A stretch of DNA of 64,000 bases, from the IMG/VR virus record IMGVR_UViG_3300011115_000949, positions 35,849 through 99,848 of that record; one strand, written 5' to 3'. Numbering within the stretch: position 1 is the stretch's first letter; every line of letters starts with the position of its first letter. Positions 1-64,000 of this stretch are shown here, in pieces. This DNA comes from a virus. The translations under genes and the position numbers were made by a program. A model generated the notes under the pieces. It had not been told where the DNA came from. It was given only the letters and a program-made list of their open reading frames with translations, and ran no database searches.

Positions 1-1038
1 TTGAGGATTGATATCTTTTATATCTGTAGTGAATTTATGGCCCGAAATTGGACATTCTATAAATCTATCGTTTGTGAACTTCGCCCACAACTCATTTACA
101 TAAGATTCAATTAATTCAAAAAATTCAATGTATTTGTATTCATTGTATATACCTCCATACAACTGTTTAAACATTAATGTTTTAGCTTCTATTAAAGGAA
201 TATCTGCTTCACGAGCAAAGTATTGATACGGTGTTTCGTTTTTAAAATCGTATCCAATTAGCTGAGCTGCTAATGTTGGGTGGTAAGCACTTACATCCAG
301 TTCAATAAACTGTCCGTTTTTAGGCACAAATGCTGCTCTACATCCATTATCTTTAGTTAGCGCAGCAAAATTAATCCCATTAAAACTATTGGATGGTCTT
401 CCAGTTGTGGTGTAGAGGTTATACTGAGTGTAAATCTTACTATTTTGTATAGAATATTGTTCATGGTTCAATTCGAAATATTTGTTAAAAATGCTCTCAT
501 TTAATTTAATGCCGTTTTTCTCAATGCCTAGGAAAACGTTAGTTAAACGGTTATAATACTTGATATTCGCGGGTTTAATACAGTATTGTTTAATTTGGTT
601 GTATATAAGTTCACAACGTTCATAATGTTTAACTAATGGTATGACTGTGTTGAGGTCTAATTGATCTCCAAATCGTTGATAAAAGAATTCATGTGTTGGG
701 GTTGTTGGTTCAGGTAGTTCAGGAGATAAAAATGATACATCAATTATGTTTTTTAGTTGAAACGAATATAAAAACGATTTTCTATCTCTAACATATAATT
801 CTTCAAATGAATTAAGTAATGAATTTACTGCTGTTTTATTAAGTGATAGTGCTTCGTTATGTTTAAGGCATAAAACATAACCTTTGTTATCGTCTGTGGG
901 TTTAACATACAATAATGATAACTCATTTATTGCTGGGTGGGCATAGTCGTTGTAGTATATTGGTTCAACAAAAGCACGACTGTATCCGGTGTGGATAAAT
1001 TCATTTAATTGTTCTGTTGTTTCAACAATATAAAACAT
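1..1038 (-). CDS. Family A DNA polymerase-like protein (runs off the left edge; missing from the ORF track)
   Basis: Manual translation from ATG at 1038 (MFYIVETTEQL...) is open to position 1. It contains YTTTGRPSNSFNGINF, motif A-like IELDVSAYHPTL and motif B-like EAKTLMFKQLYG. Confidence 0.8.
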   Translation of the reverse strand, partial: MFYIVETTEQLNEFIHTGYSRAFVEPIYYNDYAHPAINELSLLYVKPTDDNKGYVLCLKHNEALSLNKTAVNSLLNSFEELYVRDRKSFLYSFQLKNIIDVSFLSPELPEPTTPTHEFFYQRFGDQLDLNTVIPLVKHYERCELIYNQIKQYCIKPANIKYYNRLTNVFLGIEKNGIKLNESIFNKYFELNHEQYSIQNSKIYTQYNLYTTTGRPSNSFNGINFAALTKDNGCRAAFVPKNGQFIELDVSAYHPTLAAQLIGYDFKNETPYQYFAREADIPLIEAKTLMFKQLYGGIYNEYKYIEFFELIESYVNELWAKFTNDRFIECPISGHKFTTDIKDINPQ

Positions 1039-1049
1039 AACCTTTTACC

Positions 1050-1080
1050 TGAATGTAATAACCTTAGTTAGGTTTCCAAA
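1050..1080 (-). promoter_or_regulatory. Bacteroidota-type promoter candidate for the polymerase gene
   Basis: Sense strand TTTG-N19-TACATTCA, compared with the Bacteroidota consensus TTTG-N19..21-TAnnTTTG. Confidence 0.5.
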
Positions 1081-1756
1081 ATCTAAGATAATTTTCGTTA
1101 AGAAATTTATTTAAAAAAGGTAATTTAAAAGTATCCATCATGTGTTTTGTTACATTTTTATTTATTTTAAATACTTCTTTTTCTTCTCCAGATATTATCC
1201 ATTGGTATTTAATAGGAATAAATAATTCCCAAACATAAGAAGGATCTTTTTGGCTTAAACCATTATATGTATCTTTATTTATTTCTATATAATTAATTTC
1301 ATTTGTTTTTTTACAAAAATATCTTGTAAATTCTCCTAATTTATAATCATCTGGGGTAGGTTTAGGGTTATAACTTGCAGGATATTTTTGTTTGGGTGGA
1401 TTACTAATGTCAATATTTTTTAGTTGAAGATAATTAGATATTACTTTAACATCTGATATATTATAATGGCCAAATGCTTCTCTATCTAAAGGGTTAGAAG
1501 CAATCGCTTCTACATCTGTTGGATAGTATGCTATTTCTACTTCATTTAAAGGAATACCATTGATAGGTGAGGATTGCTTATTAAATTTTATTAATTCTAC
1601 ACTAGTAGCATCTTGGGGTCCTTCCCCTGTAAAAAATTTACCGTCTGATGTACTCCAATACTTACCAGCATACTGGTTTCCTGTTGATTTTATAATAAAT
1701 TCTTGATCATTTATTGTAAACAGATTTATTTTTATTTGAGATAATGGATAATACAT
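1064..1756 (-). CDS. Hypothetical protein, end of baseplate operon
   Basis: 230-aa ORF coupled to the upstream baseplate hub gene; no motif recognised. Confidence 0.6.
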   Translation of the reverse strand: MYYPLSQIKINLFTINDQEFIIKSTGNQYAGKYWSTSDGKFFTGEGPQDATSVELIKFNKQSSPINGIPLNEVEIAYYPTDVEAIASNPLDREAFGHYNISDVKVISNYLQLKNIDISNPPKQKYPASYNPKPTPDDYKLGEFTRYFCKKTNEINYIEINKDTYNGLSQKDPSYVWELFIPIKYQWIISGEEKEVFKINKNVTKHMMDTFKLPFLNKFLNENYLRFWKPN

Positions 1757-1758
1757 AT

Positions 1759-4700
1759 TTATTTTCTACCAACTCTTATTAATAATTTTACTAATTCTAA
1801 TGTAGGCATAGAATCATTTTTAATATTTGCCCAACATCTATGAGTTATTATACTAAGATTTTTTTCGTAATTTGGTTGTATAGGGAATACTCGTCTAAAA
1901 GTATTTTCTCCTTCCCATACAAAAGGTTTCATTCCATGTTTTTGAAACATTTCATGTATCCATGCTTCTAAAGCTTTAATTTGAGCAGGACTATATTCTT
2001 GAGCATAACCGGTTTCTCTACCCGCTGAGTCTTTACAATATGTTGAATTTTTGTAGTCTTTTCTATCACAAAGAGGCTTTAAATTCCAATCTGTCATAGC
2101 ACTAATCCCATCTCCTAATGATACCATTCTGTTATTCCACCCTTTATTCATAAAATATTTTTTGGGCCCCTCAGCATCTTCTATATATTGACCTATTCCA
2201 TAACTATAATGTTTAAAAACTCCTTTAACATTATCTCTTCTCAAAGCCCCAACATTATCAATTTCAATTCCTATTCCAAATGCGTTTGCATCTCCTCCTG
2301 TAGTATTATATGAGGCTTTATCATTTGGCATTCTAAGTATTTCTCCTAACCCATTTAAAACATATGGTGCGCCAGGAGCCCATCTAAAATTAGGTTTTCC
2401 ATTTATTGGAGTTCCGTTTACAGCACACCACCCCCACCATCCCACTCCACCAAATTCACCAGAATATTGGGGAGAGTATTTAGCCCAACCTGCAGTATGA
2501 TGAATTACTACTGAAGTTTTTTTATATTCTGAGGTGGTAAAAGATTTATTAGGTTGACAAATATCATAATTTGTTGCTTTTAACCAGCGTATGGGGGTAC
2601 CTTGCGTATCTATTTCTGTAAACCCAGGAGATCTTTTAAGATATGATTTACAATCAGTATTATTAACATATGTGTTTGCAGTATTAGTAGTGTTTCTACC
2701 TTGTGGTCTACTTTCTGCTGTGTTTGTTGATGGTGAAGGAGCTGTTTGAGTTGGAGTTGGGATACCAGTCGCAGTCACATTCCCCCTACCAACATCAGAT
2801 GTAACATCTGTAGCTTCAATTTTTGGAACAGATACAGTTTCTATTGTAGTGTTCCATGTGTTATTTTCTATTTTATGAGTTACTCCTTTAATAATAAAAT
2901 CTAAAACATCAGGATAATTTGATGGTAAAAATGAAGCATCTATTTTTAATTTTTGATATATTTTTACACCCGCTAATCCATCCATAGTTACAGATACATT
3001 TAATGGAAAAAATCCTTTACTACTAGTAGGGTTAACAGGTTTTTTCTTATTTTGTATTTCTTTTTGCAAGGTTTCATATTGTATAACTAATTGCAAATAT
3101 TTTGAATACATCTCAGATGAAGAATCTCCTTCATTTAAATTATAATTATCAAAACTATCTTTCCACTTTACTTCTTCACTAAACCATTTAAAAAATCTAT
3201 TTATTAAAGGTTCATTTTCTTTAAATAATGTATCTAAATCTTGTGGTTTGGGAGGAAAATCATTACTGTTTGTTTCAGTTGGATATTGTAGTTTTTCTTT
3301 AATTATAGGTTCTAAACCTTCATTCCATTTAGAAAATGCTGTAGCATCTTCTCCTACTATTGATCCATTTGCTGTTGCTCCTATAGTAATTAATGATGCT
3401 AATTGATTAGATATTTCTGTTTTTATAGATATATCTTTTATGAATCCAGCTTGAGTACCATTATCGTAATACCCCTGAACTAATAATGCTGGGGAATTAT
3501 CATACTTATTTTCTTCATCAGGGTATACTCCTTTAGGAAGAGGAGTTTCATCTACAAATTGTAATTCATTAGTATTTTCAATTATATTAACACTTAAAGT
3601 GTTTATTCCTCCTAAAGCTGAGTTTATACTATCTAGTATAGTTTGAATTAAATCAATTAATGTTAATTCATTTTTTTCATTTTTTAATTCACTCATTTTT
3701 TTTAAAACAAACCCCATATTTACATAAACATTATTTAAATTTCCTATAAGAGTTTTATTATCTTGAGCAAGATATTTAAATGAAGTTGTTGAATCATTAA
3801 GAAAAGGATAAATTTCAAGAGGTGCTTTATCTGGGTTAAGTTTATTATCAAAAAATGGATGTGGAGCTATATTAAATCCTCCTACTAGGCATATTCTTAA
3901 ATCTCCTGATAATTGAGAATTATGAGTATACATAGGGATTGGTTCGTCTAAATCTATTTTATTATCTTTATTAAATTTTACAATTTTTAAAACTGGTTCT
4001 CTAGTTTTTGAATCTATTGGGACTATGTTTTGGAGTAAAAATCTTAGCCACCCAAATTTAACGTAATATACTTGAGTTTGATCGGTTGAAAGGCTTAAAT
4101 AACGCCCGGCTTTATTAAGTCTAAACCCATTATCTGTAATAAGACCTACAATTGTTGCATATATAGTTTTTGTAAGTTGAAATCCATCTCCGTCATATCG
4201 ACTTGAATTTGCTAAAAAATCAACGTTACCATCTAATTCTTGATAGTATTTAAAAAATTCATTCCCAATATAGTGACTATATCTATGTGCTGTTATCCAT
4301 TCCCAATCATTATTTAATTCTTCTTCAGTAGATTTTGAAGTATCCTCAGTTGGATTTTCTTTTGTTCCAACTTTTACATTTGCTTTAAGAGATTCTACGA
4401 CAGCTCCTATGCTTATTAATTTTAAATCAACATCATATGATCCATCTTTATTGTATGAAAAACTAAAGTTTTGAACTCTACCATACATTCCATCATAATT
4501 ACCTCCAGATTCTTCTCTTTTTTTTTCTAATGCTTTTAATACATCATTATCTTTTTGATATGCTCTTTTTGAAAATTCTGAAGATATACTATAGTTAGGG
4601 TTTGCATTAACATTTCCAGATGAATCAATTACAATTGAATGTCCCCATTCAAGTAGCATAGGGAACCCTAATCTTAAATAAAGTATATCAATAATTTCTA

Positions 4701-5172
4701 ATTGTTTTCTATTCCATACTTTAATATTTACACTACCATCTCTAATAGCACCTCTATTTCTAAATTTAGTTTCAGCAGAAGTAATACCGGGCATTGGTCT
4801 ATATCCTTGTTCTAGTCCTCCTAATCCATATGCGTTTGTATTTAAAACACTGTCCCCTGTTGATAATCCTTCAAACATTTTTTTACCGTAAGTAGCAGAG
4901 TCTTGATACGTTCCTCCAAATAATACAAAACGAGAATTTAACCCATCTGCCCCTGTTAAACCGGGACCCGATATTCCTAATTTATTTAATCGTTTTTGAC
5001 CTTCTGAATTTACTATTACTCCAGAAGTAAGTTTAACCCAACCTGTTTTAGAATTTAAATAATTTAGTTGACTTTGAGTTCTATTAAACGAACCGTGAAG
5101 TTTTTGTCGGGCGGTTATTTGATTATATACATAATCATCAAATGGTTCTCCGACTATATTTCCTTGTGCCAT
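1759..5172 (-). CDS. Baseplate hub-like protein with C-terminal N-acetylmuramoyl-L-alanine amidase (Amidase_2-like) domain
   Basis: Follows tape measure, tube initiator and LysM genes. A P/T-rich linker precedes VVIHHTAGW, IGIEIDNVG, YSPAQIKAL and IITHR..KND. Confidence 0.7.
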   Translation of the reverse strand: MAQGNIVGEPFDDYVYNQITARQKLHGSFNRTQSQLNYLNSKTGWVKLTSGVIVNSEGQKRLNKLGISGPGLTGADGLNSRFVLFGGTYQDSATYGKKMFEGLSTGDSVLNTNAYGLGGLEQGYRPMPGITSAETKFRNRGAIRDGSVNIKVWNRKQLEIIDILYLRLGFPMLLEWGHSIVIDSSGNVNANPNYSISSEFSKRAYQKDNDVLKALEKKREESGGNYDGMYGRVQNFSFSYNKDGSYDVDLKLISIGAVVESLKANVKVGTKENPTEDTSKSTEEELNNDWEWITAHRYSHYIGNEFFKYYQELDGNVDFLANSSRYDGDGFQLTKTIYATIVGLITDNGFRLNKAGRYLSLSTDQTQVYYVKFGWLRFLLQNIVPIDSKTREPVLKIVKFNKDNKIDLDEPIPMYTHNSQLSGDLRICLVGGFNIAPHPFFDNKLNPDKAPLEIYPFLNDSTTSFKYLAQDNKTLIGNLNNVYVNMGFVLKKMSELKNEKNELTLIDLIQTILDSINSALGGINTLSVNIIENTNELQFVDETPLPKGVYPDEENKYDNSPALLVQGYYDNGTQAGFIKDISIKTEISNQLASLITIGATANGSIVGEDATAFSKWNEGLEPIIKEKLQYPTETNSNDFPPKPQDLDTLFKENEPLINRFFKWFSEEVKWKDSFDNYNLNEGDSSSEMYSKYLQLVIQYETLQKEIQNKKKPVNPTSSKGFFPLNVSVTMDGLAGVKIYQKLKIDASFLPSNYPDVLDFIIKGVTHKIENNTWNTTIETVSVPKIEATDVTSDVGRGNVTATGIPTPTQTAPSPSTNTAESRPQGRNTTNTANTYVNNTDCKSYLKRSPGFTEIDTQGTPIRWLKATNYDICQPNKSFTTSEYKKTSVVIHHTAGWAKYSPQYSGEFGGVGWWGWCAVNGTPINGKPNFRWAPGAPYVLNGLGEILRMPNDKASYNTTGGDANAFGIGIEIDNVGALRRDNVKGVFKHYSYGIGQYIEDAEGPKKYFMNKGWNNRMVSLGDGISAMTDWNLKPLCDRKDYKNSTYCKDSAGRETGYAQEYSPAQIKALEAWIHEMFQKHGMKPFVWEGENTFRRVFPIQPNYEKNLSIITHRCWANIKNDSMPTLELVKLLIRVGRK

Positions 5173-5177
5173 AACAT

Positions 5178-5474
5178 TTATGAATTTAATTTATTAAAAT
5201 TACTTACTATAATATTAGCATTATCAGGTATTCTAATTTGTATTCCTTCTGGTATTACTAATGAATTTTGGGGCAAAAAATTATTTGCTGTAGATATAAT
5301 CCACCACAATGATTGATCTTGATAATATTGGTTTGCTAAAATATCAAATCTATCTCCTTGAACTGTTGTAACATAAATATCATTCTCATTTAATGGAATT
5401 TCAGGATATTTAACTGTCCTATAAACAGGTTTATTATTTATTTTTATTGTTGGTATGTTTAAATAACGGTTCAC
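5178..5474 (-). CDS. LysM/tail-X type baseplate wedge protein
   Basis: YVTTVQGDRFDILANQYYQDQSLWWIISTAN...GIQIRIP is the typical LysM-like pattern; synteny agrees. Confidence 0.8.
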   Translation of the reverse strand: MNRYLNIPTIKINNKPVYRTVKYPEIPLNENDIYVTTVQGDRFDILANQYYQDQSLWWIISTANNFLPQNSLVIPEGIQIRIPDNANIIVSNFNKLNS

Positions 5475-5481
5475 AATTTAA

Positions 5482-8400
5482 TTATTTTTTAGCTTTAATT
5501 TTAAATAATTCTTCTTTTTTAGGAATAATTGGAGTAACTCCAGGAATGCCTGTAAATGATTTTTGTGGGCCAAATTTATTATTTATTGCATTAAGTTCGG
5601 CTGTAGAAAGAGTTTTAGCATACGGACTTGATATATATGTTGTGCCTGTAGTTTTGTCTGTAACAATAACATTTGATCTATCTGATTGTAGAGGTTTTGG
5701 TAAAAAATCTTTATTATTTATTCCTTTAGGAACAGGTGTATCTTTAGGAGGAACAGGTGTGTCTCTATCACCTCCATTGTTAGTTTCTATTGGAGGCCTT
5801 GGTGGTAGAGGTGGGTATGTGGGATCAATAACTTTAATTGTTGGTTTAATTGTTATTGGGTCGGGTGTTGAAGATTTAATTTTAATTGGGTCTATTTTTT
5901 CAAGTTTAGATTCTTCAGTTTGTACAATTGGATCACCACATGCTTCTGATGTTTGATCTTCTCCTTTAAAATTATCATATCCACTATATGCCCCATCTGT
6001 AAGACTAATAAATGGTGTGTTTTTTAAATTATTCCATTGAGCTTTTCTAGGAACAAAATCATGAATTGGGGTAAAGCTAAATCCTGTAACTTTTATAATG
6101 TGGGCTAATTCTTTAACTGATTTATCTTTGTCTCCTTTTGCATCAATTCCTATCTCCCAAGGAGTATTTTCATCCATTTCAAATGATAATCCAGTTATAA
6201 ATCCAACTTGTTCATAAAAATATCCACCAATTGTTAGTGAAACTAAAGGACCTCGCATATAACCGTATCCACTATAATCCGGGGCTAAATTTGAAGCTAA
6301 ATAATTTAGTTTTCTATACATTACCATTAATTCTTTTTTAGATTGAGCGGCTACTGTAAACGATAATGAAACTTTTCTATCAAATCCCTTATAAGTATAA
6401 AAATTTTCACCTCTTCCCACATACTGCATAGAATCCCAATTTCCAGTGTAATTATCTGTTATACTTCCTAAAAATGCTCTAAAATGCATATATACTTTAT
6501 TACTACTTCCTCCACTATCAATAGCCGCTATTCTAAATTGAATTAAATCATTTGTAGGTTTATTTATATCGTCAGGACCACTACTGTTATATAATTCTAA
6601 AGCATTTATTTTATCATAAGAAGTAGAAGAAGCAGCTCCAGAACCATTATAACCATAACTATAATTTTTTATATTTCTATCTGATGGATAAAATCCTGGG
6701 TCTCCTAAATTTACTCTCTTTTCAAGATAATATTCATCATAATCTGGGGAAGTTGAAAGTACGTTAAAAGCCGTTTTCTTTTGAATTGGATCATCTAATA
6801 ATTTAGCTCTTGCTCTTATTTTACATCTAAAATCAAAAGGACGTACTCCATTATATTTAGTAATAGGATTAAATTTTTCAAGTGAAAGTGTAGTTGTTTC
6901 ATTTAAATCTTCTTGATACCAAGTATAAGCATTTCCTACTACAGCTATTGAATCTCCTCCAACCCCTACTTCAAGTACTGTTCCCCATTTACTGCCAAAA
7001 GAATAAACCTTTGGTTGTTCATTTCCTTGATAATAATTGTTATAAGATGTACTAAACAATGATGCTTTCCAGTTTACGTCTTTAATAGCGTTCATCATGT
7101 CTTCTACATCTAAATTTTTATTAGAGCCAAAGTAAGCAGCATATGTAGTTGTTAAATTAATAGGTAATACGCGGGATGGGTATACATTTCCTGTTATTTC
7201 ATTATTTCTATGAAATACACCAGACTCTAATTTTATTTTATTAAATGTTTGTGATATAGCATTACCATTATCATCAAAAGAAGTAATTAATACACGAGGG
7301 TCAATATCATTAGAAGGTTGATGAAGTGGAGGTTGTTCTGGCAAAGTGTCACCATCATCTATTACTCCTCTAAATAATAATCCTGTTCTACTTAAAAAAG
7401 TTTTTTTAGGATTTTTTCTAAATGAAGGAAGAAATCCTTCAGCCGGAGATCCGTTTTCATTTCTATAAACACTAGGGTTAAATTTGAATATAGTAGAAGA
7501 GTCTCCAGATAAATTATATCCATCTTCACCTTCAGGAAATAATAAATTAGGATTACTGTCGTCAGATATTATTTTTGAATAAACACTACTTAATGTATTT
7601 CCATTTAATATTCTTCCACCTTCAAGAAATACAGATGGACGAGTAAAGGTACTAAAATCTCCTACTCCTGATTCTTTAAAACCAGCATAATATAAAGGTA
7701 AACTAGGGTTATTAATTCCTGTTCTTAATGGAGCCGCTCCAAAACTGTCAGTAGCAAATTTAATTCGAGTTTGACCTATTCCTAAAATAGACCCAGGACC
7801 ACCAGTATATGTAATAATATCTGGGGCCATTGATGTATTGTACTGTTTAAAATACCAAAGATTAAGTAGTCTATTTGTAAATTTGCCTGGTACTTGAACA
7901 GTTGTTGGGGGTAAATACTGGGGTATTCCTTGCTCTTCTGGGGTTTGAGGAGGGTTAAAATTTATTGGATCATTTGTTACATCAAGTCCTTCTACTTTTC
8001 TAGTATATGTTTCTAAATTATAATTATCTACAGATTGCTGAGCACTTAAATATGCAGGATTTACTTCTGGATAATTTACATATGAGTTAGGGAATTTATT
8101 GTTGTTATTAAAATTTAAAGGGGAGTTATATGTCCCCATTACTTCTTGATATGTCTTTATAGAACCTCTTAAACCAGGAATTGGGTTTAATCCCTGTTTA
8201 TTAAAATGAAAACCAAATGCATTAACACCTGCTTGAGCTAATGTAGATAGAGGTGTATAAACGCCTTCATTTAATATTTTACCACTAGCTTCTGTTCTTG
8301 GGGCTAATCTAGAAAGTAAATTTTGTTTTAATGTAAATGCTATTCCATTAAAAGACTTTACATCAGCAAAATACTTACCTAACCTAATTACATCTGTTAC

Positions 8401-8601
8401 AGATGATATAGGAGCACCTACTACTCCACCACGTAGTAAAAAATCATTGCTTAAAAAATTTAAAGCTGGGGGTAAATTAACATTAAAGGGTTTTTTAATA
8501 TAAGGTTGATTACTAGAACTTCCCCCTTCCCTGTCGTGTCCGTATTTTAAACTTTTTAAGCCGGTATCAGGTAATATATCTCCTAATGATATAAAAGCCA
8601 T
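5482..8601 (-). CDS. Large baseplate / tail-tube initiator-like protein
   Basis: FRAFLGSITDNYTGNWDSMQYVGRGENFYTYKGFDRKVSLSF resembles tube-initiator domains; lies between the tape measure and LysM genes. Confidence 0.55.
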   Translation of the reverse strand: MAFISLGDILPDTGLKSLKYGHDREGGSSSNQPYIKKPFNVNLPPALNFLSNDFLLRGGVVGAPISSVTDVIRLGKYFADVKSFNGIAFTLKQNLLSRLAPRTEASGKILNEGVYTPLSTLAQAGVNAFGFHFNKQGLNPIPGLRGSIKTYQEVMGTYNSPLNFNNNNKFPNSYVNYPEVNPAYLSAQQSVDNYNLETYTRKVEGLDVTNDPINFNPPQTPEEQGIPQYLPPTTVQVPGKFTNRLLNLWYFKQYNTSMAPDIITYTGGPGSILGIGQTRIKFATDSFGAAPLRTGINNPSLPLYYAGFKESGVGDFSTFTRPSVFLEGGRILNGNTLSSVYSKIISDDSNPNLLFPEGEDGYNLSGDSSTIFKFNPSVYRNENGSPAEGFLPSFRKNPKKTFLSRTGLLFRGVIDDGDTLPEQPPLHQPSNDIDPRVLITSFDDNGNAISQTFNKIKLESGVFHRNNEITGNVYPSRVLPINLTTTYAAYFGSNKNLDVEDMMNAIKDVNWKASLFSTSYNNYYQGNEQPKVYSFGSKWGTVLEVGVGGDSIAVVGNAYTWYQEDLNETTTLSLEKFNPITKYNGVRPFDFRCKIRARAKLLDDPIQKKTAFNVLSTSPDYDEYYLEKRVNLGDPGFYPSDRNIKNYSYGYNGSGAASSTSYDKINALELYNSSGPDDINKPTNDLIQFRIAAIDSGGSSNKVYMHFRAFLGSITDNYTGNWDSMQYVGRGENFYTYKGFDRKVSLSFTVAAQSKKELMVMYRKLNYLASNLAPDYSGYGYMRGPLVSLTIGGYFYEQVGFITGLSFEMDENTPWEIGIDAKGDKDKSVKELAHIIKVTGFSFTPIHDFVPRKAQWNNLKNTPFISLTDGAYSGYDNFKGEDQTSEACGDPIVQTEESKLEKIDPIKIKSSTPDPITIKPTIKVIDPTYPPLPPRPPIETNNGGDRDTPVPPKDTPVPKGINNKDFLPKPLQSDRSNVIVTDKTTGTTYISSPYAKTLSTAELNAINNKFGPQKSFTGIPGVTPIIPKKEELFKIKAKK

Positions 8602-8855
8602 TATTGTGGCAAGTTATTAATATACTGTGTTGGAGTTAAACCATTCAAATCTAACTGTGATGGAGCAGGTAAAATATTAGCAGCTCCGTCAATATATTGC
8701 TGATATTGAGCGTTTACAGTTTGAGCATTAGCTCCATTAAGTGAATACTCTTGTAATTCAGATTGAGGAGTAGATAATGGATTTATTGCTACTGATCCAC
8801 CATTTGCTATAGATAGTGTAGATCCTTGAAGTGTTAGTTTGTTTAATAATCCCAT
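8601..8855 (-). CDS. Hypothetical virion protein
   Basis: 84-aa ORF preceded by the ATATTTATAA motif; its C-terminal YINNLPQ resembles YLDNV/YLSAI segments in 13443..13955. Confidence 0.55.
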   Translation of the reverse strand: MGLLNKLTLQGSTLSIANGGSVAINPLSTPQSELQEYSLNGANAQTVNAQYQQYIDGAANILPAPSQLDLNGLTPTQYINNLPQ

Positions 8856-8889
8856 AATATTATGTTTTTAATTGTTTGTTATAAATATA

Positions 8890-11800
8890 TTATAATTTAG
8901 AAGTATTTACCTTAGTACCAGTACCTATATCTGTAGCTTGGTTAGATACTGCTGTTACTACATTTTTAGCTAACACTTCTTTATTTAATTGAAGTGTGCT
9001 GTTTACTGTTAAAGGTGCGCCTTTAAGAGCGGTGGCCACTGCTGCTCCTATAGCATTGTAATCAATAGATATTGATGTTTTTTCGGTTTTAGATTTAATT
9101 GACCCGGCAGGTTTAATTTCCATAGCCTTTCCAGCCATTGATTTTACATCATCTCCTTTTTTAAAGGATATATCATTTGTTGTAGCTACAACATTATCAT
9201 TATTGTTTAATTCTATAGCACCTTCAGGTGCAAGTAAAGTACGTTTTCCATATCCTCCTCCACCTTGTGCTGGCGAGAATACGTCATTACCTTTAAATTT
9301 ATTATATAATGCCATACCTCCAGCAATTGCAGCTGCTGCTGCTCCAAACGCTAAAATAGGACCAATAATAGGAATACCTGCTACTGCACTTGCTGCTTTT
9401 AAAGCCCATTTACCTACATCTACTAACATTCCCGGAAGAGATTTTAATCTTGTTAATACAGATGCTTTTCCTACAGCCCCTTCAGCGGCTGCTGTTCTTA
9501 ATTTTGCAGATGCTCTAAATTGTTCTGTGGCTAGTGATATTTTATCTTTAACTGCTCCTAAAGCTTTTTGAGCATTTTCTTTTATAACATAACCTAATCC
9601 TTGTTTTTTAGCTAAGTTTTTTGCTTTTTCATTTACAATATAATCTTTTTGCAACATGTTATTAGCATATTGCGCTTTATTAGCTTGTTGATCTGTGATG
9701 AATCCTAATTTTTTAGATATATTAATTCTACCCTGAGTAGTAAATATAGAAAACATACTCTTAAGTATCTTGCCCATACCTTTACCTATACTTCCCGTTA
9801 ATAATTTCCATGTAACCATTAAACCAATTACTGGAGATAAAAAGTTAGATAATCTACCTAAAAGACTAGCTATCATTCCAACAGGTTTTAATATAAGCAT
9901 AAAAATGTCTAAAACTGGTAGTAAAGGTGTAACTAAAGAAACAAATACTTCTTTTAATTTTTCAATAGTTTGATTAAAACGCTCTTGAACACTTTGAGAA
10001 TTCATCATGTCTTTAAGTTGACCTTTTCTTACTTCTTCTTGAGCTTTTTCTAAACCAACAGCTTTAACTCTAGCTTCAAAAGCACGTTTAGCTGCTTCAG
10101 ATTGGTCTTTACCCATTGTTTTTAAAGCTTGTTCTTGAACTAAAGTAGCGGCTAATTCTTCTCTACTCATTCCAACTGATTTAGCTATAGCTTCTTGTTG
10201 AATACGGTTCATTTTAGAAAACTCATTTATATCACCATATTGTTTTCTAATTTCTTTTGCTAAAGTAACTTGATCATTATTTAATGCTGCTAAACGAGCT
10301 CTTTCTAAGTTTATATTTTTACCAGTTAATAATTCTGCTTCTAATTCAGCTCCTATTGAATCTTCAAATTGTAATAAATGACCTGCAACTTTGTCTAATT
10401 GCTCCATTGTCATACCTAATGCTTTAGCAGTAGCTACTGCTTCACCCAATTTATTAGGCATACCAGCATACGATGCAAGTGTAGCTTTAGATAATTTAGA
10501 TATATCATCTAAAACTTCTCGTTCATTTAACATTACCCCGAGTTGATTGCCAGTTATTTTAGCACTAGCCATCATAGTAGTTACATTTTTTTCTAAATTA
10601 CCACCTGTAGCAGATGTTAATACTTGTAATTTGGATAATGTTTCTTGAGATACTCCCGCTATGTCTCTAAATTTAGCCATCGCTACAGCATCTTTTTCAT
10701 TAAGTATAGCGTTTGTACCTAATTGTTTACCTATAGCTTGATAAGATTCCATTATGCCTTTAGTAGTAACACCTATTGTATTACTTTTATTAGCTATAAT
10801 GTTTGCTTGATTAGCTATGCCTGCTGCTGCAGAATAACTCATGTTCATGTTTTTAGCAAATTCTCCTGTTTTAGCATCTATCATTTTAAATGCATCTACA
10901 ATTCCTTTTACTAAAAACCCTATTATAAAAAGAGGATCTTTTAAATTTTTAACTAAATTACCACCTAAATCTTTTACATATGTATTTAATACTTGAGTTC
11001 TTTGATTAATTAAAGATTGATTTTTAAGTGCTTCTTGAGATTGTTTTATTTGTTCTTTATTAAGATCTAATGATTTCTTCTGAGCCCCTATTGCTTCGTT
11101 TAATTTTTTTAATTTATCTTCCTCTAATTTAAGTTGTTCTTTTTCTTGGGCATTTTGAGATTTTAAAAAATCTAATTTTAATTGTTGTCTTTTTAAGATA
11201 TCTCCACCTTTGCCTTCTCTAATATCTTCAACACTTAAATTTTTAGTATTTAAATCTTTTATTTCTTTTTCAAGTTGTAATTCTTTTTGAAGTTGTTTTT
11301 CAATATCAGGAAAACTAGCTTTAATTTTACTAATAGCTTGTTCTGAGTCTATTTGTTCTTTTAAATTTTTATTAATGTTTTCCTCTAGACTTAAATTTTG
11401 ATCTGTTAAATCTTTTACAATTTTTTCATTTTTAATTTTATTTTGTAACAATTCATCTGCTTTTTCTTGAGCAGCTTTTAATGCTTTATCTAAACCTAAA
11501 GTTTCTCCTAATCTTCCTAAACCTAAATTATTAAGTGTGGATTTAAGACCTTCAGCAGTTGCTCCAGTTAAACCCATTATTTTATCAAATTGTTTAGATT
11601 GGTTTACTGAGTTTTCTAGTGATTTGTTTAATTCTTTAAGAGATATATCTTGTTGAGTTAGTAGATTTTCTACTGTGCTGTATTTACTTGATAATCTATC
11701 AGTGCCAACTATTTGTTTTTCTAATTGTGCATTTATTTCTTTTAATGCATCTTTAGCTTGTTGGTTATTAGCATTAGATTTTAATTGTTGTTGTAAATTT

Positions 11801-12270
11801 CTTTGTTTTAGTTCTAGTTGTTTTTCTACAGCTTTTGAATATGCTATTTCTTCTTCTAATAATGCTTTAGCTCTAAATAATCTATCACTTTCTATTTTAG
11901 CCTTTACCTGTAGTTTTTCTATTTCTTGGGTAGACATTCTATTATACCCAGCTTGATGAGAAGATAATTGTTGAGCGATACTACTTAAATTTTTAAATGC
12001 TAAAGTAGTTTGTTGTGCTCCTGCACTAGTATTTTTGACTTCTCCAACTAAACGTTGGAAATTACTAACTAAATAATCGGTTTCAGTACTAGCTGATCTA
12101 AGCCTATCACCAAATGTTTTAGAAAGAGCATTAATTGCATTTTGGTCCTCTTTAATAGGTTTAAGATGCCCCGCAATTTTATCAAAATCTTCACCTAATG
12201 AAGATAGAGTTTTTCTAAGTTCATCTAGTTGTTTTTTTAATTCATTTGCTTCTTCTGGGGTAGTTGCCAT
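8890..12270 (-). CDS. Tail tape measure protein
   Basis: 1126 aa, coiled-coil and Ala/Leu/Lys rich with hydrophobic segments; directly downstream of the tail chaperone genes. Confidence 0.85.
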   Translation of the reverse strand: MATTPEEANELKKQLDELRKTLSSLGEDFDKIAGHLKPIKEDQNAINALSKTFGDRLRSASTETDYLVSNFQRLVGEVKNTSAGAQQTTLAFKNLSSIAQQLSSHQAGYNRMSTQEIEKLQVKAKIESDRLFRAKALLEEEIAYSKAVEKQLELKQRNLQQQLKSNANNQQAKDALKEINAQLEKQIVGTDRLSSKYSTVENLLTQQDISLKELNKSLENSVNQSKQFDKIMGLTGATAEGLKSTLNNLGLGRLGETLGLDKALKAAQEKADELLQNKIKNEKIVKDLTDQNLSLEENINKNLKEQIDSEQAISKIKASFPDIEKQLQKELQLEKEIKDLNTKNLSVEDIREGKGGDILKRQQLKLDFLKSQNAQEKEQLKLEEDKLKKLNEAIGAQKKSLDLNKEQIKQSQEALKNQSLINQRTQVLNTYVKDLGGNLVKNLKDPLFIIGFLVKGIVDAFKMIDAKTGEFAKNMNMSYSAAAGIANQANIIANKSNTIGVTTKGIMESYQAIGKQLGTNAILNEKDAVAMAKFRDIAGVSQETLSKLQVLTSATGGNLEKNVTTMMASAKITGNQLGVMLNEREVLDDISKLSKATLASYAGMPNKLGEAVATAKALGMTMEQLDKVAGHLLQFEDSIGAELEAELLTGKNINLERARLAALNNDQVTLAKEIRKQYGDINEFSKMNRIQQEAIAKSVGMSREELAATLVQEQALKTMGKDQSEAAKRAFEARVKAVGLEKAQEEVRKGQLKDMMNSQSVQERFNQTIEKLKEVFVSLVTPLLPVLDIFMLILKPVGMIASLLGRLSNFLSPVIGLMVTWKLLTGSIGKGMGKILKSMFSIFTTQGRINISKKLGFITDQQANKAQYANNMLQKDYIVNEKAKNLAKKQGLGYVIKENAQKALGAVKDKISLATEQFRASAKLRTAAAEGAVGKASVLTRLKSLPGMLVDVGKWALKAASAVAGIPIIGPILAFGAAAAAIAGGMALYNKFKGNDVFSPAQGGGGYGKRTLLAPEGAIELNNNDNVVATTNDISFKKGDDVKSMAGKAMEIKPAGSIKSKTEKTSISIDYNAIGAAVATALKGAPLTVNSTLQLNKEVLAKNVVTAVSNQATDIGTGTKVNTSKL

Positions 12271-12307
12271 CTAAATATTTTGTTATAAATATTAAAATTT
12301 TATAACT

Positions 12308-12635
12308 TTATTTATATTTTGCAGGTTTTTTAGGTAAAACACCAGGTTTAGATGTTGGAGGAGTTGGTTGATTTTGAAATAGACTACGGTTTTTAACTAA
12401 TCCATCAGTACCTATAGCTACATTTTCTTGATTGTTTGTGGATTTGTCATATTCTTCACGTTCTTTATCATAATGTTCTTTAATTTGATTAAATGTAAAT
12501 AATCTTAACCAAACTGGCATGTTATATATAGTATGCCAATCATATCCACCATTACCGTGAAATACAATTTGATGTATTTGTGAAAATAAATTTAATCTAA
12601 ATTCAGCTGCGTTAGATAGCGTCAGGCCAAAAAAA
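12308..12635 (-). CDS. Tail assembly chaperone second ORF (gpT/gp51-like), probably reached by frameshift
   Basis: Overlaps the upstream chaperone in another frame and has no ATG before the conserved-looking QIVFHGNGGYDWHTIYNMPVWLR segment. Confidence 0.6.
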
Positions 12636-13367
12636 GTTAAGTCCAATTGGAATGTCAACGGATTTTTCACTCCCGTCGGGAAAAAAAGTTAGATTAATAT
12701 CTGGTTGTACTTTTCTAACATAATCTCGTAATGCTCGAGAATCCATAGCTAATAAATTATTATCCACAAATTCCCTAATGGTTTTAACCATTCTGTCTCC
12801 GTTTACAGATGTTATAAGATATTTTAATCTTGTTGATATTTCAGGGGAAGCGTCTTTTTTAATTTTTTTCAAACCTTCTAATTCTTCTGATATTTTTCTT
12901 TCATCAGCGTGAGTTAAAATTTTAAATGTAATGTTTGTATTTGACGTAGGTAATACGTATGTAAATTCATTTACATTAGGAGTAATCAAAGACATATCTA
13001 ATGGTTTATTGTCTAATTTAGATAAATCTATTACTTCTTCTACTCCGTTATAAGTAAAACTATAATTAGCTCCATATCCTAATACACGAGCTGCTACCAT
13101 GATTGCATTTTTATCTCCAACAATTAAATCATCATAATTAATAGGAGACACGATTAATTCTTTCATTAATCTATCAAGTACTGTTCCTTTTTGAATATAT
13201 GTTTGGTTTGATAAAATATCTTCATGAGCGGCGGTCATATAACGAATTTCAACATAACCACTAGATAATGGATTTTCCTTAGGATAAAATAAACCCTTTG
13301 AAGGCAATTCAATTGTTTCTGTTGGAAAATTAAACTTTGGTGTTTCTTGATTTGCAACTTGTTCCAT
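12612..13367 (-). CDS. Tail/baseplate assembly chaperone (T4 gp26-like)
   Basis: IELPSKGLFY...IRYMTAAHEDIL...GDKNAIMVAAR...NFFWPD; lies between the tube and tape measure genes. Confidence 0.75.
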   Translation of the reverse strand: MEQVANQETPKFNFPTETIELPSKGLFYPKENPLSSGYVEIRYMTAAHEDILSNQTYIQKGTVLDRLMKELIVSPINYDDLIVGDKNAIMVAARVLGYGANYSFTYNGVEEVIDLSKLDNKPLDMSLITPNVNEFTYVLPTSNTNITFKILTHADERKISEELEGLKKIKKDASPEISTRLKYLITSVNGDRMVKTIREFVDNNLLAMDSRALRDYVRKVQPDINLTFFPDGSEKSVDIPIGLNFFWPDAI

Positions 13368-13442
13368 AATTTTTATTTAGTGTAACTTTTTGTTTATTAT
13401 AAATATATAAAAATTTAAAAATTTATCAAGTTTAAATTAAAT

Positions 13443-13955
13443 TTATTGTAAATAAGGTTGAATAGCTGATAAATATGTGTTTTCGTTATTAAACTGTCCA
13501 TTAAATTTCATAGCAGCTTTTCCAGGTATTGTAGAAAATCCTGTAGTTGTTGGAGAAGAACCTTGTGAACTTGGAGGATAAATAGTAGGATCATTTACAT
13601 CTTTATAATTAGAGCCAGCATCGGGGTCAGTATTATCTAAAGATGTAATACGTAGTATGCCTGGGGTTTCCGCGTTACTAGACAATAAACTGTGATTTAC
13701 TAATCTCCCGTCTACATTATCTAAATAGGTGCTAGTTGGAGTATATCTAGGGATAAAACGGATTGTTGGGCCCGGGTTTGCTCTTAATGTAGGAGTACCT
13801 GTAGTTGTTGCAGGGTACTGAGTTTGTAAATCTTTATTTGGACCACCTAATTTATTAGGGTTTTCTAAATCTAAGTCTGTTTTATCAAATGAATTAATTA
13901 ATCCTCGTTTATCTGGAGGGAGGACAGGACTTAATGGATTAGGTTGAGCTGCCAT
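13443..13955 (-). CDS. Hypothetical virion protein (Pro/Thr rich, internal duplication)
   Basis: Has its own ATATTTATAA motif; two similar halves (TDLDLENP..YP.T.TG.PT and TSLDNTDP..YP.S.QG.SP). Confidence 0.55.
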   Translation of the reverse strand: MAAQPNPLSPVLPPDKRGLINSFDKTDLDLENPNKLGGPNKDLQTQYPATTTGTPTLRANPGPTIRFIPRYTPTSTYLDNVDGRLVNHSLLSSNAETPGILRITSLDNTDPDAGSNYKDVNDPTIYPPSSQGSSPTTTGFSTIPGKAAMKFNGQFNNENTYLSAIQPYLQ

Positions 13956-13980
13956 ATTTTGATTATAAATATTGTAAACA

Positions 13981-14007
13981 AAAAAAGCTCGCCGTGTGGC
14001 AAGCTTT
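13981..14007 (-). terminator. Intrinsic terminator after the tail tube gene
   Basis: Sense AAAGCTTGCC-ACAC-GGCGAGCTTTTTTT. Confidence 0.8.
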
Positions 14008-14028
14008 AATTGTAAATTTAAATATTAA

Positions 14029-14517
14029 TTAGTAGTTTAGGATACAATAGTCCATACCAAGTGTTACTTGGATATTAATTGCTGCTGCTTCAGTATCCCA
14101 ATTGTATTCACCAAAGTTTGCAGATTTAATAAATGCTCCTTTAATAATCCATTCACTTACTATATCACCTACAGGACCCAATACGTTGATAGTTACATCT
14201 TTCTTATAGAAATCAGAATAACCATCACGGCCTGTTACTGATTCATGATGTAAACGTACCCATTCCATTACTGCTTGAGCACCAGAAGGAGTGATTGGAT
14301 CAAATAAAGTCATTTGCATGTCTGCCCATTTAGCTTTACCTTTAATTTTACGGTAAACGTTAATGTGGTTCAATTGGATTTCTCCCATTTCTACACTTAC
14401 AGCAGCAATTTGCTTAATAGTGTAAGAAGGAATTCCATCTACATACATTATAAACCTGTTTGCTACTTTAGGTTCAAATGCTGTAAAAAATATTTCGTTA
14501 GGTGATAATACTGCCAT
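14029..14517 (-). CDS. Tail tube protein (T4 gp19-like)
   Basis: FEPKVANRF...GKAKWADMQMTLFD...YKKDVTINVLGPVGDIVSEWIIKGAF; directly after the sheath gene. Confidence 0.9.
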   Translation of the reverse strand: MAVLSPNEIFFTAFEPKVANRFIMYVDGIPSYTIKQIAAVSVEMGEIQLNHINVYRKIKGKAKWADMQMTLFDPITPSGAQAVMEWVRLHHESVTGRDGYSDFYKKDVTINVLGPVGDIVSEWIIKGAFIKSANFGEYNWDTEAAAINIQVTLGMDYCILNY

Positions 14518-14565
14518 TTTGTTTTTGTTTTAGTTTCTGTTGTTTATTATACGTATTTTCATTTT

Positions 14566-14597
14566 AAAAAATCTTCCCCTTTTCAGGGGAAGAATTT
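14566..14597 (-). terminator. Intrinsic terminator after the sheath gene
   Basis: Sense TCTTCCCCT-GAAA-AGGGGAAGA followed by a T run. Confidence 0.8.
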
Positions 14598-14603
14598 AAA
14601 TTA

Positions 14604-16319
14604 TTATGCTGGGAAAGTTGCGCCAGTTGGAGTAACGATGAAATCTAAGTAAATAAATTCAGCAGTTTTAGTAGGCTGAACATATATTTGACCTATTAAT
14701 TGATTTCTATCAATTACGTCTGCTGTATTGTTTGTATCATCCATTACAACTTTAAATGCATACAAACCTTGTCTTTGTTGTACTGAAGATAAGTATGGAT
14801 TAACTTGGCTTAAGAATATATTTCTTGTAGCAATTGTATTTTGTTCAAACACTAATGTGTTAGCTACTTGAGAAATATATGATTTAAGAGCAATTAACAA
14901 ACGACGAACATTTACACGATCAAGAGCAGATGGTTTTTGTTGTAAGGTTTTCTGACCATATACTACAATACCTTGACCAGGGAAAGTAGCTATTGGATTA
15001 ACTTTACCATTGTAAAGAGTATCACGAGTTGATTGATTTAATTTTTGTTCAACACGAATTACAGTTCCTAAACCACCACGATTAATACCTGCTGGTGCAA
15101 ACCAAGGTTCAGCTACTGAGTCGTTATAAGCATATACACCTATAATCATAGTAGATGCTGGAACCCAAACGTTTTTACCAGTTCCTGGGTCAAGAATTTG
15201 ACACCATGGCCAGTATTCAGCAGCATATGAAGTATCACGTGATGCTGCTTGGCTAACTACTGAAGTATAAGTTGATCCGTATCCTACTGGGTCAAGTACA
15301 AAAATACTATCACCACGTTGTAAAGTATTAGATATAATTGTAGATACTGTACTAGTATGGTTAGCAAAAGCATCAATTAAACCTGGAGTTATTAGTATAT
15401 TAAATCTGTAATCATCTTTATTAGATAACAAATTAACCATGTTAGAATAGTTAGCTGCTACTAAACCTTGAGTATTACCTGCGTTGTTGATATTATTCCA
15501 AAAATTAGCTCCACCTTTTACATCACCAGTAGCACCACTAAATGAACCGCTAGCTGCTGAAGGAATAGAAGAAGTATATTGGTTTTTAGCTACACCATTA
15601 TTATCTAAATAATCTGGGGTTAATAAACCAACAGAATCAACATAAACATAAGATGAGTTATTTCTAAAGCTACCAGTTAATTCAATTTGATTAGTACTAG
15701 GATTATAATTATAAACATAATCACCAATTACTTTAGATACGAAATTATTTGATTTTGGGTCTAATGATAAACCTGTAAATTGTTCTAATACAATTTTACT
15801 GTTAGTTATATCATCACCTCTTCTAATTAATAAATCAAAAGTACCAGAAGAAGTACTTGGATTAACAATTTCCCAACGGATATTATTGCTTGAACCACTT
15901 ACTAAAGCACCTGCAGAATCTAGTGCTCCAGAACTGTTCATAATAATACCTTTAGATATTGTTTTAAGAACAAAAGCAGGTTGAGAAGAAGCTTGAGTAC
16001 TAGCGCTAATAGCAGTACTTGTAGCTGAGGTATATGAACCAGATACTACACGAGCTACTAATAACGAGTCTCCACCATTATTAAAATAGTTGTAAGCCGC
16101 TATTGAAGTGAAATACGAATAAGTATCACTACCACTAACTAATACATCACCAAATTTATTTACATAATCTGTGTATGATGATACTAATGTAGGTAATTCT
16201 ACGGGACCTTTTACAGTAGGGCCTATAATTGCTGCGCCTACAGTTACTGGTTGAGCTGATACTTGTGAGCGGTCGATTTCTCTAGCAAGTACACCAGGGG
16301 ATATTAAAGTTTCTGCCAT
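14604..16319 (-). CDS. Contractile tail sheath protein (T4 gp18-like)
   Basis: SPGVLAREID N-terminus, PWFAPAGINRG, GQKTLQ..SALDRVNVRRL and PTKTAEFI. Confidence 0.95.
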   Translation of the reverse strand: MAETLISPGVLAREIDRSQVSAQPVTVGAAIIGPTVKGPVELPTLVSSYTDYVNKFGDVLVSGSDTYSYFTSIAAYNYFNNGGDSLLVARVVSGSYTSATSTAISASTQASSQPAFVLKTISKGIIMNSSGALDSAGALVSGSSNNIRWEIVNPSTSSGTFDLLIRRGDDITNSKIVLEQFTGLSLDPKSNNFVSKVIGDYVYNYNPSTNQIELTGSFRNNSSYVYVDSVGLLTPDYLDNNGVAKNQYTSSIPSAASGSFSGATGDVKGGANFWNNINNAGNTQGLVAANYSNMVNLLSNKDDYRFNILITPGLIDAFANHTSTVSTIISNTLQRGDSIFVLDPVGYGSTYTSVVSQAASRDTSYAAEYWPWCQILDPGTGKNVWVPASTMIIGVYAYNDSVAEPWFAPAGINRGGLGTVIRVEQKLNQSTRDTLYNGKVNPIATFPGQGIVVYGQKTLQQKPSALDRVNVRRLLIALKSYISQVANTLVFEQNTIATRNIFLSQVNPYLSSVQQRQGLYAFKVVMDDTNNTADVIDRNQLIGQIYVQPTKTAEFIYLDFIVTPTGATFPA

Positions 16320-16377
16320 GTTTTTAGATATTTAATTTGTTTTTGTTGATTATAAATATCCAAAAAGGGCTCAAAAA

Positions 16378-16701
16378 CTAGCCTAGCTGTGTAATTTCTC
16401 CTGTTTCTGTGTTGATGTTTACCGTTCCGTATTTACTTTTTATAGATTGAAGAAATTTTTCTTCTTCTATGCGTAACGTTTCAAATTCTTTAAGTAACTC
16501 TTGTTTATAAGTTTCTAAGATTTGTTTTTGGTATTCATTTTGGCCAAATTTAAAAATTAAATTTTGAGATGATGAACTAAGTGATTTTAAAATGTTCATT
16601 TCTTCTTGAGCCAAATATTTACTGTTTGGGTTTTGAGAAGAAGTCCCAGGACCATATTGAGAAGTTTGGTTTTCTAATGATTTATTTTTTTCTACAAACA
16701 T
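16378..16701 (-). CDS. Hypothetical coiled-coil protein
   Basis: 107-aa ORF ending KYGTVNINTETGEI. Confidence 0.6.
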   Translation of the reverse strand: MFVEKNKSLENQTSQYGPGTSSQNPNSKYLAQEEMNILKSLSSSSQNLIFKFGQNEYQKQILETYKQELLKEFETLRIEEEKFLQSIKSKYGTVNINTETGEITQLG

Positions 16702-16745
16702 AATTTTTATTTTTAAATATAATAAACTATTTTAATTATACAAGT

Positions 16746-17633
16746 TTAATTTGTATTTGTTTTATTAGGTAATTGATTAACGTTAGATACAACTTCTGTG
16801 GTAAATGTTACACTAGTAATATCTGGTAATTTTTTAACAGCGCTTACATCTTTTTGTATTGCATCCGGGATAATATATCCGTTTAGTTTAATGTTAAAAT
16901 TACTTTTAACTGCTCGGTCTTTACCATCATCTACTTCTATAACAGTAGTAAACGAATCAATTCTAGCATTAAATTTAAACCTTGCAGGATCACCCCAATA
17001 TGAATCTGAGGCATAGTTAATTGCCTCAACAATTTTATTCATTTGTTCTATATAATAAGTATAAATAACACAACTATAAGTTATTGTAACATAATCAGGT
17101 ATTACTATAGCATGTTGTTCTCTTTCAGGTTTAATATTGTTTAGTACATCAAATGGAGTATAAAAATTTCTTGAAGAATAATTTTTTACAAAAGTATTAT
17201 ATAAATTTGGATGATTTGCATCTAGCTTATTTCCTATATTTCTAACTTTAGCTAAATCGTCTCTTTTAAAAACTAAAAGTGGTGACATTATTTTACCACT
17301 TTTGTCTCTATAATAACCATCTTTTTGCAACATTTTCCATTTTTCAGGATTACCATAAACTACGGGTACTGCTATTCGTTGGCCATTTTGTATAACAAAT
17401 GGTCTTATTACTTCAGTAAAATAATAATAAATAGTTTCATCAATATCTTGGATACCTAAAGTAAATGGTTTAGCTGTATCATTTTTAAGACTTAATTGTT
17501 CACCTCTATTAATTTCTCCATTATTGTTAGGATTTCCTACGGGTTGAAAACCCGGTCCTCCTTGTTGATAGGGTTCCTGTTGAGAAATGCTAATTTCTCT
17601 TTGGGTTTTAGGTGTAGGTTTTCTATTTGCCAT
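16746..17633 (-). CDS. Tail terminator / sheath stabiliser (T4 gp15-like)
   Basis: VPVVYGNPEKW, PDYVTITY and QMNKIVEAI; sits between the neck and sheath genes. Confidence 0.65.
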   Translation of the reverse strand: MANRKPTPKTQREISISQQEPYQQGGPGFQPVGNPNNNGEINRGEQLSLKNDTAKPFTLGIQDIDETIYYYFTEVIRPFVIQNGQRIAVPVVYGNPEKWKMLQKDGYYRDKSGKIMSPLLVFKRDDLAKVRNIGNKLDANHPNLYNTFVKNYSSRNFYTPFDVLNNIKPEREQHAIVIPDYVTITYSCVIYTYYIEQMNKIVEAINYASDSYWGDPARFKFNARIDSFTTVIEVDDGKDRAVKSNFNIKLNGYIIPDAIQKDVSAVKKLPDITSVTFTTEVVSNVNQLPNKTNTN

Positions 17634-18142
17634 TACGGTCTTTCTTTAGTTAAGTTTACTTTATCTGCAGGTATGTAATGAGCCACACAATTTATAGATA
17701 CGTTATATCCAAAATTTTCTAAGCCGGGGTTAAGTGGGTTAACAGCATATGGATAATCTGGGTCTTTACCTACAAATAATTGGTTATTAAAAGATTGTTC
17801 TATTTCATAGTAATCTTCATAATACATAACTATATCTCCTAATTCTGGGTTAACATTAGCTTCTACCAAATCATCTCTTAAAAACCCAAATGTAAGAGTT
17901 CTTACATAATCTCTACCTATGTCTGTATTTTGAAATGCTGGGTCTGTTCTTGTAATTCTACAATTTAAAATAGTAGGTTCAGTATAATATCTGTAACCTG
18001 TAGATTCACCATAAATGTTAGAGACTGTTTTTTCTAAATTAACTTTATAAAGCACGCATTGTTGAGACATTACGTTGCCTAACAGTTCTCTGTTAACTTT
18101 TCTTATTACAGAAACATCTCTAGATGATCCAAATAGTGCCAT
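17633..18142 (-). CDS. Neck / head-closure protein (T4 gp14-like)
   Basis: NIYGES and PELGDIVMY..YYEI; synteny agrees. Confidence 0.65.
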   Translation of the reverse strand: MALFGSSRDVSVIRKVNRELLGNVMSQQCVLYKVNLEKTVSNIYGESTGYRYYTEPTILNCRITRTDPAFQNTDIGRDYVRTLTFGFLRDDLVEANVNPELGDIVMYYEDYYEIEQSFNNQLFVGKDPDYPYAVNPLNPGLENFGYNVSINCVAHYIPADKVNLTKERP

Positions 18143-18143
18143 A

Positions 18144-19289
18144 TTATCCTATATAAATAGTCATTGGTGCTTGACCTAATTCACTTTGACGAGCTACAGT
18201 TTCAGCTTGTTTTCTTTCTAACATTTTTTGGTTTGATGTTTCATCTAAAAATGTTCTTAATCTTTCAAGTAAAGCTGTTTTTTCAGCTGTAGCAGCAGAT
18301 ATTAAATCACTTTGGTTTAAAGTAACTTCAGCTCCTGGAATAGGTACTTGTGTGTATTTTCCACGAACGTATCCTAATATTTCTTTACATAATGATAAAG
18401 TGTATTCAAATATCCATTGACGACCAATAGAATTTATTCTTGAATAAACTGGGTTTTGGAAGCCGGCGTTTGATGGGTTTGTAACGACAGCAGCTGAACC
18501 TGTATTTACAATTGAGTCTAGTCTGTCTTGTAATTTTATATATTGAAAATAAATATTAACTCCACTTTGATCTGGAATTGGAAATATTCTTAATTTATTG
18601 TTTATAAGTTCAAATGAGTATGCTGATTTTCTAATTGTATCATTAAATTCAATTGCTTGAATTACCTGCATGTCATAATTTACAGGCATTAAAACAAAGT
18701 TAACAGATGGAGAATAGGCTCCAAAACCAAAACTGTCCATTAAGTTTTGAGCACCTAAACCTGTACCAGCATATGGATCGTAAAAACGAGTTACTGCTGG
18801 GGGGCCGTAATGAAATATTCTTTTAACTTCAATTCCACCCGAAATGCTATTTGCTGTTGCCCATCCTGCTAAATCGTAATCTTGAATACTTGCTGTAGTG
18901 GCAAATGAACCACTATACCAAGTAACATTTCCACCCACACCTGCTTCAACTCCATATTGTTGAGACATTCTAACAATATTTGCTAAACTAGGAGTAATAA
19001 GAGCAGTATTAAGATTAGAAGATGTTGGAGTGTTTATAACGTTTATTAAATTATCTCTTAATTGAAATGCATATAATTCATTTCCGTAAGTAGTAATTGC
19101 TTCTTCAAAAGCAGCATAAAAGTTGATATCTTGCAATTCAACTTCCATAATAGGATATCCTAAACGTCTAGCACAAAAAGTAGCAACTTTATCAGCATCT
19201 ACTTGAAAGTCGTAATCGTTGTCATAAAATCCAAATGGAGTATTTCCAGGAAAAAATGAACTTGAACCAGGATATATAGGGATATTCAT
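18144..19289 (-). CDS. Neck / head-tail adaptor protein (T4 gp13-like)
   Basis: RRLGYPIMEVEL and WIFEYTLSLCKEILGYVRGKY..PGAEVTLN. Confidence 0.8.
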   Translation of the reverse strand: MNIPIYPGSSSFFPGNTPFGFYDNDYDFQVDADKVATFCARRLGYPIMEVELQDINFYAAFEEAITTYGNELYAFQLRDNLINVINTPTSSNLNTALITPSLANIVRMSQQYGVEAGVGGNVTWYSGSFATTASIQDYDLAGWATANSISGGIEVKRIFHYGPPAVTRFYDPYAGTGLGAQNLMDSFGFGAYSPSVNFVLMPVNYDMQVIQAIEFNDTIRKSAYSFELINNKLRIFPIPDQSGVNIYFQYIKLQDRLDSIVNTGSAAVVTNPSNAGFQNPVYSRINSIGRQWIFEYTLSLCKEILGYVRGKYTQVPIPGAEVTLNQSDLISAATAEKTALLERLRTFLDETSNQKMLERKQAETVARQSELGQAPMTIYIG

Positions 19290-19312
19290 GTAATATTTTT
19301 ATTATAAATATG

Positions 19313-22300
19313 TTAAGCTAGTAAACCTAACTGCCTTAGAGCCTTAACTACTTGAGCTATTGTATACCCGTCGTAAGTATCAGCATCGTTAAGAGCTACA
19401 CCAGGGTTGCTAGTAAATGTTGAACTTGCACCAGCTGTTGTAGGTTGTGTAACAGTTGTTGCTCCAAAAAATCCTATACTTTGATTATCTTTGCATTGAA
19501 TCGTTTTAGCGGCTGATGAATTTTCAACTTGAAATGTTGTAGTTGCTGACGTAGATCCGGCTCCCATAACAATTAGTCTTGCAGCCGTAGAAGGGCCACC
19601 TACACCTACTTCTCCAGTATATGAAATAGTAAATCTTTCACGAGCTGCTGTAGTTTCATAGATACTAAGCTGACCATTATACATTTTGTATATTAACCAA
19701 TTACTATTAACACCTGCACTAGTAGTACCAAGTGATATACCTGCATAAACAGGTTTTACAATAGCTATACCGTTTGTACCACCTAAATAACTGCTAGGAG
19801 AGGTAGTACCTATACCAACATCATTACTATTATTAACATATAGTAAATTTGATCCAACTTGAAGTTGAGTAGCGTTTGAACTTGAAACTGTAAGTGAACC
19901 GGTAATTAAAACATTTTGATTAAGTGGGTTTACAAATGAAGCGGTTGAAGCAAATGAAGATGTAAGAGCAGTTGTTGCGTATGATGCTGTTCCTAAGAGT
20001 GAGCCTGTAAATGAACCAGTAAATGAACTACCTGTTATGCCTAAAGTAGTATTTAACGAACCTGTTACTAAAACACTACCTGAAACGTTAAGTGAACCTG
20101 TAACAGTATGTACATCTGTAATAACGTTTCCTATTTTTACCCCTGTAGGTAAAACTTGAAATTCAATTGCACTACCAGTAAATACTGTAAACGAACCCGT
20201 AACTACAGAGCTACCTGATACTAAGAGTGAACCAGTTATTAAAGCACTACCTGTTATATCTAATTTAGCGTTTGGAGCTGATGATTTTCCAATAGCTAAA
20301 CTAGAACTATTCATTATAATTCTTTGGTTTTGACCTAAATAAGCGTGAAATGCTTCATTGCCCGTAAGATTATCTTTCATTATAACTTCTCCACCACTAG
20401 GATCACCGTATCCTGAGTAGCCTACAAAGGTAAAATTATATCCACTATATGTTTTCCAACTTGTAGCAACTGAAGGGTTAAAAGTAAGAGAAGTATTTAA
20501 AGTATTAAAATTAATAGAATCATAGGCATCAATGTTTAATCCTGCTACCGCTCCTCCTGAATTTCCTGAGAATCTACCTATTCTGCCTCCATTGGTATGA
20601 AATAATTCCACTATACCTCCTACAGTAGAACTACCAGTAACTCTAAAATAAGTAGTGTTACCTACATTAGCCATTAAACTACCTGTACCTACATTAAATG
20701 TAGCATTTCCATTGTCTGCTATAGTTAAGATAGAGGTACCTGCACTATTTTCTACAAGCATAGTGTTTGTAGCAGATGTAGTACCTGAACCTTTAACTCT
20801 TAGTGAATTTGAAGCAGAGCCGGTTATTGTAACATTTTGGTTTAATGGGTTTACAAATGAAGCGGTTGATGCGAATGAAGCTGTAAGAGCGGTTGTTGCA
20901 TATGATGCTGTACCTGTTAAGGGACCAATGTGTGATCCTGAAAACGAGCTAGCAGTGATGTCTGATTTAAAATAAGCAGAACCACTAGCTGTAATTTTAG
21001 CTACTACTTCAGTACCTCCTGAGTTTTGCCATTCTGTAATGCTACCTGTGCCTGCTTGGCCTGAGGCTGCTCTAACCATTAAATTAACCCCAGTTGTATC
21101 TGGGTTTTTAATTAACATGGAGTAATTATTAGGGTATGCAGGTTGAGAACCTCCATACGGGTATGTATATATATTTACGTTAGATACAGTACCAGCAGCA
21201 TTATATACCCCAAAGCATACATTATAATTTCCTCCATTTAAAAATAATGGTCCTCCATATGCTTGTATAATGTGAGAAGTACCACCAATAGCATTAAATT
21301 CTAATTTAGGAGAATAATAATCTGTTGGGGCCTTTAATATTATACCTGTACCTGCACCTGTAGCTTGATTTATAGTTAAAGAACCAGTGTTTACAGTTAC
21401 ATTACCATTATCTGCTACAGCAAATGTGTTTATATTACTACTATTTTCAAGATAAAGAGTATTTGTAGCTGAAGTAGCTCCTGAGCCTTTGACCCTTAAA
21501 GAATTTGAAGCAGAGCCTGTAATTAAAACGTTTTGATTAAGCGGATTTACATACGATGCGGTTGATGCAAATGAAGAACTTACTGCATTTAAAACGTAAG
21601 ATGCAGTATTTGCATTTGAGGCAGTTAATGCTTGAGTAGCATAGGATGCTGTACCTAAAAATGAACCAGTTATACCTGCACTTACTTCTAATGACCCTGT
21701 AATAACTTGACTTCCTATAATATCTAAAGTAGCATTTAAAGAAGAAGATTTTGCTATACCAATTCTACCTGAACTAGAAATAAATAGTCTAGTAAGATTA
21801 GAGGCACCAGACTGAAGATAATGGTCTCCAGCTGATCGTAATAACATATATCCTCTACTGCTACCAAATTCTATCATATAGCCTGTATTAGCTATTTGCA
21901 TAATATTTCCACTAGTTTGGTAACCTTGGAATGTTGTACTTGCTATTGTAAGAGTAGGATAATAATAGGTTGGTGGATATATAGGAAGATTTATTGAATT
22001 GTTTGGCCCATATACTATAAGCGAACCTGTGATTGTAGTATTACCATTTACATGTAAAGTTGTACTTGGTGTTGTAGTATTTATACCTACTCTAGCATCA
22101 TCTCTAACAACTAAAGAAGCAGTGTTTCCACTGTTTTCTATATAAAGAGTATTTGTTGCTGACGTAGCTCCTGATCCTTTAACTCTTAATGAGTTTGAAG
22201 CTGATCCTGTTATTTCAACGTTTTGATTAAGTGGATTTACGTACGATGCAGTTGATGCAAATGAAGCACTTACTGCATTTAAAACGTAAGATGCTGTTTG

Positions 22301-24001
22301 AGCTGTAGCTACATAAGAAGCTGTTACAGCATAAGATGCAGTTGTAGCTGTTGCTGCATTTCCTGAAATAGAACCTGAGAAAAAGGATGAATTTTCCCAT
22401 TTTAAGGCTGTTGAATCATATATTAAAGCCTGGCCATCAGTTGGTCCTGATATGTTAACATCAGATAGACCGGATAAAGTTGTTGTTACAGTAGAACCTC
22501 CACCACCTGATCCTCCTACGCTTCTAAATAGACCTCCTGGGATTATTTTATATGAGTTACTATCTGTAAAGGTAGCATTGTTTCTTAAAATCAAAGAGCC
22601 TAAGTAAAGTGCTTGAGCAGCTGTATTAGGAGCTTCAGTAAATGATTCTATATTTATATTTGCTATAGCATCTAAATCAGTTGGATACTGATTATTACCA
22701 TAGTAAACATAAATACCTTTTGTAACACTATTAGGAAACCAATACACCCTTTGAATTGACCATCCTCTAATAGCACCACTTCCTGTTACAGGAGTTAAAA
22801 CACCATTATTTGAATATTGTGTTGGATCTATTGTTGGATACCCGGCACCCCCATTAGTATCATATACCCAAGCTGCTGATCCGGATTGGCGGTATCTAAA
22901 TATTTTAGATACTGTGGTTCCTGCATCTGTAATATAAGATGGATTATTTGGATCAATTGTATAATTTCTACCATCCGACCAAGCAGTACCTGATGCTACT
23001 ACTAAGCTACCAGTTGAAGAACCACTTGCAGATAAAGTAAATCCTGATAACTTTAATGGACCAAATGCTCTAATAAAATCAGAAGATCTTTGTTTCCAAC
23101 CATAAGCAAGTGAAGCAAATGTTTGAGTACCATTGATTGTAGAACGGTTTTGATGAACTACAACACCAATAGGAATTGTAGTATTAAACTGCCCATCATT
23201 ATATGGAGTACCTTGAGTAAATATATTACTTGTATTATCAATTGCAACAAATGTTTGATCATAAGATGCACTTAAAGGAGCAATACTGGCTGATAAATTA
23301 GGCCAGTTAAGATATTGTACTGTAGGATAAGGATTATCGTTAAACGATGCGTTTAAATTTACAATAACACCACTACCACTACTTACTTGATAAACAGTAG
23401 ATGATTGAGTTGTAATTAAACCACCATTTAATAGCCCAGTATATAAATTACCTTCTATCCAACGAAGACGAGTTGTATTACTATATCCATTACCATTTTG
23501 AGAAAAGTATAAATCGTTTGTAGAACCACTTACATAAATGTAAGATGCTGATATTGTTGTATCTATGTTTGTAGTTACAGGATCAAATCTATGATAGCCA
23601 GATTGTCTTATATCTCCGTATATTTGAACTGAAGCAGTTGCAGCACCTGGGCTTGTAGATCCTGAAATTATAATACTGCCGGATAGCGTAGTATTTCCTA
23701 AAAGAGTATTGTTACCAACTTGTAAAGTAGAACCACTTACATTTAAGCTACCAGTTAATGTAGTAGAGCCTATTAATGTGTTTGAACCAGTAGTAAATAA
23801 ACTGCCTGTTATTATTTGGTTGCCTACAAATGTATTTGAGCCAGTGGTTGCAAATACAGTACTGTCTTTACCATCTAATAAGTCTGCGTTTAAAGCATAT
23901 GAAGCGGTTCCTAAAAGTGAACCTGTTACACCGGCGGTAACATTTAATGAGTTTAGACTGGCGTCAGAGCCAGATACTATGACTTTTTTCCAATTTGGCA
24001 T
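19313..24001 (-). CDS. Long fibre protein (head/neck or tail fibre) with internal module repeats
   Basis: 1562 aa, S/T/G rich, with repeated GIGTT.P...L.V.G motifs and 3-4 copies of an approximately 55-aa module. Confidence 0.75.
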   Translation of the reverse strand: MPNWKKVIVSGSDASLNSLNVTAGVTGSLLGTASYALNADLLDGKDSTVFATTGSNTFVGNQIITGSLFTTGSNTLIGSTTLTGSLNVSGSTLQVGNNTLLGNTTLSGSIIISGSTSPGAATASVQIYGDIRQSGYHRFDPVTTNIDTTISASYIYVSGSTNDLYFSQNGNGYSNTTRLRWIEGNLYTGLLNGGLITTQSSTVYQVSSGSGVIVNLNASFNDNPYPTVQYLNWPNLSASIAPLSASYDQTFVAIDNTSNIFTQGTPYNDGQFNTTIPIGVVVHQNRSTINGTQTFASLAYGWKQRSSDFIRAFGPLKLSGFTLSASGSSTGSLVVASGTAWSDGRNYTIDPNNPSYITDAGTTVSKIFRYRQSGSAAWVYDTNGGAGYPTIDPTQYSNNGVLTPVTGSGAIRGWSIQRVYWFPNSVTKGIYVYYGNNQYPTDLDAIANINIESFTEAPNTAAQALYLGSLILRNNATFTDSNSYKIIPGGLFRSVGGSGGGGSTVTTTLSGLSDVNISGPTDGQALIYDSTALKWENSSFFSGSISGNAATATTASYAVTASYVATAQTASYVLNAVSASFASTASYVNPLNQNVEITGSASNSLRVKGSGATSATNTLYIENSGNTASLVVRDDARVGINTTTPSTTLHVNGNTTITGSLIVYGPNNSINLPIYPPTYYYPTLTIASTTFQGYQTSGNIMQIANTGYMIEFGSSRGYMLLRSAGDHYLQSGASNLTRLFISSSGRIGIAKSSSLNATLDIIGSQVITGSLEVSAGITGSFLGTASYATQALTASNANTASYVLNAVSSSFASTASYVNPLNQNVLITGSASNSLRVKGSGATSATNTLYLENSSNINTFAVADNGNVTVNTGSLTINQATGAGTGIILKAPTDYYSPKLEFNAIGGTSHIIQAYGGPLFLNGGNYNVCFGVYNAAGTVSNVNIYTYPYGGSQPAYPNNYSMLIKNPDTTGVNLMVRAASGQAGTGSITEWQNSGGTEVVAKITASGSAYFKSDITASSFSGSHIGPLTGTASYATTALTASFASTASFVNPLNQNVTITGSASNSLRVKGSGTTSATNTMLVENSAGTSILTIADNGNATFNVGTGSLMANVGNTTYFRVTGSSTVGGIVELFHTNGGRIGRFSGNSGGAVAGLNIDAYDSINFNTLNTSLTFNPSVATSWKTYSGYNFTFVGYSGYGDPSGGEVIMKDNLTGNEAFHAYLGQNQRIIMNSSSLAIGKSSAPNAKLDITGSALITGSLLVSGSSVVTGSFTVFTGSAIEFQVLPTGVKIGNVITDVHTVTGSLNVSGSVLVTGSLNTTLGITGSSFTGSFTGSLLGTASYATTALTSSFASTASFVNPLNQNVLITGSLTVSSSNATQLQVGSNLLYVNNSNDVGIGTTSPSSYLGGTNGIAIVKPVYAGISLGTTSAGVNSNWLIYKMYNGQLSIYETTAARERFTISYTGEVGVGGPSTAARLIVMGAGSTSATTTFQVENSSAAKTIQCKDNQSIGFFGATTVTQPTTAGASSTFTSNPGVALNDADTYDGYTIAQVVKALRQLGLLA
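19895..22295 (-). repeat. Dispersed direct repeats within the fibre gene
   Basis: FASTASYVNPLNQNVxITGSASNSLRVKGSGATSATNT at about 22130-22295, 21440-21605 and 20745-20910, and partially at 19895-19990; highly similar at DNA level (boundaries approximate). Confidence 0.85.
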
Positions 24002-24015
24002 CGTACATTTAGTTT

Positions 24016-24080
24016 ATATTGTGGTTAGATACATACACTATGCCGTGTATATGCCTACTTCCTTTGCAGGCCAACAATAT
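24016..24080 (-). ncRNA. Candidate structured 5-prime leader (three-way junction) of the long fibre gene
   Basis: P1 ATATTGT/ACAATAT; P2 CCT-GCAA-AGG (GNRA loop); P3 TAGGCATATACAC/GTGTATGTATCTA. Confidence 0.55.
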
Positions 24081-24107
24081 TCTATAATAAATATAGTAAA
24101 ATAACTG

Positions 24108-24335
24108 TTATTTTTTAGCTTTTTTATCTTCTCTAGCTAATGTTTCTTGTAATTCTTGTTGCTTTTTAGTTTCTTCTTGTTTAAGCATTTCTTGAATTTG
24201 TGCAAATTCCTGTTCTAATTTAACTTGTAAATTTGCTACAAATTTAGCATCTTTACCACTAATAGTAATAGTATCTAGTGATTGACGAAGACATTGAATT
24301 TCTCCAGGAGTTAAATCTATTGAAAAAATATTCAT
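24108..24335 (-). CDS. Small helical protein, possible fibre chaperone
   Basis: 75 aa; similar to its neighbour (LTPGEIQCLRQSLDTITISGKD versus LTLEEIQLILQLIRSSTFKGEH). Confidence 0.55.
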   Translation of the reverse strand: MNIFSIDLTPGEIQCLRQSLDTITISGKDAKFVANLQVKLEQEFAQIQEMLKQEETKKQQELQETLAREDKKAKK

Positions 24336-24341
24336 AAACTT

Positions 24342-24560
24342 TTATTTTTTTATTTGTTGTAACGTTTTATATTGGTTTTGTAATTTTAATGCTGTGTTAT
24401 ATATAATTTCTACGTGTTCGCCTTTAAAAGTGCTACTACGTATTAATTGTAATATAAGTTGAATTTCTTCAAGTGTCAAGCTATTTTGATCACTTGACCC
24501 TACCTTTTCAGGTGTTTTATAATTTCCAGCATTAAGAGCCATAACTAATTTTTTAAACAT
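24342..24560 (-). CDS. Small helical protein, paralog of 24108..24335
   Basis: Shares the LT..EIQ...Q.....T..G motif followed by KL(Q/E). Confidence 0.55.
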   Translation of the reverse strand: MFKKLVMALNAGNYKTPEKVGSSDQNSLTLEEIQLILQLIRSSTFKGEHVEIIYNTALKLQNQYKTLQQIKK

Positions 24561-25882
24561 TACGAGTAGATGAATATATCTCCCGTACTACTATTTACAT
24601 ATATATTACCGTATCCGTTTGATGTACCACCCCAAGTTGGGTTTGTTGCAGGAGCACCAGCAGCCGTTTTAGCTGTTACTACAAATTCGTCTGCTGTTAA
24701 AGCTGTTACTGTACCTACAGCATCGTATGCTACTGCAAAACGACCATATGTTCCAGTTGAACCAGCTGAACCAGCTTCTAAATAAAATGCTGAACCTGAA
24801 CCTGCTGTATTATATTGGGTAATCCAACCTGAGTCTGCTAATGCAGACGAACCACTATTAATTAAGATAAACTTATCTCTAATAGTTAAGTTATCTACGT
24901 TTGTAAATGAAGCTGTACCTGCTACTGTTAAGTCACCAGTTACAGTTGCATTACCAGTTACTGCTAATGTAGTACCGTCAAATGTTAAATTACTTTCACC
25001 GTTTATAGTTCCAGCACCTGTTGCAGTTAATATTCTATTATCTGTATTATTGGTAATAGCGTTTGTAATGTTATTTACGTTAGCAGCGTAAGATGAACTT
25101 ACAGCTACTGAAGAACTTAAAGCATATGATGCTGTTGTAGCAAATGAAGAGCTTATAGAATTTAAAACATAAGATGCAGTTGAAGCAAAAGATGCACTTA
25201 CACCTTGTAAAACATAAGATGCAGTTGAAGCAAATGAACTACTTAAAGCGTAAGATGCACTTACTGCAACAGACGAACTTAAAGCGTAAGATGAACTGTT
25301 AGCATTATTAGCATATGAAGCAGTTGCAGGTACATTAGCTGCGTATGAAGCTGTAGTAGCAAATGATGAACTAAGTGAATATGATGAACTTACAGCAACA
25401 GATGAACTTAAAGCGTAAGAAGCACTATTTGCTTGGGAAGCATAAGAAGCAGTACCAGTTAAAGTACCAACATGAGAACCAGTAAATGAAGCAGTAATTG
25501 AAGTAGCAGTAATAGAGGTAATACCTGTAATAGTAGAAGCTAAAGTTAAACTATCACTTGACTCTACTGCTAAATTAGTACCAGCTAAATCTGTTAATAA
25601 GTCACCATATGTAATGTATTGGTTACTACTTTGGCTAACAAAGAATTTATCTGTACTAGTAATGTTGCTTACTTGGGAAGTAGGGAATATTGCAGTTGCA
25701 GTAACACCAGTTAAATTACTACCGTCACCTTTAAATGAACCAGTAAATGAACCAGTTAAAAACGTTCCCGCTTGTGTTGTTGTTATTGATTGATTAGTAC
25801 CTACTAATACGCCTAAACTAGAAGTTACTGCTGCTAATTCAGCTTGCGATCCCGATACTATGACTTTTTTCCAAGTTGCCAT
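24560..25882 (-). CDS. Fibre protein with ASYA/SSSFA tandem repeats
   Basis: N-terminus MATWKKVIVSGS is shared with the long fibre; central tandem repeats of ASYALSSSVAVS / ASYVL..SASFAST. Confidence 0.7.
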   Translation of the reverse strand: MATWKKVIVSGSQAELAAVTSSLGVLVGTNQSITTTQAGTFLTGSFTGSFKGDGSNLTGVTATAIFPTSQVSNITSTDKFFVSQSSNQYITYGDLLTDLAGTNLAVESSDSLTLASTITGITSITATSITASFTGSHVGTLTGTASYASQANSASYALSSSVAVSSSYSLSSSFATTASYAANVPATASYANNANSSSYALSSSVAVSASYALSSSFASTASYVLQGVSASFASTASYVLNSISSSFATTASYALSSSVAVSSSYAANVNNITNAITNNTDNRILTATGAGTINGESNLTFDGTTLAVTGNATVTGDLTVAGTASFTNVDNLTIRDKFILINSGSSALADSGWITQYNTAGSGSAFYLEAGSAGSTGTYGRFAVAYDAVGTVTALTADEFVVTAKTAAGAPATNPTWGGTSNGYGNIYVNSSTGDIFIYS

Positions 25883-25923
25883 TATGTTCTAAATTGAATT
25901 GTTGTTTATAAATATGTTAAGTT

Positions 25924-26517
25924 TTAATCTAGTCCTACAAAAAATGATGATGATGTAAAGTAAATCCCACCATTTGGTGCAGAACCTGTTAGTAATGCTG
26001 ACTGAGTTGCTACTACTATTATACCACTTTGGCTAACAGTAAATATAGGTATATTATTGTTTTTAATTAAAAATATGTCGTCAACTACAGTTACACTTCC
26101 TGACAACACTGTGGGTCCTACATTTATAAATGTGTTAGAGCCACTAACTACAAAACTACCTGTTATGTATAAATTTGCATTTGAATTCCAACTTCCACTA
26201 CCTAAAAATGTAAACGGAGCTGATAAGCCACTTGCGCCTACAGGACCAGTTAAAACTTCTATAACTGTAGTAGACGGTTGAGTAACGAAAACCTCGTTTA
26301 TAGCAGGATCTGCTGTTAAAACGTTTATTACATTTGGATTATTACCTAATGTTAATACGGAAACATCCTGAGTTATGTTTGTACTATTTGCAGTTTCTGT
26401 AGTTGAGGTAACCTGACTTTTGTCAGTGTTTTGAATTATAGTAATAGAGGTACTACTCGGTTCAATAACCGTTACAATGTTTTCTTCAGTGGTTATGTTA
26501 ACTGAGTTTTGGGCCAT
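25924..26517 (-). CDS. Hypothetical virion/fibre-associated protein
   Basis: Beta-rich T/V/S composition, five [S/T]GS motifs, structural context. Confidence 0.55.
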   Translation of the reverse strand: MAQNSVNITTEENIVTVIEPSSTSITIIQNTDKSQVTSTTETANSTNITQDVSVLTLGNNPNVINVLTADPAINEVFVTQPSTTVIEVLTGPVGASGLSAPFTFLGSGSWNSNANLYITGSFVVSGSNTFINVGPTVLSGSVTVVDDIFLIKNNNIPIFTVSQSGIIVVATQSALLTGSAPNGGIYFTSSSFFVGLD

Positions 26518-26532
26518 TTATAGTGAACCCAA

Positions 26533-26949
26533 TTATTGAGGGTTTACTCCTGTTACTTGTTTACTTAATTTTACTTGACCTTCTAGTAATCTAATTCTAT
26601 CTGCTCCTGATGTTAATTCTAAATCATAATAAGCAGTATCTGTAAATGTTAACGCGTCTGTTGATGCCCAACCTATATAAACACCTATACTACCTGAAAC
26701 TAAAGAGGTAGTTAAATTACTTCCGGACATGCTTAAAAAAGCACTACCACTAGTTTTAGTATAAGTGTCTCCTATACTTGAAGTTAAAGTTAAATATGTT
26801 GTTCCACTTCCGCTATATGTTGAGCGAATTTGCATAGCTCCTTCGTAACCACTTAAATCGATTGGAACTCCTGCTGCTGTTTTGTATTGGAGTTCGAAAC
26901 TTAGTGTAGAGCCTTGTTCAATAGTGAATGAGTATTTTCCAGCTGCCAT
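26533..26949 (-). CDS. Virion beta-sandwich adaptor protein (BppU-like N-terminal fold)
   Basis: TIEQGST...PIDLSGY...MQIR...YYDLEL...RLLEGQV pattern. Confidence 0.6.
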   Translation of the reverse strand: MAAGKYSFTIEQGSTLSFELQYKTAAGVPIDLSGYEGAMQIRSTYSGSGTTYLTLTSSIGDTYTKTSGSAFLSMSGSNLTTSLVSGSIGVYIGWASTDALTFTDTAYYDLELTSGADRIRLLEGQVKLSKQVTGVNPQ

Positions 26950-26976
26950 TTATATTTTTATTATAAATATGAAGAG

Positions 26977-27660
26977 CTAGTGAATATCTCTAAATTCTGA
27001 GTATACTTTTAGTACTTCTTCTACAATTTCGTGGCGGTGATTAGTTTTTAATGTTACAATTCGCACACCTTTTATTTGTTCTTCTAGTCTAGTGAAGAAA
27101 CTAATACCAGAATCTTTTTTAGATTTTAAATCTACTTGAGTTAAATCGCCACAAAATACCATTTTTCCACCTTTACCCAAACGACCTAACATCATTTCAG
27201 TTTGTTGGTGAGTAATGTTTTGACATTCGTCTACAATAACAAAACAATTAGGAAATGTTCTACCTCGCATAAATGCAAATGGTACAATTTCAATATTGTT
27301 TTCCGAAACCATTTTGTCTATTTTTTCTTTATCATAAAGTAAATATAAATTAGAATAAATAGGAGCTAACCAAGGATCCATTTTTTCTTTTAAATCGCCT
27401 GGTAAAAATCCTATATCTTCTTTAGCTACGGTTGGGCGAGTAATAATAATCTTCTCCATTTCTCGCTTAAATACCATATCTAAAGCTATTTGACAGGCAA
27501 GTAAGGTTTTACCACTACCAGCCATACCTTTAAGTAAAACAACAGGATTATCTAAAATTATTTGTTTTGCTTCTTTTTGCTCTTCATTTAAGGATAATTT
27601 AAACTTAATTTCACCTTTTGGTTTACGTTTTTCCTTAAAAACCTCTTCATTATTTTCCAT
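26977..27660 (-). CDS. phoH: PhoH-like ATPase
   Basis: GMAGSGKT, IGFLPGDLKEK, FMRGRTF, DECQN and GDLTQVD. Confidence 0.95.
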   Translation of the reverse strand: MENNEEVFKEKRKPKGEIKFKLSLNEEQKEAKQIILDNPVVLLKGMAGSGKTLLACQIALDMVFKREMEKIIITRPTVAKEDIGFLPGDLKEKMDPWLAPIYSNLYLLYDKEKIDKMVSENNIEIVPFAFMRGRTFPNCFVIVDECQNITHQQTEMMLGRLGKGGKMVFCGDLTQVDLKSKKDSGISFFTRLEEQIKGVRIVTLKTNHRHEIVEEVLKVYSEFRDIH

Positions 27661-27682
27661 AGAACGTTTGTTGATAAATATG

Positions 27683-27713
27683 AAAAAAGAAGCCGAGCTT
27701 ACGGGCTCGGCTT
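27683..27713 (-). terminator. Intrinsic terminator after the major capsid gene
   Basis: Sense AAGCCGAGC-CCGTAA-GCTCGGCTT-CTTTTTT. Confidence 0.85.
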
Positions 27714-27736
27714 ACTTTTATTGATTAAAATTTATA

Positions 27737-29395
27737 TTAAAGGGTATTTAAACCGCTAACATAAATCTTACCATAGAATTCAGGACGTAACATCTTCTTA
27801 GCGTAACGAGTCATTAAACCTTTACGTGGAGTGAAGGTATTTGGATCGTACACTAGAGGAGTCATGATCAACGGAATATATGGAGCGAATACAGCACCAG
27901 ATTCAAGGAACTGTTTACCGCGGAAGCCCATCAATATAACGTTTTCAGTCATATATGGATTCTTATAAACGGTATAACGGTTGTTGATAGTACCGGTTTT
28001 CTGAACACCAAAAGCATATTCCATGTTAGTTACATCACCGTTGCTGTTAGAAGCAAATCCTGGGATTGATTCAAGAACAGTAGCAACTGTTGGAGAACAT
28101 ACCAAGAAATTAGCTCCACCGCGAAGGGTTAACTGGTGGATTTTGTTAGATACTTTTTGCATCTTAGTTCCTAAAGTTTGGAACCAACCACCTTGAGTGT
28201 TGTAGAAACCTAAGTTAGAGTTAGCTAAAGTTCCAGTGCTATCATAAGCTACGTTATTTACTACAGTCCAGTATTCAGTACCAGCAGCAGCATCTTCAAT
28301 CAACATATCAAGAATTTCGAGGTCAATTTCCATAGAAATATACTCGCTCATGATGTTGGTTAATTCAGCTTCAGCGTCGATGTTCTGATAAGCATTAAGA
28401 TCTTGAGCAAATTCAGGAGTCCATACAGCTTTCAACTTTTTAGTTTTAGCAGTGATGGCTTGAGATTGCATCTTAATGTTAATTTCTGGGATAGAAATTG
28501 TAGTAGCGCTTTGAGCGTTAGGTACAGAGAATGAAGTAGCAGTTGTATCTTCAAAATCACCACGGTTGTTATCAACAGTAGCTTTGTTGTAGTATACTGT
28601 ACAACCTGCAGATGTAGCAGTACCGTTAGTTTCAGCAGTTGAAGCAGTGAAATAGAAAATAAGGTTTGCACCACTTACTGTTGTGAAAGCAGGTAAAGCT
28701 TTAGCTACAGTAGCAGCTGAACCAGAAGTTAATACGAAAGCACGAACTCCTTCAATATCAAAGTTAGGAATACTACCAGTTGAAATTGAGAAAGATTTAA
28801 TTTCACCTTTAGCAACAGAAGCTGATAGATCTGAGTCTAAATTTACGTTAGCCCAAGAAGCTGTAGCTACAGTAGCTGAAGCAGTAGATGAAGTTTGGTT
28901 AGTAGAGTAAGCAAAACGGCCAGCTCCATAAAGACCACCAGCAGCAGCTGTAGTTTGGAATGGATATTGACCACCTGTGTTACGGTTACCATAAAGTGAA
29001 CCACCTGAAGAGAATGGGTTTACACTAGTTCCGTATTGGAAATCTAGGAAAAACACTAGACCTGAAGGTAAGTTCATAGGTTGAACTGAAACGAATTCTT
29101 TAGCAGCGATCTGTCCAAATACTTTACGTACTAATGGAAGAGCGATACCAGCCCAGTTTTCAGATTGACCTACAGTAAAAGTACCAGCAGAAGCACCAGC
29201 TCCAGTGGAACTAGCTTCTACTACTAATTGTTTGGCTTGGTTTTCAAGTAAAATAGCCATGTTGTTTTTGTCTACTTCACTCCCCATGCCCTCAAGAAGA
29301 CCGGTTTTGGCCCACTTGTTTGCTAATTTAGAAGCATCACTTTGAAGTGACTTCCAAGGATTAGCAGATTCGAGTAATGATTGAATGTTGCTCAT
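27737..29395 (-). CDS. Major capsid protein (T4 gp23-like)
   Basis: KWAKTGLLEG, LLENQ, VSVQPMNLPSGLVF, AKTKKLKAVWTPEFAQDL, APYIPL and FTPRKGLMTRYA. Confidence 0.95.
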   Translation of the reverse strand: MSNIQSLLESANPWKSLQSDASKLANKWAKTGLLEGMGSEVDKNNMAILLENQAKQLVVEASSTGAGASAGTFTVGQSENWAGIALPLVRKVFGQIAAKEFVSVQPMNLPSGLVFFLDFQYGTSVNPFSSGGSLYGNRNTGGQYPFQTTAAAGGLYGAGRFAYSTNQTSSTASATVATASWANVNLDSDLSASVAKGEIKSFSISTGSIPNFDIEGVRAFVLTSGSAATVAKALPAFTTVSGANLIFYFTASTAETNGTATSAGCTVYYNKATVDNNRGDFEDTTATSFSVPNAQSATTISIPEINIKMQSQAITAKTKKLKAVWTPEFAQDLNAYQNIDAEAELTNIMSEYISMEIDLEILDMLIEDAAAGTEYWTVVNNVAYDSTGTLANSNLGFYNTQGGWFQTLGTKMQKVSNKIHQLTLRGGANFLVCSPTVATVLESIPGFASNSNGDVTNMEYAFGVQKTGTINNRYTVYKNPYMTENVILMGFRGKQFLESGAVFAPYIPLIMTPLVYDPNTFTPRKGLMTRYAKKMLRPEFYGKIYVSGLNTL

Positions 29396-29427
29396 TTTTT
29401 TGTTTTTTTGTTTTTGTTTTTAGTTAA

Positions 29428-30435
29428 TTACTTTTTTGTTAAACCAGCTAACTCACGCATACGTGCGAAAGCATCGTTTTCGATAATTGGTTTAGCTACA
29501 CTTCCTAAAGCTTTAGAAGCTGAACCTAAAGATTCTTTAATAGGTGATTTAGCTATAGTAGCTACACTTCCTAATAAAGTTTCATAAATAAGTTGTGCTT
29601 CTTGTTTAGTTTTGGCTTTGTCAAAAGCAGCTAAAACTTTTACCTTTTGTGATTCAGTTAAAGATTTGTTACGGAAAAGCTTGTTAGTGTAAAGAAGTTT
29701 AGCGTTTAACAAGTTGATTTCTTGAAGTTCAGAACGAAGAGTTTCAATTGCAGCATAAGCTTCTTTTAATTCTTCTTCTTTTTCTTCAGATTTAGATTCA
29801 GGTTTTTTAACTTTTTCCTTAACTTCTTCTACACCTTCATCTTCATACACATCTTCTTCTACATTTTCATTAGCACCTTCAAGTTCAGCTAAAAGTTCGT
29901 CGATGTTAACATCTTCTTCTTCGCCACCTTCTTCAGGTTCCATTTCCATGTCCATTTCCATTTCTTCACCTTTACCACCTTCAGCAGCTTCAAGTTCCCC
30001 TGCAGCTACCATGTCTTTAATAACTCCTTCAATAAAAGATTTAAGATCTTCTTCAGTCATGTCTTCGATAGACATTTCTTCGTTATCTTCAGATTCATCT
30101 TCTTTAGCTTCTGTTATTTCTTCTTCAACTGGTGCCTCATCTTCTTCGATTTCAGCTAAAAGTTCGTCTAAAGAAATTTCAGAAACATCTTCTGATGTTT
30201 CATCTTCCATTGTAAGGTTTTCTTTGTCAGCTTCATAAGCTTTTTCTTCTAGTTCCATTTCTGTTAGACCTAAATCATTTGCTTCTTCAATTTCTTCAAG
30301 TTTAGCAGCTAATTTTTCTCTAAGAAAAGGACCAAAAGATTCTTCTAAAGCTGCTTTTGCGTTTGCTATAGCTGTTTCTTTAACAGTTTTAGCATCGGCG
30401 ATTGCTTCTTTAAGCAAGTCTCTGTTTGTTGCCAT
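29428..30435 (-). CDS. Prohead scaffold/core protein (T4 gp22 analogue)
   Basis: Very acidic, coiled-coil, directly upstream of the major capsid gene, with many I/L-x-E sites; ends FARMRELAGLTKK. Confidence 0.85.
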   Translation of the reverse strand: MATNRDLLKEAIADAKTVKETAIANAKAALEESFGPFLREKLAAKLEEIEEANDLGLTEMELEEKAYEADKENLTMEDETSEDVSEISLDELLAEIEEDEAPVEEEITEAKEDESEDNEEMSIEDMTEEDLKSFIEGVIKDMVAAGELEAAEGGKGEEMEMDMEMEPEEGGEEEDVNIDELLAELEGANENVEEDVYEDEGVEEVKEKVKKPESKSEEKEEELKEAYAAIETLRSELQEINLLNAKLLYTNKLFRNKSLTESQKVKVLAAFDKAKTKQEAQLIYETLLGSVATIAKSPIKESLGSASKALGSVAKPIIENDAFARMRELAGLTKK

Positions 30436-30462
30436 TTTTCCTTAATTTTTAATTTTTGGAAG

Positions 30463-30536
30463 TACGCTTAATGTGAAATAATTTCAAAGCGTAATAAGAT
30501 TTATAATTCACAATGCCTCATTATGTTGGGCACATT
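30463..30536 (-). promoter_or_regulatory. Structured 5-prime leader of the scaffold/capsid operon
   Basis: Hairpin TACGCTT-TGAAAT..TTTCA..-AAGCGTA (30463-30493) and AATG(TG)CC/GGCATT hairpin (30512-30536), downstream of CATACGTATA. Confidence 0.45.
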
Positions 30537-30579
30537 CTAGTATACGTATGTACATATCTATTCAAAGTCGCAAAGGAAG

Positions 30580-30610
30580 AAAAAAAAGACGCTTCTTTTG
30601 AAAGCGCCTT
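30580..30610 (-). terminator. Intrinsic terminator
   Basis: Sense AGGCGCTTTC-AAAA-GAAGCGTCT-TTTTTTT. Confidence 0.8.
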
Positions 30611-30634
30611 AGTTTTAAAATAGTATTTGTATTT

Positions 30635-31213
30635 TTATTTTTTACGAAATTTTTTTAATGCTTCGTTTACTATTGATTCAATGTTAAGTGATTCTGCTTG
30701 TGGTTGTTTTTGTTGTGCTGCTAACCATCTATCTATTTTTCCTAGTATAATCATGTTAGTCTTATCAAATCCTCCTATTTTTTCTAATGTTTTTTTAACA
30801 TTAAATAATGCAGGATATGTGTGATCAGACATATATGATCTTACAAATGATCCAGATCCTCTATTAAAAAATTCAGTATATAATTGCATAGCAATTTCCT
30901 TTTTAGTAATTTCTTCTGATACTCCTTTTTCTTTAGCTAAAGTTAAAATATTATTAATTCTTTTTTCTAATTCACTATTAAAAGAAGAAGAATTATTTTG
31001 TTTCCAATTAAATTGAGTAATAAATTTTCTTAAATCACGAAAAGGATTATCTAAAACTTCTAAATCTTTAACTTTTTGAGCTATGGCTTCTCTTGAATCC
31101 AATCCCTTAGTAGCTTCACCTTCAAGTGATTGGGACCAGTTAGTTATTTCATTCAATACCCCTGCTAAAAATTGCATTCTTTTGAATTCTTCAGATATGA
31201 TTTGTTTTTTCAT
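30635..31213 (-). CDS. Putative internal head protein with RMQxLAG tag
   Basis: Starts MKKQIISEEFKRMQFLAGVLNE; inserted between protease and scaffold with its own promoter motif and terminator. Confidence 0.6.
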   Translation of the reverse strand: MKKQIISEEFKRMQFLAGVLNEITNWSQSLEGEATKGLDSREAIAQKVKDLEVLDNPFRDLRKFITQFNWKQNNSSSFNSELEKRINNILTLAKEKGVSEEITKKEIAMQLYTEFFNRGSGSFVRSYMSDHTYPALFNVKKTLEKIGGFDKTNMIILGKIDRWLAAQQKQPQAESLNIESIVNEALKKFRKK

Positions 31214-31240
31214 TTTATTAAATATTTTGTTATAAATATG

Positions 31241-31840
31241 TTATATTATTGGGCAAGTTCCATTAGCACACAATATTTCTGTTACTAATGAATTTACTTT
31301 ATAATACGGATTGATTGGAGATGAATTTAATCCTTCACGCAATGGAGACATAAACGAGCCTGGGTTTGAAGGTGTAGAAACGAAATCCCAACACAATAAT
31401 TCAAAATCGTCTTGTACTTCTAATACTTCACCTACTTGTTTTAAACTACCCATACCACGAGATGAAACACCAACTTTAATACCACTACCAATTAGTGATT
31501 TTAAAATGTTGCCTGACGGGGTAGGTAGTATTTCAATTTTGCCCATAATATTATCTCCATCCCACCAAATGCTATTGATGTTATGTGATACGTTTTTTAA
31601 GTTAACTACTTGAGAATCAGGGTGATCTAATTCACCACAAGCACGTCTTTCTTTAACTAAAGTCATGTACTTGTCGATTTCACGTTTCCATAAATCTTTA
31701 GCATAATAGCGACCGTTACCGTTTTTAACTTCACAGGTAGCTAAAACACCTTCAACTAATGGGTTACCATTCATCTTACCTTCGGTAAGTGAGGCAGGTG
31801 ATACGTTAAAGGGACGAGTTTCTACAAGTAGCGATTTCAT
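31241..31840 (-). CDS. Prohead core protease (T4 gp21-like)
   Basis: NGNGRYY, GELDHP, VSHNI, GVSSRGMGS and WDFVSTPS. Confidence 0.95.
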   Translation of the reverse strand: MKSLLVETRPFNVSPASLTEGKMNGNPLVEGVLATCEVKNGNGRYYAKDLWKREIDKYMTLVKERRACGELDHPDSQVVNLKNVSHNINSIWWDGDNIMGKIEILPTPSGNILKSLIGSGIKVGVSSRGMGSLKQVGEVLEVQDDFELLCWDFVSTPSNPGSFMSPLREGLNSSPINPYYKVNSLVTEILCANGTCPII

Positions 31841-31841
31841 G

Positions 31842-33194
31842 TTATTTTAATTCTTCTTTAATAAGTTTAGCAATTAAAGAACGTACTTTTGATTCTCTTA
31901 ATCCAGTTTCTGTCATTCCTTGAAATGGTATATCTTTATCTGCTTCTAAAGGAAAAGCATAATCCATAATAGTATTGATTTGAGATGAATTTAAATCTGT
32001 GTTCTCAAGATACTTGAGTGCTGCATCTTTACTCATTTTATTTGATTCAATAGCACTTAGATGTTGATCTAAAACATCAGTATTTTCTTTTAATGAACTA
32101 TATGGTGGTAAATCTTTTTCTGTCCAACTTAATCCCAATCCTATTTTAAGTGCTTGTTGTCTCAAAGCTTCTGCTTCTTCTTTTTTTCCGTTATTATATA
32201 ATTTTTTGCCCTCATCATAAAGTTTAATTGCTTTTTTAGCTGTATCTTTATCATGTTTGGAATCTCCATCTGAAGGGTCAGTATCAAAATATGGATTTTC
32301 GCCAGTTACTATTTCTTTTAATTTAATTCTTTTTTCAGCACCCGGTGTTTTCATTTTTTTAACACCAGCAGAGTTTTGTGGTGTTACAGGCATTTCCTTT
32401 ACTTTTTTAGGCATTGAAGTTTTAGCTTCACTGTTACTTAATGTATCTTTAACGTTTGCTTTTACTTTTTCAACGTCAACGTCTAAATCACCATATCCAC
32501 TTGATTTGTGTTTACCTTTTGGTTCTACTGGTTGTTTTAATGATGGTGCTTCGTCTGTAAATCCAACACCTTCAACACCAAACATTCCATCTTTAGTGTA
32601 ATGTAAAGCATCTTTTGCTAAGTTTTTAACAACGATGTCTTTTAATTCATCTACAGTTTTGTCATGGTTTTTAGGATTTTTTAATTCAAGATAAAAACCT
32701 TTCATGATTTCGTTAAAATTAACGTTGTCAGCATTTTTCATGTCTGCGTTATTGTAAGCATTTTTACGATAATCTTCAACTTCTTTAGATACGTTTTTTT
32801 CTGTGGCTTTAACTGATTCGGATAAACCTCTCAAAGGTGGTTCCATTTTCATCGCTATGTCCGCTTCTTCTACTCCAAATTTTTCAGCTACTGCTTTAGT
32901 ACCCATGTTAAGATTTTTTCTATAAAAATCAACAGCTTGTTGAAGTTTTTTCTTATAATCTTCTGTTTCTTCAGCTAATACTTTTTTCCAATCTACAATG
33001 TTGAAACCTTTACTAACAACACCACCAATAGTATTTTCACTGATGATTTGTTTTGATTTTAATACATTTACAGTAGTATCAAAATCTAAAAGGTTAGTAA
33101 TGTGTTGTGGAAACAAGTGACGAGCTTGTTTTAAAAATTGTGCTTTATTTCCCTTACCACCAACGATTGAGTTGTAATGTTCTTGTAGTGTCAT
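31842..33194 (-). CDS. Putative prohead core/internal protein
   Basis: Between portal and protease; many I/L-x-E sites; ends LRESKVRSLIAKLIKEELK. Confidence 0.55.
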   Translation of the reverse strand: MTLQEHYNSIVGGKGNKAQFLKQARHLFPQHITNLLDFDTTVNVLKSKQIISENTIGGVVSKGFNIVDWKKVLAEETEDYKKKLQQAVDFYRKNLNMGTKAVAEKFGVEEADIAMKMEPPLRGLSESVKATEKNVSKEVEDYRKNAYNNADMKNADNVNFNEIMKGFYLELKNPKNHDKTVDELKDIVVKNLAKDALHYTKDGMFGVEGVGFTDEAPSLKQPVEPKGKHKSSGYGDLDVDVEKVKANVKDTLSNSEAKTSMPKKVKEMPVTPQNSAGVKKMKTPGAEKRIKLKEIVTGENPYFDTDPSDGDSKHDKDTAKKAIKLYDEGKKLYNNGKKEEAEALRQQALKIGLGLSWTEKDLPPYSSLKENTDVLDQHLSAIESNKMSKDAALKYLENTDLNSSQINTIMDYAFPLEADKDIPFQGMTETGLRESKVRSLIAKLIKEELK

Positions 33195-33195
33195 A

Positions 33196-33747
33196 TTATT
33201 TTTTATTAAATAATGTTAATAAATTGTTTGCGTTTTTAATCATGTTGTCTAATTGTTCTTTACCAAATTCAGTGCCTGGGAGTTCTTTAGCTGTATTGAA
33301 ATCAGGTTTTTCTTTATATGCCTTTTCAGTTTTAGCTTTGGCTTGTTTTAGTAAAGGTAACAATGTGTTTAATTTATTTTCAATTTCATCATAATCATCA
33401 ATTCGATCTGTGATAAATGATTTTAAATCACCATCTTGTAAATTTAATGAATTGATAAATGAGTCTGTTGATTCTTTTTCTTCTAATTTTTTCTTCCATA
33501 AATCTTTATGGTCAATAGTTTTAGAAGCTTTATGTAATTTTTCTACTGGAACTGGTTTCCAACCCAATTTATAGTAGTAGATGTTTTGAGCACCTTTAGC
33601 TTTTTTATTTGGATTGAATGCTACTGTTGGAGCATAATTAGCACTGTCACCAGTATTAAAATGTCCAGCATCTACACCAGCGCCGGTAGCACTCATTTCC
33701 TTTAATTTAGCACGGATAATTTCTTTTATTTTATCTTTATTATCCAT
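33196..33747 (-). CDS. Putative prohead core/internal protein
   Basis: Starts MDNKDKIKEIIRAKLKE; head operon context. Confidence 0.5.
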   Translation of the reverse strand: MDNKDKIKEIIRAKLKEMSATGAGVDAGHFNTGDSANYAPTVAFNPNKKAKGAQNIYYYKLGWKPVPVEKLHKASKTIDHKDLWKKKLEEKESTDSFINSLNLQDGDLKSFITDRIDDYDEIENKLNTLLPLLKQAKAKTEKAYKEKPDFNTAKELPGTEFGKEQLDNMIKNANNLLTLFNKK

Positions 33748-34594
33748 TTATCTTTTTCAATTCGTCAAGTAAATCACAATACTGTAATAAATTAACCATA
33801 TGATCGTTGTTTACTTTATCGTTTTTACCTAATTCAGCTAAAAGACCAATTGTTTCGGTTAATTTAATTTTAGTAACCTGATCGCTTGTTTTCTTGTTTA
33901 ATTCAAATAAGCGATTTTTAATTTCGATAGTTTTGGAATTATAGAATTCTTTTAATTTTACTGGGTTGTCTTCACAGTTGATGAATTCTTTAAGTATATC
34001 TTTTTTACTAGGACTAAAATTAGCGTATTTGCTGTTAAATTTATCTAATAAAAGTTTGTATGTTAAAATACGAGTACCTTTATCTGCTTTGTTTAATTCT
34101 TCAAAAACCTCTTCTGTTTTATTTTCTTTTTTAGATGTTGTAGAAGTTAAATGTTCTAATACAGCTAATTTATTTGTAATAACTTGTTCGGTTTTTGCTG
34201 CTTTTATTTCCACAGATTCAATCAATGTATATGTAGCAGCTTGAGCTTTGTAATTAGGCAATTTTGTTTTAAAGAATTGTTCTAAATCATAATGATTTTT
34301 AATTTCTTTAATTAAATTGTATTTTTGTCTTTTAAGTGCAGATTTATTTAATTGTTTTGCACTTTCAAGTACAGTGTCAATTACAAGGTTTGCTTTACCT
34401 TCCGTTAAGTTAGTACGTTTGGTTAAGCTTTCATATAACTTATACTCACGACCTAATTCTGTTTTGCTAAAGTATTTTTTTAAAATACCTAAAGCTTCGG
34501 AATTCTTGCCAGATAATGTATCAGCAGTGATTTGTCTGACTAAAAGTTCAAAGAGAATACCGGTGTTTTTAAATTTTGAATGTTTGATTAACAT
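33740..34594 (-). CDS. Hypothetical head-assembly protein downstream of the portal
   Basis: 284-aa helical ORF starting IKHSKFKNTGILFELL, with an ATATTTATAA motif upstream. Confidence 0.55.
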   Translation of the reverse strand: MLIKHSKFKNTGILFELLVRQITADTLSGKNSEALGILKKYFSKTELGREYKLYESLTKRTNLTEGKANLVIDTVLESAKQLNKSALKRQKYNLIKEIKNHYDLEQFFKTKLPNYKAQAATYTLIESVEIKAAKTEQVITNKLAVLEHLTSTTSKKENKTEEVFEELNKADKGTRILTYKLLLDKFNSKYANFSPSKKDILKEFINCEDNPVKLKEFYNSKTIEIKNRLFELNKKTSDQVTKIKLTETIGLLAELGKNDKVNNDHMVNLLQYCDLLDELKKING

Positions 34595-34630
34595 TTAAGT
34601 ATGCTTTTATTATAAATATATCAGGATAGA

Positions 34631-36496
34631 TTAATCTCGCAATTGGTTTTCATCTAGCAACGATTCTTTTGCTTTATCTGATTGAAAGACCAATTTCTTT
34701 TCAATTTCATTTATGAATTGCGAGTTTTTTAATTTAACGTTTTCAGTTAATGCTTTGCTATTAAAATCAGGTTGATCATCTGTTTTAGCTGCCTGGCGAC
34801 CTAATCTATCTCTACCAAAAGCATTATCTTGAGTATTGATATTTGTTACCTTTTCTTCAGGGCGACCTAATTCAACATCTTTATTATATCCTGCTGGTAC
34901 ATTTGCTGGGTCAGAAACCATACGTCCCTTACCATATAGTGCAGCTAAATCATGAGGTGTACCATATGATTTGCCTGTTTCAAGTGGGTCATTACCTTCT
35001 TCAGTTACTTGAGCTAAGCGGAATTTACGTTTAGCATCTTGAAGTATAAGATCTCTATATTCATCATATTGATCTTCACTGAAATGGAATATGTGGTGGT
35101 AAATCCAATCTGTAGGTAAAAGTTGAGCATCCATTATGTTTTTAGCTAAGTCAACTTTTTCTTTCATTAACGCAATACGTTCTTGATCGTATATAATAGA
35201 TGGAGTAGTTAATGATAATTCAAAATTAGTTAACATTTCACCTTTATACCCTTGAACATATAAATGTACTAAAGCAATACGATATAATTCAGATAAAAGT
35301 ATACGTTGAATTCTATCAATTGTACGAGCAAAACGAATATCTTCAGCTGCTAATGTTGCTTTACCAGTTAAATCTTTTTCGTAACCCATAAATGCTTTAG
35401 GTACTTTAAGAGCGGCAAATAGTTTATCTCTTAAATAAACTACATCTTCCATCCCCGTATAATCTAAACCTTTAGTAGTTTCAATTTTAGTAGCACTATC
35501 GTTACCACGAACAGGAATATAAAAATCTTCTAACATGTTTTGCATGTTATATTTTAAGTTATATTCACCTGTTTGTTGATCTACATAAGGTGTTTTTTTC
35601 ATTGTAGCAATAGTCTTCTTCATGAAGTTTTCTACTTCATTTGGAGGAATAGAACCTACATTAATATAAAAAATACGTTTTTCTGGTGCGCGAGAGATCC
35701 TATGAATTAACATAGCATCTTCCATTAATGAATATTGTTTGTATAATTTACGAGCTGGTTCAATATATGAACGTCCGTAAGGTAAATAGTTTACATCTGT
35801 AAGTAAACGGAAATGTGCTATTTCGTAGTTATCAAAATATATTCCTGTTGTGTCAGGACTAAATTGATGTGGCATACTAAACTGTCCGTAACCACCACCT
35901 ACATACCCATCAGGGCTATATTTAAAACGAACAGACATTGGGTTATCCTTATCCCAACCTTCTTGACGTTCCATGTGATATGCAGTGTATGGTAAAACAT
36001 TATATACACCAAATTTTTCTGCAATTTCTAATTTTAAAAAGAAATCACCATATTTGCACATTTGGCGAGTCCAAGACCACAAGTTAAATTCAATATTTAA
36101 TACGTCATAAAACAAGTTATAAAGTATTTTCTGAATGTCTTCGTCTGAGCTGCGGATTTGGAGTACTTCCCCCATTTCGTTTTTTAAAGAACATTCATCA
36201 GCTATAATATCAAGAGCAGATGCTATAATAGCATCGTTGTCCATAACATCATAATCTGAGTATAGTTGTGTTCTTAAGTATTGATAATTTACGTTTAATT
36301 GTTGGCCGTAAAGTGAAGAGGCGTTTGCTGAGTAGATACGGTTGTATCTGTCTAATAACGAATTTGTTTCATATCGACCGCTTCTTTGAATTGAGTCAGT
36401 GTCAATTACTTTAATTTGATTACCACCTTCGTTACGAATAATAACGTCAGTTGAAAATAATCTTTTTAGTCTTGAAAATATACTTACGTCTGCCAT
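34631..36496 (-). CDS. Portal protein (T4 gp20-like)
   Basis: YGRSYIEPARK, LMEDAMLIHRISRAPEKRIFYINVG, MLEDFYIPVRG and LFAALKVP. Confidence 0.95.
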   Translation of the reverse strand: MADVSIFSRLKRLFSTDVIIRNEGGNQIKVIDTDSIQRSGRYETNSLLDRYNRIYSANASSLYGQQLNVNYQYLRTQLYSDYDVMDNDAIIASALDIIADECSLKNEMGEVLQIRSSDEDIQKILYNLFYDVLNIEFNLWSWTRQMCKYGDFFLKLEIAEKFGVYNVLPYTAYHMERQEGWDKDNPMSVRFKYSPDGYVGGGYGQFSMPHQFSPDTTGIYFDNYEIAHFRLLTDVNYLPYGRSYIEPARKLYKQYSLMEDAMLIHRISRAPEKRIFYINVGSIPPNEVENFMKKTIATMKKTPYVDQQTGEYNLKYNMQNMLEDFYIPVRGNDSATKIETTKGLDYTGMEDVVYLRDKLFAALKVPKAFMGYEKDLTGKATLAAEDIRFARTIDRIQRILLSELYRIALVHLYVQGYKGEMLTNFELSLTTPSIIYDQERIALMKEKVDLAKNIMDAQLLPTDWIYHHIFHFSEDQYDEYRDLILQDAKRKFRLAQVTEEGNDPLETGKSYGTPHDLAALYGKGRMVSDPANVPAGYNKDVELGRPEEKVTNINTQDNAFGRDRLGRQAAKTDDQPDFNSKALTENVKLKNSQFINEIEKKLVFQSDKAKESLLDENQLRD

Positions 36497-36504
36497 AGGT
36501 TAAA

Positions 36505-38082
36505 TTATAATAGCCACCCTAAATCTTCGGTATCATTTTCACCAGTTTTCATTACATATGGATTATCCATACCTGATGCAAAATAAGCCCCCTGATATGA
36601 GGATGGTTTTTGTATGTTATTTAAAGTTGCTTTAGTCAATTCTATTCCTTGTTGTCTATATTTTAATGCTGTGTCACGAACATACATAGCAATGCTATAC
36701 GACATTACCATATCATCATTGTACCCAGTTTGTGCTTCCGCTCTACCATTTTTCCAAACAAATACTTTCATTTCTTCTAATAAACGTTTGTCTCTAATGA
36801 GTACACTATGATCTCCAAAATACTCTCTACCTTTATTAATTACTAATGGTCTAGTTCTTAATGACATAGTAAATCCAGGTGTCATTTTGGATGTATCTTC
36901 GTATCTACTAAAATACGAATCAGAATTTGCGATATCACTTTTAGGTGAATAATATAGATTTCTATATCCTCTTTCTTGAATTGAGTCTAATGTAGACCAA
37001 CCAATATTATTGTTTTCAACTATAAGTAATGCTTCATTATATTCAGTAGCTATACCACAAAGTAGATAACCAAATTCTTTAGGTGGTAATTGTCCTTTAT
37101 AAGCTGCTACTTGAGCATTTGTTTCAATATCAAATATATGAAATACAGAAAAATCTTTTCCATCCCCTCTAGCTACGTCAGCTACTACCATATAATTTCT
37201 AGTGTAATCTGGGGATTCCCAAACCCACAAATTTTTATCTACACCTCTTCTTTCTACAGGTTCTGATATTGTAGTAGTTGAATAATATTCTATATGTTCA
37301 GGATAGTATACTACATCACCTGAAGTTGTAAAATCACAGTCACATTCTTGTGCTGCTAATCTTGGGTCGCCTAATAATTCGTCTTGTTTTTTTCTCCAAG
37401 CTTCATCTCGTTCAGGATGAACCATCCAAGGTAATTTAATTGGAAGAAAATCGTTTTCTTGAGCTTCAGCTGAAACCCAGGTTTTGTGGAACCAATTACC
37501 AGTACCAAATGGAGTAGATAATACAATAGCACCACCACCAGTGGCTAATGTTTGTTGAGCAGAGGCCCATATCTCAGCTATGTTTTCAATAAATGCAGCC
37601 TCGTCAACTAACAACAAAGATACTGCTTCAGATCGACCAGCATCGCCTGCTGCTGATACTGCTTTAATTTGAGAGCCGTTTGCTAATTTAAGTGATAGTT
37701 TATTATTTTCAGAAGGTTTTTCTCCTCCTTTAAGCCATGTAGGTAAGTTATCATACATAAATCTTACCTTTGTAACCATGTTTTTAGCAGTTTCTTGTTT
37801 AGTTGCTAAACACAATACGTTTTTATCTTTATGAAATAACATTAACCATAAAGAATACCCAGCACATAATGTTGATATACCTAACTGGCGTGATTTGAGT
37901 ACAATGTTGTATGGATTATCCCTCCATAAACTTAATACTTTACCTTGAAATGGGTACAAGTTAAATATAATTCTACCACGAGTTGGGTGTTGAATGTAAC
38001 AATATTTTTTCATAAAGTGTGCTGGGTCTTTTGCACACTTGATGTATTCTTCTCTGATTATTTGTCTTAAATCTTGACTCAT
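36505..38082 (-). CDS. terL: Terminase large subunit (T4 gp17-like)
   Basis: LKSRQLGIST, LLLVDEAAF, LSTPFG, ADVARGDGKD and NDDMVMS. Start refined to ATG 38082 (ATGA overlap with the upstream stop). Confidence 0.95.
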   Translation of the reverse strand: MSQDLRQIIREEYIKCAKDPAHFMKKYCYIQHPTRGRIIFNLYPFQGKVLSLWRDNPYNIVLKSRQLGISTLCAGYSLWLMLFHKDKNVLCLATKQETAKNMVTKVRFMYDNLPTWLKGGEKPSENNKLSLKLANGSQIKAVSAAGDAGRSEAVSLLLVDEAAFIENIAEIWASAQQTLATGGGAIVLSTPFGTGNWFHKTWVSAEAQENDFLPIKLPWMVHPERDEAWRKKQDELLGDPRLAAQECDCDFTTSGDVVYYPEHIEYYSTTTISEPVERRGVDKNLWVWESPDYTRNYMVVADVARGDGKDFSVFHIFDIETNAQVAAYKGQLPPKEFGYLLCGIATEYNEALLIVENNNIGWSTLDSIQERGYRNLYYSPKSDIANSDSYFSRYEDTSKMTPGFTMSLRTRPLVINKGREYFGDHSVLIRDKRLLEEMKVFVWKNGRAEAQTGYNDDMVMSYSIAMYVRDTALKYRQQGIELTKATLNNIQKPSSYQGAYFASGMDNPYVMKTGENDTEDLGWLL

Positions 38083-38486
38083 ATAGCTAGAAGCAGACTT
38101 AAGATAATGCAAGTTCCTCCTACAATATAGGATACTACTTTAGCACGTTTATGTTTTTTAATATCGTTTTTATATAATTGAATTTCTTCGTCTTTATTGT
38201 CAATAATTTGAGTATAATTTAATTCGTTTTGTTTATACAAATTAATTGATTTATCTTGCGTTTTAATAACAATATCCTGTTTTAAAACAACTTTATCTAA
38301 GACAAGTATAGAATCACGAGTGATTCCAATTTGAGTTTTTAAAAAGTCACGTTCGGTTTTTACTAGTAAAGCGTTTTTTAATGCTATACAAGGAACGCAA
38401 CATTGCTCATCATTTGAAAGCGTCTGTGAATTCGCTAACAACGGACTTAGCATCAAGATTATTAATACGATCGCGTTCTTTATCAT
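38079..38486 (-). CDS. Putative spanin-like component (signal peptide, coiled coil, C-terminal hydrophobic segment)
   Basis: Hydrophobic N- and C-termini; overlaps the upstream TM/coiled-coil gene by 77 bp. Confidence 0.4.
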   Translation of the reverse strand: MIKNAIVLIILMLSPLLANSQTLSNDEQCCVPCIALKNALLVKTERDFLKTQIGITRDSILVLDKVVLKQDIVIKTQDKSINLYKQNELNYTQIIDNKDEEIQLYKNDIKKHKRAKVVSYIVGGTCIILSLLLAI

Positions 38487-38754
38487 GTTTATTTTTATTT
38501 TGTTTACTTTTTTCTTTTAAAACTTCTAATTCTGCTTTATCTTTTTCTATTTCTTCTTTAAATTTTTCAGCTATAGAATTAAGTTCTAAAATTTGGGCTT
38601 GTTTTGCTTTAATATCTAAAGCAAGTGAATCGTTTTGTTGATTTAACTCTTTTAAACGATCTTTAATATTTAACGTTTGTTTATTTTGGAATACAAGTAA
38701 AACAAATAGAATAACTATTACAATATAAGGAATTATATTTTTAAGCTTACTCAT
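38410..38754 (-). CDS. Putative i-spanin-like protein
   Basis: N-terminal TM segment (IIPYIVIVILFVLLVF) followed by a long coiled coil. Confidence 0.5.
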   Translation of the reverse strand: MSKLKNIIPYIVIVILFVLLVFQNKQTLNIKDRLKELNQQNDSLALDIKAKQAQILELNSIAEKFKEEIEKDKAELEVLKEKSKQNKNKHDKERDRINNLDAKSVVSEFTDAFK

Positions 38755-39518
38755 ATGTTTTTTAAAGAATCTCTACCAGCAGCGTTAAATAAAAAATTCA
38801 TTAATGTTGGTGAAAATTTCTTATCCTTTGCTAATTTTAAAATAGCATCAATTTTAGCTTTATCATCTTTATTTTTCTTAACAGATGTTAAAAATCCATT
38901 AAATTTTTTAGTTTCCTCATCTGACAAGTTTTTAAAAGCTTGTGCAAGTTTATCTTTTTCTATTTCTTCTTTACTTTTTGGTTCTTCAGGTACCGATTCT
39001 TCTTCTTCTGGTTTTTCATAGTCGTCTTGCACTTCTACATCAGCATCGTCATCTTCTGGTTCTACTGTTGGTTCAGGTTCAGCTGTTGCTGTCTTAGCTG
39101 GTTTAGCTAAAACTTGAGCAAATGCTAATTTTAAAATATATGGGTTTAATGATGAAGTACTCAATGCTGTTTCTAATTCTTTTTGTGTTAAACCACCTTC
39201 AGATCCTTCAATAGCGGCTATTAAACGACCTTCAATAGTTTCAGGACCATATAATTCTTTAGCTAAAGTTATTTTAGTAGTATCACCTAATCTAATTTTA
39301 TTAACTTTACGATCTTCTTCAAGTTCAGATTCTTCTAATTCTACGTCACCACCGGCATTTAAATTTTTAATAGCATTAGTTTTAGCATCTGCTTTTAATG
39401 TATTAAATTTAGGATCTTTTGTTATTTTTTCTACTGCATCTTTACCGGCATATGTAGTTTCTGTTAATTCATTTATAATTTCTTCACGAATAAATTCGTA
39501 TAGTTCTTTACGTTTCAT
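38751..39518 (-). CDS. Tagged putative internal protein with winged-HTH-like domain
   Basis: MKRKELYEFIREEIINELTE leader; central domain aligns by eye with 40357..40647. Confidence 0.45.
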   Translation of the reverse strand: MKRKELYEFIREEIINELTETTYAGKDAVEKITKDPKFNTLKADAKTNAIKNLNAGGDVELEESELEEDRKVNKIRLGDTTKITLAKELYGPETIEGRLIAAIEGSEGGLTQKELETALSTSSLNPYILKLAFAQVLAKPAKTATAEPEPTVEPEDDDADVEVQDDYEKPEEEESVPEEPKSKEEIEKDKLAQAFKNLSDEETKKFNGFLTSVKKNKDDKAKIDAILKLAKDKKFSPTLMNFLFNAAGRDSLKNI

Positions 39519-39539
39519 TATATGGTTTAGTTATAAATA

Positions 39540-40070
39540 TTACAAACTTAGATAAGATTTGAACTGTTTAATGCGATCCTCGACCGATCCCGATATAATT
39601 CCGAAATTTTTAATATTGATTAAATTTTCAGAAATTAAAGTCCTAATTGTACGTTCAATTTGTTTGCGATATATTGCATCTGTTGTACGAACATTGTTAT
39701 CTTCTATACCAACACCCTCTGATGTTACATGAAATATCCAATCATATTCAGGTATAAAAGTATGAGCATAATGTATAAATGCTGCTTTATGTTCTAATTC
39801 AATTGATTGAGCATTTTCTGTAAACGCCATTACATCAATAACAGTACGATCCGTTATAATGTTTTCTTGAATTAATTCAGAACAACGTTCTGCTAAGAAT
39901 ATAGTTTGACCTTTTAATGTACTATCTGTGTTTAATGGAATACCTAAATCACGTAAATATTTACTACGTTCTGTAGCAAATGTATAGTGACTAAATTCAG
40001 GTAATTCTTTGATAGCATTAACTAATGTAGTTTTTCCTACACTTACTGTTCCACAAAAACCTATTTTCAT
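39540..40070 (-). CDS. P-loop kinase/ATPase (AAA_28, NadR-kinase-like)
   Basis: MKIGFCGTVSVGKTT, IITDRTVID and EDNNVR. Confidence 0.75.
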   Translation of the reverse strand: MKIGFCGTVSVGKTTLVNAIKELPEFSHYTFATERSKYLRDLGIPLNTDSTLKGQTIFLAERCSELIQENIITDRTVIDVMAFTENAQSIELEHKAAFIHYAHTFIPEYDWIFHVTSEGVGIEDNNVRTTDAIYRKQIERTIRTLISENLINIKNFGIISGSVEDRIKQFKSYLSL

Positions 40071-40071
40071 A

Positions 40072-40308
40072 TTAAAATCTTGCTTTAGCCGCTCCTGATT
40101 TATACCATGGTAAACCTGACTCTGCTTTTTTTATTTTTTTATGTTCGTCTTTAGTATATAAAATACCATTTAAATAATACTCTTCTGTACCATCAGGATG
40201 AATTACAGCAGGACCATCTGGGTTGTGTAATTTATTTCCTTTAATGTAACGAACAGTACCGTCTGTTGATTTAAGACGTTTAATTTGAAGTGATGGATCA
40301 ATATTCAT
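40072..40308 (-). CDS. Small protein with a LHxxDGPA beta-hairpin motif
   Basis: KLHNPDGPAVIHPDGTEEYYLNG. Confidence 0.65.
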   Translation of the reverse strand: MNIDPSLQIKRLKSTDGTVRYIKGNKLHNPDGPAVIHPDGTEEYYLNGILYTKDEHKKIKKAESGLPWYKSGAAKARF

Positions 40309-40324
40309 ATAACCTTATTTTGTA

Positions 40325-40356
40325 TAAATGTATAAGTATTTTTCTTGGAAGCCAAA
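40325..40356 (-). promoter_or_regulatory. Bacteroidota-type promoter candidate
   Basis: Sense TTTG-N20-TACATTTA; shares TTTGGCTTCC with the site at 42907-42938. Confidence 0.6.
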
Positions 40357-40647
40357 TTACTCTCCTCCAGATAATACTCCTATTTTTTTAAGACTTTTAA
40401 CTTCAGGTTGAACCATTTTATATTTTTGTTTAATTGTTATTGCAAGATCTGTTGTAGACATACCATCTTTACCGGCGCGCTGCAGTGCATCTATTAATTT
40501 TTCAATCCAGTAACCTTTATAAAGTTGTTTTACTTTATTTGCTTTTTCAGAATTAATAATTGTAATACTTTTAGCGGTACGACCCTGTTTAGCTTCAGCC
40601 ATTTCTTTGGCTACTAGTTCACGAATTAATTTAGATAATTTATCCAT
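40357..40647 (-). CDS. Tagged small winged-HTH-like protein
   Basis: MDKLSKLIRELVAKEMAE leader; GMSTTDLAITI...VQPEVKSLKKIGVL is wHTH-like. Confidence 0.5.
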   Translation of the reverse strand: MDKLSKLIRELVAKEMAEAKQGRTAKSITIINSEKANKVKQLYKGYWIEKLIDALQRAGKDGMSTTDLAITIKQKYKMVQPEVKSLKKIGVLSGGE

Positions 40648-40660
40648 TTTATTATAAATA

Positions 40661-40702
40661 TTAGAATCCTTCGATGAAATCTGGATATTCTTGTTCTTCC
40701 AT
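40661..40702 (-). CDS. Candidate 13-aa micropeptide MEEQEYPDFIEGF
   Basis: ATG..TAA exactly fills the gap between two ATATTTATAA motifs. Confidence 0.35.
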   Translation of the reverse strand: MEEQEYPDFIEGF

Positions 40703-40713
40703 GTTTATAAATA

Positions 40714-41478
40714 TTATTTAAGTAAAGATTCTGCTACATAAATACCATGAGCTCCACTTACTGTTATACCACGAGCTGATAAAGCATCACCTACAAAGTG
40801 TACATTTGGGTATTCAGTTAATGATAAGTCATTATAATTTACAAGTGGTTCAGGACTTAAATATTTTACCTCGGGTACATATATTCCCCAATCATCACCA
40901 AAATTAAATACTTTATTCATTTGGTCAATAAAATTTTCAATATATTCAAAATAACCATTCATTGTATTTCTTACACCATCCAAATTATCAATTTGAAATG
41001 CAGTTACATCTGTACCTTCTGATGTTTTAGATACTATTCTAGATGGTGAATAATATAATCCTTTACCTCCAAACTGTAATTTATTTACTACATCACGTGA
41101 CCATTCAAATGGATTTTCAATACCTTTAATTTCCATTAATATACCAAAATTAGTCATATTATTGCGGTATTCTTCACCTTTTTTAGCATGACCATTGTAT
41201 GTTATGTCTCCATAAGTTTCTTCAACTGCAACGTATGCTGCGTTGTTGTTTGTACAAAACGAACGTAATGATACGTTGTCAAATTTTTGATATAACTTAA
41301 AATCGTAACTAACATCAATTAATTTTTGAAAGTATTTTTGTGGGCTTTCAAATCTCACCCCAATCTGGCAACTCTTGCTTTCAGTGGGTAAATCATATTT
41401 CTGAGCTAATTTAGCTGAGAAATCAATTCCTGCTTTACCTGTACCTACAATGCATGTGTCGAATTTAATTTTTCTCAT
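40714..41478 (-). CDS. FAD-dependent oxidoreductase (COG2509-like), C-terminal half
   Basis: IVGTGKAG, IGVRFE, YDFKLY, RSFCTN, NGHA, PEVKY and VGDA..RGI..SGAHG. Start refined to ATG 41478. Confidence 0.8.
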   Translation of the reverse strand: MRKIKFDTCIVGTGKAGIDFSAKLAQKYDLPTESKSCQIGVRFESPQKYFQKLIDVSYDFKLYQKFDNVSLRSFCTNNNAAYVAVEETYGDITYNGHAKKGEEYRNNMTNFGILMEIKGIENPFEWSRDVVNKLQFGGKGLYYSPSRIVSKTSEGTDVTAFQIDNLDGVRNTMNGYFEYIENFIDQMNKVFNFGDDWGIYVPEVKYLSPEPLVNYNDLSLTEYPNVHFVGDALSARGITVSGAHGIYVAESLLK

Positions 41479-41615
41479 ATTTTTATCCAATTTTTATATT
41501 TGTTTATTCTTTGTCTAATTAGTAAACTTAGTTGATCAAGATTATGATTAAATTTTTCTTTAAATTCATGTCTTGTTCCTACAAATGTTTCTTCAGTTAA
41601 TGTGTTATAAAAAGT
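41475..41615 (-). pseudogene. Start-less relic of a homing endonuclease C-terminal DNA-binding domain
   Basis: Frame TFYNTLTEETFVGTRHEFKEKFNHNLDQLSLLIRQRINKYKNWIKI* follows an in-frame TAG; the F.GT..EF..K...LS.LI...YK.W pattern is characteristic of these domains. Confidence 0.55.
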
Positions 41616-41630
41616 CTAAGAAAAAGTTAA

Positions 41631-42119
41631 TTATTTTTGAAAAACTACAACATAAAACCCATCATCATCTTCTTCAGGATCTCCTTCACTTATATTTTCA
41701 TAAAGTATATTATAGTTTTGAAACATTGATTTTAATGTTTTTAAATTCGTATTGTAATCTTGAACTACTAAATATCCCCCAGATTTTAAAGCATCATCCA
41801 CTGTTTTTTTAATTTCTGGTGAGTATTGGAAATTATAAAATGAGTATGACATGTTAATAAGATTTCTAGGAGGTAATTTAATGTATTGATTTAAATCATG
41901 TATCTGATTATTAGGATTTCCATCTTTGGGGGTAGAAAATTTATCTATTACTATAGTTTTATTTCCAAAATCACTATATTTTCCTCCTCCAAAATCGTAT
42001 ATTTCTTCTGAATTTGGTTCTAGTTTTTTAGATAAATTATTAGCAGATATATATTTATCTCCCAAATCTAAATTATCTACTTTAAGGATTTCACTTAATA
42101 AATTTATTAATTTTATCAT
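41631..42119 (-). CDS. Class I SAM-dependent methyltransferase-like protein with N-terminal tag
   Basis: IYDFGGG, IVID, HDLN and LKSGGYLVV; leader MIKLINLLSE. Confidence 0.65.
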   Translation of the reverse strand: MIKLINLLSEILKVDNLDLGDKYISANNLSKKLEPNSEEIYDFGGGKYSDFGNKTIVIDKFSTPKDGNPNNQIHDLNQYIKLPPRNLINMSYSFYNFQYSPEIKKTVDDALKSGGYLVVQDYNTNLKTLKSMFQNYNILYENISEGDPEEDDDGFYVVVFQK

Positions 42120-42121
42120 GT

Positions 42122-42361
42122 TTATTTAGTAGTTTTAATATTAAATTCATCACCAACTATACAATCATGATTATCTATAAAATTAATAATTTTTTTTAAA
42201 AGAACATCATTAGTATCATCATTAATCTTAATTACTTCTCCAGTCAGTTGATTTTCTATTATACAATCTTTAGTATAACTTTGATAAGTACAGTTGAATT
42301 TCCCTTCTACAGGTTCAACAATGTTGTTTATCTCTAATACTTTGTAATTAAATTTTTTCAT
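42122..42361 (-). CDS. Hypothetical protein
   Basis: 79-aa ORF preceded by an ATATTTATA motif. Confidence 0.55.
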   Translation of the reverse strand: MKKFNYKVLEINNIVEPVEGKFNCTYQSYTKDCIIENQLTGEVIKINDDTNDVLLKKIINFIDNHDCIVGDEFNIKTTK

Positions 42362-42382
42362 AATTATGTTTTTATATAAATA

Positions 42383-42901
42383 TTAATCTTTTAATATTAC
42401 TTCTCTAGTTTCAAAATCAATTTCACTAACTTCAGTCTCCCACATAAAATTTACACCCTTATCTAACAAATATTGATACCATGCTTTAGCAATTTCATGT
42501 AAATAATTTGATCCAATATGCCAAACTGGAAACATACGTAGTCCAAAGTATGGTTTAATAAATTCAGGTTCCTCTTGTGGATCAGACATAAAAATTTCAT
42601 CTGGTTTGGGGTGGAAGCGAGTAAAGTTATCTACTACTTCTTTCATTAGTTCCATTGCTTTATCTTCACCACAATACTTAGCTAATTGACCCCCAATTGC
42701 GGTATGGTAAGTAAGTTTACCGTCGCTCCATCCCCCTGCTCCTAACATTCCTGTCATTACCTCTTCAGGTAAACGGTTAATAGGGTCATTTCCTTTGTCA
42801 ATGATTGTGATTAAATGTCCTGGGTATCCATTGTCTACTAATTTAGTAGCAGCATTTATACCTGCTACACCTGCGCCTACAATTACAATTTTTTTATCCA
42901 T
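42383..42901 (-). CDS. FAD-dependent oxidoreductase (COG2509-like), N-terminal half
   Basis: IVIVGAGVAG Rossmann motif, GAGGWSDGKL, HIGS and GVNFMWETEV. Confidence 0.85.
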   Translation of the reverse strand: MDKKIVIVGAGVAGINAATKLVDNGYPGHLITIIDKGNDPINRLPEEVMTGMLGAGGWSDGKLTYHTAIGGQLAKYCGEDKAMELMKEVVDNFTRFHPKPDEIFMSDPQEEPEFIKPYFGLRMFPVWHIGSNYLHEIAKAWYQYLLDKGVNFMWETEVSEIDFETREVILKD

Positions 42902-42906
42902 ATTTT

Positions 42907-42938
42907 TAAATATACAATTTTTTATCTAGGAAGCCAAA
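42907..42938 (-). promoter_or_regulatory. Bacteroidota-type promoter candidate, possibly leaderless transcript
   Basis: Sense TTTG-N20-TATATTTA-N5-ATG. Confidence 0.6.
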
Positions 42939-42940
42939 AT

Positions 42941-42967
42941 AAAAGTGGCATCCTTTTAGGACGCCAC
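42941..42967 (-). terminator. Intrinsic terminator
   Basis: Sense GTGGCGTCC-TAAAA-GGATGCCAC-TTTT. Confidence 0.75.
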
Positions 42968-42998
42968 AGCTGTCATATTTTATCTCTTTTGAGCGACC

Positions 42999-43370
42999 GG
43001 CTATGAATCGGTCTATATATTATTTTATATTAATATAATCCTTCGCCTGAAGATAATTTTCTCCAAGCTGATTGAATATATTTCATTTCAGACATATCAT
43101 CTATATGATCACTAAAAAAGTTTATAAATTCTGATTTTGTGATTTCATTATGTCCGGAAAAAGTTTCATTAAAATCTAATAGTATATCTTCATCATCAAA
43201 TGAATCAGCATATTCTTGAGCATCACTAACACTAATAGTTTGTTCATCTTCATTTAACTGTGACTCAATGATCAATCCTGCGAGTTTTTGCATACGTTTA
43301 AATTCTTCGTTTAATGTTTGTTTTTTCATTTTAGTTTTGTTTTAATTGGTTATAAATCGGTCTGTATGTT
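42999..43370. repeat. 23-bp imperfect direct repeat flanking ORF 43030..43329
   Basis: ggctatgaatcggtctatatatt (42999-43021) versus ggttataaatcggtctgtatgtt (43348-43370); 19/23 identical. Confidence 0.7.
43030..43329 (-). CDS. Acidic putative internal head protein with RMQKLAG tag
   Basis: Starts MKKQTLNEEFKRMQKLAGLIIESQLNE. Confidence 0.65.
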   Translation of the reverse strand: MKKQTLNEEFKRMQKLAGLIIESQLNEDEQTISVSDAQEYADSFDDEDILLDFNETFSGHNEITKSEFINFFSDHIDDMSEMKYIQSAWRKLSSGEGLY

Positions 43371-43374
43371 TAAT

Positions 43375-44028
43375 TTAGAAAAATGATTCTTTATTTGCTT
43401 CAATAGCATCAAAATCTAGTTGTGGTTGATCTTTTTTAAGTTTAGTTAATGCTAAATCAAAAGCTATATCAAAATCAGAACGATAATTTAAATCCAAAGA
43501 TTCAGGTTCACCCATACTATCTTCAACAACATCATCAATATATTCTCTCATATATCCACCTTCTTCAGTATCTAAAAATGGATTAAATGCTTCATAAAGT
43601 GATTCTTTAAGTTCAGATGATTCTCCATTATGAGAGATTAAGTATATTTTATTGTATTTTGACATAAAATTATTTAATTCATCTTCACTAGTAATAGCTT
43701 TCCAATTATCAGGGTTATTTAAAAATGTTGTAATATAATTTATATCAATTATTCCGTAATTATCATTAAATATTTGAATTACTTCTGGGTTTTTAGATAA
43801 AGTGCCTGTTATAGATAAAATAGATTTTGAAGTATCTTTTATAGCTATATTATATACTATAAAACCTATTTTTTTAGGTTTAACGAATCTAGGTGCTAAT
43901 TTAGAATCATCAGAAACATATAATGTTATCCCATCATTTATTAAATCTGATGCTTTGTTTTCATTTATTTGAATTCCAGCAAGCTTTTGCATGCGTTTAA
44001 ATTCTTCAGATAGTATTTGTTTTTTCAT
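43375..44028 (-). CDS. Putative internal head protein with RMQKLAG tag
   Basis: Starts MKKQILSEEFKRMQKLAGIQINE; internal LKESLYE precedes an acidic second domain. Confidence 0.65.
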   Translation of the reverse strand: MKKQILSEEFKRMQKLAGIQINENKASDLINDGITLYVSDDSKLAPRFVKPKKIGFIVYNIAIKDTSKSILSITGTLSKNPEVIQIFNDNYGIIDINYITTFLNNPDNWKAITSEDELNNFMSKYNKIYLISHNGESSELKESLYEAFNPFLDTEEGGYMREYIDDVVEDSMGEPESLDLNYRSDFDIAFDLALTKLKKDQPQLDFDAIEANKESFF

Positions 44029-44054
44029 TTTATACTAGTTATATATTATACATA

Positions 44055-44525
44055 TTACACAACCCATGAAGGTTTATTATTTAATTTATTCCAACTTAAC
44101 CCTTTAACGCCAACTTTATCAAGTACATAAAATCTTTTATATGCCTCTAATGTATCCGGTCCTTTAAATTGATCGGGCATACATTGTGGGGGTGTTGTAA
44201 AACCATTATCTGGGATGTTAGGTTCATTTGTTTTACACCATTCTAATATATCTTGTGTTTTATGACGTTTACCATAACGTTTAGTAAATTCACTACAAAT
44301 TTCTAAACCATGTGCTATAAGCCATCTATAATGTTGTATAGATTGTCTTGCCCAAATTGTTGAGGGATGATTTTTGTGAGCACGTTTGTATGGTGCTGTT
44401 CCACCTGTTTCCCAATGTGCCGTACAACACATTTGAGCACTTTCAATTTGCATTTTGCGGATGTGGTCGTCTGCTAATTCGCGTGCTGCTAGGGTTGGAT
44501 CATTATTAATGTAGAATATATTCAT
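44055..44525 (-). CDS. Pyrimidine-dimer DNA glycosylase family protein (DenV-related)
   Basis: MNIFY...DDHIRKMQIESAQM...HKNHPSTIWAR...EFTKRYGKRH...PPQCMPD. Confidence 0.8.
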   Translation of the reverse strand: MNIFYINNDPTLAARELADDHIRKMQIESAQMCCTAHWETGGTAPYKRAHKNHPSTIWARQSIQHYRWLIAHGLEICSEFTKRYGKRHKTQDILEWCKTNEPNIPDNGFTTPPQCMPDQFKGPDTLEAYKRFYVLDKVGVKGLSWNKLNNKPSWVV

Positions 44526-44547
44526 AACTTTTATTTGGTATAAAAAT

Positions 44548-44571
44548 AAAAAAGGCCTCTTTGGAGGCCTA
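44548..44571 (-). terminator. Intrinsic terminator
   Basis: Sense AGGCCTC-CAAA-GAGGCCT-TTTTT. Confidence 0.8.
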
Positions 44572-44595
44572 ATTTAATTTGTATTTTAGAAATTT

Positions 44596-45066
44596 TTATT
44601 TTATTTTAGCTTTATACTGAGCTTCAGTGATTACACCAGCTAATTTTTGCATGTAAAGAAATGATTCGTTTAATGGTTTTTCTTCTTCCATATAATTTTC
44701 ATCCATTCCATTTTCAACCTCAGATGCCATTTCGTCTACCATTTCTTTGGTTTCTTCAGATTTTGGTTCTTCAGTTTTTTTCTTACCTTTACTTTTCATC
44801 TTTTCAAGTTGCTTTTCGTATTTTGCTAAACTTTTTTCAAGATGTTTTATTTCTTTTTCAATTTCTTTAACTTTACCTTTATCAAGCATTTCATGATATG
44901 CTTCATCTAAACCTTCCATAGCCATTTTAGATTTACGTTCTTCAATAGCTTCTTTAGTTTTAGCCATTTTAGCTTCTAAGGCGGCTACATTACCTGCTTC
45001 GTCAATTTCACGAATGTAGCTTTGAATAGATTCGCGTATAATTTGTCTAAGTGTTGAATTTTCCAT
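44596..45066 (-). CDS. Coiled-coil putative internal head protein tagged at both ends
   Basis: N-terminal MENSTLRQIIRESIQSYIRE; C-terminal PLNESFLYMQKLAGVITE. Confidence 0.6.
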   Translation of the reverse strand: MENSTLRQIIRESIQSYIREIDEAGNVAALEAKMAKTKEAIEERKSKMAMEGLDEAYHEMLDKGKVKEIEKEIKHLEKSLAKYEKQLEKMKSKGKKKTEEPKSEETKEMVDEMASEVENGMDENYMEEEKPLNESFLYMQKLAGVITEAQYKAKIK

Positions 45067-45098
45067 GTTGTTAATTTATTATAAATATGTATATTTTA

Positions 45099-46385
45099 TT
45101 ATTTCTTATGTATTTTTAATTTTAAATTACCATCCCCCTTAATTATACGGTGCCACATATGTTTAGGTATGTGGATCTGTTCGTTTAATGAAGTAGGTAA
45201 CTGGTTGTCTAATTGTATTTTCCAATCAGTTTTACCAATAATTTCAATAGTACGTGCTTCGTTGTCACGATGCCACATTAATTCAATTGGATCAATGTTT
45301 GCATTAAATTCACGTATAATGTATTTATCTGTGGTTTCTATGTCTGTGTATGGCTTTTTATTTTCTTCTAAATCTTCTAATCCAGTGTCATCTTTTTTAA
45401 GATCTTTTTCAATATCTTTCATTTCACCAATAGCCCACTGTTTTTGAGATGAAGTTAAAGTACCATTAACTACATTTTCAATAAATTCAATAAATTCGTT
45501 TTCTGGGAGCTTATATACTTCTGTAAAGAATAATTCTCTTACACGAGAGTCATCTATTTTACTTTCAGTGTATAACCCATTTAACGCATCGTAAATAAAT
45601 TTACCATATTGTAAATCGCGAGGTTCGTTTGACAATTTATCTATGGCACCAATAATTGCTTTGTTTTTTTCTTTATCTCTACCAAATCCTTGTGTACCAA
45701 CAATTTCATACAATCCTTTTACGATTTCATGAACTAACATTGGAAAACAAATTGCTCTAGCTTTAATAACAAACTGTTCACTTTCTTCATCGTATTCCAT
45801 TTCGCTAACACCACCAGGCATGTTTTGATTTTGAGCAATCATTGCCAACATCATAGCAATAGCATTTTCATCATCGTAAATACCAAAAGATAATTTTAAA
45901 ATTTCGGCGTATTTGTCAACTAAACTTTCATCTAAAGCGTCTAAATATTCTTTAAACAAATAGAAAGCAAACGATCCCCTAATTGATGCTCCTTGAGTAA
46001 TACCGTTTATAATACGTCTTTTTGCTTTAAGTTTTTCAGGATCGTCTTGTCCAAAATCCGGTGAAGTAGGATCTTCTTCTTTTGATGGTGGAGGAAGTTT
46101 AATATCTGACATTGATGTTAATTTAGCATCAATTTTAATATTTGCGTAATTAATGATTGGGTATGCTTGTTCAACCATGTCTTTAGCTACTTCAGACAAT
46201 GCATCACGATATCCTTCTTCTGCTTTTGCAATTTCATCTAACAACTGGCGTGAACGCATAATAGTTTGTGTTAGACTTTTGTTACCAAGCATTTGCTTTA
46301 AAGATTGACCCGACTTGCCTTTTAGGGCAGCCATGGTTTCAGGCTTGAATATTTTTTCGTATTCTATTTCGTTTAAATTAGTCAT
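45099..46385 (-). CDS. Hypothetical protein with C-terminal cupin-like domain
   Basis: After DLEE: WHRDNEAR...IHIPKHMWHRIIKG, a cupin pattern. Confidence 0.55.
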   Translation of the reverse strand: MTNLNEIEYEKIFKPETMAALKGKSGQSLKQMLGNKSLTQTIMRSRQLLDEIAKAEEGYRDALSEVAKDMVEQAYPIINYANIKIDAKLTSMSDIKLPPPSKEEDPTSPDFGQDDPEKLKAKRRIINGITQGASIRGSFAFYLFKEYLDALDESLVDKYAEILKLSFGIYDDENAIAMMLAMIAQNQNMPGGVSEMEYDEESEQFVIKARAICFPMLVHEIVKGLYEIVGTQGFGRDKEKNKAIIGAIDKLSNEPRDLQYGKFIYDALNGLYTESKIDDSRVRELFFTEVYKLPENEFIEFIENVVNGTLTSSQKQWAIGEMKDIEKDLKKDDTGLEDLEENKKPYTDIETTDKYIIREFNANIDPIELMWHRDNEARTIEIIGKTDWKIQLDNQLPTSLNEQIHIPKHMWHRIIKGDGNLKLKIHKK

Positions 46386-46639
46386 TACTTTTTAAGTTTT
46401 AAAAAACGTTGAGCGATTTTATTTGCTAATTCTTTTTCTTCTTCTTTTAAAGAGGCTGAAGCTTTTGGTGCTGGTTCAACACCAGGTGCTGGTTTATCAA
46501 ATCCTCTACGTTTTGGAGTTGTGCCAGGTTTAGTAGTAGGAGGTGCAGTAGTTTTTTCTTTTTCTTTAGCAGGAGCATTTGCACTTACTGCTTTTTTTAC
46601 TTCTTCTCTAATGATTTCTTTTAATCTTGCTATTTTCAT
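46385..46639 (-). CDS. Small tagged Pro/Ala/Lys-rich protein
   Basis: Starts MKIARLKEIIREEVKKA. Confidence 0.55.
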   Translation of the reverse strand: MKIARLKEIIREEVKKAVSANAPAKEKEKTTAPPTTKPGTTPKRRGFDKPAPGVEPAPKASASLKEEEKELANKIAQRFLKLKK

Positions 46640-49308
46640 GATTTTTTATTTTTTGAAATTAAACGTAATGCGTTTTTGGCTTCATCAAGCATTGTTGGAT
46701 TTTGAGCTAAGAATTCACTAACAACAGCGTGTGCTAAATTTTCAGCTAAACCTCGTTGTGTTAATGTATTTACTAAGTTATCAGGTGAACCAATATTTAA
46801 TACTGTACCATTTGGAAGAACAACAAGATGTCCATTTCCGGGTTGAATATTAATTGAAGCCATATTTCCGTTATTTCCAGCTAAACGAATAATATAAATA
46901 GAATTTCTTCCAGCCTCAAGTACTCTAACTACTCTACCTCTAGCGCCTAATAAATTATTACGACGAGATGCTCCTCTAGATCTAAATGGAGGCACACCAA
47001 CTGGGTTTGCTAATACTCTTCTTAAACTAGGAGACATATTTTGAAGTCCTTGTTGTAAACCATATTCTGCAAATATTTCTTCAAGATTAAGTGCTCCTTC
47101 TTGTGGTTGGGCTGGTGCTGCGGGTTGTGCTGCTCCACCTGCTGGTCTACCTCTTCTTCTTTCACCAGCTGCTGGGGCTGCTGCTTGAGGTGCTGCTGCA
47201 GCTTGAGGTGCAGCTGCTCCAAGTATTTGTCTAGCTTGAATAGACGAAATTACTTTATTTAATAATTTACCACTTCTATCTGAAACTATAAAACTTGATC
47301 TTGGATCTCTAGTGTTAAGTAATATTACAACATCATTTACCAATACAGGTTTAAGTGTACTATCTTGAGCCATAAGTGGATTAGCTTGTACAATAAGTTT
47401 TGCAATATCTTTGTTTTGGATACTCATTAATAAACCTTTAATTTGTCGATCACTAAATGGTTGGTTTGTATCTCTATAATATTTTATAACTGTTGGCCAA
47501 TTCTGAGGGGAAATGGAATTGCTGTAATCATATGTTCTCCATCCATCTCCGGTCCTTCGTCCATAATCTATAATAGCGTCGGGTTTACCATCCCTTAAAT
47601 CAGGGTTTATAACAAATATTGGTTGGTCTTCAGCACTTGGATTTACAAGTATTACTCCATCTCTATCTCTAGCAATACCTTTACGTTTATCGTATGGAGT
47701 GTTATTTAATATTTGAAGGAATGGACCTCTTTCAATTGTGGCGGGAAGTGTTTTTGCACCAAAAACTAAATCTACTGCTGATTTTTGGAATCCTGTGTTT
47801 GACTCTTCTCCTTCTAATGCTTTTTGTACTTCTTCACTATCAAATGGAATAGATGATAATTTACCATTTTCTATTTTATATGATGTAAATGAATTTGAGT
47901 CTAATACAATTTTACCAGCATCTGTATCTTTAACAACTATAGAAGAATTTGGATCTGTTGTTGCTTTTTCTAAAATTTTATTTACAAAATCAACATCTAC
48001 TACTTCGTTATCCATTAATCTTAAAACCGTTGGGATTGGAAGTTTGTCTATTTCAGGATAATCTAAAATAAATCTAGAAGTACGTTTGTTAAGTTTAATA
48101 TCTGGGTAGTCTCTTTCTTCTGTAAAGACTGCTACTTGTACTCCTTCACCAAACTTTAATTTAACTATTGAATTATTATCTTTAGTAACATATAATCTTT
48201 CGTCAGATTTAGTTTCAAATTTATTTAATTTAACTAAAAGTTTTTTAACATCAAATGGAAGATTAGCTCTATTTAATTCTCTTACGTCTATAAGTTCTCT
48301 AAGATTAGCAGTAATAGATTTTCTATCGTTAGGTGTAAATTTGTCTAAATTTGCAAGTAATATCTCAGGATTTATAAGATCCGCATTTGTAGCTATAAAT
48401 GTTGCTAATTGAGGATAGTCTGGGAGGTATTTTCCAACAAATGTTTTTCTAGTTACATCGTTAAATAAGTCACTTCTGTCTTTTCTAATTACTATATATT
48501 GTTTTTTTTCAGTAAATGGAAGATTTTCCCAATCACGAAAATTAATTGCATTTTTACTATATAATTGAGTTGATTTTTCTTTAGATGATAAAGGAATGTA
48601 TTTTAATAAATTTTTAACATTAGGTATATTTTGTAACCAAGTAATATCTCTATTAAGTGATTCCCAACTCATTTTTTTAGATTCGTTTGGATCATTTTTT
48701 CTGTTAGTCCAAACATAACTTCCATCACTTCTAACTTGAATAGCAACAAAACTTAACTTATCGCTATCTGGTAGATTAGTATTTTTTATTAAATAAAATG
48801 AAGGAAAATTTCTGTCTTGTGAATATCTATAATTTCCAAATGATGTTCTTGTAATACACCACGGCACATCATTTCTATGTCTTTGACATAATTCTTCGTT
48901 TCCACCACTATATATTGTGTACCCGTTTTCACTATAAATTACATCTGGTCCTGTTTCTTCTTCCTCTTCTTCTCCAGGAACTTCTGCTCCTAGTGATGAG
49001 CTAGTAATTTTAAGTAATTTAGCTAATGTATATTTACGTAAATCTTTTTCGGTAATTTTAGGTGAATTTTTTAATTGGTCAAAACGTTTAATAGCAGCTT
49101 CAAGTGCTTGGTCTGATATAGTTATATTTAAATCGTCTGCTTCTTCTTTAAATTGAGCCATCAAACGTTTAATTTCAGCATCTGAGTATTCGTTTAAAGG
49201 AAACAAATTGTTTACAACATGTTCAATAAATTTGTAGGTATTTTCTTTACTACCTTCTTTAATGGTGTTTTTAAGCACCCATTCTGTTACGTTAAATGTT
49301 GAGCTCAT
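46636..49308 (-). CDS. Large hypothetical protein with PWCIT motif and AT-hook-like RRRGRP
   Basis: 890 aa; the Ala/Pro/Gln linker contains GERRRGRPAG. Confidence 0.6.
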   Translation of the reverse strand: MSSTFNVTEWVLKNTIKEGSKENTYKFIEHVVNNLFPLNEYSDAEIKRLMAQFKEEADDLNITISDQALEAAIKRFDQLKNSPKITEKDLRKYTLAKLLKITSSSLGAEVPGEEEEEETGPDVIYSENGYTIYSGGNEELCQRHRNDVPWCITRTSFGNYRYSQDRNFPSFYLIKNTNLPDSDKLSFVAIQVRSDGSYVWTNRKNDPNESKKMSWESLNRDITWLQNIPNVKNLLKYIPLSSKEKSTQLYSKNAINFRDWENLPFTEKKQYIVIRKDRSDLFNDVTRKTFVGKYLPDYPQLATFIATNADLINPEILLANLDKFTPNDRKSITANLRELIDVRELNRANLPFDVKKLLVKLNKFETKSDERLYVTKDNNSIVKLKFGEGVQVAVFTEERDYPDIKLNKRTSRFILDYPEIDKLPIPTVLRLMDNEVVDVDFVNKILEKATTDPNSSIVVKDTDAGKIVLDSNSFTSYKIENGKLSSIPFDSEEVQKALEGEESNTGFQKSAVDLVFGAKTLPATIERGPFLQILNNTPYDKRKGIARDRDGVILVNPSAEDQPIFVINPDLRDGKPDAIIDYGRRTGDGWRTYDYSNSISPQNWPTVIKYYRDTNQPFSDRQIKGLLMSIQNKDIAKLIVQANPLMAQDSTLKPVLVNDVVILLNTRDPRSSFIVSDRSGKLLNKVISSIQARQILGAAAPQAAAAPQAAAPAAGERRRGRPAGGAAQPAAPAQPQEGALNLEEIFAEYGLQQGLQNMSPSLRRVLANPVGVPPFRSRGASRRNNLLGARGRVVRVLEAGRNSIYIIRLAGNNGNMASINIQPGNGHLVVLPNGTVLNIGSPDNLVNTLTQRGLAENLAHAVVSEFLAQNPTMLDEAKNALRLISKNKKS

Positions 49309-49311
49309 TTT

Positions 49312-49572
49312 TTATTTATTAGGTAAAAACCAATTTGAACAATATTTGTTTAAATTTTCTTTAGTTACAGGTTCTTTAGTTGTTGGATCAATTAATAGAT
49401 GGGTTTTCATATATTCTTGATAGTTTTTATTTCCACAAGCATATGCTCCTTCATCTTTATTATAATTAAGAAATTTACAAACATGGCATCCAAATCCTAC
49501 AGATGAATACATGTATTGAGGATATTGGTTTGTTACTTCTTCGTTTAATAATATGTCTGTTAGTTTAATCAT
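49312..49572 (-). CDS. Small Cys-rich tagged protein
   Basis: Refined start MIKLTDILLNEE; CHVC..C..C. Confidence 0.55.
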   Translation of the reverse strand: MIKLTDILLNEEVTNQYPQYMYSSVGFGCHVCKFLNYNKDEGAYACGNKNYQEYMKTHLLIDPTTKEPVTKENLNKYCSNWFLPNK

Positions 49573-49952
49573 TTTGTTTTCCCCCACGATTTACCTTTAC
49601 CTGGATCTTTACATGCTGCTGGTGTAGGACGACATGAAGGATATTTTGCACGTTTTTCACCTTTTTGGCGGCCACAAGGTTTACATTTACCATCGCGACA
49701 CGTGTTGCAATCTACCCAACCACCTGTTTTACCAGGAGCACCTTTACGTTTGAACCAAGTACGAAGTGTTTCTTTTTCGTTAATTTCTTCTTCTTTAATA
49801 TCTTTCCAAATTTTACCCTGACGGCATCTTACAATAGCTCCTGATTTGTAAGCTGATGGTTTATCGTATTTGCGGTCTGCAATACGTTTGCAACGGTCAG
49901 CTTTCTTTTTTTCTTCAAGAAGTATTTGTTTAAGTATGTGGGTAAGGTTCAT
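49569..49952 (-). CDS. Basic Cys-rich tagged protein
   Basis: MNLTHILKQILLEE leader; two basic domains separated by INE. Confidence 0.6.
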   Translation of the reverse strand: MNLTHILKQILLEEKKKADRCKRIADRKYDKPSAYKSGAIVRCRQGKIWKDIKEEEINEKETLRTWFKRKGAPGKTGGWVDCNTCRDGKCKPCGRQKGEKRAKYPSCRPTPAACKDPGKGKSWGKTK

Positions 49953-50326
49953 TAAATTCCTATATTGATGAGTTGTGGATCTTTTACAACAAATTTAACT
50001 ACACCTTTAATATTATTAATAGCACCAATAATCGCTTTAATATTTTCTATATCAAATTTACCATTAGCTTTAACATATGGATTTGGATCTACTTTAATAG
50101 TAACTCTATTATATTGTTGATCTGGTTTTGGTAAATTGGGGATATATTCTTCAGTATCCATTGTTGTAATACCAGTTACAGCTCTGATATCTGAGAATGT
50201 TTGAGATTGTGTTTTATCTTTATCTGTGGTAACTAGTAAACCTTCAAGTTTATAAAGTTTTTCAGCATACCCCTCGTTAAGGATATTACGTATTTCTCTT
50301 CTAATTATGTTTCTAAGTTTATCCAT
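49952..50326 (-). CDS. Tagged hypothetical protein
   Basis: Refined start MDKLRNIIRREIRNILNE. Confidence 0.55.
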   Translation of the reverse strand: MDKLRNIIRREIRNILNEGYAEKLYKLEGLLVTTDKDKTQSQTFSDIRAVTGITTMDTEEYIPNLPKPDQQYNRVTIKVDPNPYVKANGKFDIENIKAIIGAINNIKGVVKFVVKDPQLINIGI

Positions 50327-50691
50327 TAACTTAAACACTTTAACTTATACAATGTAGAATTGATTAAAGTTATAATTTCATCAATTTGGTTATCCAAATA
50401 CGAATCAGTAATTGTTTTACGCATTTCACAAACAGTAGCACTTAATGCTTCAAAATATTGAAGTACTTGTTGTTTATTTGTGTAGTTCATAAGGCCAAAG
50501 CTTACATAATCATTAATGATACCATATTTACCTTGATAGCTTTCTACAAATCCATCAACTAAAAGTACAATACCATCATAATATCCTTGTAATGCCATAT
50601 GCTCAGCAAATGAAGGAGTTTGTAAATGGAACACATGAGCTTGTGTTCTTGAATGCATTAAATACGAGGCTAATTTTGAGCAGTTTTCCAT
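50326..50691 (-). CDS. Ferritin/Dps-like four-helix protein
   Basis: HVFHLQT.SFAEHMAL..YYD.IV.LVDGFVESYQGKYG...DEI.....STLYKL. Confidence 0.65.
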   Translation of the reverse strand: MENCSKLASYLMHSRTQAHVFHLQTPSFAEHMALQGYYDGIVLLVDGFVESYQGKYGIINDYVSFGLMNYTNKQQVLQYFEALSATVCEMRKTITDSYLDNQIDEIITLINSTLYKLKCLS

Positions 50692-50699
50692 AGTTTTAT

Positions 50700-51368
50700 T
50701 TACCAAAATCCTGAAAAGGATGATTTTAATCCTAATAATTTAGCATATCTTGGTAAGCGACAGCTCCAATATGATGCTTTTGTTTTATCTTTTTTATTAG
50801 CACAATCGTGACGTTTTGCAAACGCTTGACGTGCTTTTGGGTTATTAATTTTAGCTGACAAGCCAGTAGTGTCTCCAAAGCTAACTTTTTTAACTCCACC
50901 ACCTTTTTTTCTTACATATACATAGAATTTTTTAGATCCGCCACGTTTAGGTTTACCAATTGGTGGATTTTTCTTTTTCTTATCTGCTTCTTCAAGCTCA
51001 ACTTCTTCCATTAATAAATCTAAAGGTACTTTTTTACCTTCAAATATACCAAATTCACCTAAATCTGTTTCAACTAAAATTTCTTTATCTGTGTCGTTTA
51101 CGTGAATAGCGTTGCGAGAATATAAATAACGAGCTTCAGCCCACATATCTAAAAACGCATCTGAGCCGTAACGAAATAAATTTTCATTTATAGGTACTCT
51201 ATTTTCAACATGATATTTCATGTTTTCTGTCATAACAATCTTTGATGTAAGACTTTCGTTAAGTACAGGACCAGGATTTCCTACGTTTTTACATGAATGG
51301 CAACCACAATTACATTTATCGGGTTGTTTTGTTAATATTTCTCTAACTATATGTCTAATACGATCCAT
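50700..51368 (-). CDS. Tagged two-domain protein with basic C-terminal domain
   Basis: MDRIRHIVREIL leader; after LEE: KKFYVYV..VKKVSFGD..RHDC..YWSC. Confidence 0.6.
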   Translation of the reverse strand: MDRIRHIVREILTKQPDKCNCGCHSCKNVGNPGPVLNESLTSKIVMTENMKYHVENRVPINENLFRYGSDAFLDMWAEARYLYSRNAIHVNDTDKEILVETDLGEFGIFEGKKVPLDLLMEEVELEEADKKKKNPPIGKPKRGGSKKFYVYVRKKGGGVKKVSFGDTTGLSAKINNPKARQAFAKRHDCANKKDKTKASYWSCRLPRYAKLLGLKSSFSGFW

Positions 51369-51383
51369 GGTTATAAATATTAT

Positions 51384-52487
51384 TTAATCTTTCTTTTTAT
51401 CTGATGAAGATTTTGTTTCTTTTTTAGCAATATTTAGTTGGTTTTGAAGTATTCTGTATGGTTCAAATTCTTTTTGTAATTCAGAAGTGTTGTACAAATT
51501 TAATTTACCACCGCCATATATTATTAAACCATTAATTTTACTTAAATAATCTAACCATATTTGATTAAGATCTTCATATACTAATTTTGGATTTACAACC
51601 CACGGATGTTTTAATAATTTTGAGATTAAAGCTTTTTGTTCTTTTACTTCTAAACCTAATTTAACAGACTCAGGTGTACCATCATCATTGGTAATAACAC
51701 TGTCTATTTCATATTTTTTATTACCAATTTTAATATATGGTTTTTCTTCTATATCTCCCTCAGATTTAGTATATGATTTTAGTTCTGGCAAGATAGAATA
51801 TATCGTTTCTATAACTGTTCCACTTATGTTACCGGCTTTATACTCATTATTGTAATAATCAGTTAAAAACTGAATTTGATCTTGTATTGTGTTTATATTT
51901 TTTTTAGAACTTTTTTTTTCTTCTATATTTGTTGAAGTATTATCTTTATTTATTATTGAAAGAAGATACATTAAGTACGTGTAATGTTTTTGAAAAGATG
52001 AATTAGTTATATAACCACTAGATGCTGTTCTAAATTCACCACTAGATAATTCTTTAACATCATATACTTCATCTTTTATTTTAATGTCTTTTTCTTTAGT
52101 ACCTCCAGATGTGCTATCTTTTACTCCTAATAAAATAGAAATTTCACCTCGTCCTAAACCAGTTTTTATAATATTTACATAATCTTTATATATTCCTAGT
52201 ATTTTATCTAAGTCAGTAATTGAATATTTTCTAAAATTTTCTAAAAAAGATTTTTGATTATTTGGATTAGCATTATAAATTTTTTCAATTTCATCTACAA
52301 TATCTTTTTTTAATTTAACAACATTTAGTAAAATTTCTTTACATTGAGTAAATGTTTGTGGATTTTTTTGATCTATATCTTCCAATAAACTATTTAAAAG
52401 TATAACATCCTGTTCATTGTTCATGTCAATATATCCTTTAGGGAACTTATAAGAAATCTGTCGTATAAATTTTTCTACTATATCCAT
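51384..52487 (-). CDS. Hypothetical protein, possible PD-(D/E)xK-like fold
   Basis: GLGRGEI...KDIKI....YDVK; leader ends LLNSLLE. Confidence 0.45.
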   Translation of the reverse strand: MDIVEKFIRQISYKFPKGYIDMNNEQDVILLNSLLEDIDQKNPQTFTQCKEILLNVVKLKKDIVDEIEKIYNANPNNQKSFLENFRKYSITDLDKILGIYKDYVNIIKTGLGRGEISILLGVKDSTSGGTKEKDIKIKDEVYDVKELSSGEFRTASSGYITNSSFQKHYTYLMYLLSIINKDNTSTNIEEKKSSKKNINTIQDQIQFLTDYYNNEYKAGNISGTVIETIYSILPELKSYTKSEGDIEEKPYIKIGNKKYEIDSVITNDDGTPESVKLGLEVKEQKALISKLLKHPWVVNPKLVYEDLNQIWLDYLSKINGLIIYGGGKLNLYNTSELQKEFEPYRILQNQLNIAKKETKSSSDKKKD

Positions 52488-53011
52488 TACGCTGGTGTTT
52501 CTTCAGTTGGAGTTTCTTCGGTTGGTGCTTCAGGAGCTGGAGCTTCAGGAGCTGGAGCTTCAGGTGATTCAGCTGGAGGTGTTTCTCCGCCTTCTGCCTT
52601 TTCAGGTTGAGCTTTACCACCATATGATAATATTCTAGCAATTGCTTCTATACAATTTTGTTCTTCACTTAAATTAAGTAAATAATATTTTTTACCTTCT
52701 ACTTTACCAATCCATGTTCTATCAGTATAAATCATGTAAAATGGTTGGTCGTTAGCTAATATAATTCTAAATGTAGTAGGACGTGGGGCTACCCACTCAA
52801 TATCTTTTAAAAATAATTCATATTGATCCGTTAACATTTTTATAATAACATCCTTAAGTGTAGGAAATTTAACTAAAACAGGAAAACGTTCACTATCTAA
52901 TGATATAGGTTCTGGGTTGTCTAAATCAACTTCAGCCCCAGATTGTTTAGTTGTTGAGTATACTTGCTTAACTAAAGCTTTAATTCTATCTTTTAACTCG
53001 TCTTTAGTCAT
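52487..53011 (-). CDS. Hypothetical protein with PEAPA/EETP repeat tail
   Basis: WVAPRPTTFRI core; 15-bp tandem repeats at about 52490-52565. Confidence 0.6.
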   Translation of the reverse strand: MTKDELKDRIKALVKQVYSTTKQSGAEVDLDNPEPISLDSERFPVLVKFPTLKDVIIKMLTDQYELFLKDIEWVAPRPTTFRIILANDQPFYMIYTDRTWIGKVEGKKYYLLNLSEEQNCIEAIARILSYGGKAQPEKAEGGETPPAESPEAPAPEAPAPEAPTEETPTEETPA

Positions 53012-53301
53012 TTTTTAACAATTTTACGATTTTTAAGATATTTAGTTGAATCAATAACTTCTTCAACTGGTTGAGGTTTAGTTGAAAGGGCTTTTTTAAT
53101 CATTTCTTTAATGCGTTGTTTTGATTCTTTTGTTGCCATATTTTTAGCTAATTTTATTGATCTACCTCTAGCTACATTTTCCGCTTCTGCACCGTAATCT
53201 TCTATAAATTTATCTGATTCATTTTTATACTGATTAAAGAGCTGGCGTGATATGGCCAGCTCTCTAGTCGTTAATCCTTCAGATAAAATATATTTATACA
53301 T
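53008..53301 (-). CDS. Hypothetical protein
   Basis: 97-aa ORF starting MYKYILSE, coupled to its neighbours. Confidence 0.55.
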   Translation of the reverse strand: MYKYILSEGLTTRELAISRQLFNQYKNESDKFIEDYGAEAENVARGRSIKLAKNMATKESKQRIKEMIKKALSTKPQPVEEVIDSTKYLKNRKIVKK

Positions 53302-53480
53302 TATCCTTTAGCAGCTTTTACTTCAGCTACTGAGGCTTTGTTATAAGCAGAAATTGTTTTTTTCATTTCACTTAATGCTTTACGTGCTCTACCTTTAGCA
53401 GCTTTGGTTGTGTCTTCGTGGTTTAATTTAGCAGTTTCAAATAACTCACTAATTTTTGCAAATAGTTCTTGTGTGTTCAT
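53301..53480 (-). CDS. Histone H1-like (Hc1 family, Bacteroidota type) small basic protein; missing from the ORF track
   Basis: Manual translation MNTQELFAKISELFETAKLNHEDTTKAAKGRARKALSEMKKTISAYNKASVAEVKAAKG contains the KAA..RARKA motif. Confidence 0.7.
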   Translation of the reverse strand: MNTQELFAKISELFETAKLNHEDTTKAAKGRARKALSEMKKTISAYNKASVAEVKAAKG

Positions 53481-53500
53481 ATATTTTATTTTGTTTGTTT

Positions 53501-53902
53501 TTAAGCGGTCATACTTTGTTTTTCAACACCTAATACTTGTGTCCTAACAAGCATAGTTAAAGTATTTCCGATTTGTTTAATTAATTTTTCGTCACCCAAT
53601 TGTTGAGCATTGGCTAATGCTTTTTGTAACAAGTCTTGGATGGTTTTTATTTCAGGTTTAATATCTAATTCACCTGTTGAAGCGGGTGCAACATTAGCTG
53701 TAGGTTCAGCTGTAGTATCCATTGTTGTTTCAGATGGTGGTGCTTCAGTTGATGCTGTTTCGTCACTACCCATGTTTAAGTCTACTGAATCGTCTTGTGG
53801 TGCTACGTCATTAGGTTCTTTTTTCTTTTTAGCTTCATTTAAATTTTTATATTCGTCTAATATAATTTCTTTTAAACTTTGGATGAACTGATGTTTTTTC
53901 AT
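53501..53902 (-). CDS. Tagged hypothetical protein
   Basis: MKKHQFIQSLKEIILDEYKNLNE leader, acidic linker, then LGDEKLIKQIGNT. Confidence 0.55.
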   Translation of the reverse strand: MKKHQFIQSLKEIILDEYKNLNEAKKKKEPNDVAPQDDSVDLNMGSDETASTEAPPSETTMDTTAEPTANVAPASTGELDIKPEIKTIQDLLQKALANAQQLGDEKLIKQIGNTLTMLVRTQVLGVEKQSMTA

Positions 53903-53943
53903 TATAGTGATTTTATTATAAATATGTGATATTTAATTAAATT

Positions 53944-54564
53944 TTAAGATTTATCGTGTAGATAATCGGTAAGAATTGAACCTATCGCACCTACTTTAGA
54001 CCTTAATAATATCCATTCATTTAATTGTAATTCGCGAGGTTGTTTATAGTATGATATAGTTAAAGCACCCACAAAATCGTCATTTAAATCTTTAATAGCT
54101 ATCATATAAAATGATTTAGTTTTATATTCTTTACCAATAACTGGGAATAACCCGCAGTCAGTTTGGTTGTTTTTAGTATCAGGGACATCAATTTCTCCAG
54201 CATTGTACAATGTTGAAAATACTTTTGGAAATAACGATACCGGGATATTTTGGAATGTTTCTTTTATTGAATGAGCATATTCAGTTGTGCGCTCATAAAA
54301 TATACTAAATTTTTTAATCGATTTACTGGTTGGGTAAAAATTGCCTCCGTTATGAAATTGTGATATACAAATACGATCACATTCTAATTCTTCTAAAAGT
54401 AACTCAAGTTGTTTATCTATTTTTTCGTCTGTGCAAATAGCTTTACCTAAAGCGTCACCTTTTTTAGTTAAAAATTTAGCTTTAACAAATTCAACAGCTA
54501 ATGGTCCTAATAAAGCTGTTATAAGAGCTACAAGTATTGTTAAAATAGAGTCAAGCATTGTCAT
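53944..54564 (-). CDS. Putative holin (single TM plus GAF-like domain, T4 gpT-like architecture)
   Basis: N-terminal TM segment ILTILVALITALLGPLAV, then LECDRICISQFHNG...IAIKDLNDDFVGALTISY, a GAF-like pattern. Confidence 0.5.
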   Translation of the reverse strand: MTMLDSILTILVALITALLGPLAVEFVKAKFLTKKGDALGKAICTDEKIDKQLELLLEELECDRICISQFHNGGNFYPTSKSIKKFSIFYERTTEYAHSIKETFQNIPVSLFPKVFSTLYNAGEIDVPDTKNNQTDCGLFPVIGKEYKTKSFYMIAIKDLNDDFVGALTISYYKQPRELQLNEWILLRSKVGAIGSILTDYLHDKS

Positions 54565-55118
54565 TTTTTGAGGCTTTGTAAGTATTTAATTGTTTCTTCT
54601 TTATCTTCTAGTAACTTTTTCTTTGAAGAACCAACCCAACGTTCTACATCACCATCTTCCGTGACATAAGAATCATTAGAACTGTTTATAACTTCGTCCA
54701 TCCAAGTACTATAGTCTTTGGTTACGTTGTCAATATCGCTGTTTATAATGTTTTTTTCGTATTCTTCCCATAAACCTAATTTGCGCAATTCAGTTTCAAA
54801 TTCTATTTGACAATTAAAACATCTTTTATATTGAATGTAAAATAATTTATCGTGTTTATGGTTCATTAACTGTTTGCAACCAGAACAAAACAATGGTAAA
54901 GTTACAGATTTTTTAGCTTTATCCCATTTAGTTAAATTTTGTTTAATGCCATTTTTAATAGTCCAAGTACGACCACCTTCTTCCCACACATCACCTTCAT
55001 TATGAAAATCCTGTTGTTTTGAATAACCTACACCGGATGTGGTACGTTCGCCTGCTTTACCTTTAACTATATTACGCAGTCTTTGAACGTCTTTATTTTT
55101 AAATTCTTTATTTAACAT
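54561..55118 (-). CDS. Hypothetical protein with CxxC..CxxC
   Basis: EGDVWEEGGRTWTIKNGIKQ, CSGC and CFNC. Confidence 0.6.
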   Translation of the reverse strand: MLNKEFKNKDVQRLRNIVKGKAGERTTSGVGYSKQQDFHNEGDVWEEGGRTWTIKNGIKQNLTKWDKAKKSVTLPLFCSGCKQLMNHKHDKLFYIQYKRCFNCQIEFETELRKLGLWEEYEKNIINSDIDNVTKDYSTWMDEVINSSNDSYVTEDGDVERWVGSSKKKLLEDKEETIKYLQSLKK

Positions 55119-55121
55119 AAC

Positions 55122-55673
55122 TTACAGTCCTATTTGTTTTAATTTTTCAATTGTGTCAGCAGCAGATGTATGTAATATTCCTATACCACCTTTAGATTTC
55201 CATTCTTCAATGTTATCTGCTCTGTCGTCTATTAATATTCTATTTGGTTTAGAATAGTCTTGTTTATTTTCACGTTTAGCTAAAATTAATTTTACTTTTG
55301 GAGCATCTTTTGTTAATGGTAAATTATCTTTTACCCAAACACGTTTACCATAACGTGATGATGGTTTTTGAGATGGTGCTGATAGTAACATTGGTTTGTA
55401 TTTTTCTATATAACTCCAAAGTTGTTTTCCATCAGGCATCCAAGGCATTTTAGCCCAAAATTCAAATCCTACTTTATCGTCTATAAGTTTCCAAAACTGG
55501 CTTTTACTAAATTTAGCCTGGTATTCGTCAGGTGTTAAACCTCCAAAGTATTCAAAACGCTTGTCAAAGTCAGTTAAAACACCATCCATGTCACAAAATA
55601 TTTTATATTGAGCGACCTGAGCGGCTTGTTCTTCTTCCTTTAATTGTTTATATAACGCTGTTAATTTATACAT
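55122..55673 (-). CDS. HAD-family 5'(3')-deoxyribonucleotidase-like protein with N-terminal tag
   Basis: IFCDMDGVLTDF, LLSAP, KRVW and ILIDDR. Refined start MYKLTALYKQLKEEE. Confidence 0.8.
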   Translation of the reverse strand: MYKLTALYKQLKEEEQAAQVAQYKIFCDMDGVLTDFDKRFEYFGGLTPDEYQAKFSKSQFWKLIDDKVGFEFWAKMPWMPDGKQLWSYIEKYKPMLLSAPSQKPSSRYGKRVWVKDNLPLTKDAPKVKLILAKRENKQDYSKPNRILIDDRADNIEEWKSKGGIGILHTSAADTIEKLKQIGL

Positions 55674-57528
55674 TTTTAATTGAATCTTCCCAATTTCTAA
55701 AACACATATTTCCATGCTCATATGCTTCACGTTCCAGTTGGTCTAATTCTCCACCTTCATTTGTATTAGTGGTGTGAATGTTATTTAGTCGACCTTCGTT
55801 ATCTTGAATACGGTGAATCATCTCATGAGCGTATGAACGTAATATATCTTTTGGATGACGGCCAAGGGTAAATAAAGTGATTGAACAACTTGAGGGATCG
55901 TAATATGCTGTTTTACCTAAAATGTTTGAAGCGTTTTCAGAATCGTTGTTTATTATTTTTAATTTAGGTAATGGTTTGATATTCATACCACTATCTAACA
56001 TATATTTAGTTAACGATGCTAATGCGCTTTTAAAATCTGTGGGTTGTTCATGTTGGCAACCACAGCTTTCTGAGATGTTAGTTATTCCTAATGCATTTTT
56101 ATATCCTTCAGGTGTTATTCCATCTGGTACATATGGGGTTAGATCTGCTCCAGCTTTTAGTGCTATTCTTACATTTGTTGCACTTAGATTTCCAGCTGCA
56201 CTATCGTAATTTTTTATTGTTACATTTGGTGGAACCATTCCATATCTGCCAGAATCCCCTTCTTTTCCAAATACTGCAATGTATTGTTGATCTGGATTCT
56301 TTTCAAATATTTTATAAGCTGCCTTTACAGGACTGTTAAGTGGGACTGGAAGTTTTGGGTCTGATGATAGCATCACCTTAACATTCTCTGGAAGGTTTGC
56401 TAGTTTAAAAATAGCTAAACTCTGCTCAGCAGATACAGGCATTTGAGTCTCGAGTTTTTCTCTAGTTTTTTTATCGGTTTTAGTTGAGTCTGGTTCAGTG
56501 TTAGGTGACACTAAGACAAGTACTTCACTAGCATCTTCAGCTGCTGCTTTAATTCGAGCTATATGATCTTTATGAGGTGGTTTAAATTTACCAGGGAATA
56601 CAGCTATTGGTTTTTTAGGTTGGGTCTCATCTTCTAGAATAAAAGATTTTACTAATTCCATTACTAATGGATTATATTTTTCCTCTAAAGAAGCTACTGT
56701 GTCTAAAGCTTGTTGTTTTTTAGTACCTTTTTCAGTTCCTACCTCAGCATCTCCTACACGTATATTTTTCTTAAACATTCCTTTAAGACGGTCTATTGAT
56801 CTTCTGTTTTTAAATTCTTTAACTTTAGATATAATATCATTAAATTTATCTTTTTCAATGTTGATATTCAGATATTTAATTATAGTTTTAATATCATCAA
56901 AATTATTTGATTTCCATATTTCCTTACCTTCATTTTCTCCTACAGGAACAATCCTTAATGATAGGCCAGATGGATTTAAATTAAAATCATATTCTTCTCC
57001 TTCACCTGGTTTTTTAGCATTATCTATACCTAGTTCTTTAAATAAATTTTCTATTTGTTTTTCATCTAATTCACTAAAAATAGTTTTAACTAAACCTATA
57101 GCCATTACTTGTTCTTGAGCAGGTAAATCTAACATTTTATATGTAAATTTCCCTTCTTCTTTAGATACAGTTACAATATTATCTATTTGAACATATTCTC
57201 CTTCTTTACCAGCTATTGGATATAAAGTAGAAACTATATTCCCATGTATAAAATATTTTTTGTTACCCTTTTGTGGTATTTCAGGGATTTCACTAACTTG
57301 TGATAAAAATTTAGCTAATTCTTGTTTTAGTTCTTTTTTATCACCTTCGGGATAGGATACAACAACATCAATATCTCCAAAAATATTTTTTTCAGGTCTA
57401 GAGCGTACACCTGTGATTTTGTAAGATTTATCTAAACCTAATGGTTTTAGGATATTTTCTCTATAATCACGGATTGTCGCTTTTAAATTTTCTTTATTTA
57501 TACGAGATCCACCAGCTGCTCCACTCAT
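55666..57528 (-). CDS. Three-domain protein: Pol-beta-like nucleotidyltransferase, cytidylyltransferase-like domain, HEXXH metalloprotease-like domain
   Basis: ITGVRS....FGDIDVVV..VQID; AVFPGKFKPPHKDH..LSATNVR; YAHEMIHRIQ..LEREAY. Confidence 0.7.
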   Translation of the reverse strand: MSGAAGGSRINKENLKATIRDYRENILKPLGLDKSYKITGVRSRPEKNIFGDIDVVVSYPEGDKKELKQELAKFLSQVSEIPEIPQKGNKKYFIHGNIVSTLYPIAGKEGEYVQIDNIVTVSKEEGKFTYKMLDLPAQEQVMAIGLVKTIFSELDEKQIENLFKELGIDNAKKPGEGEEYDFNLNPSGLSLRIVPVGENEGKEIWKSNNFDDIKTIIKYLNINIEKDKFNDIISKVKEFKNRRSIDRLKGMFKKNIRVGDAEVGTEKGTKKQQALDTVASLEEKYNPLVMELVKSFILEDETQPKKPIAVFPGKFKPPHKDHIARIKAAAEDASEVLVLVSPNTEPDSTKTDKKTREKLETQMPVSAEQSLAIFKLANLPENVKVMLSSDPKLPVPLNSPVKAAYKIFEKNPDQQYIAVFGKEGDSGRYGMVPPNVTIKNYDSAAGNLSATNVRIALKAGADLTPYVPDGITPEGYKNALGITNISESCGCQHEQPTDFKSALASLTKYMLDSGMNIKPLPKLKIINNDSENASNILGKTAYYDPSSCSITLFTLGRHPKDILRSYAHEMIHRIQDNEGRLNNIHTTNTNEGGELDQLEREAYEHGNMCFRNWEDSIKNV

Positions 57529-57533
57529 AATAA

Positions 57534-58448
57534 TTAAATATTTTCAGGTGTATATGCACCAGCACGTTTTAAAGCTTCTTTAAATAAATCTAATATTTTT
57601 GATTGATCTTCAATTTTAAGATTATTTTTAATATAATTCATTAACTTATCATAATTATTAATTATTTCTAAAGTTAATGGTTGTGGTGGTTGATATTCTT
57701 GATTAAATGTTTCTAAAGCACCTTGAGGTTTATCAGCTATAATTTCACCTGTTTCTTTACGAATAAATCCTTTACCACTTTTAAAAGTATATCCTAAAAC
57801 TGCAAACATAGCTAACATTAATTGTCCTCTATGTAATCCTTTAATTTGGGGATTATCTTCAGGTAATTCAGAATTATATCTAAATTTTAACCAATCCATG
57901 TCTCCTGAGTCTAAATCAAGTTGTGTTCTTGAATCTAATTTTTCTCCAGTTAAAGCATATTGTGGGTATGAAAAATGGATTGTACCTCCATTTATAGCTT
58001 TATTACTAGCAAATAAATCTCCACCAGTATTGTTAATTTTATTTACTACAGTATCCAATAATGCTCTAATTTGAACTTGTTCATCTGTGGCAGTACGAGA
58101 AGATTTTTTAAATTTCTCATATAAGTTATTATACTCGTTAGTATCTACTCCCCATCCTTCTATATCTATTTTTCCATTTTTAAAAAAATATTCTGAGGAG
58201 TATGCTAAATCAACATCTCCGGATTGTGGTTTTCTGCCTGTTGAGCCTAACCAATTGCTTGTATCATTTAAAGAATTAAATGTAGATTTTTTATTTGGAA
58301 ATATTTTTCCTAAATCTTCAACAAATTTTTTAATTGTTGATGCTATATTATCTTTATCTATATTTTGTGTATCGTATTCTGTATTTTTGAATACATTACC
58401 TCCTTCATTAAGATATATTTCTTTTAAAAGTCCAACTAAAGATATCAT
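57534..58448 (-). CDS. Pol-beta superfamily nucleotidyltransferase with N-terminal tag
   Basis: WLGSTGRKPQSGDVDLAY..TQLDL; leader MISLVGLLKEIYLNE followed by GGNVF. Confidence 0.7.
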   Translation of the reverse strand: MISLVGLLKEIYLNEGGNVFKNTEYDTQNIDKDNIASTIKKFVEDLGKIFPNKKSTFNSLNDTSNWLGSTGRKPQSGDVDLAYSSEYFFKNGKIDIEGWGVDTNEYNNLYEKFKKSSRTATDEQVQIRALLDTVVNKINNTGGDLFASNKAINGGTIHFSYPQYALTGEKLDSRTQLDLDSGDMDWLKFRYNSELPEDNPQIKGLHRGQLMLAMFAVLGYTFKSGKGFIRKETGEIIADKPQGALETFNQEYQPPQPLTLEIINNYDKLMNYIKNNLKIEDQSKILDLFKEALKRAGAYTPENI

Positions 58449-58470
58449 TAATGTTTTTGTTATAAATATG

Positions 58471-59265
58471 TTAAATATCCGGATTGATTTGGATTTCTGT
58501 AGGGAAATGTTCAGCTGTTGGTTTAGGGTCGGGATGTTCTAATTTATATAATTCGTGTATATACTCAAATATTTTTAAATTTTCTTCAATTGTTTTTTCA
58601 GGTTCATGAATTTCCCACCCTTTACCTTGTATTTTTTCACCTTTTTTATCTTCGCCACGTTTTGATGATTTTAACCAAAGAATACCTATGCGGTTTATTT
58701 TTTCTTCATATAATTCATTCCATGCTTGAGCGTATGCGGATAATTGAAAATCTTGGCTGGTGTGTAAAGAATTTGATGTTTTGATATCTAGTAACCATTT
58801 TTCACTATTGATTTCCAATACTAAGTCACAAGTACCAGCATACATATACACGTCTGAAAATAGGTGGATTTCACTTTCAATTAGGGTTGGTTTAAATGTT
58901 ACCCAAAAGTCATGAAATTTTAAAATCATTTTCCAAACATCTAATGAGTATTTTGAATAGCCTTCCTCATTGATTAATTGAATTTTTTCACCTTGAAGGT
59001 ATCTTTCAATAGCATCGTGTACTTGTGTACCTTCATCTGCTGCTTTTCTAGCTATAATGTCAGCATTATGTCCTACATCTTTTAACCAATTTTCAAAAAA
59101 TTTACCTTTAGGCATGTATTGTAAAATACTAGTTACTGATGGATAATATTTTCCGTTTCGTTGATAATATCTATTATCTAAAATATTTACTCTTTTTGAT
59201 TCAGAATCTATTTCTACTAAGCGTTTAACACTTTTTTTATAGACGTTTATATTTTTTTCTATCAT
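58471..59265 (-). CDS. PD-(D/E)xK exonuclease (RecB/Cas4-like family)
   Basis: YPSVTSIL, GTQVH, YAGTCDL, LLDIKTS and QLSAYA. Confidence 0.85.
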   Translation of the reverse strand: MIEKNINVYKKSVKRLVEIDSESKRVNILDNRYYQRNGKYYPSVTSILQYMPKGKFFENWLKDVGHNADIIARKAADEGTQVHDAIERYLQGEKIQLINEEGYSKYSLDVWKMILKFHDFWVTFKPTLIESEIHLFSDVYMYAGTCDLVLEINSEKWLLDIKTSNSLHTSQDFQLSAYAQAWNELYEEKINRIGILWLKSSKRGEDKKGEKIQGKGWEIHEPEKTIEENLKIFEYIHELYKLEHPDPKPTAEHFPTEIQINPDI

Positions 59266-60200
59266 ATTATTTGTAGTTTTTTCTCAAGTAAATTTGAGAA
59301 TGTTAGTGGTATGGTTTGTTGAACCAAATTTGTAAATCTTTCAAATCCCATTTCGCTTGGGTCTTTATCTTCTAGATTTACTAAATATACTTCTTTACCT
59401 TCGTTCATTAATGTTTCACAAAAGTTAAGAGATTGTTTAATAGCATCTTTGTCTAATGCTATATAAATTTTTCCTACAGAAGAATTTAATATTTTTTTCA
59501 TTAAACTCTTTTGAATTGTTTTACCCAACAATGGTATGGCATTACGTTTAATAGCAATAGCATCAAACATACCCTCACATAAAATAATAGGTACATTCCA
59601 ATTAATAAAAAGCTCTAACCCAACTATATTTCTAGAAACATCGGGGTTTTTATATTTTAAAGTAGAGTTTTTATCAAAGTTTCTTGCGGTAAAATAATTA
59701 AGATTTCCTTTATCATCGTACGATGGAATAATAATCATATTTGAAAATTTACCAAACTCACAATACCCGATATTATATTTAGTTATATCTGCTTTAGTAA
59801 TACCACGTTTATTTAAATATGATATTGCTTTTTTAGCTACTAAACTGTTTATAGGTGGTTTAACCAATGATATAAATTCCTCTGGTAGTGTAATTTTGGT
59901 AGATACTATTATTTCTTGTTTTTCATCTGTTGATGACGATTTAACTAAAAATCTTAGTTCACTAATTTTGTCAGGGTCAGCTGCTATTTTCTTAAATAAT
60001 GTAGTTAACTTTTTACCTTTAAAACCACACACCCAACATTGATATGATTGGAAATGGGGTGATGATTCTTCTAAATTAACTTCTAATTTAAGTTTATGGT
60101 GTTTGCAATTAGGACAGTGATACGCCCTATTACCTTTAGATGTGGGTCTACCCTTACCTAAAACAGAATCTATTAAATATACTAAAGCAGTATTAGACAT
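59262..60200 (-). CDS. DNA primase (DnaG-type)
   Basis: Zinc finger CPNC..H..CWVC, YLNKRGI, KYKNP, TOPRIM motifs CEGMFDA and LDKDA, and KDPSE. Confidence 0.9.
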   Translation of the reverse strand: MSNTALVYLIDSVLGKGRPTSKGNRAYHCPNCKHHKLKLEVNLEESSPHFQSYQCWVCGFKGKKLTTLFKKIAADPDKISELRFLVKSSSTDEKQEIIVSTKITLPEEFISLVKPPINSLVAKKAISYLNKRGITKADITKYNIGYCEFGKFSNMIIIPSYDDKGNLNYFTARNFDKNSTLKYKNPDVSRNIVGLELFINWNVPIILCEGMFDAIAIKRNAIPLLGKTIQKSLMKKILNSSVGKIYIALDKDAIKQSLNFCETLMNEGKEVYLVNLEDKDPSEMGFERFTNLVQQTIPLTFSNLLEKKLQII

Positions 60201-60233
60201 TGTATATAATGTAATAAAAATAGATTAACAAGC

Positions 60234-60680
60234 CTAGTTAAAATCTTTTCTAAAAAATTTACCAAGTATATTATCGTTGTACCATTTTTCAGGTTCTTCT
60301 AATACACCAAAGTAGAAAAGATATTTACACTCGTAGTAGGTTAATAACTTTTTATTGTCAACAAACTTTATTATTTCACGTTTAAATTCGTTGTGTTTAT
60401 TTTCTTTTAATAAATCAAGAATAGGTTTAGCTGAGCCGTGGTATGTTTTCCAATCAGATTCTTTTTGTACTTTTTTAGTTGATGATTTACGACCAGGACC
60501 TGATTGTTCCGCTAATTCTTTTTTAGTAAGTTTTTTTGTTAGGTTATGGTAAAGTGCTTTTTTACCTATATAAGACATTTTTGTAGGTTTATGAGTTACT
60601 ATATAAATAAACCCATAAGTGTTTTCAGGAAAGTCTTCTAATTTTTCTATAACCTCGTTATTGTATAACCAATTGTTCAT
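60234..60680 (-). CDS. GIY-YIG family nuclease
   Basis: YGFIYIVT..YIGKK..WKTYHGS..FKREII..E..YN. Confidence 0.75.
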   Translation of the reverse strand: MNNWLYNNEVIEKLEDFPENTYGFIYIVTHKPTKMSYIGKKALYHNLTKKLTKKELAEQSGPGRKSSTKKVQKESDWKTYHGSAKPILDLLKENKHNEFKREIIKFVDNKKLLTYYECKYLFYFGVLEEPEKWYNDNILGKFFRKDFN

Positions 60681-60683
60681 TTT

Positions 60684-61598
60684 TTATCTATCTATGTTTA
60701 TAATTATATTAGTATCTGTTGTTTTAGAACCAGGTAGTGGTTTTGATAATTTAGCAACAGCTAATAAATCTTGATTTTCATTATATAATCCTACAGTTGT
60801 GATATATGGGGTAAAAAACGATCCTGTAGCATAATCGTATAATGTACTTCCTGAAAGTAAGGTTGGGTTAAAACTTGCATTAAATTCACTTTCACGAATA
60901 GTACATTTATATTGAGTTTCATAAATAGTATAAGTACTATCAAATGACATTGTTACATTTGAACTAGTAACAAATCCATTTATAAGTGAACTACTATAAG
61001 TAGAATTTGTTAAAGTAATGATACCGTGAGGATAAATAATATTTCCTACTACAACATTTGATGTAGAACCGGATGTATATAATATGTTTCCTTCTCCATC
61101 ATCTGTTAAACTACCACTAATTGGTGATATTAAAGTAAAACTTTTAGGTCTTAAAAGTTCACCATATAAAGAAACTGGTATAGAAATTACTCCTAATTGT
61201 GATGCAGATCCTGTAGGAAAATATCTAGAGGCAGTTAAAGTAGATTGTAAATAATTATCAAATATAGGTTGTTGATTTATATTTCCGCTTAATTGAATTA
61301 TAATCCCATTTTCATCAGTAAATTGGGCTGATTCATCTCCGTAACTTGAAGATATAAAATTTGAATAATATAATTCTTTAATTGAATTATAAACTAAAAA
61401 CTGATAAGAACCGGTATTTATAAAACCTGTTGTTGGACCTAGGTCTCCGCTTGATGATAATGGATAATTAGTACCTATATAACGATCAATTCCTATACTT
61501 GAGGATATAAAATCATTCCCTAATATGGTAAAACTTTTATTTACCGGAAATGGGGTGACTATTATATCTTGAGATAAGAATTGTTTGAATACACTCAT
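60684..61598 (-). CDS. Virion structural protein (baseplate/tail-associated)
   Basis: C-terminal YITTVGLYN...LLAVAKLSKPL domain shared with the next gene; [S/T]GS rich. Confidence 0.6.
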   Translation of the reverse strand: MSVFKQFLSQDIIVTPFPVNKSFTILGNDFISSSIGIDRYIGTNYPLSSSGDLGPTTGFINTGSYQFLVYNSIKELYYSNFISSSYGDESAQFTDENGIIIQLSGNINQQPIFDNYLQSTLTASRYFPTGSASQLGVISIPVSLYGELLRPKSFTLISPISGSLTDDGEGNILYTSGSTSNVVVGNIIYPHGIITLTNSTYSSSLINGFVTSSNVTMSFDSTYTIYETQYKCTIRESEFNASFNPTLLSGSTLYDYATGSFFTPYITTVGLYNENQDLLAVAKLSKPLPGSKTTDTNIIINIDR

Positions 61599-61601
61599 TC
61601 A

Positions 61602-62630
61602 TTAAAAGTCTAATTTAACTCTTACCAACATTTCTTTTGTAAAGTTTTTCTTTAAAGGTTTAGATAGTTTTGCAACAGCTAATAATTCATTATTATCATT
61701 ATATAAACCAACAGTTGTAATATATGTTTCAGGATTATTTATAAAACTATCGTATAATACTGATCCATTACTTCCTGAGATGTATGATGGGTTTTCTGAG
61801 TAGTTGAATTCTGCGTTTCTTGCTCTTACATATATAAAATCAGATGTAATTGTTTCTTGTGAATTTAATGTAAAATTAGCTCCACCAGAAATAGCACTAA
61901 ATAATGTTCTATTATTATATCCTAAGTCATTAAAACTACGACTTGTATTTAAAATAATACCGCCATTAGCTGCAGTTGCTCCTAATGCTAAAGGATTTAA
62001 CATTAAAATTCCAATATCAGGTAAAAACCAACCATATGAACCAGAAGTGGCGTTTGAACCTCCAGCGTACCCCAAAGCATTAGTACCTGTATAAACTGTA
62101 CCTGCTGATCCACTAACTAAATTATATAAACGACCTGCATCTGTAAATACATTAGTTGTTGATACTTTAGAATTATCTGTTAATGTAACTGAGTGAGAAC
62201 CGGACGTTAATTTTAATGTTAATGAACCTGGAAGAAGTGATTCTTTGTACCTATTTCTGTCTATATTTATAACATAAAAGCCAGAAGCAGTTATATTACC
62301 AAATATAAAACTAGAATTTTCATCTCCTAAAACTAAACTTCTATATTGTCCGTAAATTGTTCTAGTTGGTGATGATCCCGTAACTGAAAGATCATAAAAA
62401 TAACTTCCACTGCCTTGAGAGTCTCCGTATGTAATATCAAATTGAACTTCAGAACCTGATATTAAAGATGCAGTTTGGTAAACACTTAGATAATATTGTC
62501 CTGTAGTTGCTTCTTGAATTGAAGAAGTAAAAAATACAGATAATTTAGGAGAAAATCCAGTCCATAAAGCATTGGTTACTGCTTCAGATGATAATACAAA
62601 ATCTTCAGGGTCTAATCTTTTGAATGACAT
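61602..62630 (-). CDS. Virion structural protein, paralog of 60684..61598
   Basis: EFNYSENP..YITTVGLYNDNNELLAVAKLSKPL. Confidence 0.6.
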   Translation of the reverse strand: MSFKRLDPEDFVLSSEAVTNALWTGFSPKLSVFFTSSIQEATTGQYYLSVYQTASLISGSEVQFDITYGDSQGSGSYFYDLSVTGSSPTRTIYGQYRSLVLGDENSSFIFGNITASGFYVINIDRNRYKESLLPGSLTLKLTSGSHSVTLTDNSKVSTTNVFTDAGRLYNLVSGSAGTVYTGTNALGYAGGSNATSGSYGWFLPDIGILMLNPLALGATAANGGIILNTSRSFNDLGYNNRTLFSAISGGANFTLNSQETITSDFIYVRARNAEFNYSENPSYISGSNGSVLYDSFINNPETYITTVGLYNDNNELLAVAKLSKPLKKNFTKEMLVRVKLDF

Positions 62631-62649
62631 ATTTTATTTTTTAATTTTA

Positions 62650-63306
62650 TTAAACTTTAACAATAGTTACAGGTATAGTTAATCTAGCTCCAGAATCACG
62701 ACCTACAACAGTTAATGAAGCATATAATTGAGTATAAGTATTTCCAAATAATGTATTAACAGTAGTAGCTGTTAGATTAATTGTAGTACCTACTACAGTT
62801 TTAGATACATTAGTACCTACGGTAGTTGTCAAGTTTAATGCTTGAGCATCCGCTGTATTAATACCTACTCCAGTAAAAGTATTAAATAAACGAGCATCAG
62901 ATATAGTTGTAGTATATCCTGAGCTTTCAAATACTTGGTTATTACCTAAATAATTTAATGTTTGTGGAGTAATTGCTAATGATGCTCCTTGTTTAAGTAC
63001 TATAGAAGAGTAACCTAAGTTAAGAATTGGTAATTTAGAAGTACCACGTGGTAAAGTAGCTAACTTATATTTCATTATTTGAGTTTCTTGAGGAAACGCT
63101 TCTAATAAAGGCATGTTTTCAATAGCTTGACCATAGTATGCCGAGCCAGATGGATGAGTTGGGTTATACATTGTATAATCTATTTCATCATCTGCTAATG
63201 AAAATTGTGTAATTCTAAAACTTCCATCACCTCTGGCTAGTAATTCTCTGCCTTTTTTAGTTAAGATGGCATCAACTGTTACTACTGTGTTATTTAAATA
63301 TCCCAT
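62650..63306 (-). CDS. Virion structural protein
   Basis: MGYLNN..VDAILTKKGRELLA..ITQFSLADDEIDY; ATATTTATAA motif upstream. Confidence 0.6.
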   Translation of the reverse strand: MGYLNNTVVTVDAILTKKGRELLARGDGSFRITQFSLADDEIDYTMYNPTHPSGSAYYGQAIENMPLLEAFPQETQIMKYKLATLPRGTSKLPILNLGYSSIVLKQGASLAITPQTLNYLGNNQVFESSGYTTTISDARLFNTFTGVGINTADAQALNLTTTVGTNVSKTVVGTTINLTATTVNTLFGNTYTQLYASLTVVGRDSGARLTIPVTIVKV

Positions 63307-63333
63307 TTGTTATTGATTTTTATTATAAATATA

Positions 63334-63999
63334 TTAAGGTTTAGGTTTAGTTCCAAATTTTTCAGCTATAGTATTAGCATTATTTTTAATAAATGGTGAA
63401 ACTGTTTGAGTTGTAAAATATCCATTAATATCTGTAGATATATTTGTTTTTAATTTATCTAATATAATGTTTGATCCTGTTGAAGAATTTCTCCAGATAC
63501 ATGCCGATGCTGATATAGCTGTTCCATTAAATCCATATTGTATATTATATGAAACGGCACTACTAGTATTGGGGAATCTTGCTATTAATGATGTTTGATT
63601 TGTAACTGAGTTAGAAGATGCTGACATTATTCTAAATATACCATAACTATTAAATAATCTTTCTTCGGGTTTAGAACTAGTTAGTATAGATGCAGTAGGC
63701 ATAAAAAATCTTAAATCCATTGGATATATTTGATTTCTATTGTATGGTGTTAATGGAATAGGTACACTTCCTGAGATGAAAGATATATACCATTCATCAT
63801 TGTTGGCTAGTGAACTTGAAACTCTTAACCAAAATTCATATTGGCTCATAGGAGTTCCAGTCGTGAAATTACCATTAGCATCAGATACTAAAGGAACAGG
63901 ACCATTTATATTACCGGGGGCGTTTTGAGTTATAGTCCCAAACCAAACATTACCAGAATTGGTTGGTATAAAACTAGTAAAACTGCTTGGACCATTTGG
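63334..63999 (-). CDS. C-terminal part of a larger structural protein (runs off the right edge)
   Basis: The frame of ORF 63334..63849 stays open to the window end (PNGPSSFTSFIPTNSGNVWF...). Confidence 0.65.
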   Translation of the reverse strand, partial: PNGPSSFTSFIPTNSGNVWFGTITQNAPGNINGPVPLVSDANGNFTTGTPMSQYEFWLRVSSSLANNDEWYISFISGSVPIPLTPYNRNQIYPMDLRFFMPTASILTSSKPEERLFNSYGIFRIMSASSNSVTNQTSLIARFPNTSSAVSYNIQYGFNGTAISASACIWRNSSTGSNIILDKLKTNISTDINGYFTTQTVSPFIKNNANTIAEKFGTKPKP

Positions 64000-64000
64000 A

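What the first reader, a model, noticed from the sequence alone, without database searches (positions are those of the whole stretch)
29428..45066. Scaffold C-terminal peptide reused as a portable tag (F-x-R-M-x-x-L-A-G) on unrelated proteins: candidate capsid-cargo addressing system
Seen: the scaffold ends IIENDAFARMRELAGLTKK. The same peptide starts three otherwise unrelated ORFs: 30635 (MKKQIISEEFKRMQFLAGVLNE), 43030 (MKKQTLNEEFKRMQKLAGLIIESQLNE) and 43375 (MKKQILSEEFKRMQKLAGIQINE). It also ends a fourth, 44596 (PLNESFLYMQKLAGVITE). In these four ORFs it is bracketed by I/L-x-E sites, and similarity stops right after the second E. Known: scaffold C-termini bind coat protein (P22), T4 internal proteins use a short cleavable capsid-targeting sequence, and T4 gp21 cuts after I/L-x-E. 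Inference: the phage grafts its coat-binding helix onto arbitrary payloads so that they co-assemble into the prohead, are released by the protease, and may be injected. If true, it is also a usable protein-packaging tag.
Basis: partly seen in the sequence, partly recalled or inferred. Interest (0 to 1): 0.9.

Follow-up and report, generated by a model that had tools for sequence, protein, structure and literature searches.

The report
Scaffold-tail copy tags phage cargo
An uncultured T4-like phage of aquatic Bacteroidota puts a copy of the last dozen residues of its head-scaffolding protein, flanked by head-protease cutting sites, on four unrelated small proteins; this is most likely a clip-off "load me into the capsid" label, but neither loading nor cutting has been measured.

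Summary
The motif F-x-R-M-x-x-L-A-G occurs five times in the window, where 0.04 is expected by chance. It ends the scaffold, starts three unrelated ORFs and ends a fourth. The phage has a T4-type head module with gp20, gp21, gp22-like and gp23 homologues; its nearest cultured relative is Flavobacterium phage immuto.

In at least 119 related viral contigs the core RMQKLAG lies only at the extreme C-end of scaffold homologues next to the capsid gene, or at the N-end of small, variable proteins. A profile of the leader finds 1113 protein clusters. Among the best 150, 121 payloads fall into 79 unrelated groups. I/L-x-E sites flank the peptide at fixed distances. Codons vary synonymously, so selection acts on the protein. 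In a fold model the leader is detached from its payload.

Two points are new here. Distant relatives (RM378, Mel-JY01) have the scaffold tail but no tagged cargo. One payload family carries either this leader or a second one, FDLKKYLAEG.

Capsid loading, the binding partner, cleavage and injection all remain inferences. The closest known systems are the T4 capsid targeting sequence and the 80alpha scaffold/CpmB tail mimicry. This scan already reported the same tag on other genomes.

The parts
27737..29395 (-). Major capsid protein, gp23-like (552 aa)
   Evidence: Pfam Gp23 E 3e-74; PHROG major head protein; 58% identical to the MCP of Flavobacterium phage immuto.
29428..30435 (-). Head scaffolding protein (335 aa): long N-terminal helix, acidic disordered middle, helical C-domain, linker and tail
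   Evidence: Lies directly upstream of the MCP. 88 related loci hold homologues in the same position. Weak profile match to T4 gp22 around the L-T-E-S-Q-K stretch. AF2 model.
29431..29478 (-). Scaffold tail: the last 16 residues after an I-I-E site, holding the motif R-M-R-E-L-A-G-L
   Evidence: The tail helix 321-329 is modelled with pLDDT about 83 after a disordered linker. In 70 of 89 homologues a [LIVM]-x-E ends exactly 7 residues before the motif.
30635..31213 (-). Tagged protein p192, in the slot between protease and scaffold; the leader is residues 1-22 (31148-31213)
   Evidence: No Pfam or PHROG match. In relatives the same slot holds other leader-bearing ORFs. A TATTTATAA motif lies upstream.
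31241..31840 (-). Prohead protease, T4 gp21 type (Peptidase_S77)
   Evidence: Pfam E 4e-28; PHROG head maturation protease E 2e-56; 32% identical to T4 gp21, with the His, Ser and Asp motifs aligned.
34631..36496 (-). Portal protein, gp20-like (context)
   Evidence: Pfam Portal_T4 E 2e-65.
36505..38112 (-). Large terminase (context)
   Evidence: Pfam Terminase_6N.
43030..43329 (-). Tagged protein p99; the leader is residues 1-22, up to I-I-E (43264-43329), with a second L-N-E at residue 27
   Evidence: no PHROG match.
43375..44028 (-). Tagged protein p217; the leader is residues 1-23 (43960-44028); the payload is a conserved family of unknown fold
   Evidence: 259 homologues, about half of which carry a different leader. 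In the AF2 model the leader has pLDDT below 50 and the payload 24-217 is folded. No PDB fold match.
44596..45066 (-). p156: a Lys/Glu-rich helical protein with the tag at its C-end (44599-44676) and a leader of a different class at its N-end
   Evidence: Homologues with the same C-terminal tag occur in L013, L015 and L073.

Best explanation
The peptide is a prohead-addressing tag copied from the tail of the scaffolding protein.

Shown: the scaffold of this T4-like clade ends in a strongly conserved short basic amphipathic helix followed by a hydrophobic hook (core RMQKLAG, then I-I-K). A subclade has placed the same peptide on many unrelated small proteins. It sits mostly at their N-end and sometimes at their C-end, and it is always flanked by I/L-x-E motifs of the kind that T4 gp21 cuts.

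Inferred: during head assembly the tag occupies the site that the scaffold tail uses. That site is most likely the inner face or N-arm of the gp23-like capsid protein, or else the scaffold core. The tagged protein is thereby built into the prohead. The gp21-like protease then cuts at the flanking Glu residues, freeing the payload inside the head and destroying the scaffold. The payloads stay with the DNA and are probably delivered to the host, as the T4 internal proteins are.
For: - Five copies in the window against 0.04 expected by chance.
- A T4-type head module with a gp21-type protease.
- An unbiased DNA-pattern scan of IMG/VR returned at least 119 contigs. In 94 cases the motif lies within 4 residues of the stop codon, mostly in scaffold homologues directly upstream of a gp23-like MCP. 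In 24 cases it lies at residues 6-15 of small variable ORFs. It is almost never internal.
- The tail persists in immuto, Mel-JY01, LR756508 and RM378, the last with an MCP only 36% identical.
- A leader profile finds 1113 clusters at E<=1e-3. Of the tags found in the best 150 proteins, 146 lie within the first 27 residues, and 121 payloads fall into 79 unlinked groups.
- Cut-site motifs sit at fixed offsets: L-x-E at -6 in 144/146 leaders, [LIVM]-x-E ending 4 residues after the Gly in 136/146, and [LIVM]-x-E 7 residues before the motif in 70/89 scaffolds against a background of 0.067 per position.
- Codons of the core vary synonymously.
- Tagged ORFs fill the protease-scaffold slot in relatives and share a TATTTATAA upstream motif with head genes.
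- The leader is detached from the folded payload in the AF2 model.
- The same payload family carries either of two leaders, so leaders are swappable modules.
- Precedents: the T4 CTS (PMC5694885, PMC3012670) and the 80alpha scaffold/CpmB 16-residue helix-and-hook that binds the capsid protein N-arm (PMC5644958).
Against: - There are no virion proteomics, cleavage data or binding data for any member, and no co-fold could be run.
- RM378 and Mel-JY01 have the tail but no tagged cargo, so a covariation test was not possible.
- In the window the scaffold tail (R-M-R-E) and the leaders (R-M-Q-K) differ in two core residues.
- A second leader class, FDLKKYLAEG, does the same job on the same payloads yet copies no scaffold tail that I could find, and a profile comparison shows no relation to this tag. 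Mimicry of the tail therefore cannot be the whole story of leader function.
- A peptide that works with a free C-end on the scaffold may not bind in the same way when it is N-terminal.
- The fixed cut-site offsets among scaffolds are partly inherited, and among the best 150 profile hits they are partly selected by the profile itself.
Confidence: 0.6

Rival explanations
1. The tagged proteins are not cargo. They are assembly modulators or auxiliary scaffolds that compete with the scaffold tail for its site, as SaPI1 CpmB does with the 80alpha scaffold. They would tune head size, nucleation or timing and would then be degraded.
For: The CpmB precedent for tail mimicry (PMC5644958). p156 is a Lys/Glu-rich helical protein with the tag at its C-end, as on the scaffold, and its homologues lie in or beside a head-module gene in about 12 loci. 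Proteins P0042 and P0144 carry the tag at both ends.
Against: 79 unrelated payload groups, most of them small and some with enzyme-like domains (RecA/KaiC, HD, a PBECR4 nuclease), fit varied cargo better than a conserved assembly role. The number and identity of tagged genes vary from genome to genome. The p217 payload is a folded globular domain.
Confidence: 0.15
2. The peptide is a general interaction module for a partner unrelated to the capsid shell, for example a chaperone, the portal, the protease itself or a host factor. The scaffold and the small proteins each use that partner independently.
For: No data identify the partner. A second leader class and a third, unrelated to the scaffold tail, occupy the same N-terminal position on similar genes.
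Against: The motif is confined to phages with this head module, and its most conserved site is the tail of the scaffold next to the MCP gene. The flanking protease-type sites and the placement of tagged genes between protease and scaffold point to the prohead. If the partner were the portal or the protease, the result would still be incorporation into the head.
Confidence: 0.15
3. The shared stretch is kept at the DNA level, as a recombination joint for swapping gene cassettes or as a translation-start element, and the peptide itself has no function.
For: The same payload occurs with two different leaders, so recombination at the leader-payload joint does happen. The two tagged genes at 43030-44028 are adjacent.
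Against: Codons of the invariant core vary freely: 4-5 Arg codons, 5-6 Leu, 4 Ala and 3-4 Gly. The peptide stays constant in both leaders and scaffold tails. A start element cannot explain the copies at C-ends.
Confidence: 0.03

Closest known systems
Capsid targeting sequence (CTS) of phage T4 internal proteins IPI-III and the Alt propeptides
   Same: Both are short leaders shared by otherwise unrelated, fast-evolving proteins in a phage with a gp20/gp21/gp22/gp23 head module. Both end at an I/L-x-E site of the kind gp21 cuts. T4 Alt is cut at both ends (ITE-6, LTE-619), as the N- and C-terminal tags here would be (PMC5694885).
   Different: There is no sequence similarity to the T4 CTS. The T4 CTS is not a copy of the gp22 tail, which ends in a different conserved motif shared with Kyanoviridae. 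Here the leader is about 22 residues long with cut sites on both sides, and it also occurs at C-ends. Packaging and cleavage are demonstrated in T4 and not here.
Staphylococcal phage 80alpha scaffolding protein tail and its mimic on SaPI1 CpmB (helix-and-hook with the RIIK motif)
   Same: In 80alpha the last 16 residues of the scaffold form an amphipathic helix plus hook that binds the capsid protein N-arm, and a second, unrelated protein carries a copy and uses the same site (PMC5644958). Here the predicted released tail is also 16 residues and commonly ends in I-I-K.
   Different: The phage lineage is unrelated and there is no significant sequence similarity. CpmB is a single size-redirecting competitor from a parasite element and is not cargo. 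Here the copies sit mostly at N-ends, on dozens of payload families, and carry protease sites.
P22 scaffolding protein C-terminal coat-binding helix-turn-helix and the engineered cargo fusions made with it
   Same: The coat-binding end of a scaffold is used as a portable handle to load foreign proteins into a procapsid (PMC9962691, listed; otherwise my own knowledge).
   Different: The P22 cargo fusions are engineered and use a large scaffold fragment. P22 has no maturation protease. Here nature appears to use a tag of about 12-20 residues that can be clipped off.
Encapsulin cargo-loading peptides and the C-terminal targeting tail of the HK97 protease
   Same: Both are short terminal peptides that dock cargo on the inner face of an HK97-fold shell (my own knowledge, not tested here).
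   Different: They have different sequences, are not derived from a scaffold tail, and are not followed by protease removal and DNA packaging in the same way.

Membership tests
T4-type head assembly module | gp20-like portal, gp21-like S77 protease, scaffold and gp23-like capsid protein in the T4 gene order | tested here: met
   Pfam Portal_T4, Peptidase_S77 and Gp23 with strong E-values, in the order portal ... protease, scaffold, MCP. The protease is 32% identical to gp21 with the catalytic motifs aligned.
T4 CTS-type capsid targeting leader | The same short terminal peptide on otherwise unrelated proteins | tested here: met
   Four unrelated proteins in the window; 121 payloads in 79 unlinked groups among the best profile hits.
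T4 CTS-type capsid targeting leader | The leader ends at a prohead-protease site (I/L-x-E) and is removed | tested here: inconclusive
   The site motif is present at fixed offsets, and a gp21-type protease is present. Cleavage itself cannot be tested with these tools.
T4 CTS-type capsid targeting leader | Sequence relationship to the T4 CTS (MKTYQEFIAE) | tested here: not met
   No resemblance on inspection of the leader alignment against the T4 CTS, which I quote from my own knowledge; the T4 IP genes were not fetched. A different leader class in the window (L-+-x-I-I-R-E-E-I) looks somewhat closer.
T4 CTS-type capsid targeting leader | The leader is sufficient to load proteins into the prohead core, and the proteins are found in virions | not testable with these tools
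   I found no proteomics for this clade in the papers searched.
Scaffold-tail mimicry (80alpha SP / CpmB type) | The scaffold ends in a conserved helix-plus-hook tail | tested here: met
   The tail is conserved in 89 distinct scaffolds and in immuto, Mel-JY01 and RM378. AF2 models a helix at 321-329 after a disordered linker.
Scaffold-tail mimicry (80alpha SP / CpmB type) | A second protein carries a copy of that tail | tested here: met
Scaffold-tail mimicry (80alpha SP / CpmB type) | Tail and copy bind the same site on the capsid protein | not testable with these tools
   Only single chains can be folded here, and no solved relative of the scaffold exists.

The most novel reading that the evidence does not exclude
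Far-T4 phages of aquatic Bacteroidota run a modular cargo-addressing code. At least two, and possibly three, interchangeable clip-off leaders load a fast-changing set of mostly unknown effector proteins into the head. One leader is a copy of the scaffold tail, a second is FDLKKYLAEG, and a third is of the L-+-x-I-I-R-E-E-I type. The scaffold-tail copy docks in the same pocket of the capsid protein as the scaffold itself. This would give a natural tag of 12-20 residues for packaging proteins into T4-type capsids. It would also explain how internal-protein targeting sequences arise, namely by duplication of the scaffold's own docking peptide.
Probability: 0.4. Interest if true: 0.8.

Novelty: new variant of a known kind. 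Interest (0 to 1): 0.65.

Why it matters
How phages choose which proteins travel inside the capsid is understood in only a few model phages. If this reading holds, it gives an evolutionary origin for capsid targeting sequences: they would be copies of the scaffold's docking tail. It also marks more than a thousand clusters of otherwise unannotatable environmental phage proteins as probable head-internal, possibly injected, proteins; these are candidate anti-defence effectors. And it offers a very short natural tag for loading proteins into T4-type capsids. I found no paper in the searchable library that contains the motif.

Tried and rejected
- Covariation test. I looked for N-terminal copies of the diverged scaffold tails of RM378 and Mel-JY01 in their whole genomes. 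There are none, so the test gave no information.
- Tail swap with the second leader. I asked whether the second leader (FDLKKYLAEG) replaces the scaffold tail in the genomes that use it. It does not: those genomes keep the RMQKLAG-type tail.
- Relation between the two leaders. A profile-profile comparison found none. A shared F-x5-L-A spacing is only something I saw by eye.
- T4 itself. The gp22 tail and the CTS do not resemble each other or this tag.
- Payload function. Pfam finds almost nothing, and Foldseek of the p217 model against the PDB finds no match.
- Solved relatives of the scaffold or its tail. There are none.
- A parallel case for the third leader class. I asked whether the C-end of the 450-aa head protein is a conserved counterpart of that leader. 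Its C-end is not conserved in relatives.
- Docking of the tail helix in the scaffold model. I could not inspect this because model coordinates are not exposed.
Full report
**What is in the window.** The region lies in a 99.8-kb viral contig with about 30% G+C. On the minus strand it encodes, in order:
- a large terminase (36505-38112);
- a gp20-like portal (34631-36496);
- three unannotated head-module ORFs;
- a gp21-type S77 prohead protease (31241-31840);
- a 192-aa ORF;
- a 335-aa scaffold (29428-30435);
- a gp23-like major capsid protein (27737-29395).

The protease is 32% identical to T4 gp21, with the His, Ser and Asp motifs aligned. The nearest cultured relatives by capsid protein are Flavobacterium phage immuto (58%), Microcystis phage Mel-JY01 (48%) and Rhodothermus phage RM378 (36%). 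The phage is therefore a distant T4-like myophage.

**The observation.** It lies at the scaffold C-end, at the N-ends of the ORFs starting at 31213, 43329 and 44028, and at the C-end of the ORF 44596-45066. Composition-matched random sequences give a mean of 0.04 copies. The rest of the contig has none. The four payloads are unrelated by BLAST.

- In 94 cases the peptide lies within four residues of a stop codon. Nearly all of these are 250-480-aa proteins that are scaffold homologues, sitting directly upstream of a gp23-like gene 32-78% identical to the window's.
- In 24 cases it lies at residues 6-15 of small ORFs whose sequences diverge completely after the Glu that follows the tag.
- It is almost never internal.

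The scaffolds of immuto, Mel-JY01, the 484-kb uncultured phage LR756508 and RM378 end in recognisable versions of the same tail. Classical T4-likes (T4, Pelagibacter phage HTVC008M, Synechococcus phage S-H38) share a different conserved tail.

A 34-position profile of the leader was searched against 1.84 billion representative proteins. It found 1113 clusters at E<=1e-3 and 138 at E<=1e-10. Among the best 150 proteins, 146 tags lie within the first 27 residues. The 121 payloads of at least 50 residues form 79 BLAST-unlinked groups. Pfam recognises almost none of them; the exceptions are single RecA/KaiC, HD and PBECR4 nuclease hits. The profile includes the initial Met, so this list is biased towards N-terminal copies. 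The DNA scan is the unbiased view of where the peptide sits.

**Signs of function.**
- *Selection on the peptide.* The invariant core is encoded by many synonymous codons in both leaders and tails, so selection acts on the peptide and not on the DNA.
- *Cut-site motifs at fixed offsets.* L-x-E lies six residues before the core in 144 of 146 leaders. A [LIVM]-x-E ends four residues after the Gly in 136 of 146. A [LIVM]-x-E ends exactly seven residues before the core in 70 of 89 distinct scaffolds, against a per-position background of 0.067. Cutting there would release a 16-residue tail. These counts are partly inflated by shared ancestry and by the profile itself.
- *Gene position.* In relatives, the slot between protease and scaffold, which the tagged 192-aa ORF occupies in the window, holds other leader-bearing ORFs. 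Three of the four tagged genes in the window are preceded by the TATTTATAA-type motif that also precedes head genes. I take this to be a late promoter, but it is untested.
- *Fold model.* An AF2 model of the 217-aa tagged protein gives a confidently folded payload (residues 24-217). The leader has pLDDT below 50 and forms only a short helix.
- *Scaffold model.* The scaffold model shows a long N-terminal helix, an acidic disordered middle, a confident helical C-domain, a disordered linker, and then a short tail helix at 321-329.

- *Direction of evolution.* Whole-genome scans of RM378 and Mel-JY01 find the peptide only on the scaffold. The tail is therefore ancestral in this clade, and the copies on other proteins are a later habit of the immuto-like subclade.
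- *Small numbers per genome.* Counts are 0-4 tagged genes per genome.
- *A second leader.* The payload of the 217-aa protein is a conserved family: 259 proteins were found, and the 120 listed are at least 76% identical over the payload. 63 of those 120 carry this leader and 57 carry a different one, FDLKKYLAEG-type, joined at the same point. That second leader is itself widespread. It occurs in at least 120 contigs, lies at an N-end in 107 of 116 occurrences, has diverse payloads, and is found mostly in the same phage clade. It co-occurs with scaffolds that keep the RMQKLAG tail, and a profile comparison shows no relation to the first leader. Leaders are therefore swappable modules. Tail mimicry explains one class of them and not all.
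- *A third leader.* A further N-terminal pattern (L-+-x-I-I-R-E-E-I) is about 26-fold enriched at the N-ends of ORFs in this contig.

**Mechanism.** The best-supported reading is a removable prohead address. The tag would occupy the site used by the scaffold tail, the protein would be built into the prohead, and the gp21-like protease would cut at the flanking Glu residues.

Two experimentally established systems frame this reading. In T4, internal proteins and Alt join the scaffold core through a short capsid targeting sequence that gp21 removes, and Alt is trimmed at both ends (PMC5694885, PMC3012670). In staphylococcal phage 80alpha, the last 16 residues of the scaffold form a helix-and-hook that binds the capsid protein N-arm, and SaPI1 CpmB carries a copy that binds the same site (PMC5644958). 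The 80alpha tail ends Q-K-R-I-I-K-N. The commonest tail here ends Q-K-L-A-G-I-I-K. This is a resemblance only, with no significant sequence similarity.

The binding partner, incorporation, cleavage and injection are all inferred. T4 would suggest the core as partner, and 80alpha and P22 would suggest the shell.

**Novelty.** Capsid targeting leaders and scaffold-tail mimicry are each known. A cargo leader that is a copy of the scaffold tail, used across many payload families, is a new variant. I found no paper containing the motif strings. This scan has already reported the same tag on several other genomes, with the same reading. Those are AI notes and are not independent evidence.

Noticed in passing
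L248, L256, L160, L002 and other related loci; protein ids P0153-P0270: A second widespread N-terminal leader (M-D-N-FDLKKYLAEG-K-L-L-K-E) occurs on diverse small proteins of the same phage clade. It replaces the RMQKLAG leader on about half of the homologues of the window's 217-aa protein. The window's own contig has none.
   Followed up: partly
window 33196-33747, 44596-45066, 46385-46639, 49952-50338, 50700-51368 (- strand), plus two ORFs upstream of the window in the contig: A third N-terminal pattern (L-+-x-I-I-R-E-E-I) gives 7 hits at N-ends per 2552 positions, against 3 internal hits per 28206 positions. The ORF 44596-45066 has this pattern at its N-end and the scaffold-tail tag at its C-end.
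   Followed up: partly
window 33196-33747 and 27737-29395: After its leader, the 183-aa head-module protein continues with S-A-T-G-A-G...G-x-F..G-x-S-x-N-Y-A. This closely resembles the stretch that follows the likely propeptide cut site (V-V-E) of the capsid protein. Homologues in relatives keep it.
   Followed up: no
window, upstream of the ORFs starting at 31213, 34594, 39518, 40647, 42361 and 45066; near-matches before 43329 and 40308: A recurrent TATTTATAA motif lies 10-25 nt before start codons. There are 24 sense copies of TATTTATA on the coding strand against 9 on the other strand. It is probably the late promoter, and the tagged genes share it with head genes.
   Followed up: partly
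L121 (T4 gp22), L125 (HTVC008M), L126 (S-H38): The scaffolds of classical T4-likes and Kyanoviridae share a different conserved C-terminal motif (S-x-Y-x-x-x-[IV]-S-R-[FW]). A conserved scaffold tail therefore seems general in the T4 superfamily, with at least two types.
   Followed up: no
L001 18725-19966 (immuto gp067): The immuto scaffold homologue is annotated in GenBank as 'DNA polymerase phi-like protein', probably because of its acidic low-complexity middle. By position and similarity it is the head scaffold.
   Followed up: partly
proteins P0042, P0144, P0001, P0003, P0115, P0002: Two large proteins (874 and 969 aa) carry the tag at both ends. One 47-aa protein has two tandem tags. Three proteins have an internal tag preceded by Met, which suggests fused genes or polyproteins cut at the tag.
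   Followed up: no

What the first reader, a model, noticed from the sequence alone, without database searches (positions are those of the whole stretch)
31842..58448. About 15 more ORFs begin with short amphipathic leaders, most ending in I/L-x-E: second and third tag families
Seen, family B: KIKEIIRAKLKE (33196), LYEFIREEIINELTE (38751), LSKLIRELVAKEMAE (40357), LRQIIRESIQSYIRE (44596), LKEIIREEVKK (46385), LRNIIRREIRNILNE (49952), IRHIVREIL (50700), LKEIILDEYKNLNE (53501), and C-terminal VRSLIAKLIKEELK (31842). Seen, family C: MIKLINLLSE (41631), MIKLTDILLNEE (49312), MNLTHILKQILLEE (49569), MYKLTALYKQLKEEE (55122) and MISLVGLLKEIYLNE (57534). The capsid protein (SLLE) and protease (LLVE) have matching N-terminal sites. 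Primase, nuclease, kinase, glycosylase and tail proteins lack such leaders. Inference: most of this hypothetical-gene region encodes a large, protease-matured internal head proteome with several docking peptides.
Basis: partly seen in the sequence, partly recalled or inferred. Interest (0 to 1): 0.8.

Follow-up and report, generated by a model that had tools for sequence, protein, structure and literature searches.

The report
T4-style capsid-loading leader peptides
An uncultured T4-like phage of Flavobacteria puts short N-terminal helices ending in its head protease's cutting motif on about 15-20 unrelated proteins, so these are probably loaded into the capsid, trimmed and delivered with the DNA as phage T4 does with its internal proteins, though neither cutting nor packaging has been measured.

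Summary
They are far more alike than chance or composition allows.

The window is part of a 99.8-kb contig of a distant T4-like myovirus. It has a gp23-type capsid protein and a gp21-type S77 prohead protease, and its nearest isolate is Flavobacterium phage immuto.

The leaders share the spacing of the T4 capsid targeting sequence, hydrophobic-x-x-hydrophobic-hydrophobic-x-Glu. In relatives each leader varies freely, but [I/L/V]-x-E stays exactly at the start of the conserved mature domain.

The strongest test used the 57534 nucleotidyltransferase family across 1.84 billion representatives. Thirty-six homologues start directly at the mature G-G-N-V-F. Fifty-four have something in front of it, and 48 of those have hydrophobic-x-E at the joint.

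Leaders are gained, lost, swapped between classes and stacked in tandem among orthologues. Eight leader genes sit behind the promoter motif of the structural genes.

The T4-like reading is well supported by comparison but is not shown experimentally. "Most of the region" is too strong (13-17 of 37 genes), and B and C grade into each other.

This scan has reported similar leaders on other T4-like phage DNA.

The parts
57534..58448 (-). Pol-beta-type nucleotidyltransferase with a 15-residue C-type leader (58404-58448); predicted cut after E15, before G-G-N-V-F
   Evidence: Among 18 orthologues the only invariant leader positions are M1 and E15, followed by G16, G17 and F20. 38 distinct leaders all end [ILV]-x-E. 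The immuto orthologue starts M-G-G-N-V-F. For the junction test. AF2 gives helix 4-15 and pLDDT below 50 at residues 10-20. Foldseek gives weak Pol beta matches.
55122..55673 (-). HAD 5'-nucleotidase (NT5C) with a C-type leader (55635-55673) ending L-K-E
   Evidence: phrog_2643 E 1e-29, matching from protein residue 22 to profile position 6. Orthologues keep [LI]-K-E or L-L-E ahead of the D-M-D-G-V-L core.
53501..53902 (-). 133-aa protein with a 23-residue B-type leader (53834-53902) ending L-N-E before A-K-K-K-K
   Evidence: Orthologues carry a family A or family D leader in front of a B-like segment. All end L-x-E before A-K-K-K-K. The late motif lies 13 nt upstream.
50700..51368 (-). 222-aa Cys-cluster protein with a B-type leader (51339-51368). 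A second invariant L-N-E lies at residues 36-38.
   Evidence: B leader present in 12 orthologues. Invariant C-x-C-G-C and P-x-x-N-E. AF2 gives helix 2-14 followed by a disordered stretch, at low confidence. The late motif lies 2 nt upstream.
49952..50326 (-). 124-aa protein with an 18-residue B-type leader (50273-50326) ending L-N-E before G
   Evidence: Orthologues end L-S-E or L-R-E before the conserved K-L-Y-K core.
49569..49952 (-). Basic DUF5872 protein with a 13-14-residue C-type leader (49911-49952) ending L-L-E-E
   Evidence: Pfam DUF5872 E 1e-7, starting at residue 15. Orthologues switch between C-like and B-like leaders.
49312..49572 (-). 86-aa Cys-rich protein with an 11-residue C-type leader (49540-49572) ending L-N-E
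   Evidence: ATGA start overlap. One orthologue is leaderless and starts at the conserved M-Y-S core; another has a leader.
46385..46639 (-). 84-aa basic Pro/Thr-rich protein with a B-type leader (46604-46639), core I-I-R-E
   Evidence: Orthologues carry the full 20-residue leader ending L-x-E before N. This copy has lost the second Glu.
44596..45066 (-). 156-aa Lys/Glu-rich helical protein with a B-type leader at its N-terminus (45007-45066) and a family A motif at its C-terminus
   Evidence: The N-terminal ~45 residues are conserved in proteins of 155-475 aa. Sequence. The late motif lies 12 nt upstream.
41631..42119 (-). 162-aa protein with a 10-residue C-type leader (42090-42119) ending L-S-E
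   Evidence: It has the same length and hydrophobic positions 4, 7, 8 and Glu 10 as the T4 CTS. No orthologues were recovered.
40357..40647 (-). 96-aa basic protein with an 18-residue B-type leader (40594-40647) ending M-A-E
   Evidence: Late motifs lie 4 and 57 nt upstream.
38751..39518 (-). 255-aa protein with a 20-residue B-type leader (39459-39518) ending L-T-E
   Evidence: Orthologues mostly end L-x-E at residue 20. The late motif lies 12 nt upstream.
33196..33747 (-). 183-aa head-module protein, placed between portal and protease like T4 gp67/68, with a 17-residue B-type leader (33697-33747) ending L-K-E before M-S-A-T-G
   Evidence: 59 orthologues. The leader varies, and L-x-E before [MI]-S-[AT]-T-G is kept.
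31842..33194 (-). 450-aa head-module protein with a B-like motif at its extreme C-terminus (31845-31886)
   Evidence: The C-terminal motif is present only in the closest relatives.
31241..31840 (-). gp21-type prohead serine protease (Peptidase_S77), with its own L-V-E at residue 7
   Evidence: Pfam E 3.9e-28. The N-terminal L-L-[IV]-E-T is kept in 80 relatives and resembles T4 gp21 L-L-I-E-T.
29428..30435 (-). gp22-position scaffold protein whose C-terminus carries the family A motif
   Evidence: Position between protease and capsid gene. The C-terminal motif is conserved in 66 relatives and in phage Mel-JY01.
27737..29395 (-). gp23-type major capsid protein with L-L-E at residues 7-9 and 33-35
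   Evidence: tblastn gives 58% identity to the immuto capsid protein, with hits to thousands of T4-like phages. Both sites are invariant in relatives. The N-terminus aligns with the T4 gp23 propeptide.
30635..31213 (-). 192-aa protein with a family A leader (context; subject of another finding)
   Evidence: The late motif lies 16 nt upstream.
43030..44028 (-). Two genes (43030-43329, 43375-44028) with family A leaders ending I-I-E and I-N-E (context)

Best explanation
The leaders are the functional counterpart of the T4 capsid targeting sequence.

Proposed mechanism:
1. Late in infection the tagged proteins are made together with the structural proteins.
2. Their 10-23-residue amphipathic N-terminal helix docks them onto the scaffolding core of the assembling prohead.
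3. After the shell closes, the gp21-type S77 protease cuts after the Glu of the [I/L/V]-x-E that ends each leader.
4. The mature cargo stays inside the head and enters the host with the DNA.

The cargo includes a Pol-beta-type nucleotidyltransferase, a HAD 5'-nucleotidase, a basic DUF5872 protein, Cys-cluster proteins and several small orphans.

Shown: the leaders, their enrichment, their modularity, the fixed Glu at the joint and the protease gene. Inferred: docking, cleavage by this protease, packaging and injection.
For: 1. T4-type head module with an S77 protease.

2. T4 rules from the literature. gp21 cuts after L/I-X-E. The first 10 residues of IPIII suffice for packaging, with residues 4 and 7 for targeting and 8 and 10 for processing (PMC9026906). 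The CTS sequence is given in PMC8442874. The leaders here have the same hydrophobic spacing (i, i+3, i+4) and Glu at i+6. The shortest C-type leaders also have the same length and absolute positions.

3. Enrichment at N-termini over internal, C-terminal, shuffled and reversed-motif controls, in this genome and in immuto.

4. Across orthologues the leader drifts, but [ILV]-x-E stays at the joint.

5. Junction test on the 57534 family. Of 90 representatives containing the domain start:
- 36 begin M then G-G-N-V-F.
- 28 of 34 with short extensions and 20 of 20 with long ones have hydrophobic-x-E directly before it.
- 3 more have Y/W/T-L-E.
- 2 have a leader ending L-S-E placed in front of the old Met.
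- In 27 IMG/VR loci the result is the same: 15 with leaders, all with the site; 10 leaderless; 2 fused. S77 was found in 4 of 5 of their records.

6. Leaders are exchanged between classes, stacked in tandem, or absent on the same cargo.

7. AF2 shows the leader helix detached, with the cut site in a stretch of pLDDT below 50.

8. Eight leader genes lie directly behind the TATTTATA[AT] motif that also precedes 11 tail, baseplate and head genes.

9. The motif is kept at protein level, not DNA level.

10. A B-leader gene sits in the gp67/68 position of the head module.
Against: - There is no virion proteome or N-terminal data for this phage or any close relative, so cleavage and packaging are untested.
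- Cargo pI is mixed (4.1-10.1), unlike the uniformly basic T4 internal proteins.
- Some copies lack a clean terminal site (46385; the 52487 family).
- The same motif at the terminase N-terminus is part of the conserved terminase fold, so such helices also occur for ordinary reasons.
- Fifteen to twenty cargo species would be many for a T4-sized head.
- The junction test was run on one cargo family only.
- The 20 'internal' cases may be fusions of an upstream gene to a leader-bearing gene, and so not independent evidence.
- The contig is about 61% complete.
Confidence: 0.68

Rival explanations
1. The leaders are uncleaved amphipathic helices with another shared job. Possibilities are oligomerisation, binding a common phage or host partner (for example the phage's own GroEL/GroES), or transient membrane association. 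On this view the terminal Glu is just part of a Lys/Glu-rich helix.
For: - Strong helical amphipathicity.
- The 44596 family keeps about 45 N-terminal residues, more than a simple tag.
- The terminase has a similar helix as part of its fold.
- The phage encodes GroEL/GroES.
Against: - The reversed motif is not enriched.
- Glu is invariant exactly at the joint while neighbouring positions vary.
- Homologues without any extension begin exactly after that Glu, and 51 of 54 with an extension have Glu there.
- The cut site lies in a predicted flexible stretch.
Confidence: 0.12
2. The leaders are propeptides removed by the S77 or another Glu-specific protease, but they act as inhibitory pro-sequences or timing devices in the cytoplasm. 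On this view they are not capsid-loading signals and the cargo is not packaged.
For: - The mature N-terminus of the NTase is always Gly, whether produced by a cut or by Met removal. This suggests a free N-terminus matters for activity.
- The enzymes (NTase, nucleotidase) have plausible cytoplasmic roles.
Against: - From the T4 literature read, gp21 acts on proteins assembled into the prohead core.
- Leader genes share the structural-gene promoter motif.
- One leader gene lies inside the head module.
- Family A leaders copy the scaffold C-terminus.
Confidence: 0.1
3. The shared leader is a recognition sequence for a modifying enzyme (RiPP-like, for example radical-SAM/SPASM), as an earlier report of this scan concluded for a shared tag in phage RB43.
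Against: - The only radical-SAM gene in the contig is QueE, inside the 7-deazaguanine operon, and there is no SPASM domain.
- No such maturase is annotated in the parts of the complete immuto genome that were read.
- Cargo proteins are full-size enzymes.
- The contig is incomplete, so absence is not proof.
Confidence: 0.03
4. The similarity is a by-product of AT-rich codon usage and Lys-rich translation starts, with no shared function.
For: The genome is about 30% GC and rich in K, I, L, E and N. [IL]-x-E is common everywhere.
Against: - Internal, C-terminal, shuffled and reversed controls from the same proteins are all far lower.
- Leader presence is specific to certain gene clusters.
- Arg codons differ among leaders.
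Confidence: 0.02

Closest known systems
Phage T4 capsid targeting sequence on internal proteins IPI, IPII, IPIII (and the propeptides of Alt, gp24, gp68), removed by the gp21 prohead protease
   Same: - Same protease family (S77) and same head-gene order.
- A short N-terminal amphipathic leader on otherwise unrelated proteins.
- The same spacing of hydrophobic residues, and Glu at P1 with Ile/Leu at P3.
- The protease carries its own N-terminal site (T4 L-I-E-9, here L-V-E-7).
- Cargo repertoire varies between related phages.
   Different: - Leader sequences are not recognisably homologous to the T4 one.
- Most B leaders are twice as long (18-23 residues), with two candidate sites.
- Leader-bearing genes number about 15-20, against a handful in T4.
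- There are several leader classes, including one that copies the scaffold C-terminus. They are combined in tandem and can sit at a C-terminus.
- Cargo includes acidic proteins and enzymes.
- Nothing has been shown experimentally.
Propeptide-bearing head and ejection proteins of giant phages phiKZ, 201phi2-1 and SPN3US
   Same: Many (about 8-19) head proteins are processed after Glu by a gp21-related protease. Enzymes are packaged and ejected (PMC9026906).
   Different: Those proteases prefer a small residue at P3 (S/A-x-E); here P3 is Ile, Leu or Val as in T4. Propeptides there are long and dissimilar, not a short shared leader. This phage is T4-sized (its complete relative immuto has 160 kb), not a jumbo phage.
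Encapsulin cargo-loading peptides (analogy; from my own knowledge)
   Same: A short portable peptide that addresses unrelated enzymes to the inside of an HK97-fold shell.
   Different: Encapsulin peptides are usually C-terminal, bind the shell protein directly and are not removed. There is no protease or DNA packaging.

Membership tests
T4-type capsid targeting sequence / gp21-processed propeptide system | Phage encodes a gp21-type (Peptidase S77) prohead protease within a T4-type head module | tested here: met
   Pfam PF03420 E 3.9e-28 at 31241-31840. The gp23-type capsid protein and the portal, protease, scaffold, capsid order are syntenic with the immuto annotation.
T4-type capsid targeting sequence / gp21-processed propeptide system | A short N-terminal leader shared by proteins that are otherwise unrelated | tested here: met
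   De novo cluster of N-termini. Cargo is unrelated by Pfam and PHROGs. The mature parts fall in separate clusters.
T4-type capsid targeting sequence / gp21-processed propeptide system | Leader ends in the protease motif L/I-x-E at the boundary with the mature protein | tested here: met
   Boundaries were defined independently, by leaderless orthologues, Pfam/PHROG domain starts and alignment conservation.
T4-type capsid targeting sequence / gp21-processed propeptide system | Sequence homology of the leader to the T4 CTS | tested here: inconclusive
   The spacing of hydrophobic residues and Glu is the same. Ten residues are too few to establish homology, and convergence on the same protease and core is equally possible.
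T4-type capsid targeting sequence / gp21-processed propeptide system | Leader is removed by the prohead protease in the virion | not testable with these tools
   Support is indirect only: the junction test and the flexible cut site. No proteome of this clade was found in the literature.
T4-type capsid targeting sequence / gp21-processed propeptide system | Leader is sufficient to load a protein into the prohead | not testable with these tools
   Needs a reporter-fusion experiment.
Giant-phage (phiKZ-type) head propeptides | Small residue (S/A/G) at P3 before Glu | tested here: not met
   P3 is I, L or V in nearly all junctions.
RiPP-like tag recognised by a radical-SAM/SPASM maturase | Maturase gene encoded with the tagged proteins | tested here: not met
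   Only QueE matches Radical_SAM, and there is no SPASM match in the contig. The contig is 61% complete.

The most novel reading that the evidence does not exclude
The clade uses a combinatorial addressing code. Three or four leader classes would be involved:
- A, a copy of the scaffold C-terminus;
- B and C, CTS-like leaders;
- D, seen in relatives.

They would bind different prohead partners, could be stacked or placed at either end, and would set where and in what number each cargo is loaded. The cargo would be an exchangeable kit of pre-made enzymes (Pol-beta NTase and HAD nucleotidase, encoded beside an untagged NMNAT-like gene) injected with the DNA to blunt nucleotide- or NAD-based host defences before any phage gene is expressed.
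Probability: 0.25. Interest if true: 0.8.

Novelty: new variant of a known kind. Interest (0 to 1): 0.6.

Why it matters
If the reading holds, the leader is a sequence-only marker for proteins that an abundant environmental phage clade carries inside its capsid and injects. The protease search found more than 600 related IMG/VR contigs. Injected proteins are the class that has yielded anti-restriction and host-takeover factors in T4.

It would extend the T4 capsid-targeting principle to a distant lineage that infects Bacteroidota. It would also show the tag to be modular and frequently gained or lost on the same cargo.

A cultured relative, phage immuto, gives a direct experimental handle. The junction test (leaderless homologues start exactly at the predicted cut) is a general way to predict protease sites from metagenomes.

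Tried and rejected
1. Megablast of 25 kb against isolate phages gave no match.

2. Pfam and PHROGs on 20 tagged proteins found nearly all to be orphans.

3. A profile of the first 40 residues searched against 5.8 billion proteins mostly returned orthologues of the individual queries, not new cargo classes.

4. The terminase N-terminus matches the B motif but aligns with T4 gp17 residues 108 onward, so it was rejected as a leader.

5. The apparent link between 44596 and 31842 in single-linkage clustering is not supported by direct BLAST.

6. phmmer of the nucleotidase against PDB sequences gave no hit.

7. AF2 of the 50700 family had low confidence (pLDDT 61), so it was used only for the N-terminal helix.

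8. The search for DUF5872 homologues listed only close orthologues, so the junction test could not be repeated on that family.

Context was obtained through the search for related loci and the genome search instead.

10. No radical-SAM/SPASM maturase was found.

11. Cargo pI is not uniformly basic, so a simple 'DNA-binding internal protein' picture was dropped.
Full report
**What the window is.** The window is bases 35849-99848 of a 99.8-kb IMG/VR virus contig estimated at 61% complete. It has about 30% GC, and every gene is on the minus strand.

The protein at 27737-29395 is a gp23-type major capsid protein. It is 58% identical to that of Flavobacterium phage vB_FspM_immuto, with weaker hits to thousands of T4-like phages.

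The gene at 31241-31840 is a Peptidase_S77 (T4 gp21) prohead protease, E 3.9e-28. The terminase, portal, protease, scaffold, capsid order is syntenic with the annotated immuto genome. The phage is therefore a distant T4-like myovirus of a Bacteroidota host. This is the setting in which a T4-like capsid targeting system could exist.

**Observation check.** All eight B peptides, five C peptides and the C-terminal peptide of 31842-33194 are present as written.

- The start of 49312 is the ATG at 49572, which overlaps the upstream stop as ATGA.
- The start of 55122 is the ATG at 55673. Orthologues start there.
- Two more B-type leaders lie outside the window in the same contig, at G000 12580-12837 and 27162-28055.

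**Is it more than chance?**

- In an all-against-all comparison of residues 2-26 of 121 ORFs, 40 pairs scored 28 or more. The controls gave 13 (C-termini), 4 and 5 (internal windows) and 4-11 (shuffled N-termini).
- Clustering without prior knowledge gave one 18-member component made of families B and A. Family C is recovered only weakly.
- From T4 I took the spacing of the residues that matter in its capsid targeting sequence. These are targeting residues 4 and 7 and processing residues 8 and 10 (PMC9026906; sequence in PMC8442874). The resulting pattern is hydrophobic-x-x-hydrophobic-hydrophobic-x-Glu.
- That pattern occurs in the first 22 residues of 20 of 121 ORFs against 3.7 expected from internal windows (p 9e-10). 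The reversed pattern, which controls for amphipathic composition, gives 6 against 3.5.
- In immuto, an independent genome, the figures are 27 of 215 against 6.8 expected, and 13 against 7.2 for the reversed pattern.
- About five of the 20 hits are evident background (clamp loader, Hsp20, terminase and others), as expected.
- An HMM built only from relatives' leaders places its eight best hits in this genome at residues 4-20. The first internal hit is far weaker.
- The motif is conserved at protein level, not DNA level. Arg is encoded by CGT, CGC or AGA, and nucleotide identity is 0.55.

**Comparative evidence.** I fetched 53 IMG/VR loci around orthologues of 57534, 80 around the protease (more than 600 exist) and 15 around 45099.

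Leader presence is a property of particular gene clusters:

| Cluster | ORFs with a leader |
|---|---|
| Primase | 0 of 53 |
| Exonuclease | 0 of 51 |
| Capsid protein | 0 of 38 |
| Scaffold | 0 of 67 |
| Tail genes | 0% |
| 57534 | 50 of 50 |
| 49952/50700 | 85% |
| 53501 | 89% |

Within each leader cluster the leader drifts in sequence and length. An [I/L/V]-x-E remains exactly where the conserved mature part begins:

- before G-G-N-V-F (57534);
- before M-S-A-T-G (33196);
- before A-K-K-K-K (53501);
- before N-x-P-A (46385);
- before the K-L-Y-K core (49952).

In the 18-sequence alignment of the 57534 family, the only invariant leader positions are M1 and E15.

Leaders are also modular:

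- The DUF5872 cargo has a C-like leader here and a B-like one in relatives.
- Orthologues of 53501 carry a family A or family D leader in front of a B-like segment.
- Orthologues of 49312 and 57534 exist with and without a leader.
- The immuto orthologue of 57534 begins M then G-G-N-V-F, exactly at the predicted cut.

**The strongest test.** I searched a profile of the 57534 family against 1.84 billion cluster representatives. It gave 299 hits at E 1e-3 or better. Among the 150 best hits listed, 90 contain the start of the conserved domain:

- 36 begin M then G-G-N-V-F.
- 34 have a short extension. Of these, 28 have hydrophobic-x-E directly before the domain, and three more have Y-, W- or T-L-E.
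- Two have a leader ending L-S-E placed in front of the old Met.
- All 20 in which the domain is internal to a larger protein have hydrophobic-x-E at the joint.

So the Glu is dispensable for the fold, yet it is nearly universal whenever anything precedes the domain. This is the signature expected of a processing site that regenerates the same Gly N-terminus.

A caveat applies to the internal cases. They look like fusions of an upstream gene to a leader-bearing gene, so they are not fully independent.

In 27 further IMG/VR loci the picture is the same: 15 with leaders, all with the site; 10 leaderless; 2 fused. The S77 protease was found in 4 of the 5 parent records searched, and the fifth is a 41%-complete fragment.

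**Structure and cargo.** AF2 of the 57534 protein (pLDDT 86.7) gives a helix at residues 4-15. Residues 10-20 are below pLDDT 50, and the core is confident from about residue 30. The leader is therefore detached and the cut site is flexible.

The fold matches Pol beta palm/thumb weakly. The sequence has the G-S...D-x-D nucleotidyltransferase motif.

Other cargo:

- a HAD 5'-nucleotidase (phrog_2643, E 1e-29, homology starting at residue 22);
- a basic DUF5872 protein;
- Cys-cluster proteins;
- orphans.

Cargo pI ranges from 4.1 to 10.1.

**Expression context.** The motif TATTTATA[AT] occurs 29 times on the gene strand and 6 on the other. Twenty-three copies lie within 60 nt upstream of a start codon. 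Nine of these precede eight leader genes, 11 precede tail, baseplate or head genes, and three precede other genes. I infer, but have not shown, that this is the late promoter.

**Comparison with T4.** In the T4 record, gp24, Alt and gp68 fit the same pattern. gp21 begins with L-L-I-E-T, like the protease here. The gp23 propeptide aligns with the N-terminus of this capsid protein. The capsid protein's first L-L-E is therefore probably not its final cut.

P3 is Ile, Leu or Val as in T4, not the small residue of phiKZ-type phages.

The differences from T4 are:

- longer B leaders with two candidate sites;
- 15-20 tagged genes;
- several leader classes that combine in tandem;
- a motif that can be C-terminal (31842, closest relatives only);
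- acidic and enzymatic cargo.

**Limits.**

- No virion proteome exists for this clade.
- The junction test was done for one family only.
- The terminase match is a false positive.
- B and C form a continuum.
- Only 13 of the 37 genes in the stated region carry B or C leaders, 15 counting the two family A genes, and at most 17 with borderline cases (52487, 53008). "Most" is therefore too strong.

**Rivals.**

- An uncleaved helix with another function is hard to reconcile with the junction test.
- A cytoplasmic pro-sequence is possible but fits the promoter and head-module context less well.
- A RiPP-like tag lacks a maturase.
- Composition is excluded by the controls.

**Novelty.** The principle is known from T4 and giant phages. 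I found no paper describing it in Bacteroidota-infecting or marine T4-like phages.

Earlier reports of this scan describe similar leaders on other uncultured T4-like phage DNA, including one beginning M-I-K-L like family C here. I class this as a new variant of a known kind. I put the T4-like mechanism at about 0.68.

Noticed in passing
L012 (T4 NC_000866) 18966-19130, gene 61.1: The 54-aa T4 protein gp61.1 begins with a 10-residue sequence very like the T4 capsid targeting sequence: the same hydrophobic positions 4, 7 and 8, and Glu at 10. I do not know of it being listed among T4 head proteins.
   Followed up: no
L009 (immuto) 103762-104310, 117587-118887; L049, L048, L050, L053 in relatives: A fourth leader class (family D) has an F-D-L-K-K-F-L-x-E-N-K-L core ending L-L-x-E. 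It heads several proteins in immuto and relatives and is stacked in front of B-like segments. It was not seen in this (incomplete) contig.
   Followed up: partly
window 44596-45066: One Lys/Glu-rich, apparently all-helical protein has a B leader at its N-terminus and the scaffold-type family A motif at its C-terminus, like a miniature scaffold or adaptor. Its first ~45 residues are conserved in proteins of 155-475 aa.
   Followed up: partly
window 8887-63331 and upstream contig: The motif TATTTATA[AT] occurs 29 times on the gene strand and 6 on the other, and usually lies 2-30 nt before start codons of structural and leader genes. It is a candidate late promoter and differs from the T4 late box.
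   Followed up: partly
window 50700-51368 and orthologues (A4): After the B leader comes an invariant C-x-C-G-C cluster and then an invariant P-x-L-N-E. The removable part may be about 38 residues long and contain a small Cys knuckle.
   Followed up: partly
P0124, L148 6001-8445: In some relatives the NTase is fused behind a ~210-residue N-terminal domain and ahead of a ~300-residue C-terminal part (815 aa). The leader and its I-N-E site are retained internally, which makes it a possible protease-jointed polyprotein.
   Followed up: partly
G000 9075-11477 (upstream of the window): The phage encodes GroEL, GroES and an Hsp20-type protein next to each other. The Hsp20 gene lies behind the late-type motif.
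   Followed up: no
L146 (Microcystis phage Mel-JY01) 8709-9173, 10875-11975, 13745-14470: This more distant T4-like cyanophage keeps the scaffold C-terminal family A motif and has B-like and C-like N-termini near its head genes. Its protease N-terminus reads L-L-I-D rather than L-L-I-E.
   Followed up: no
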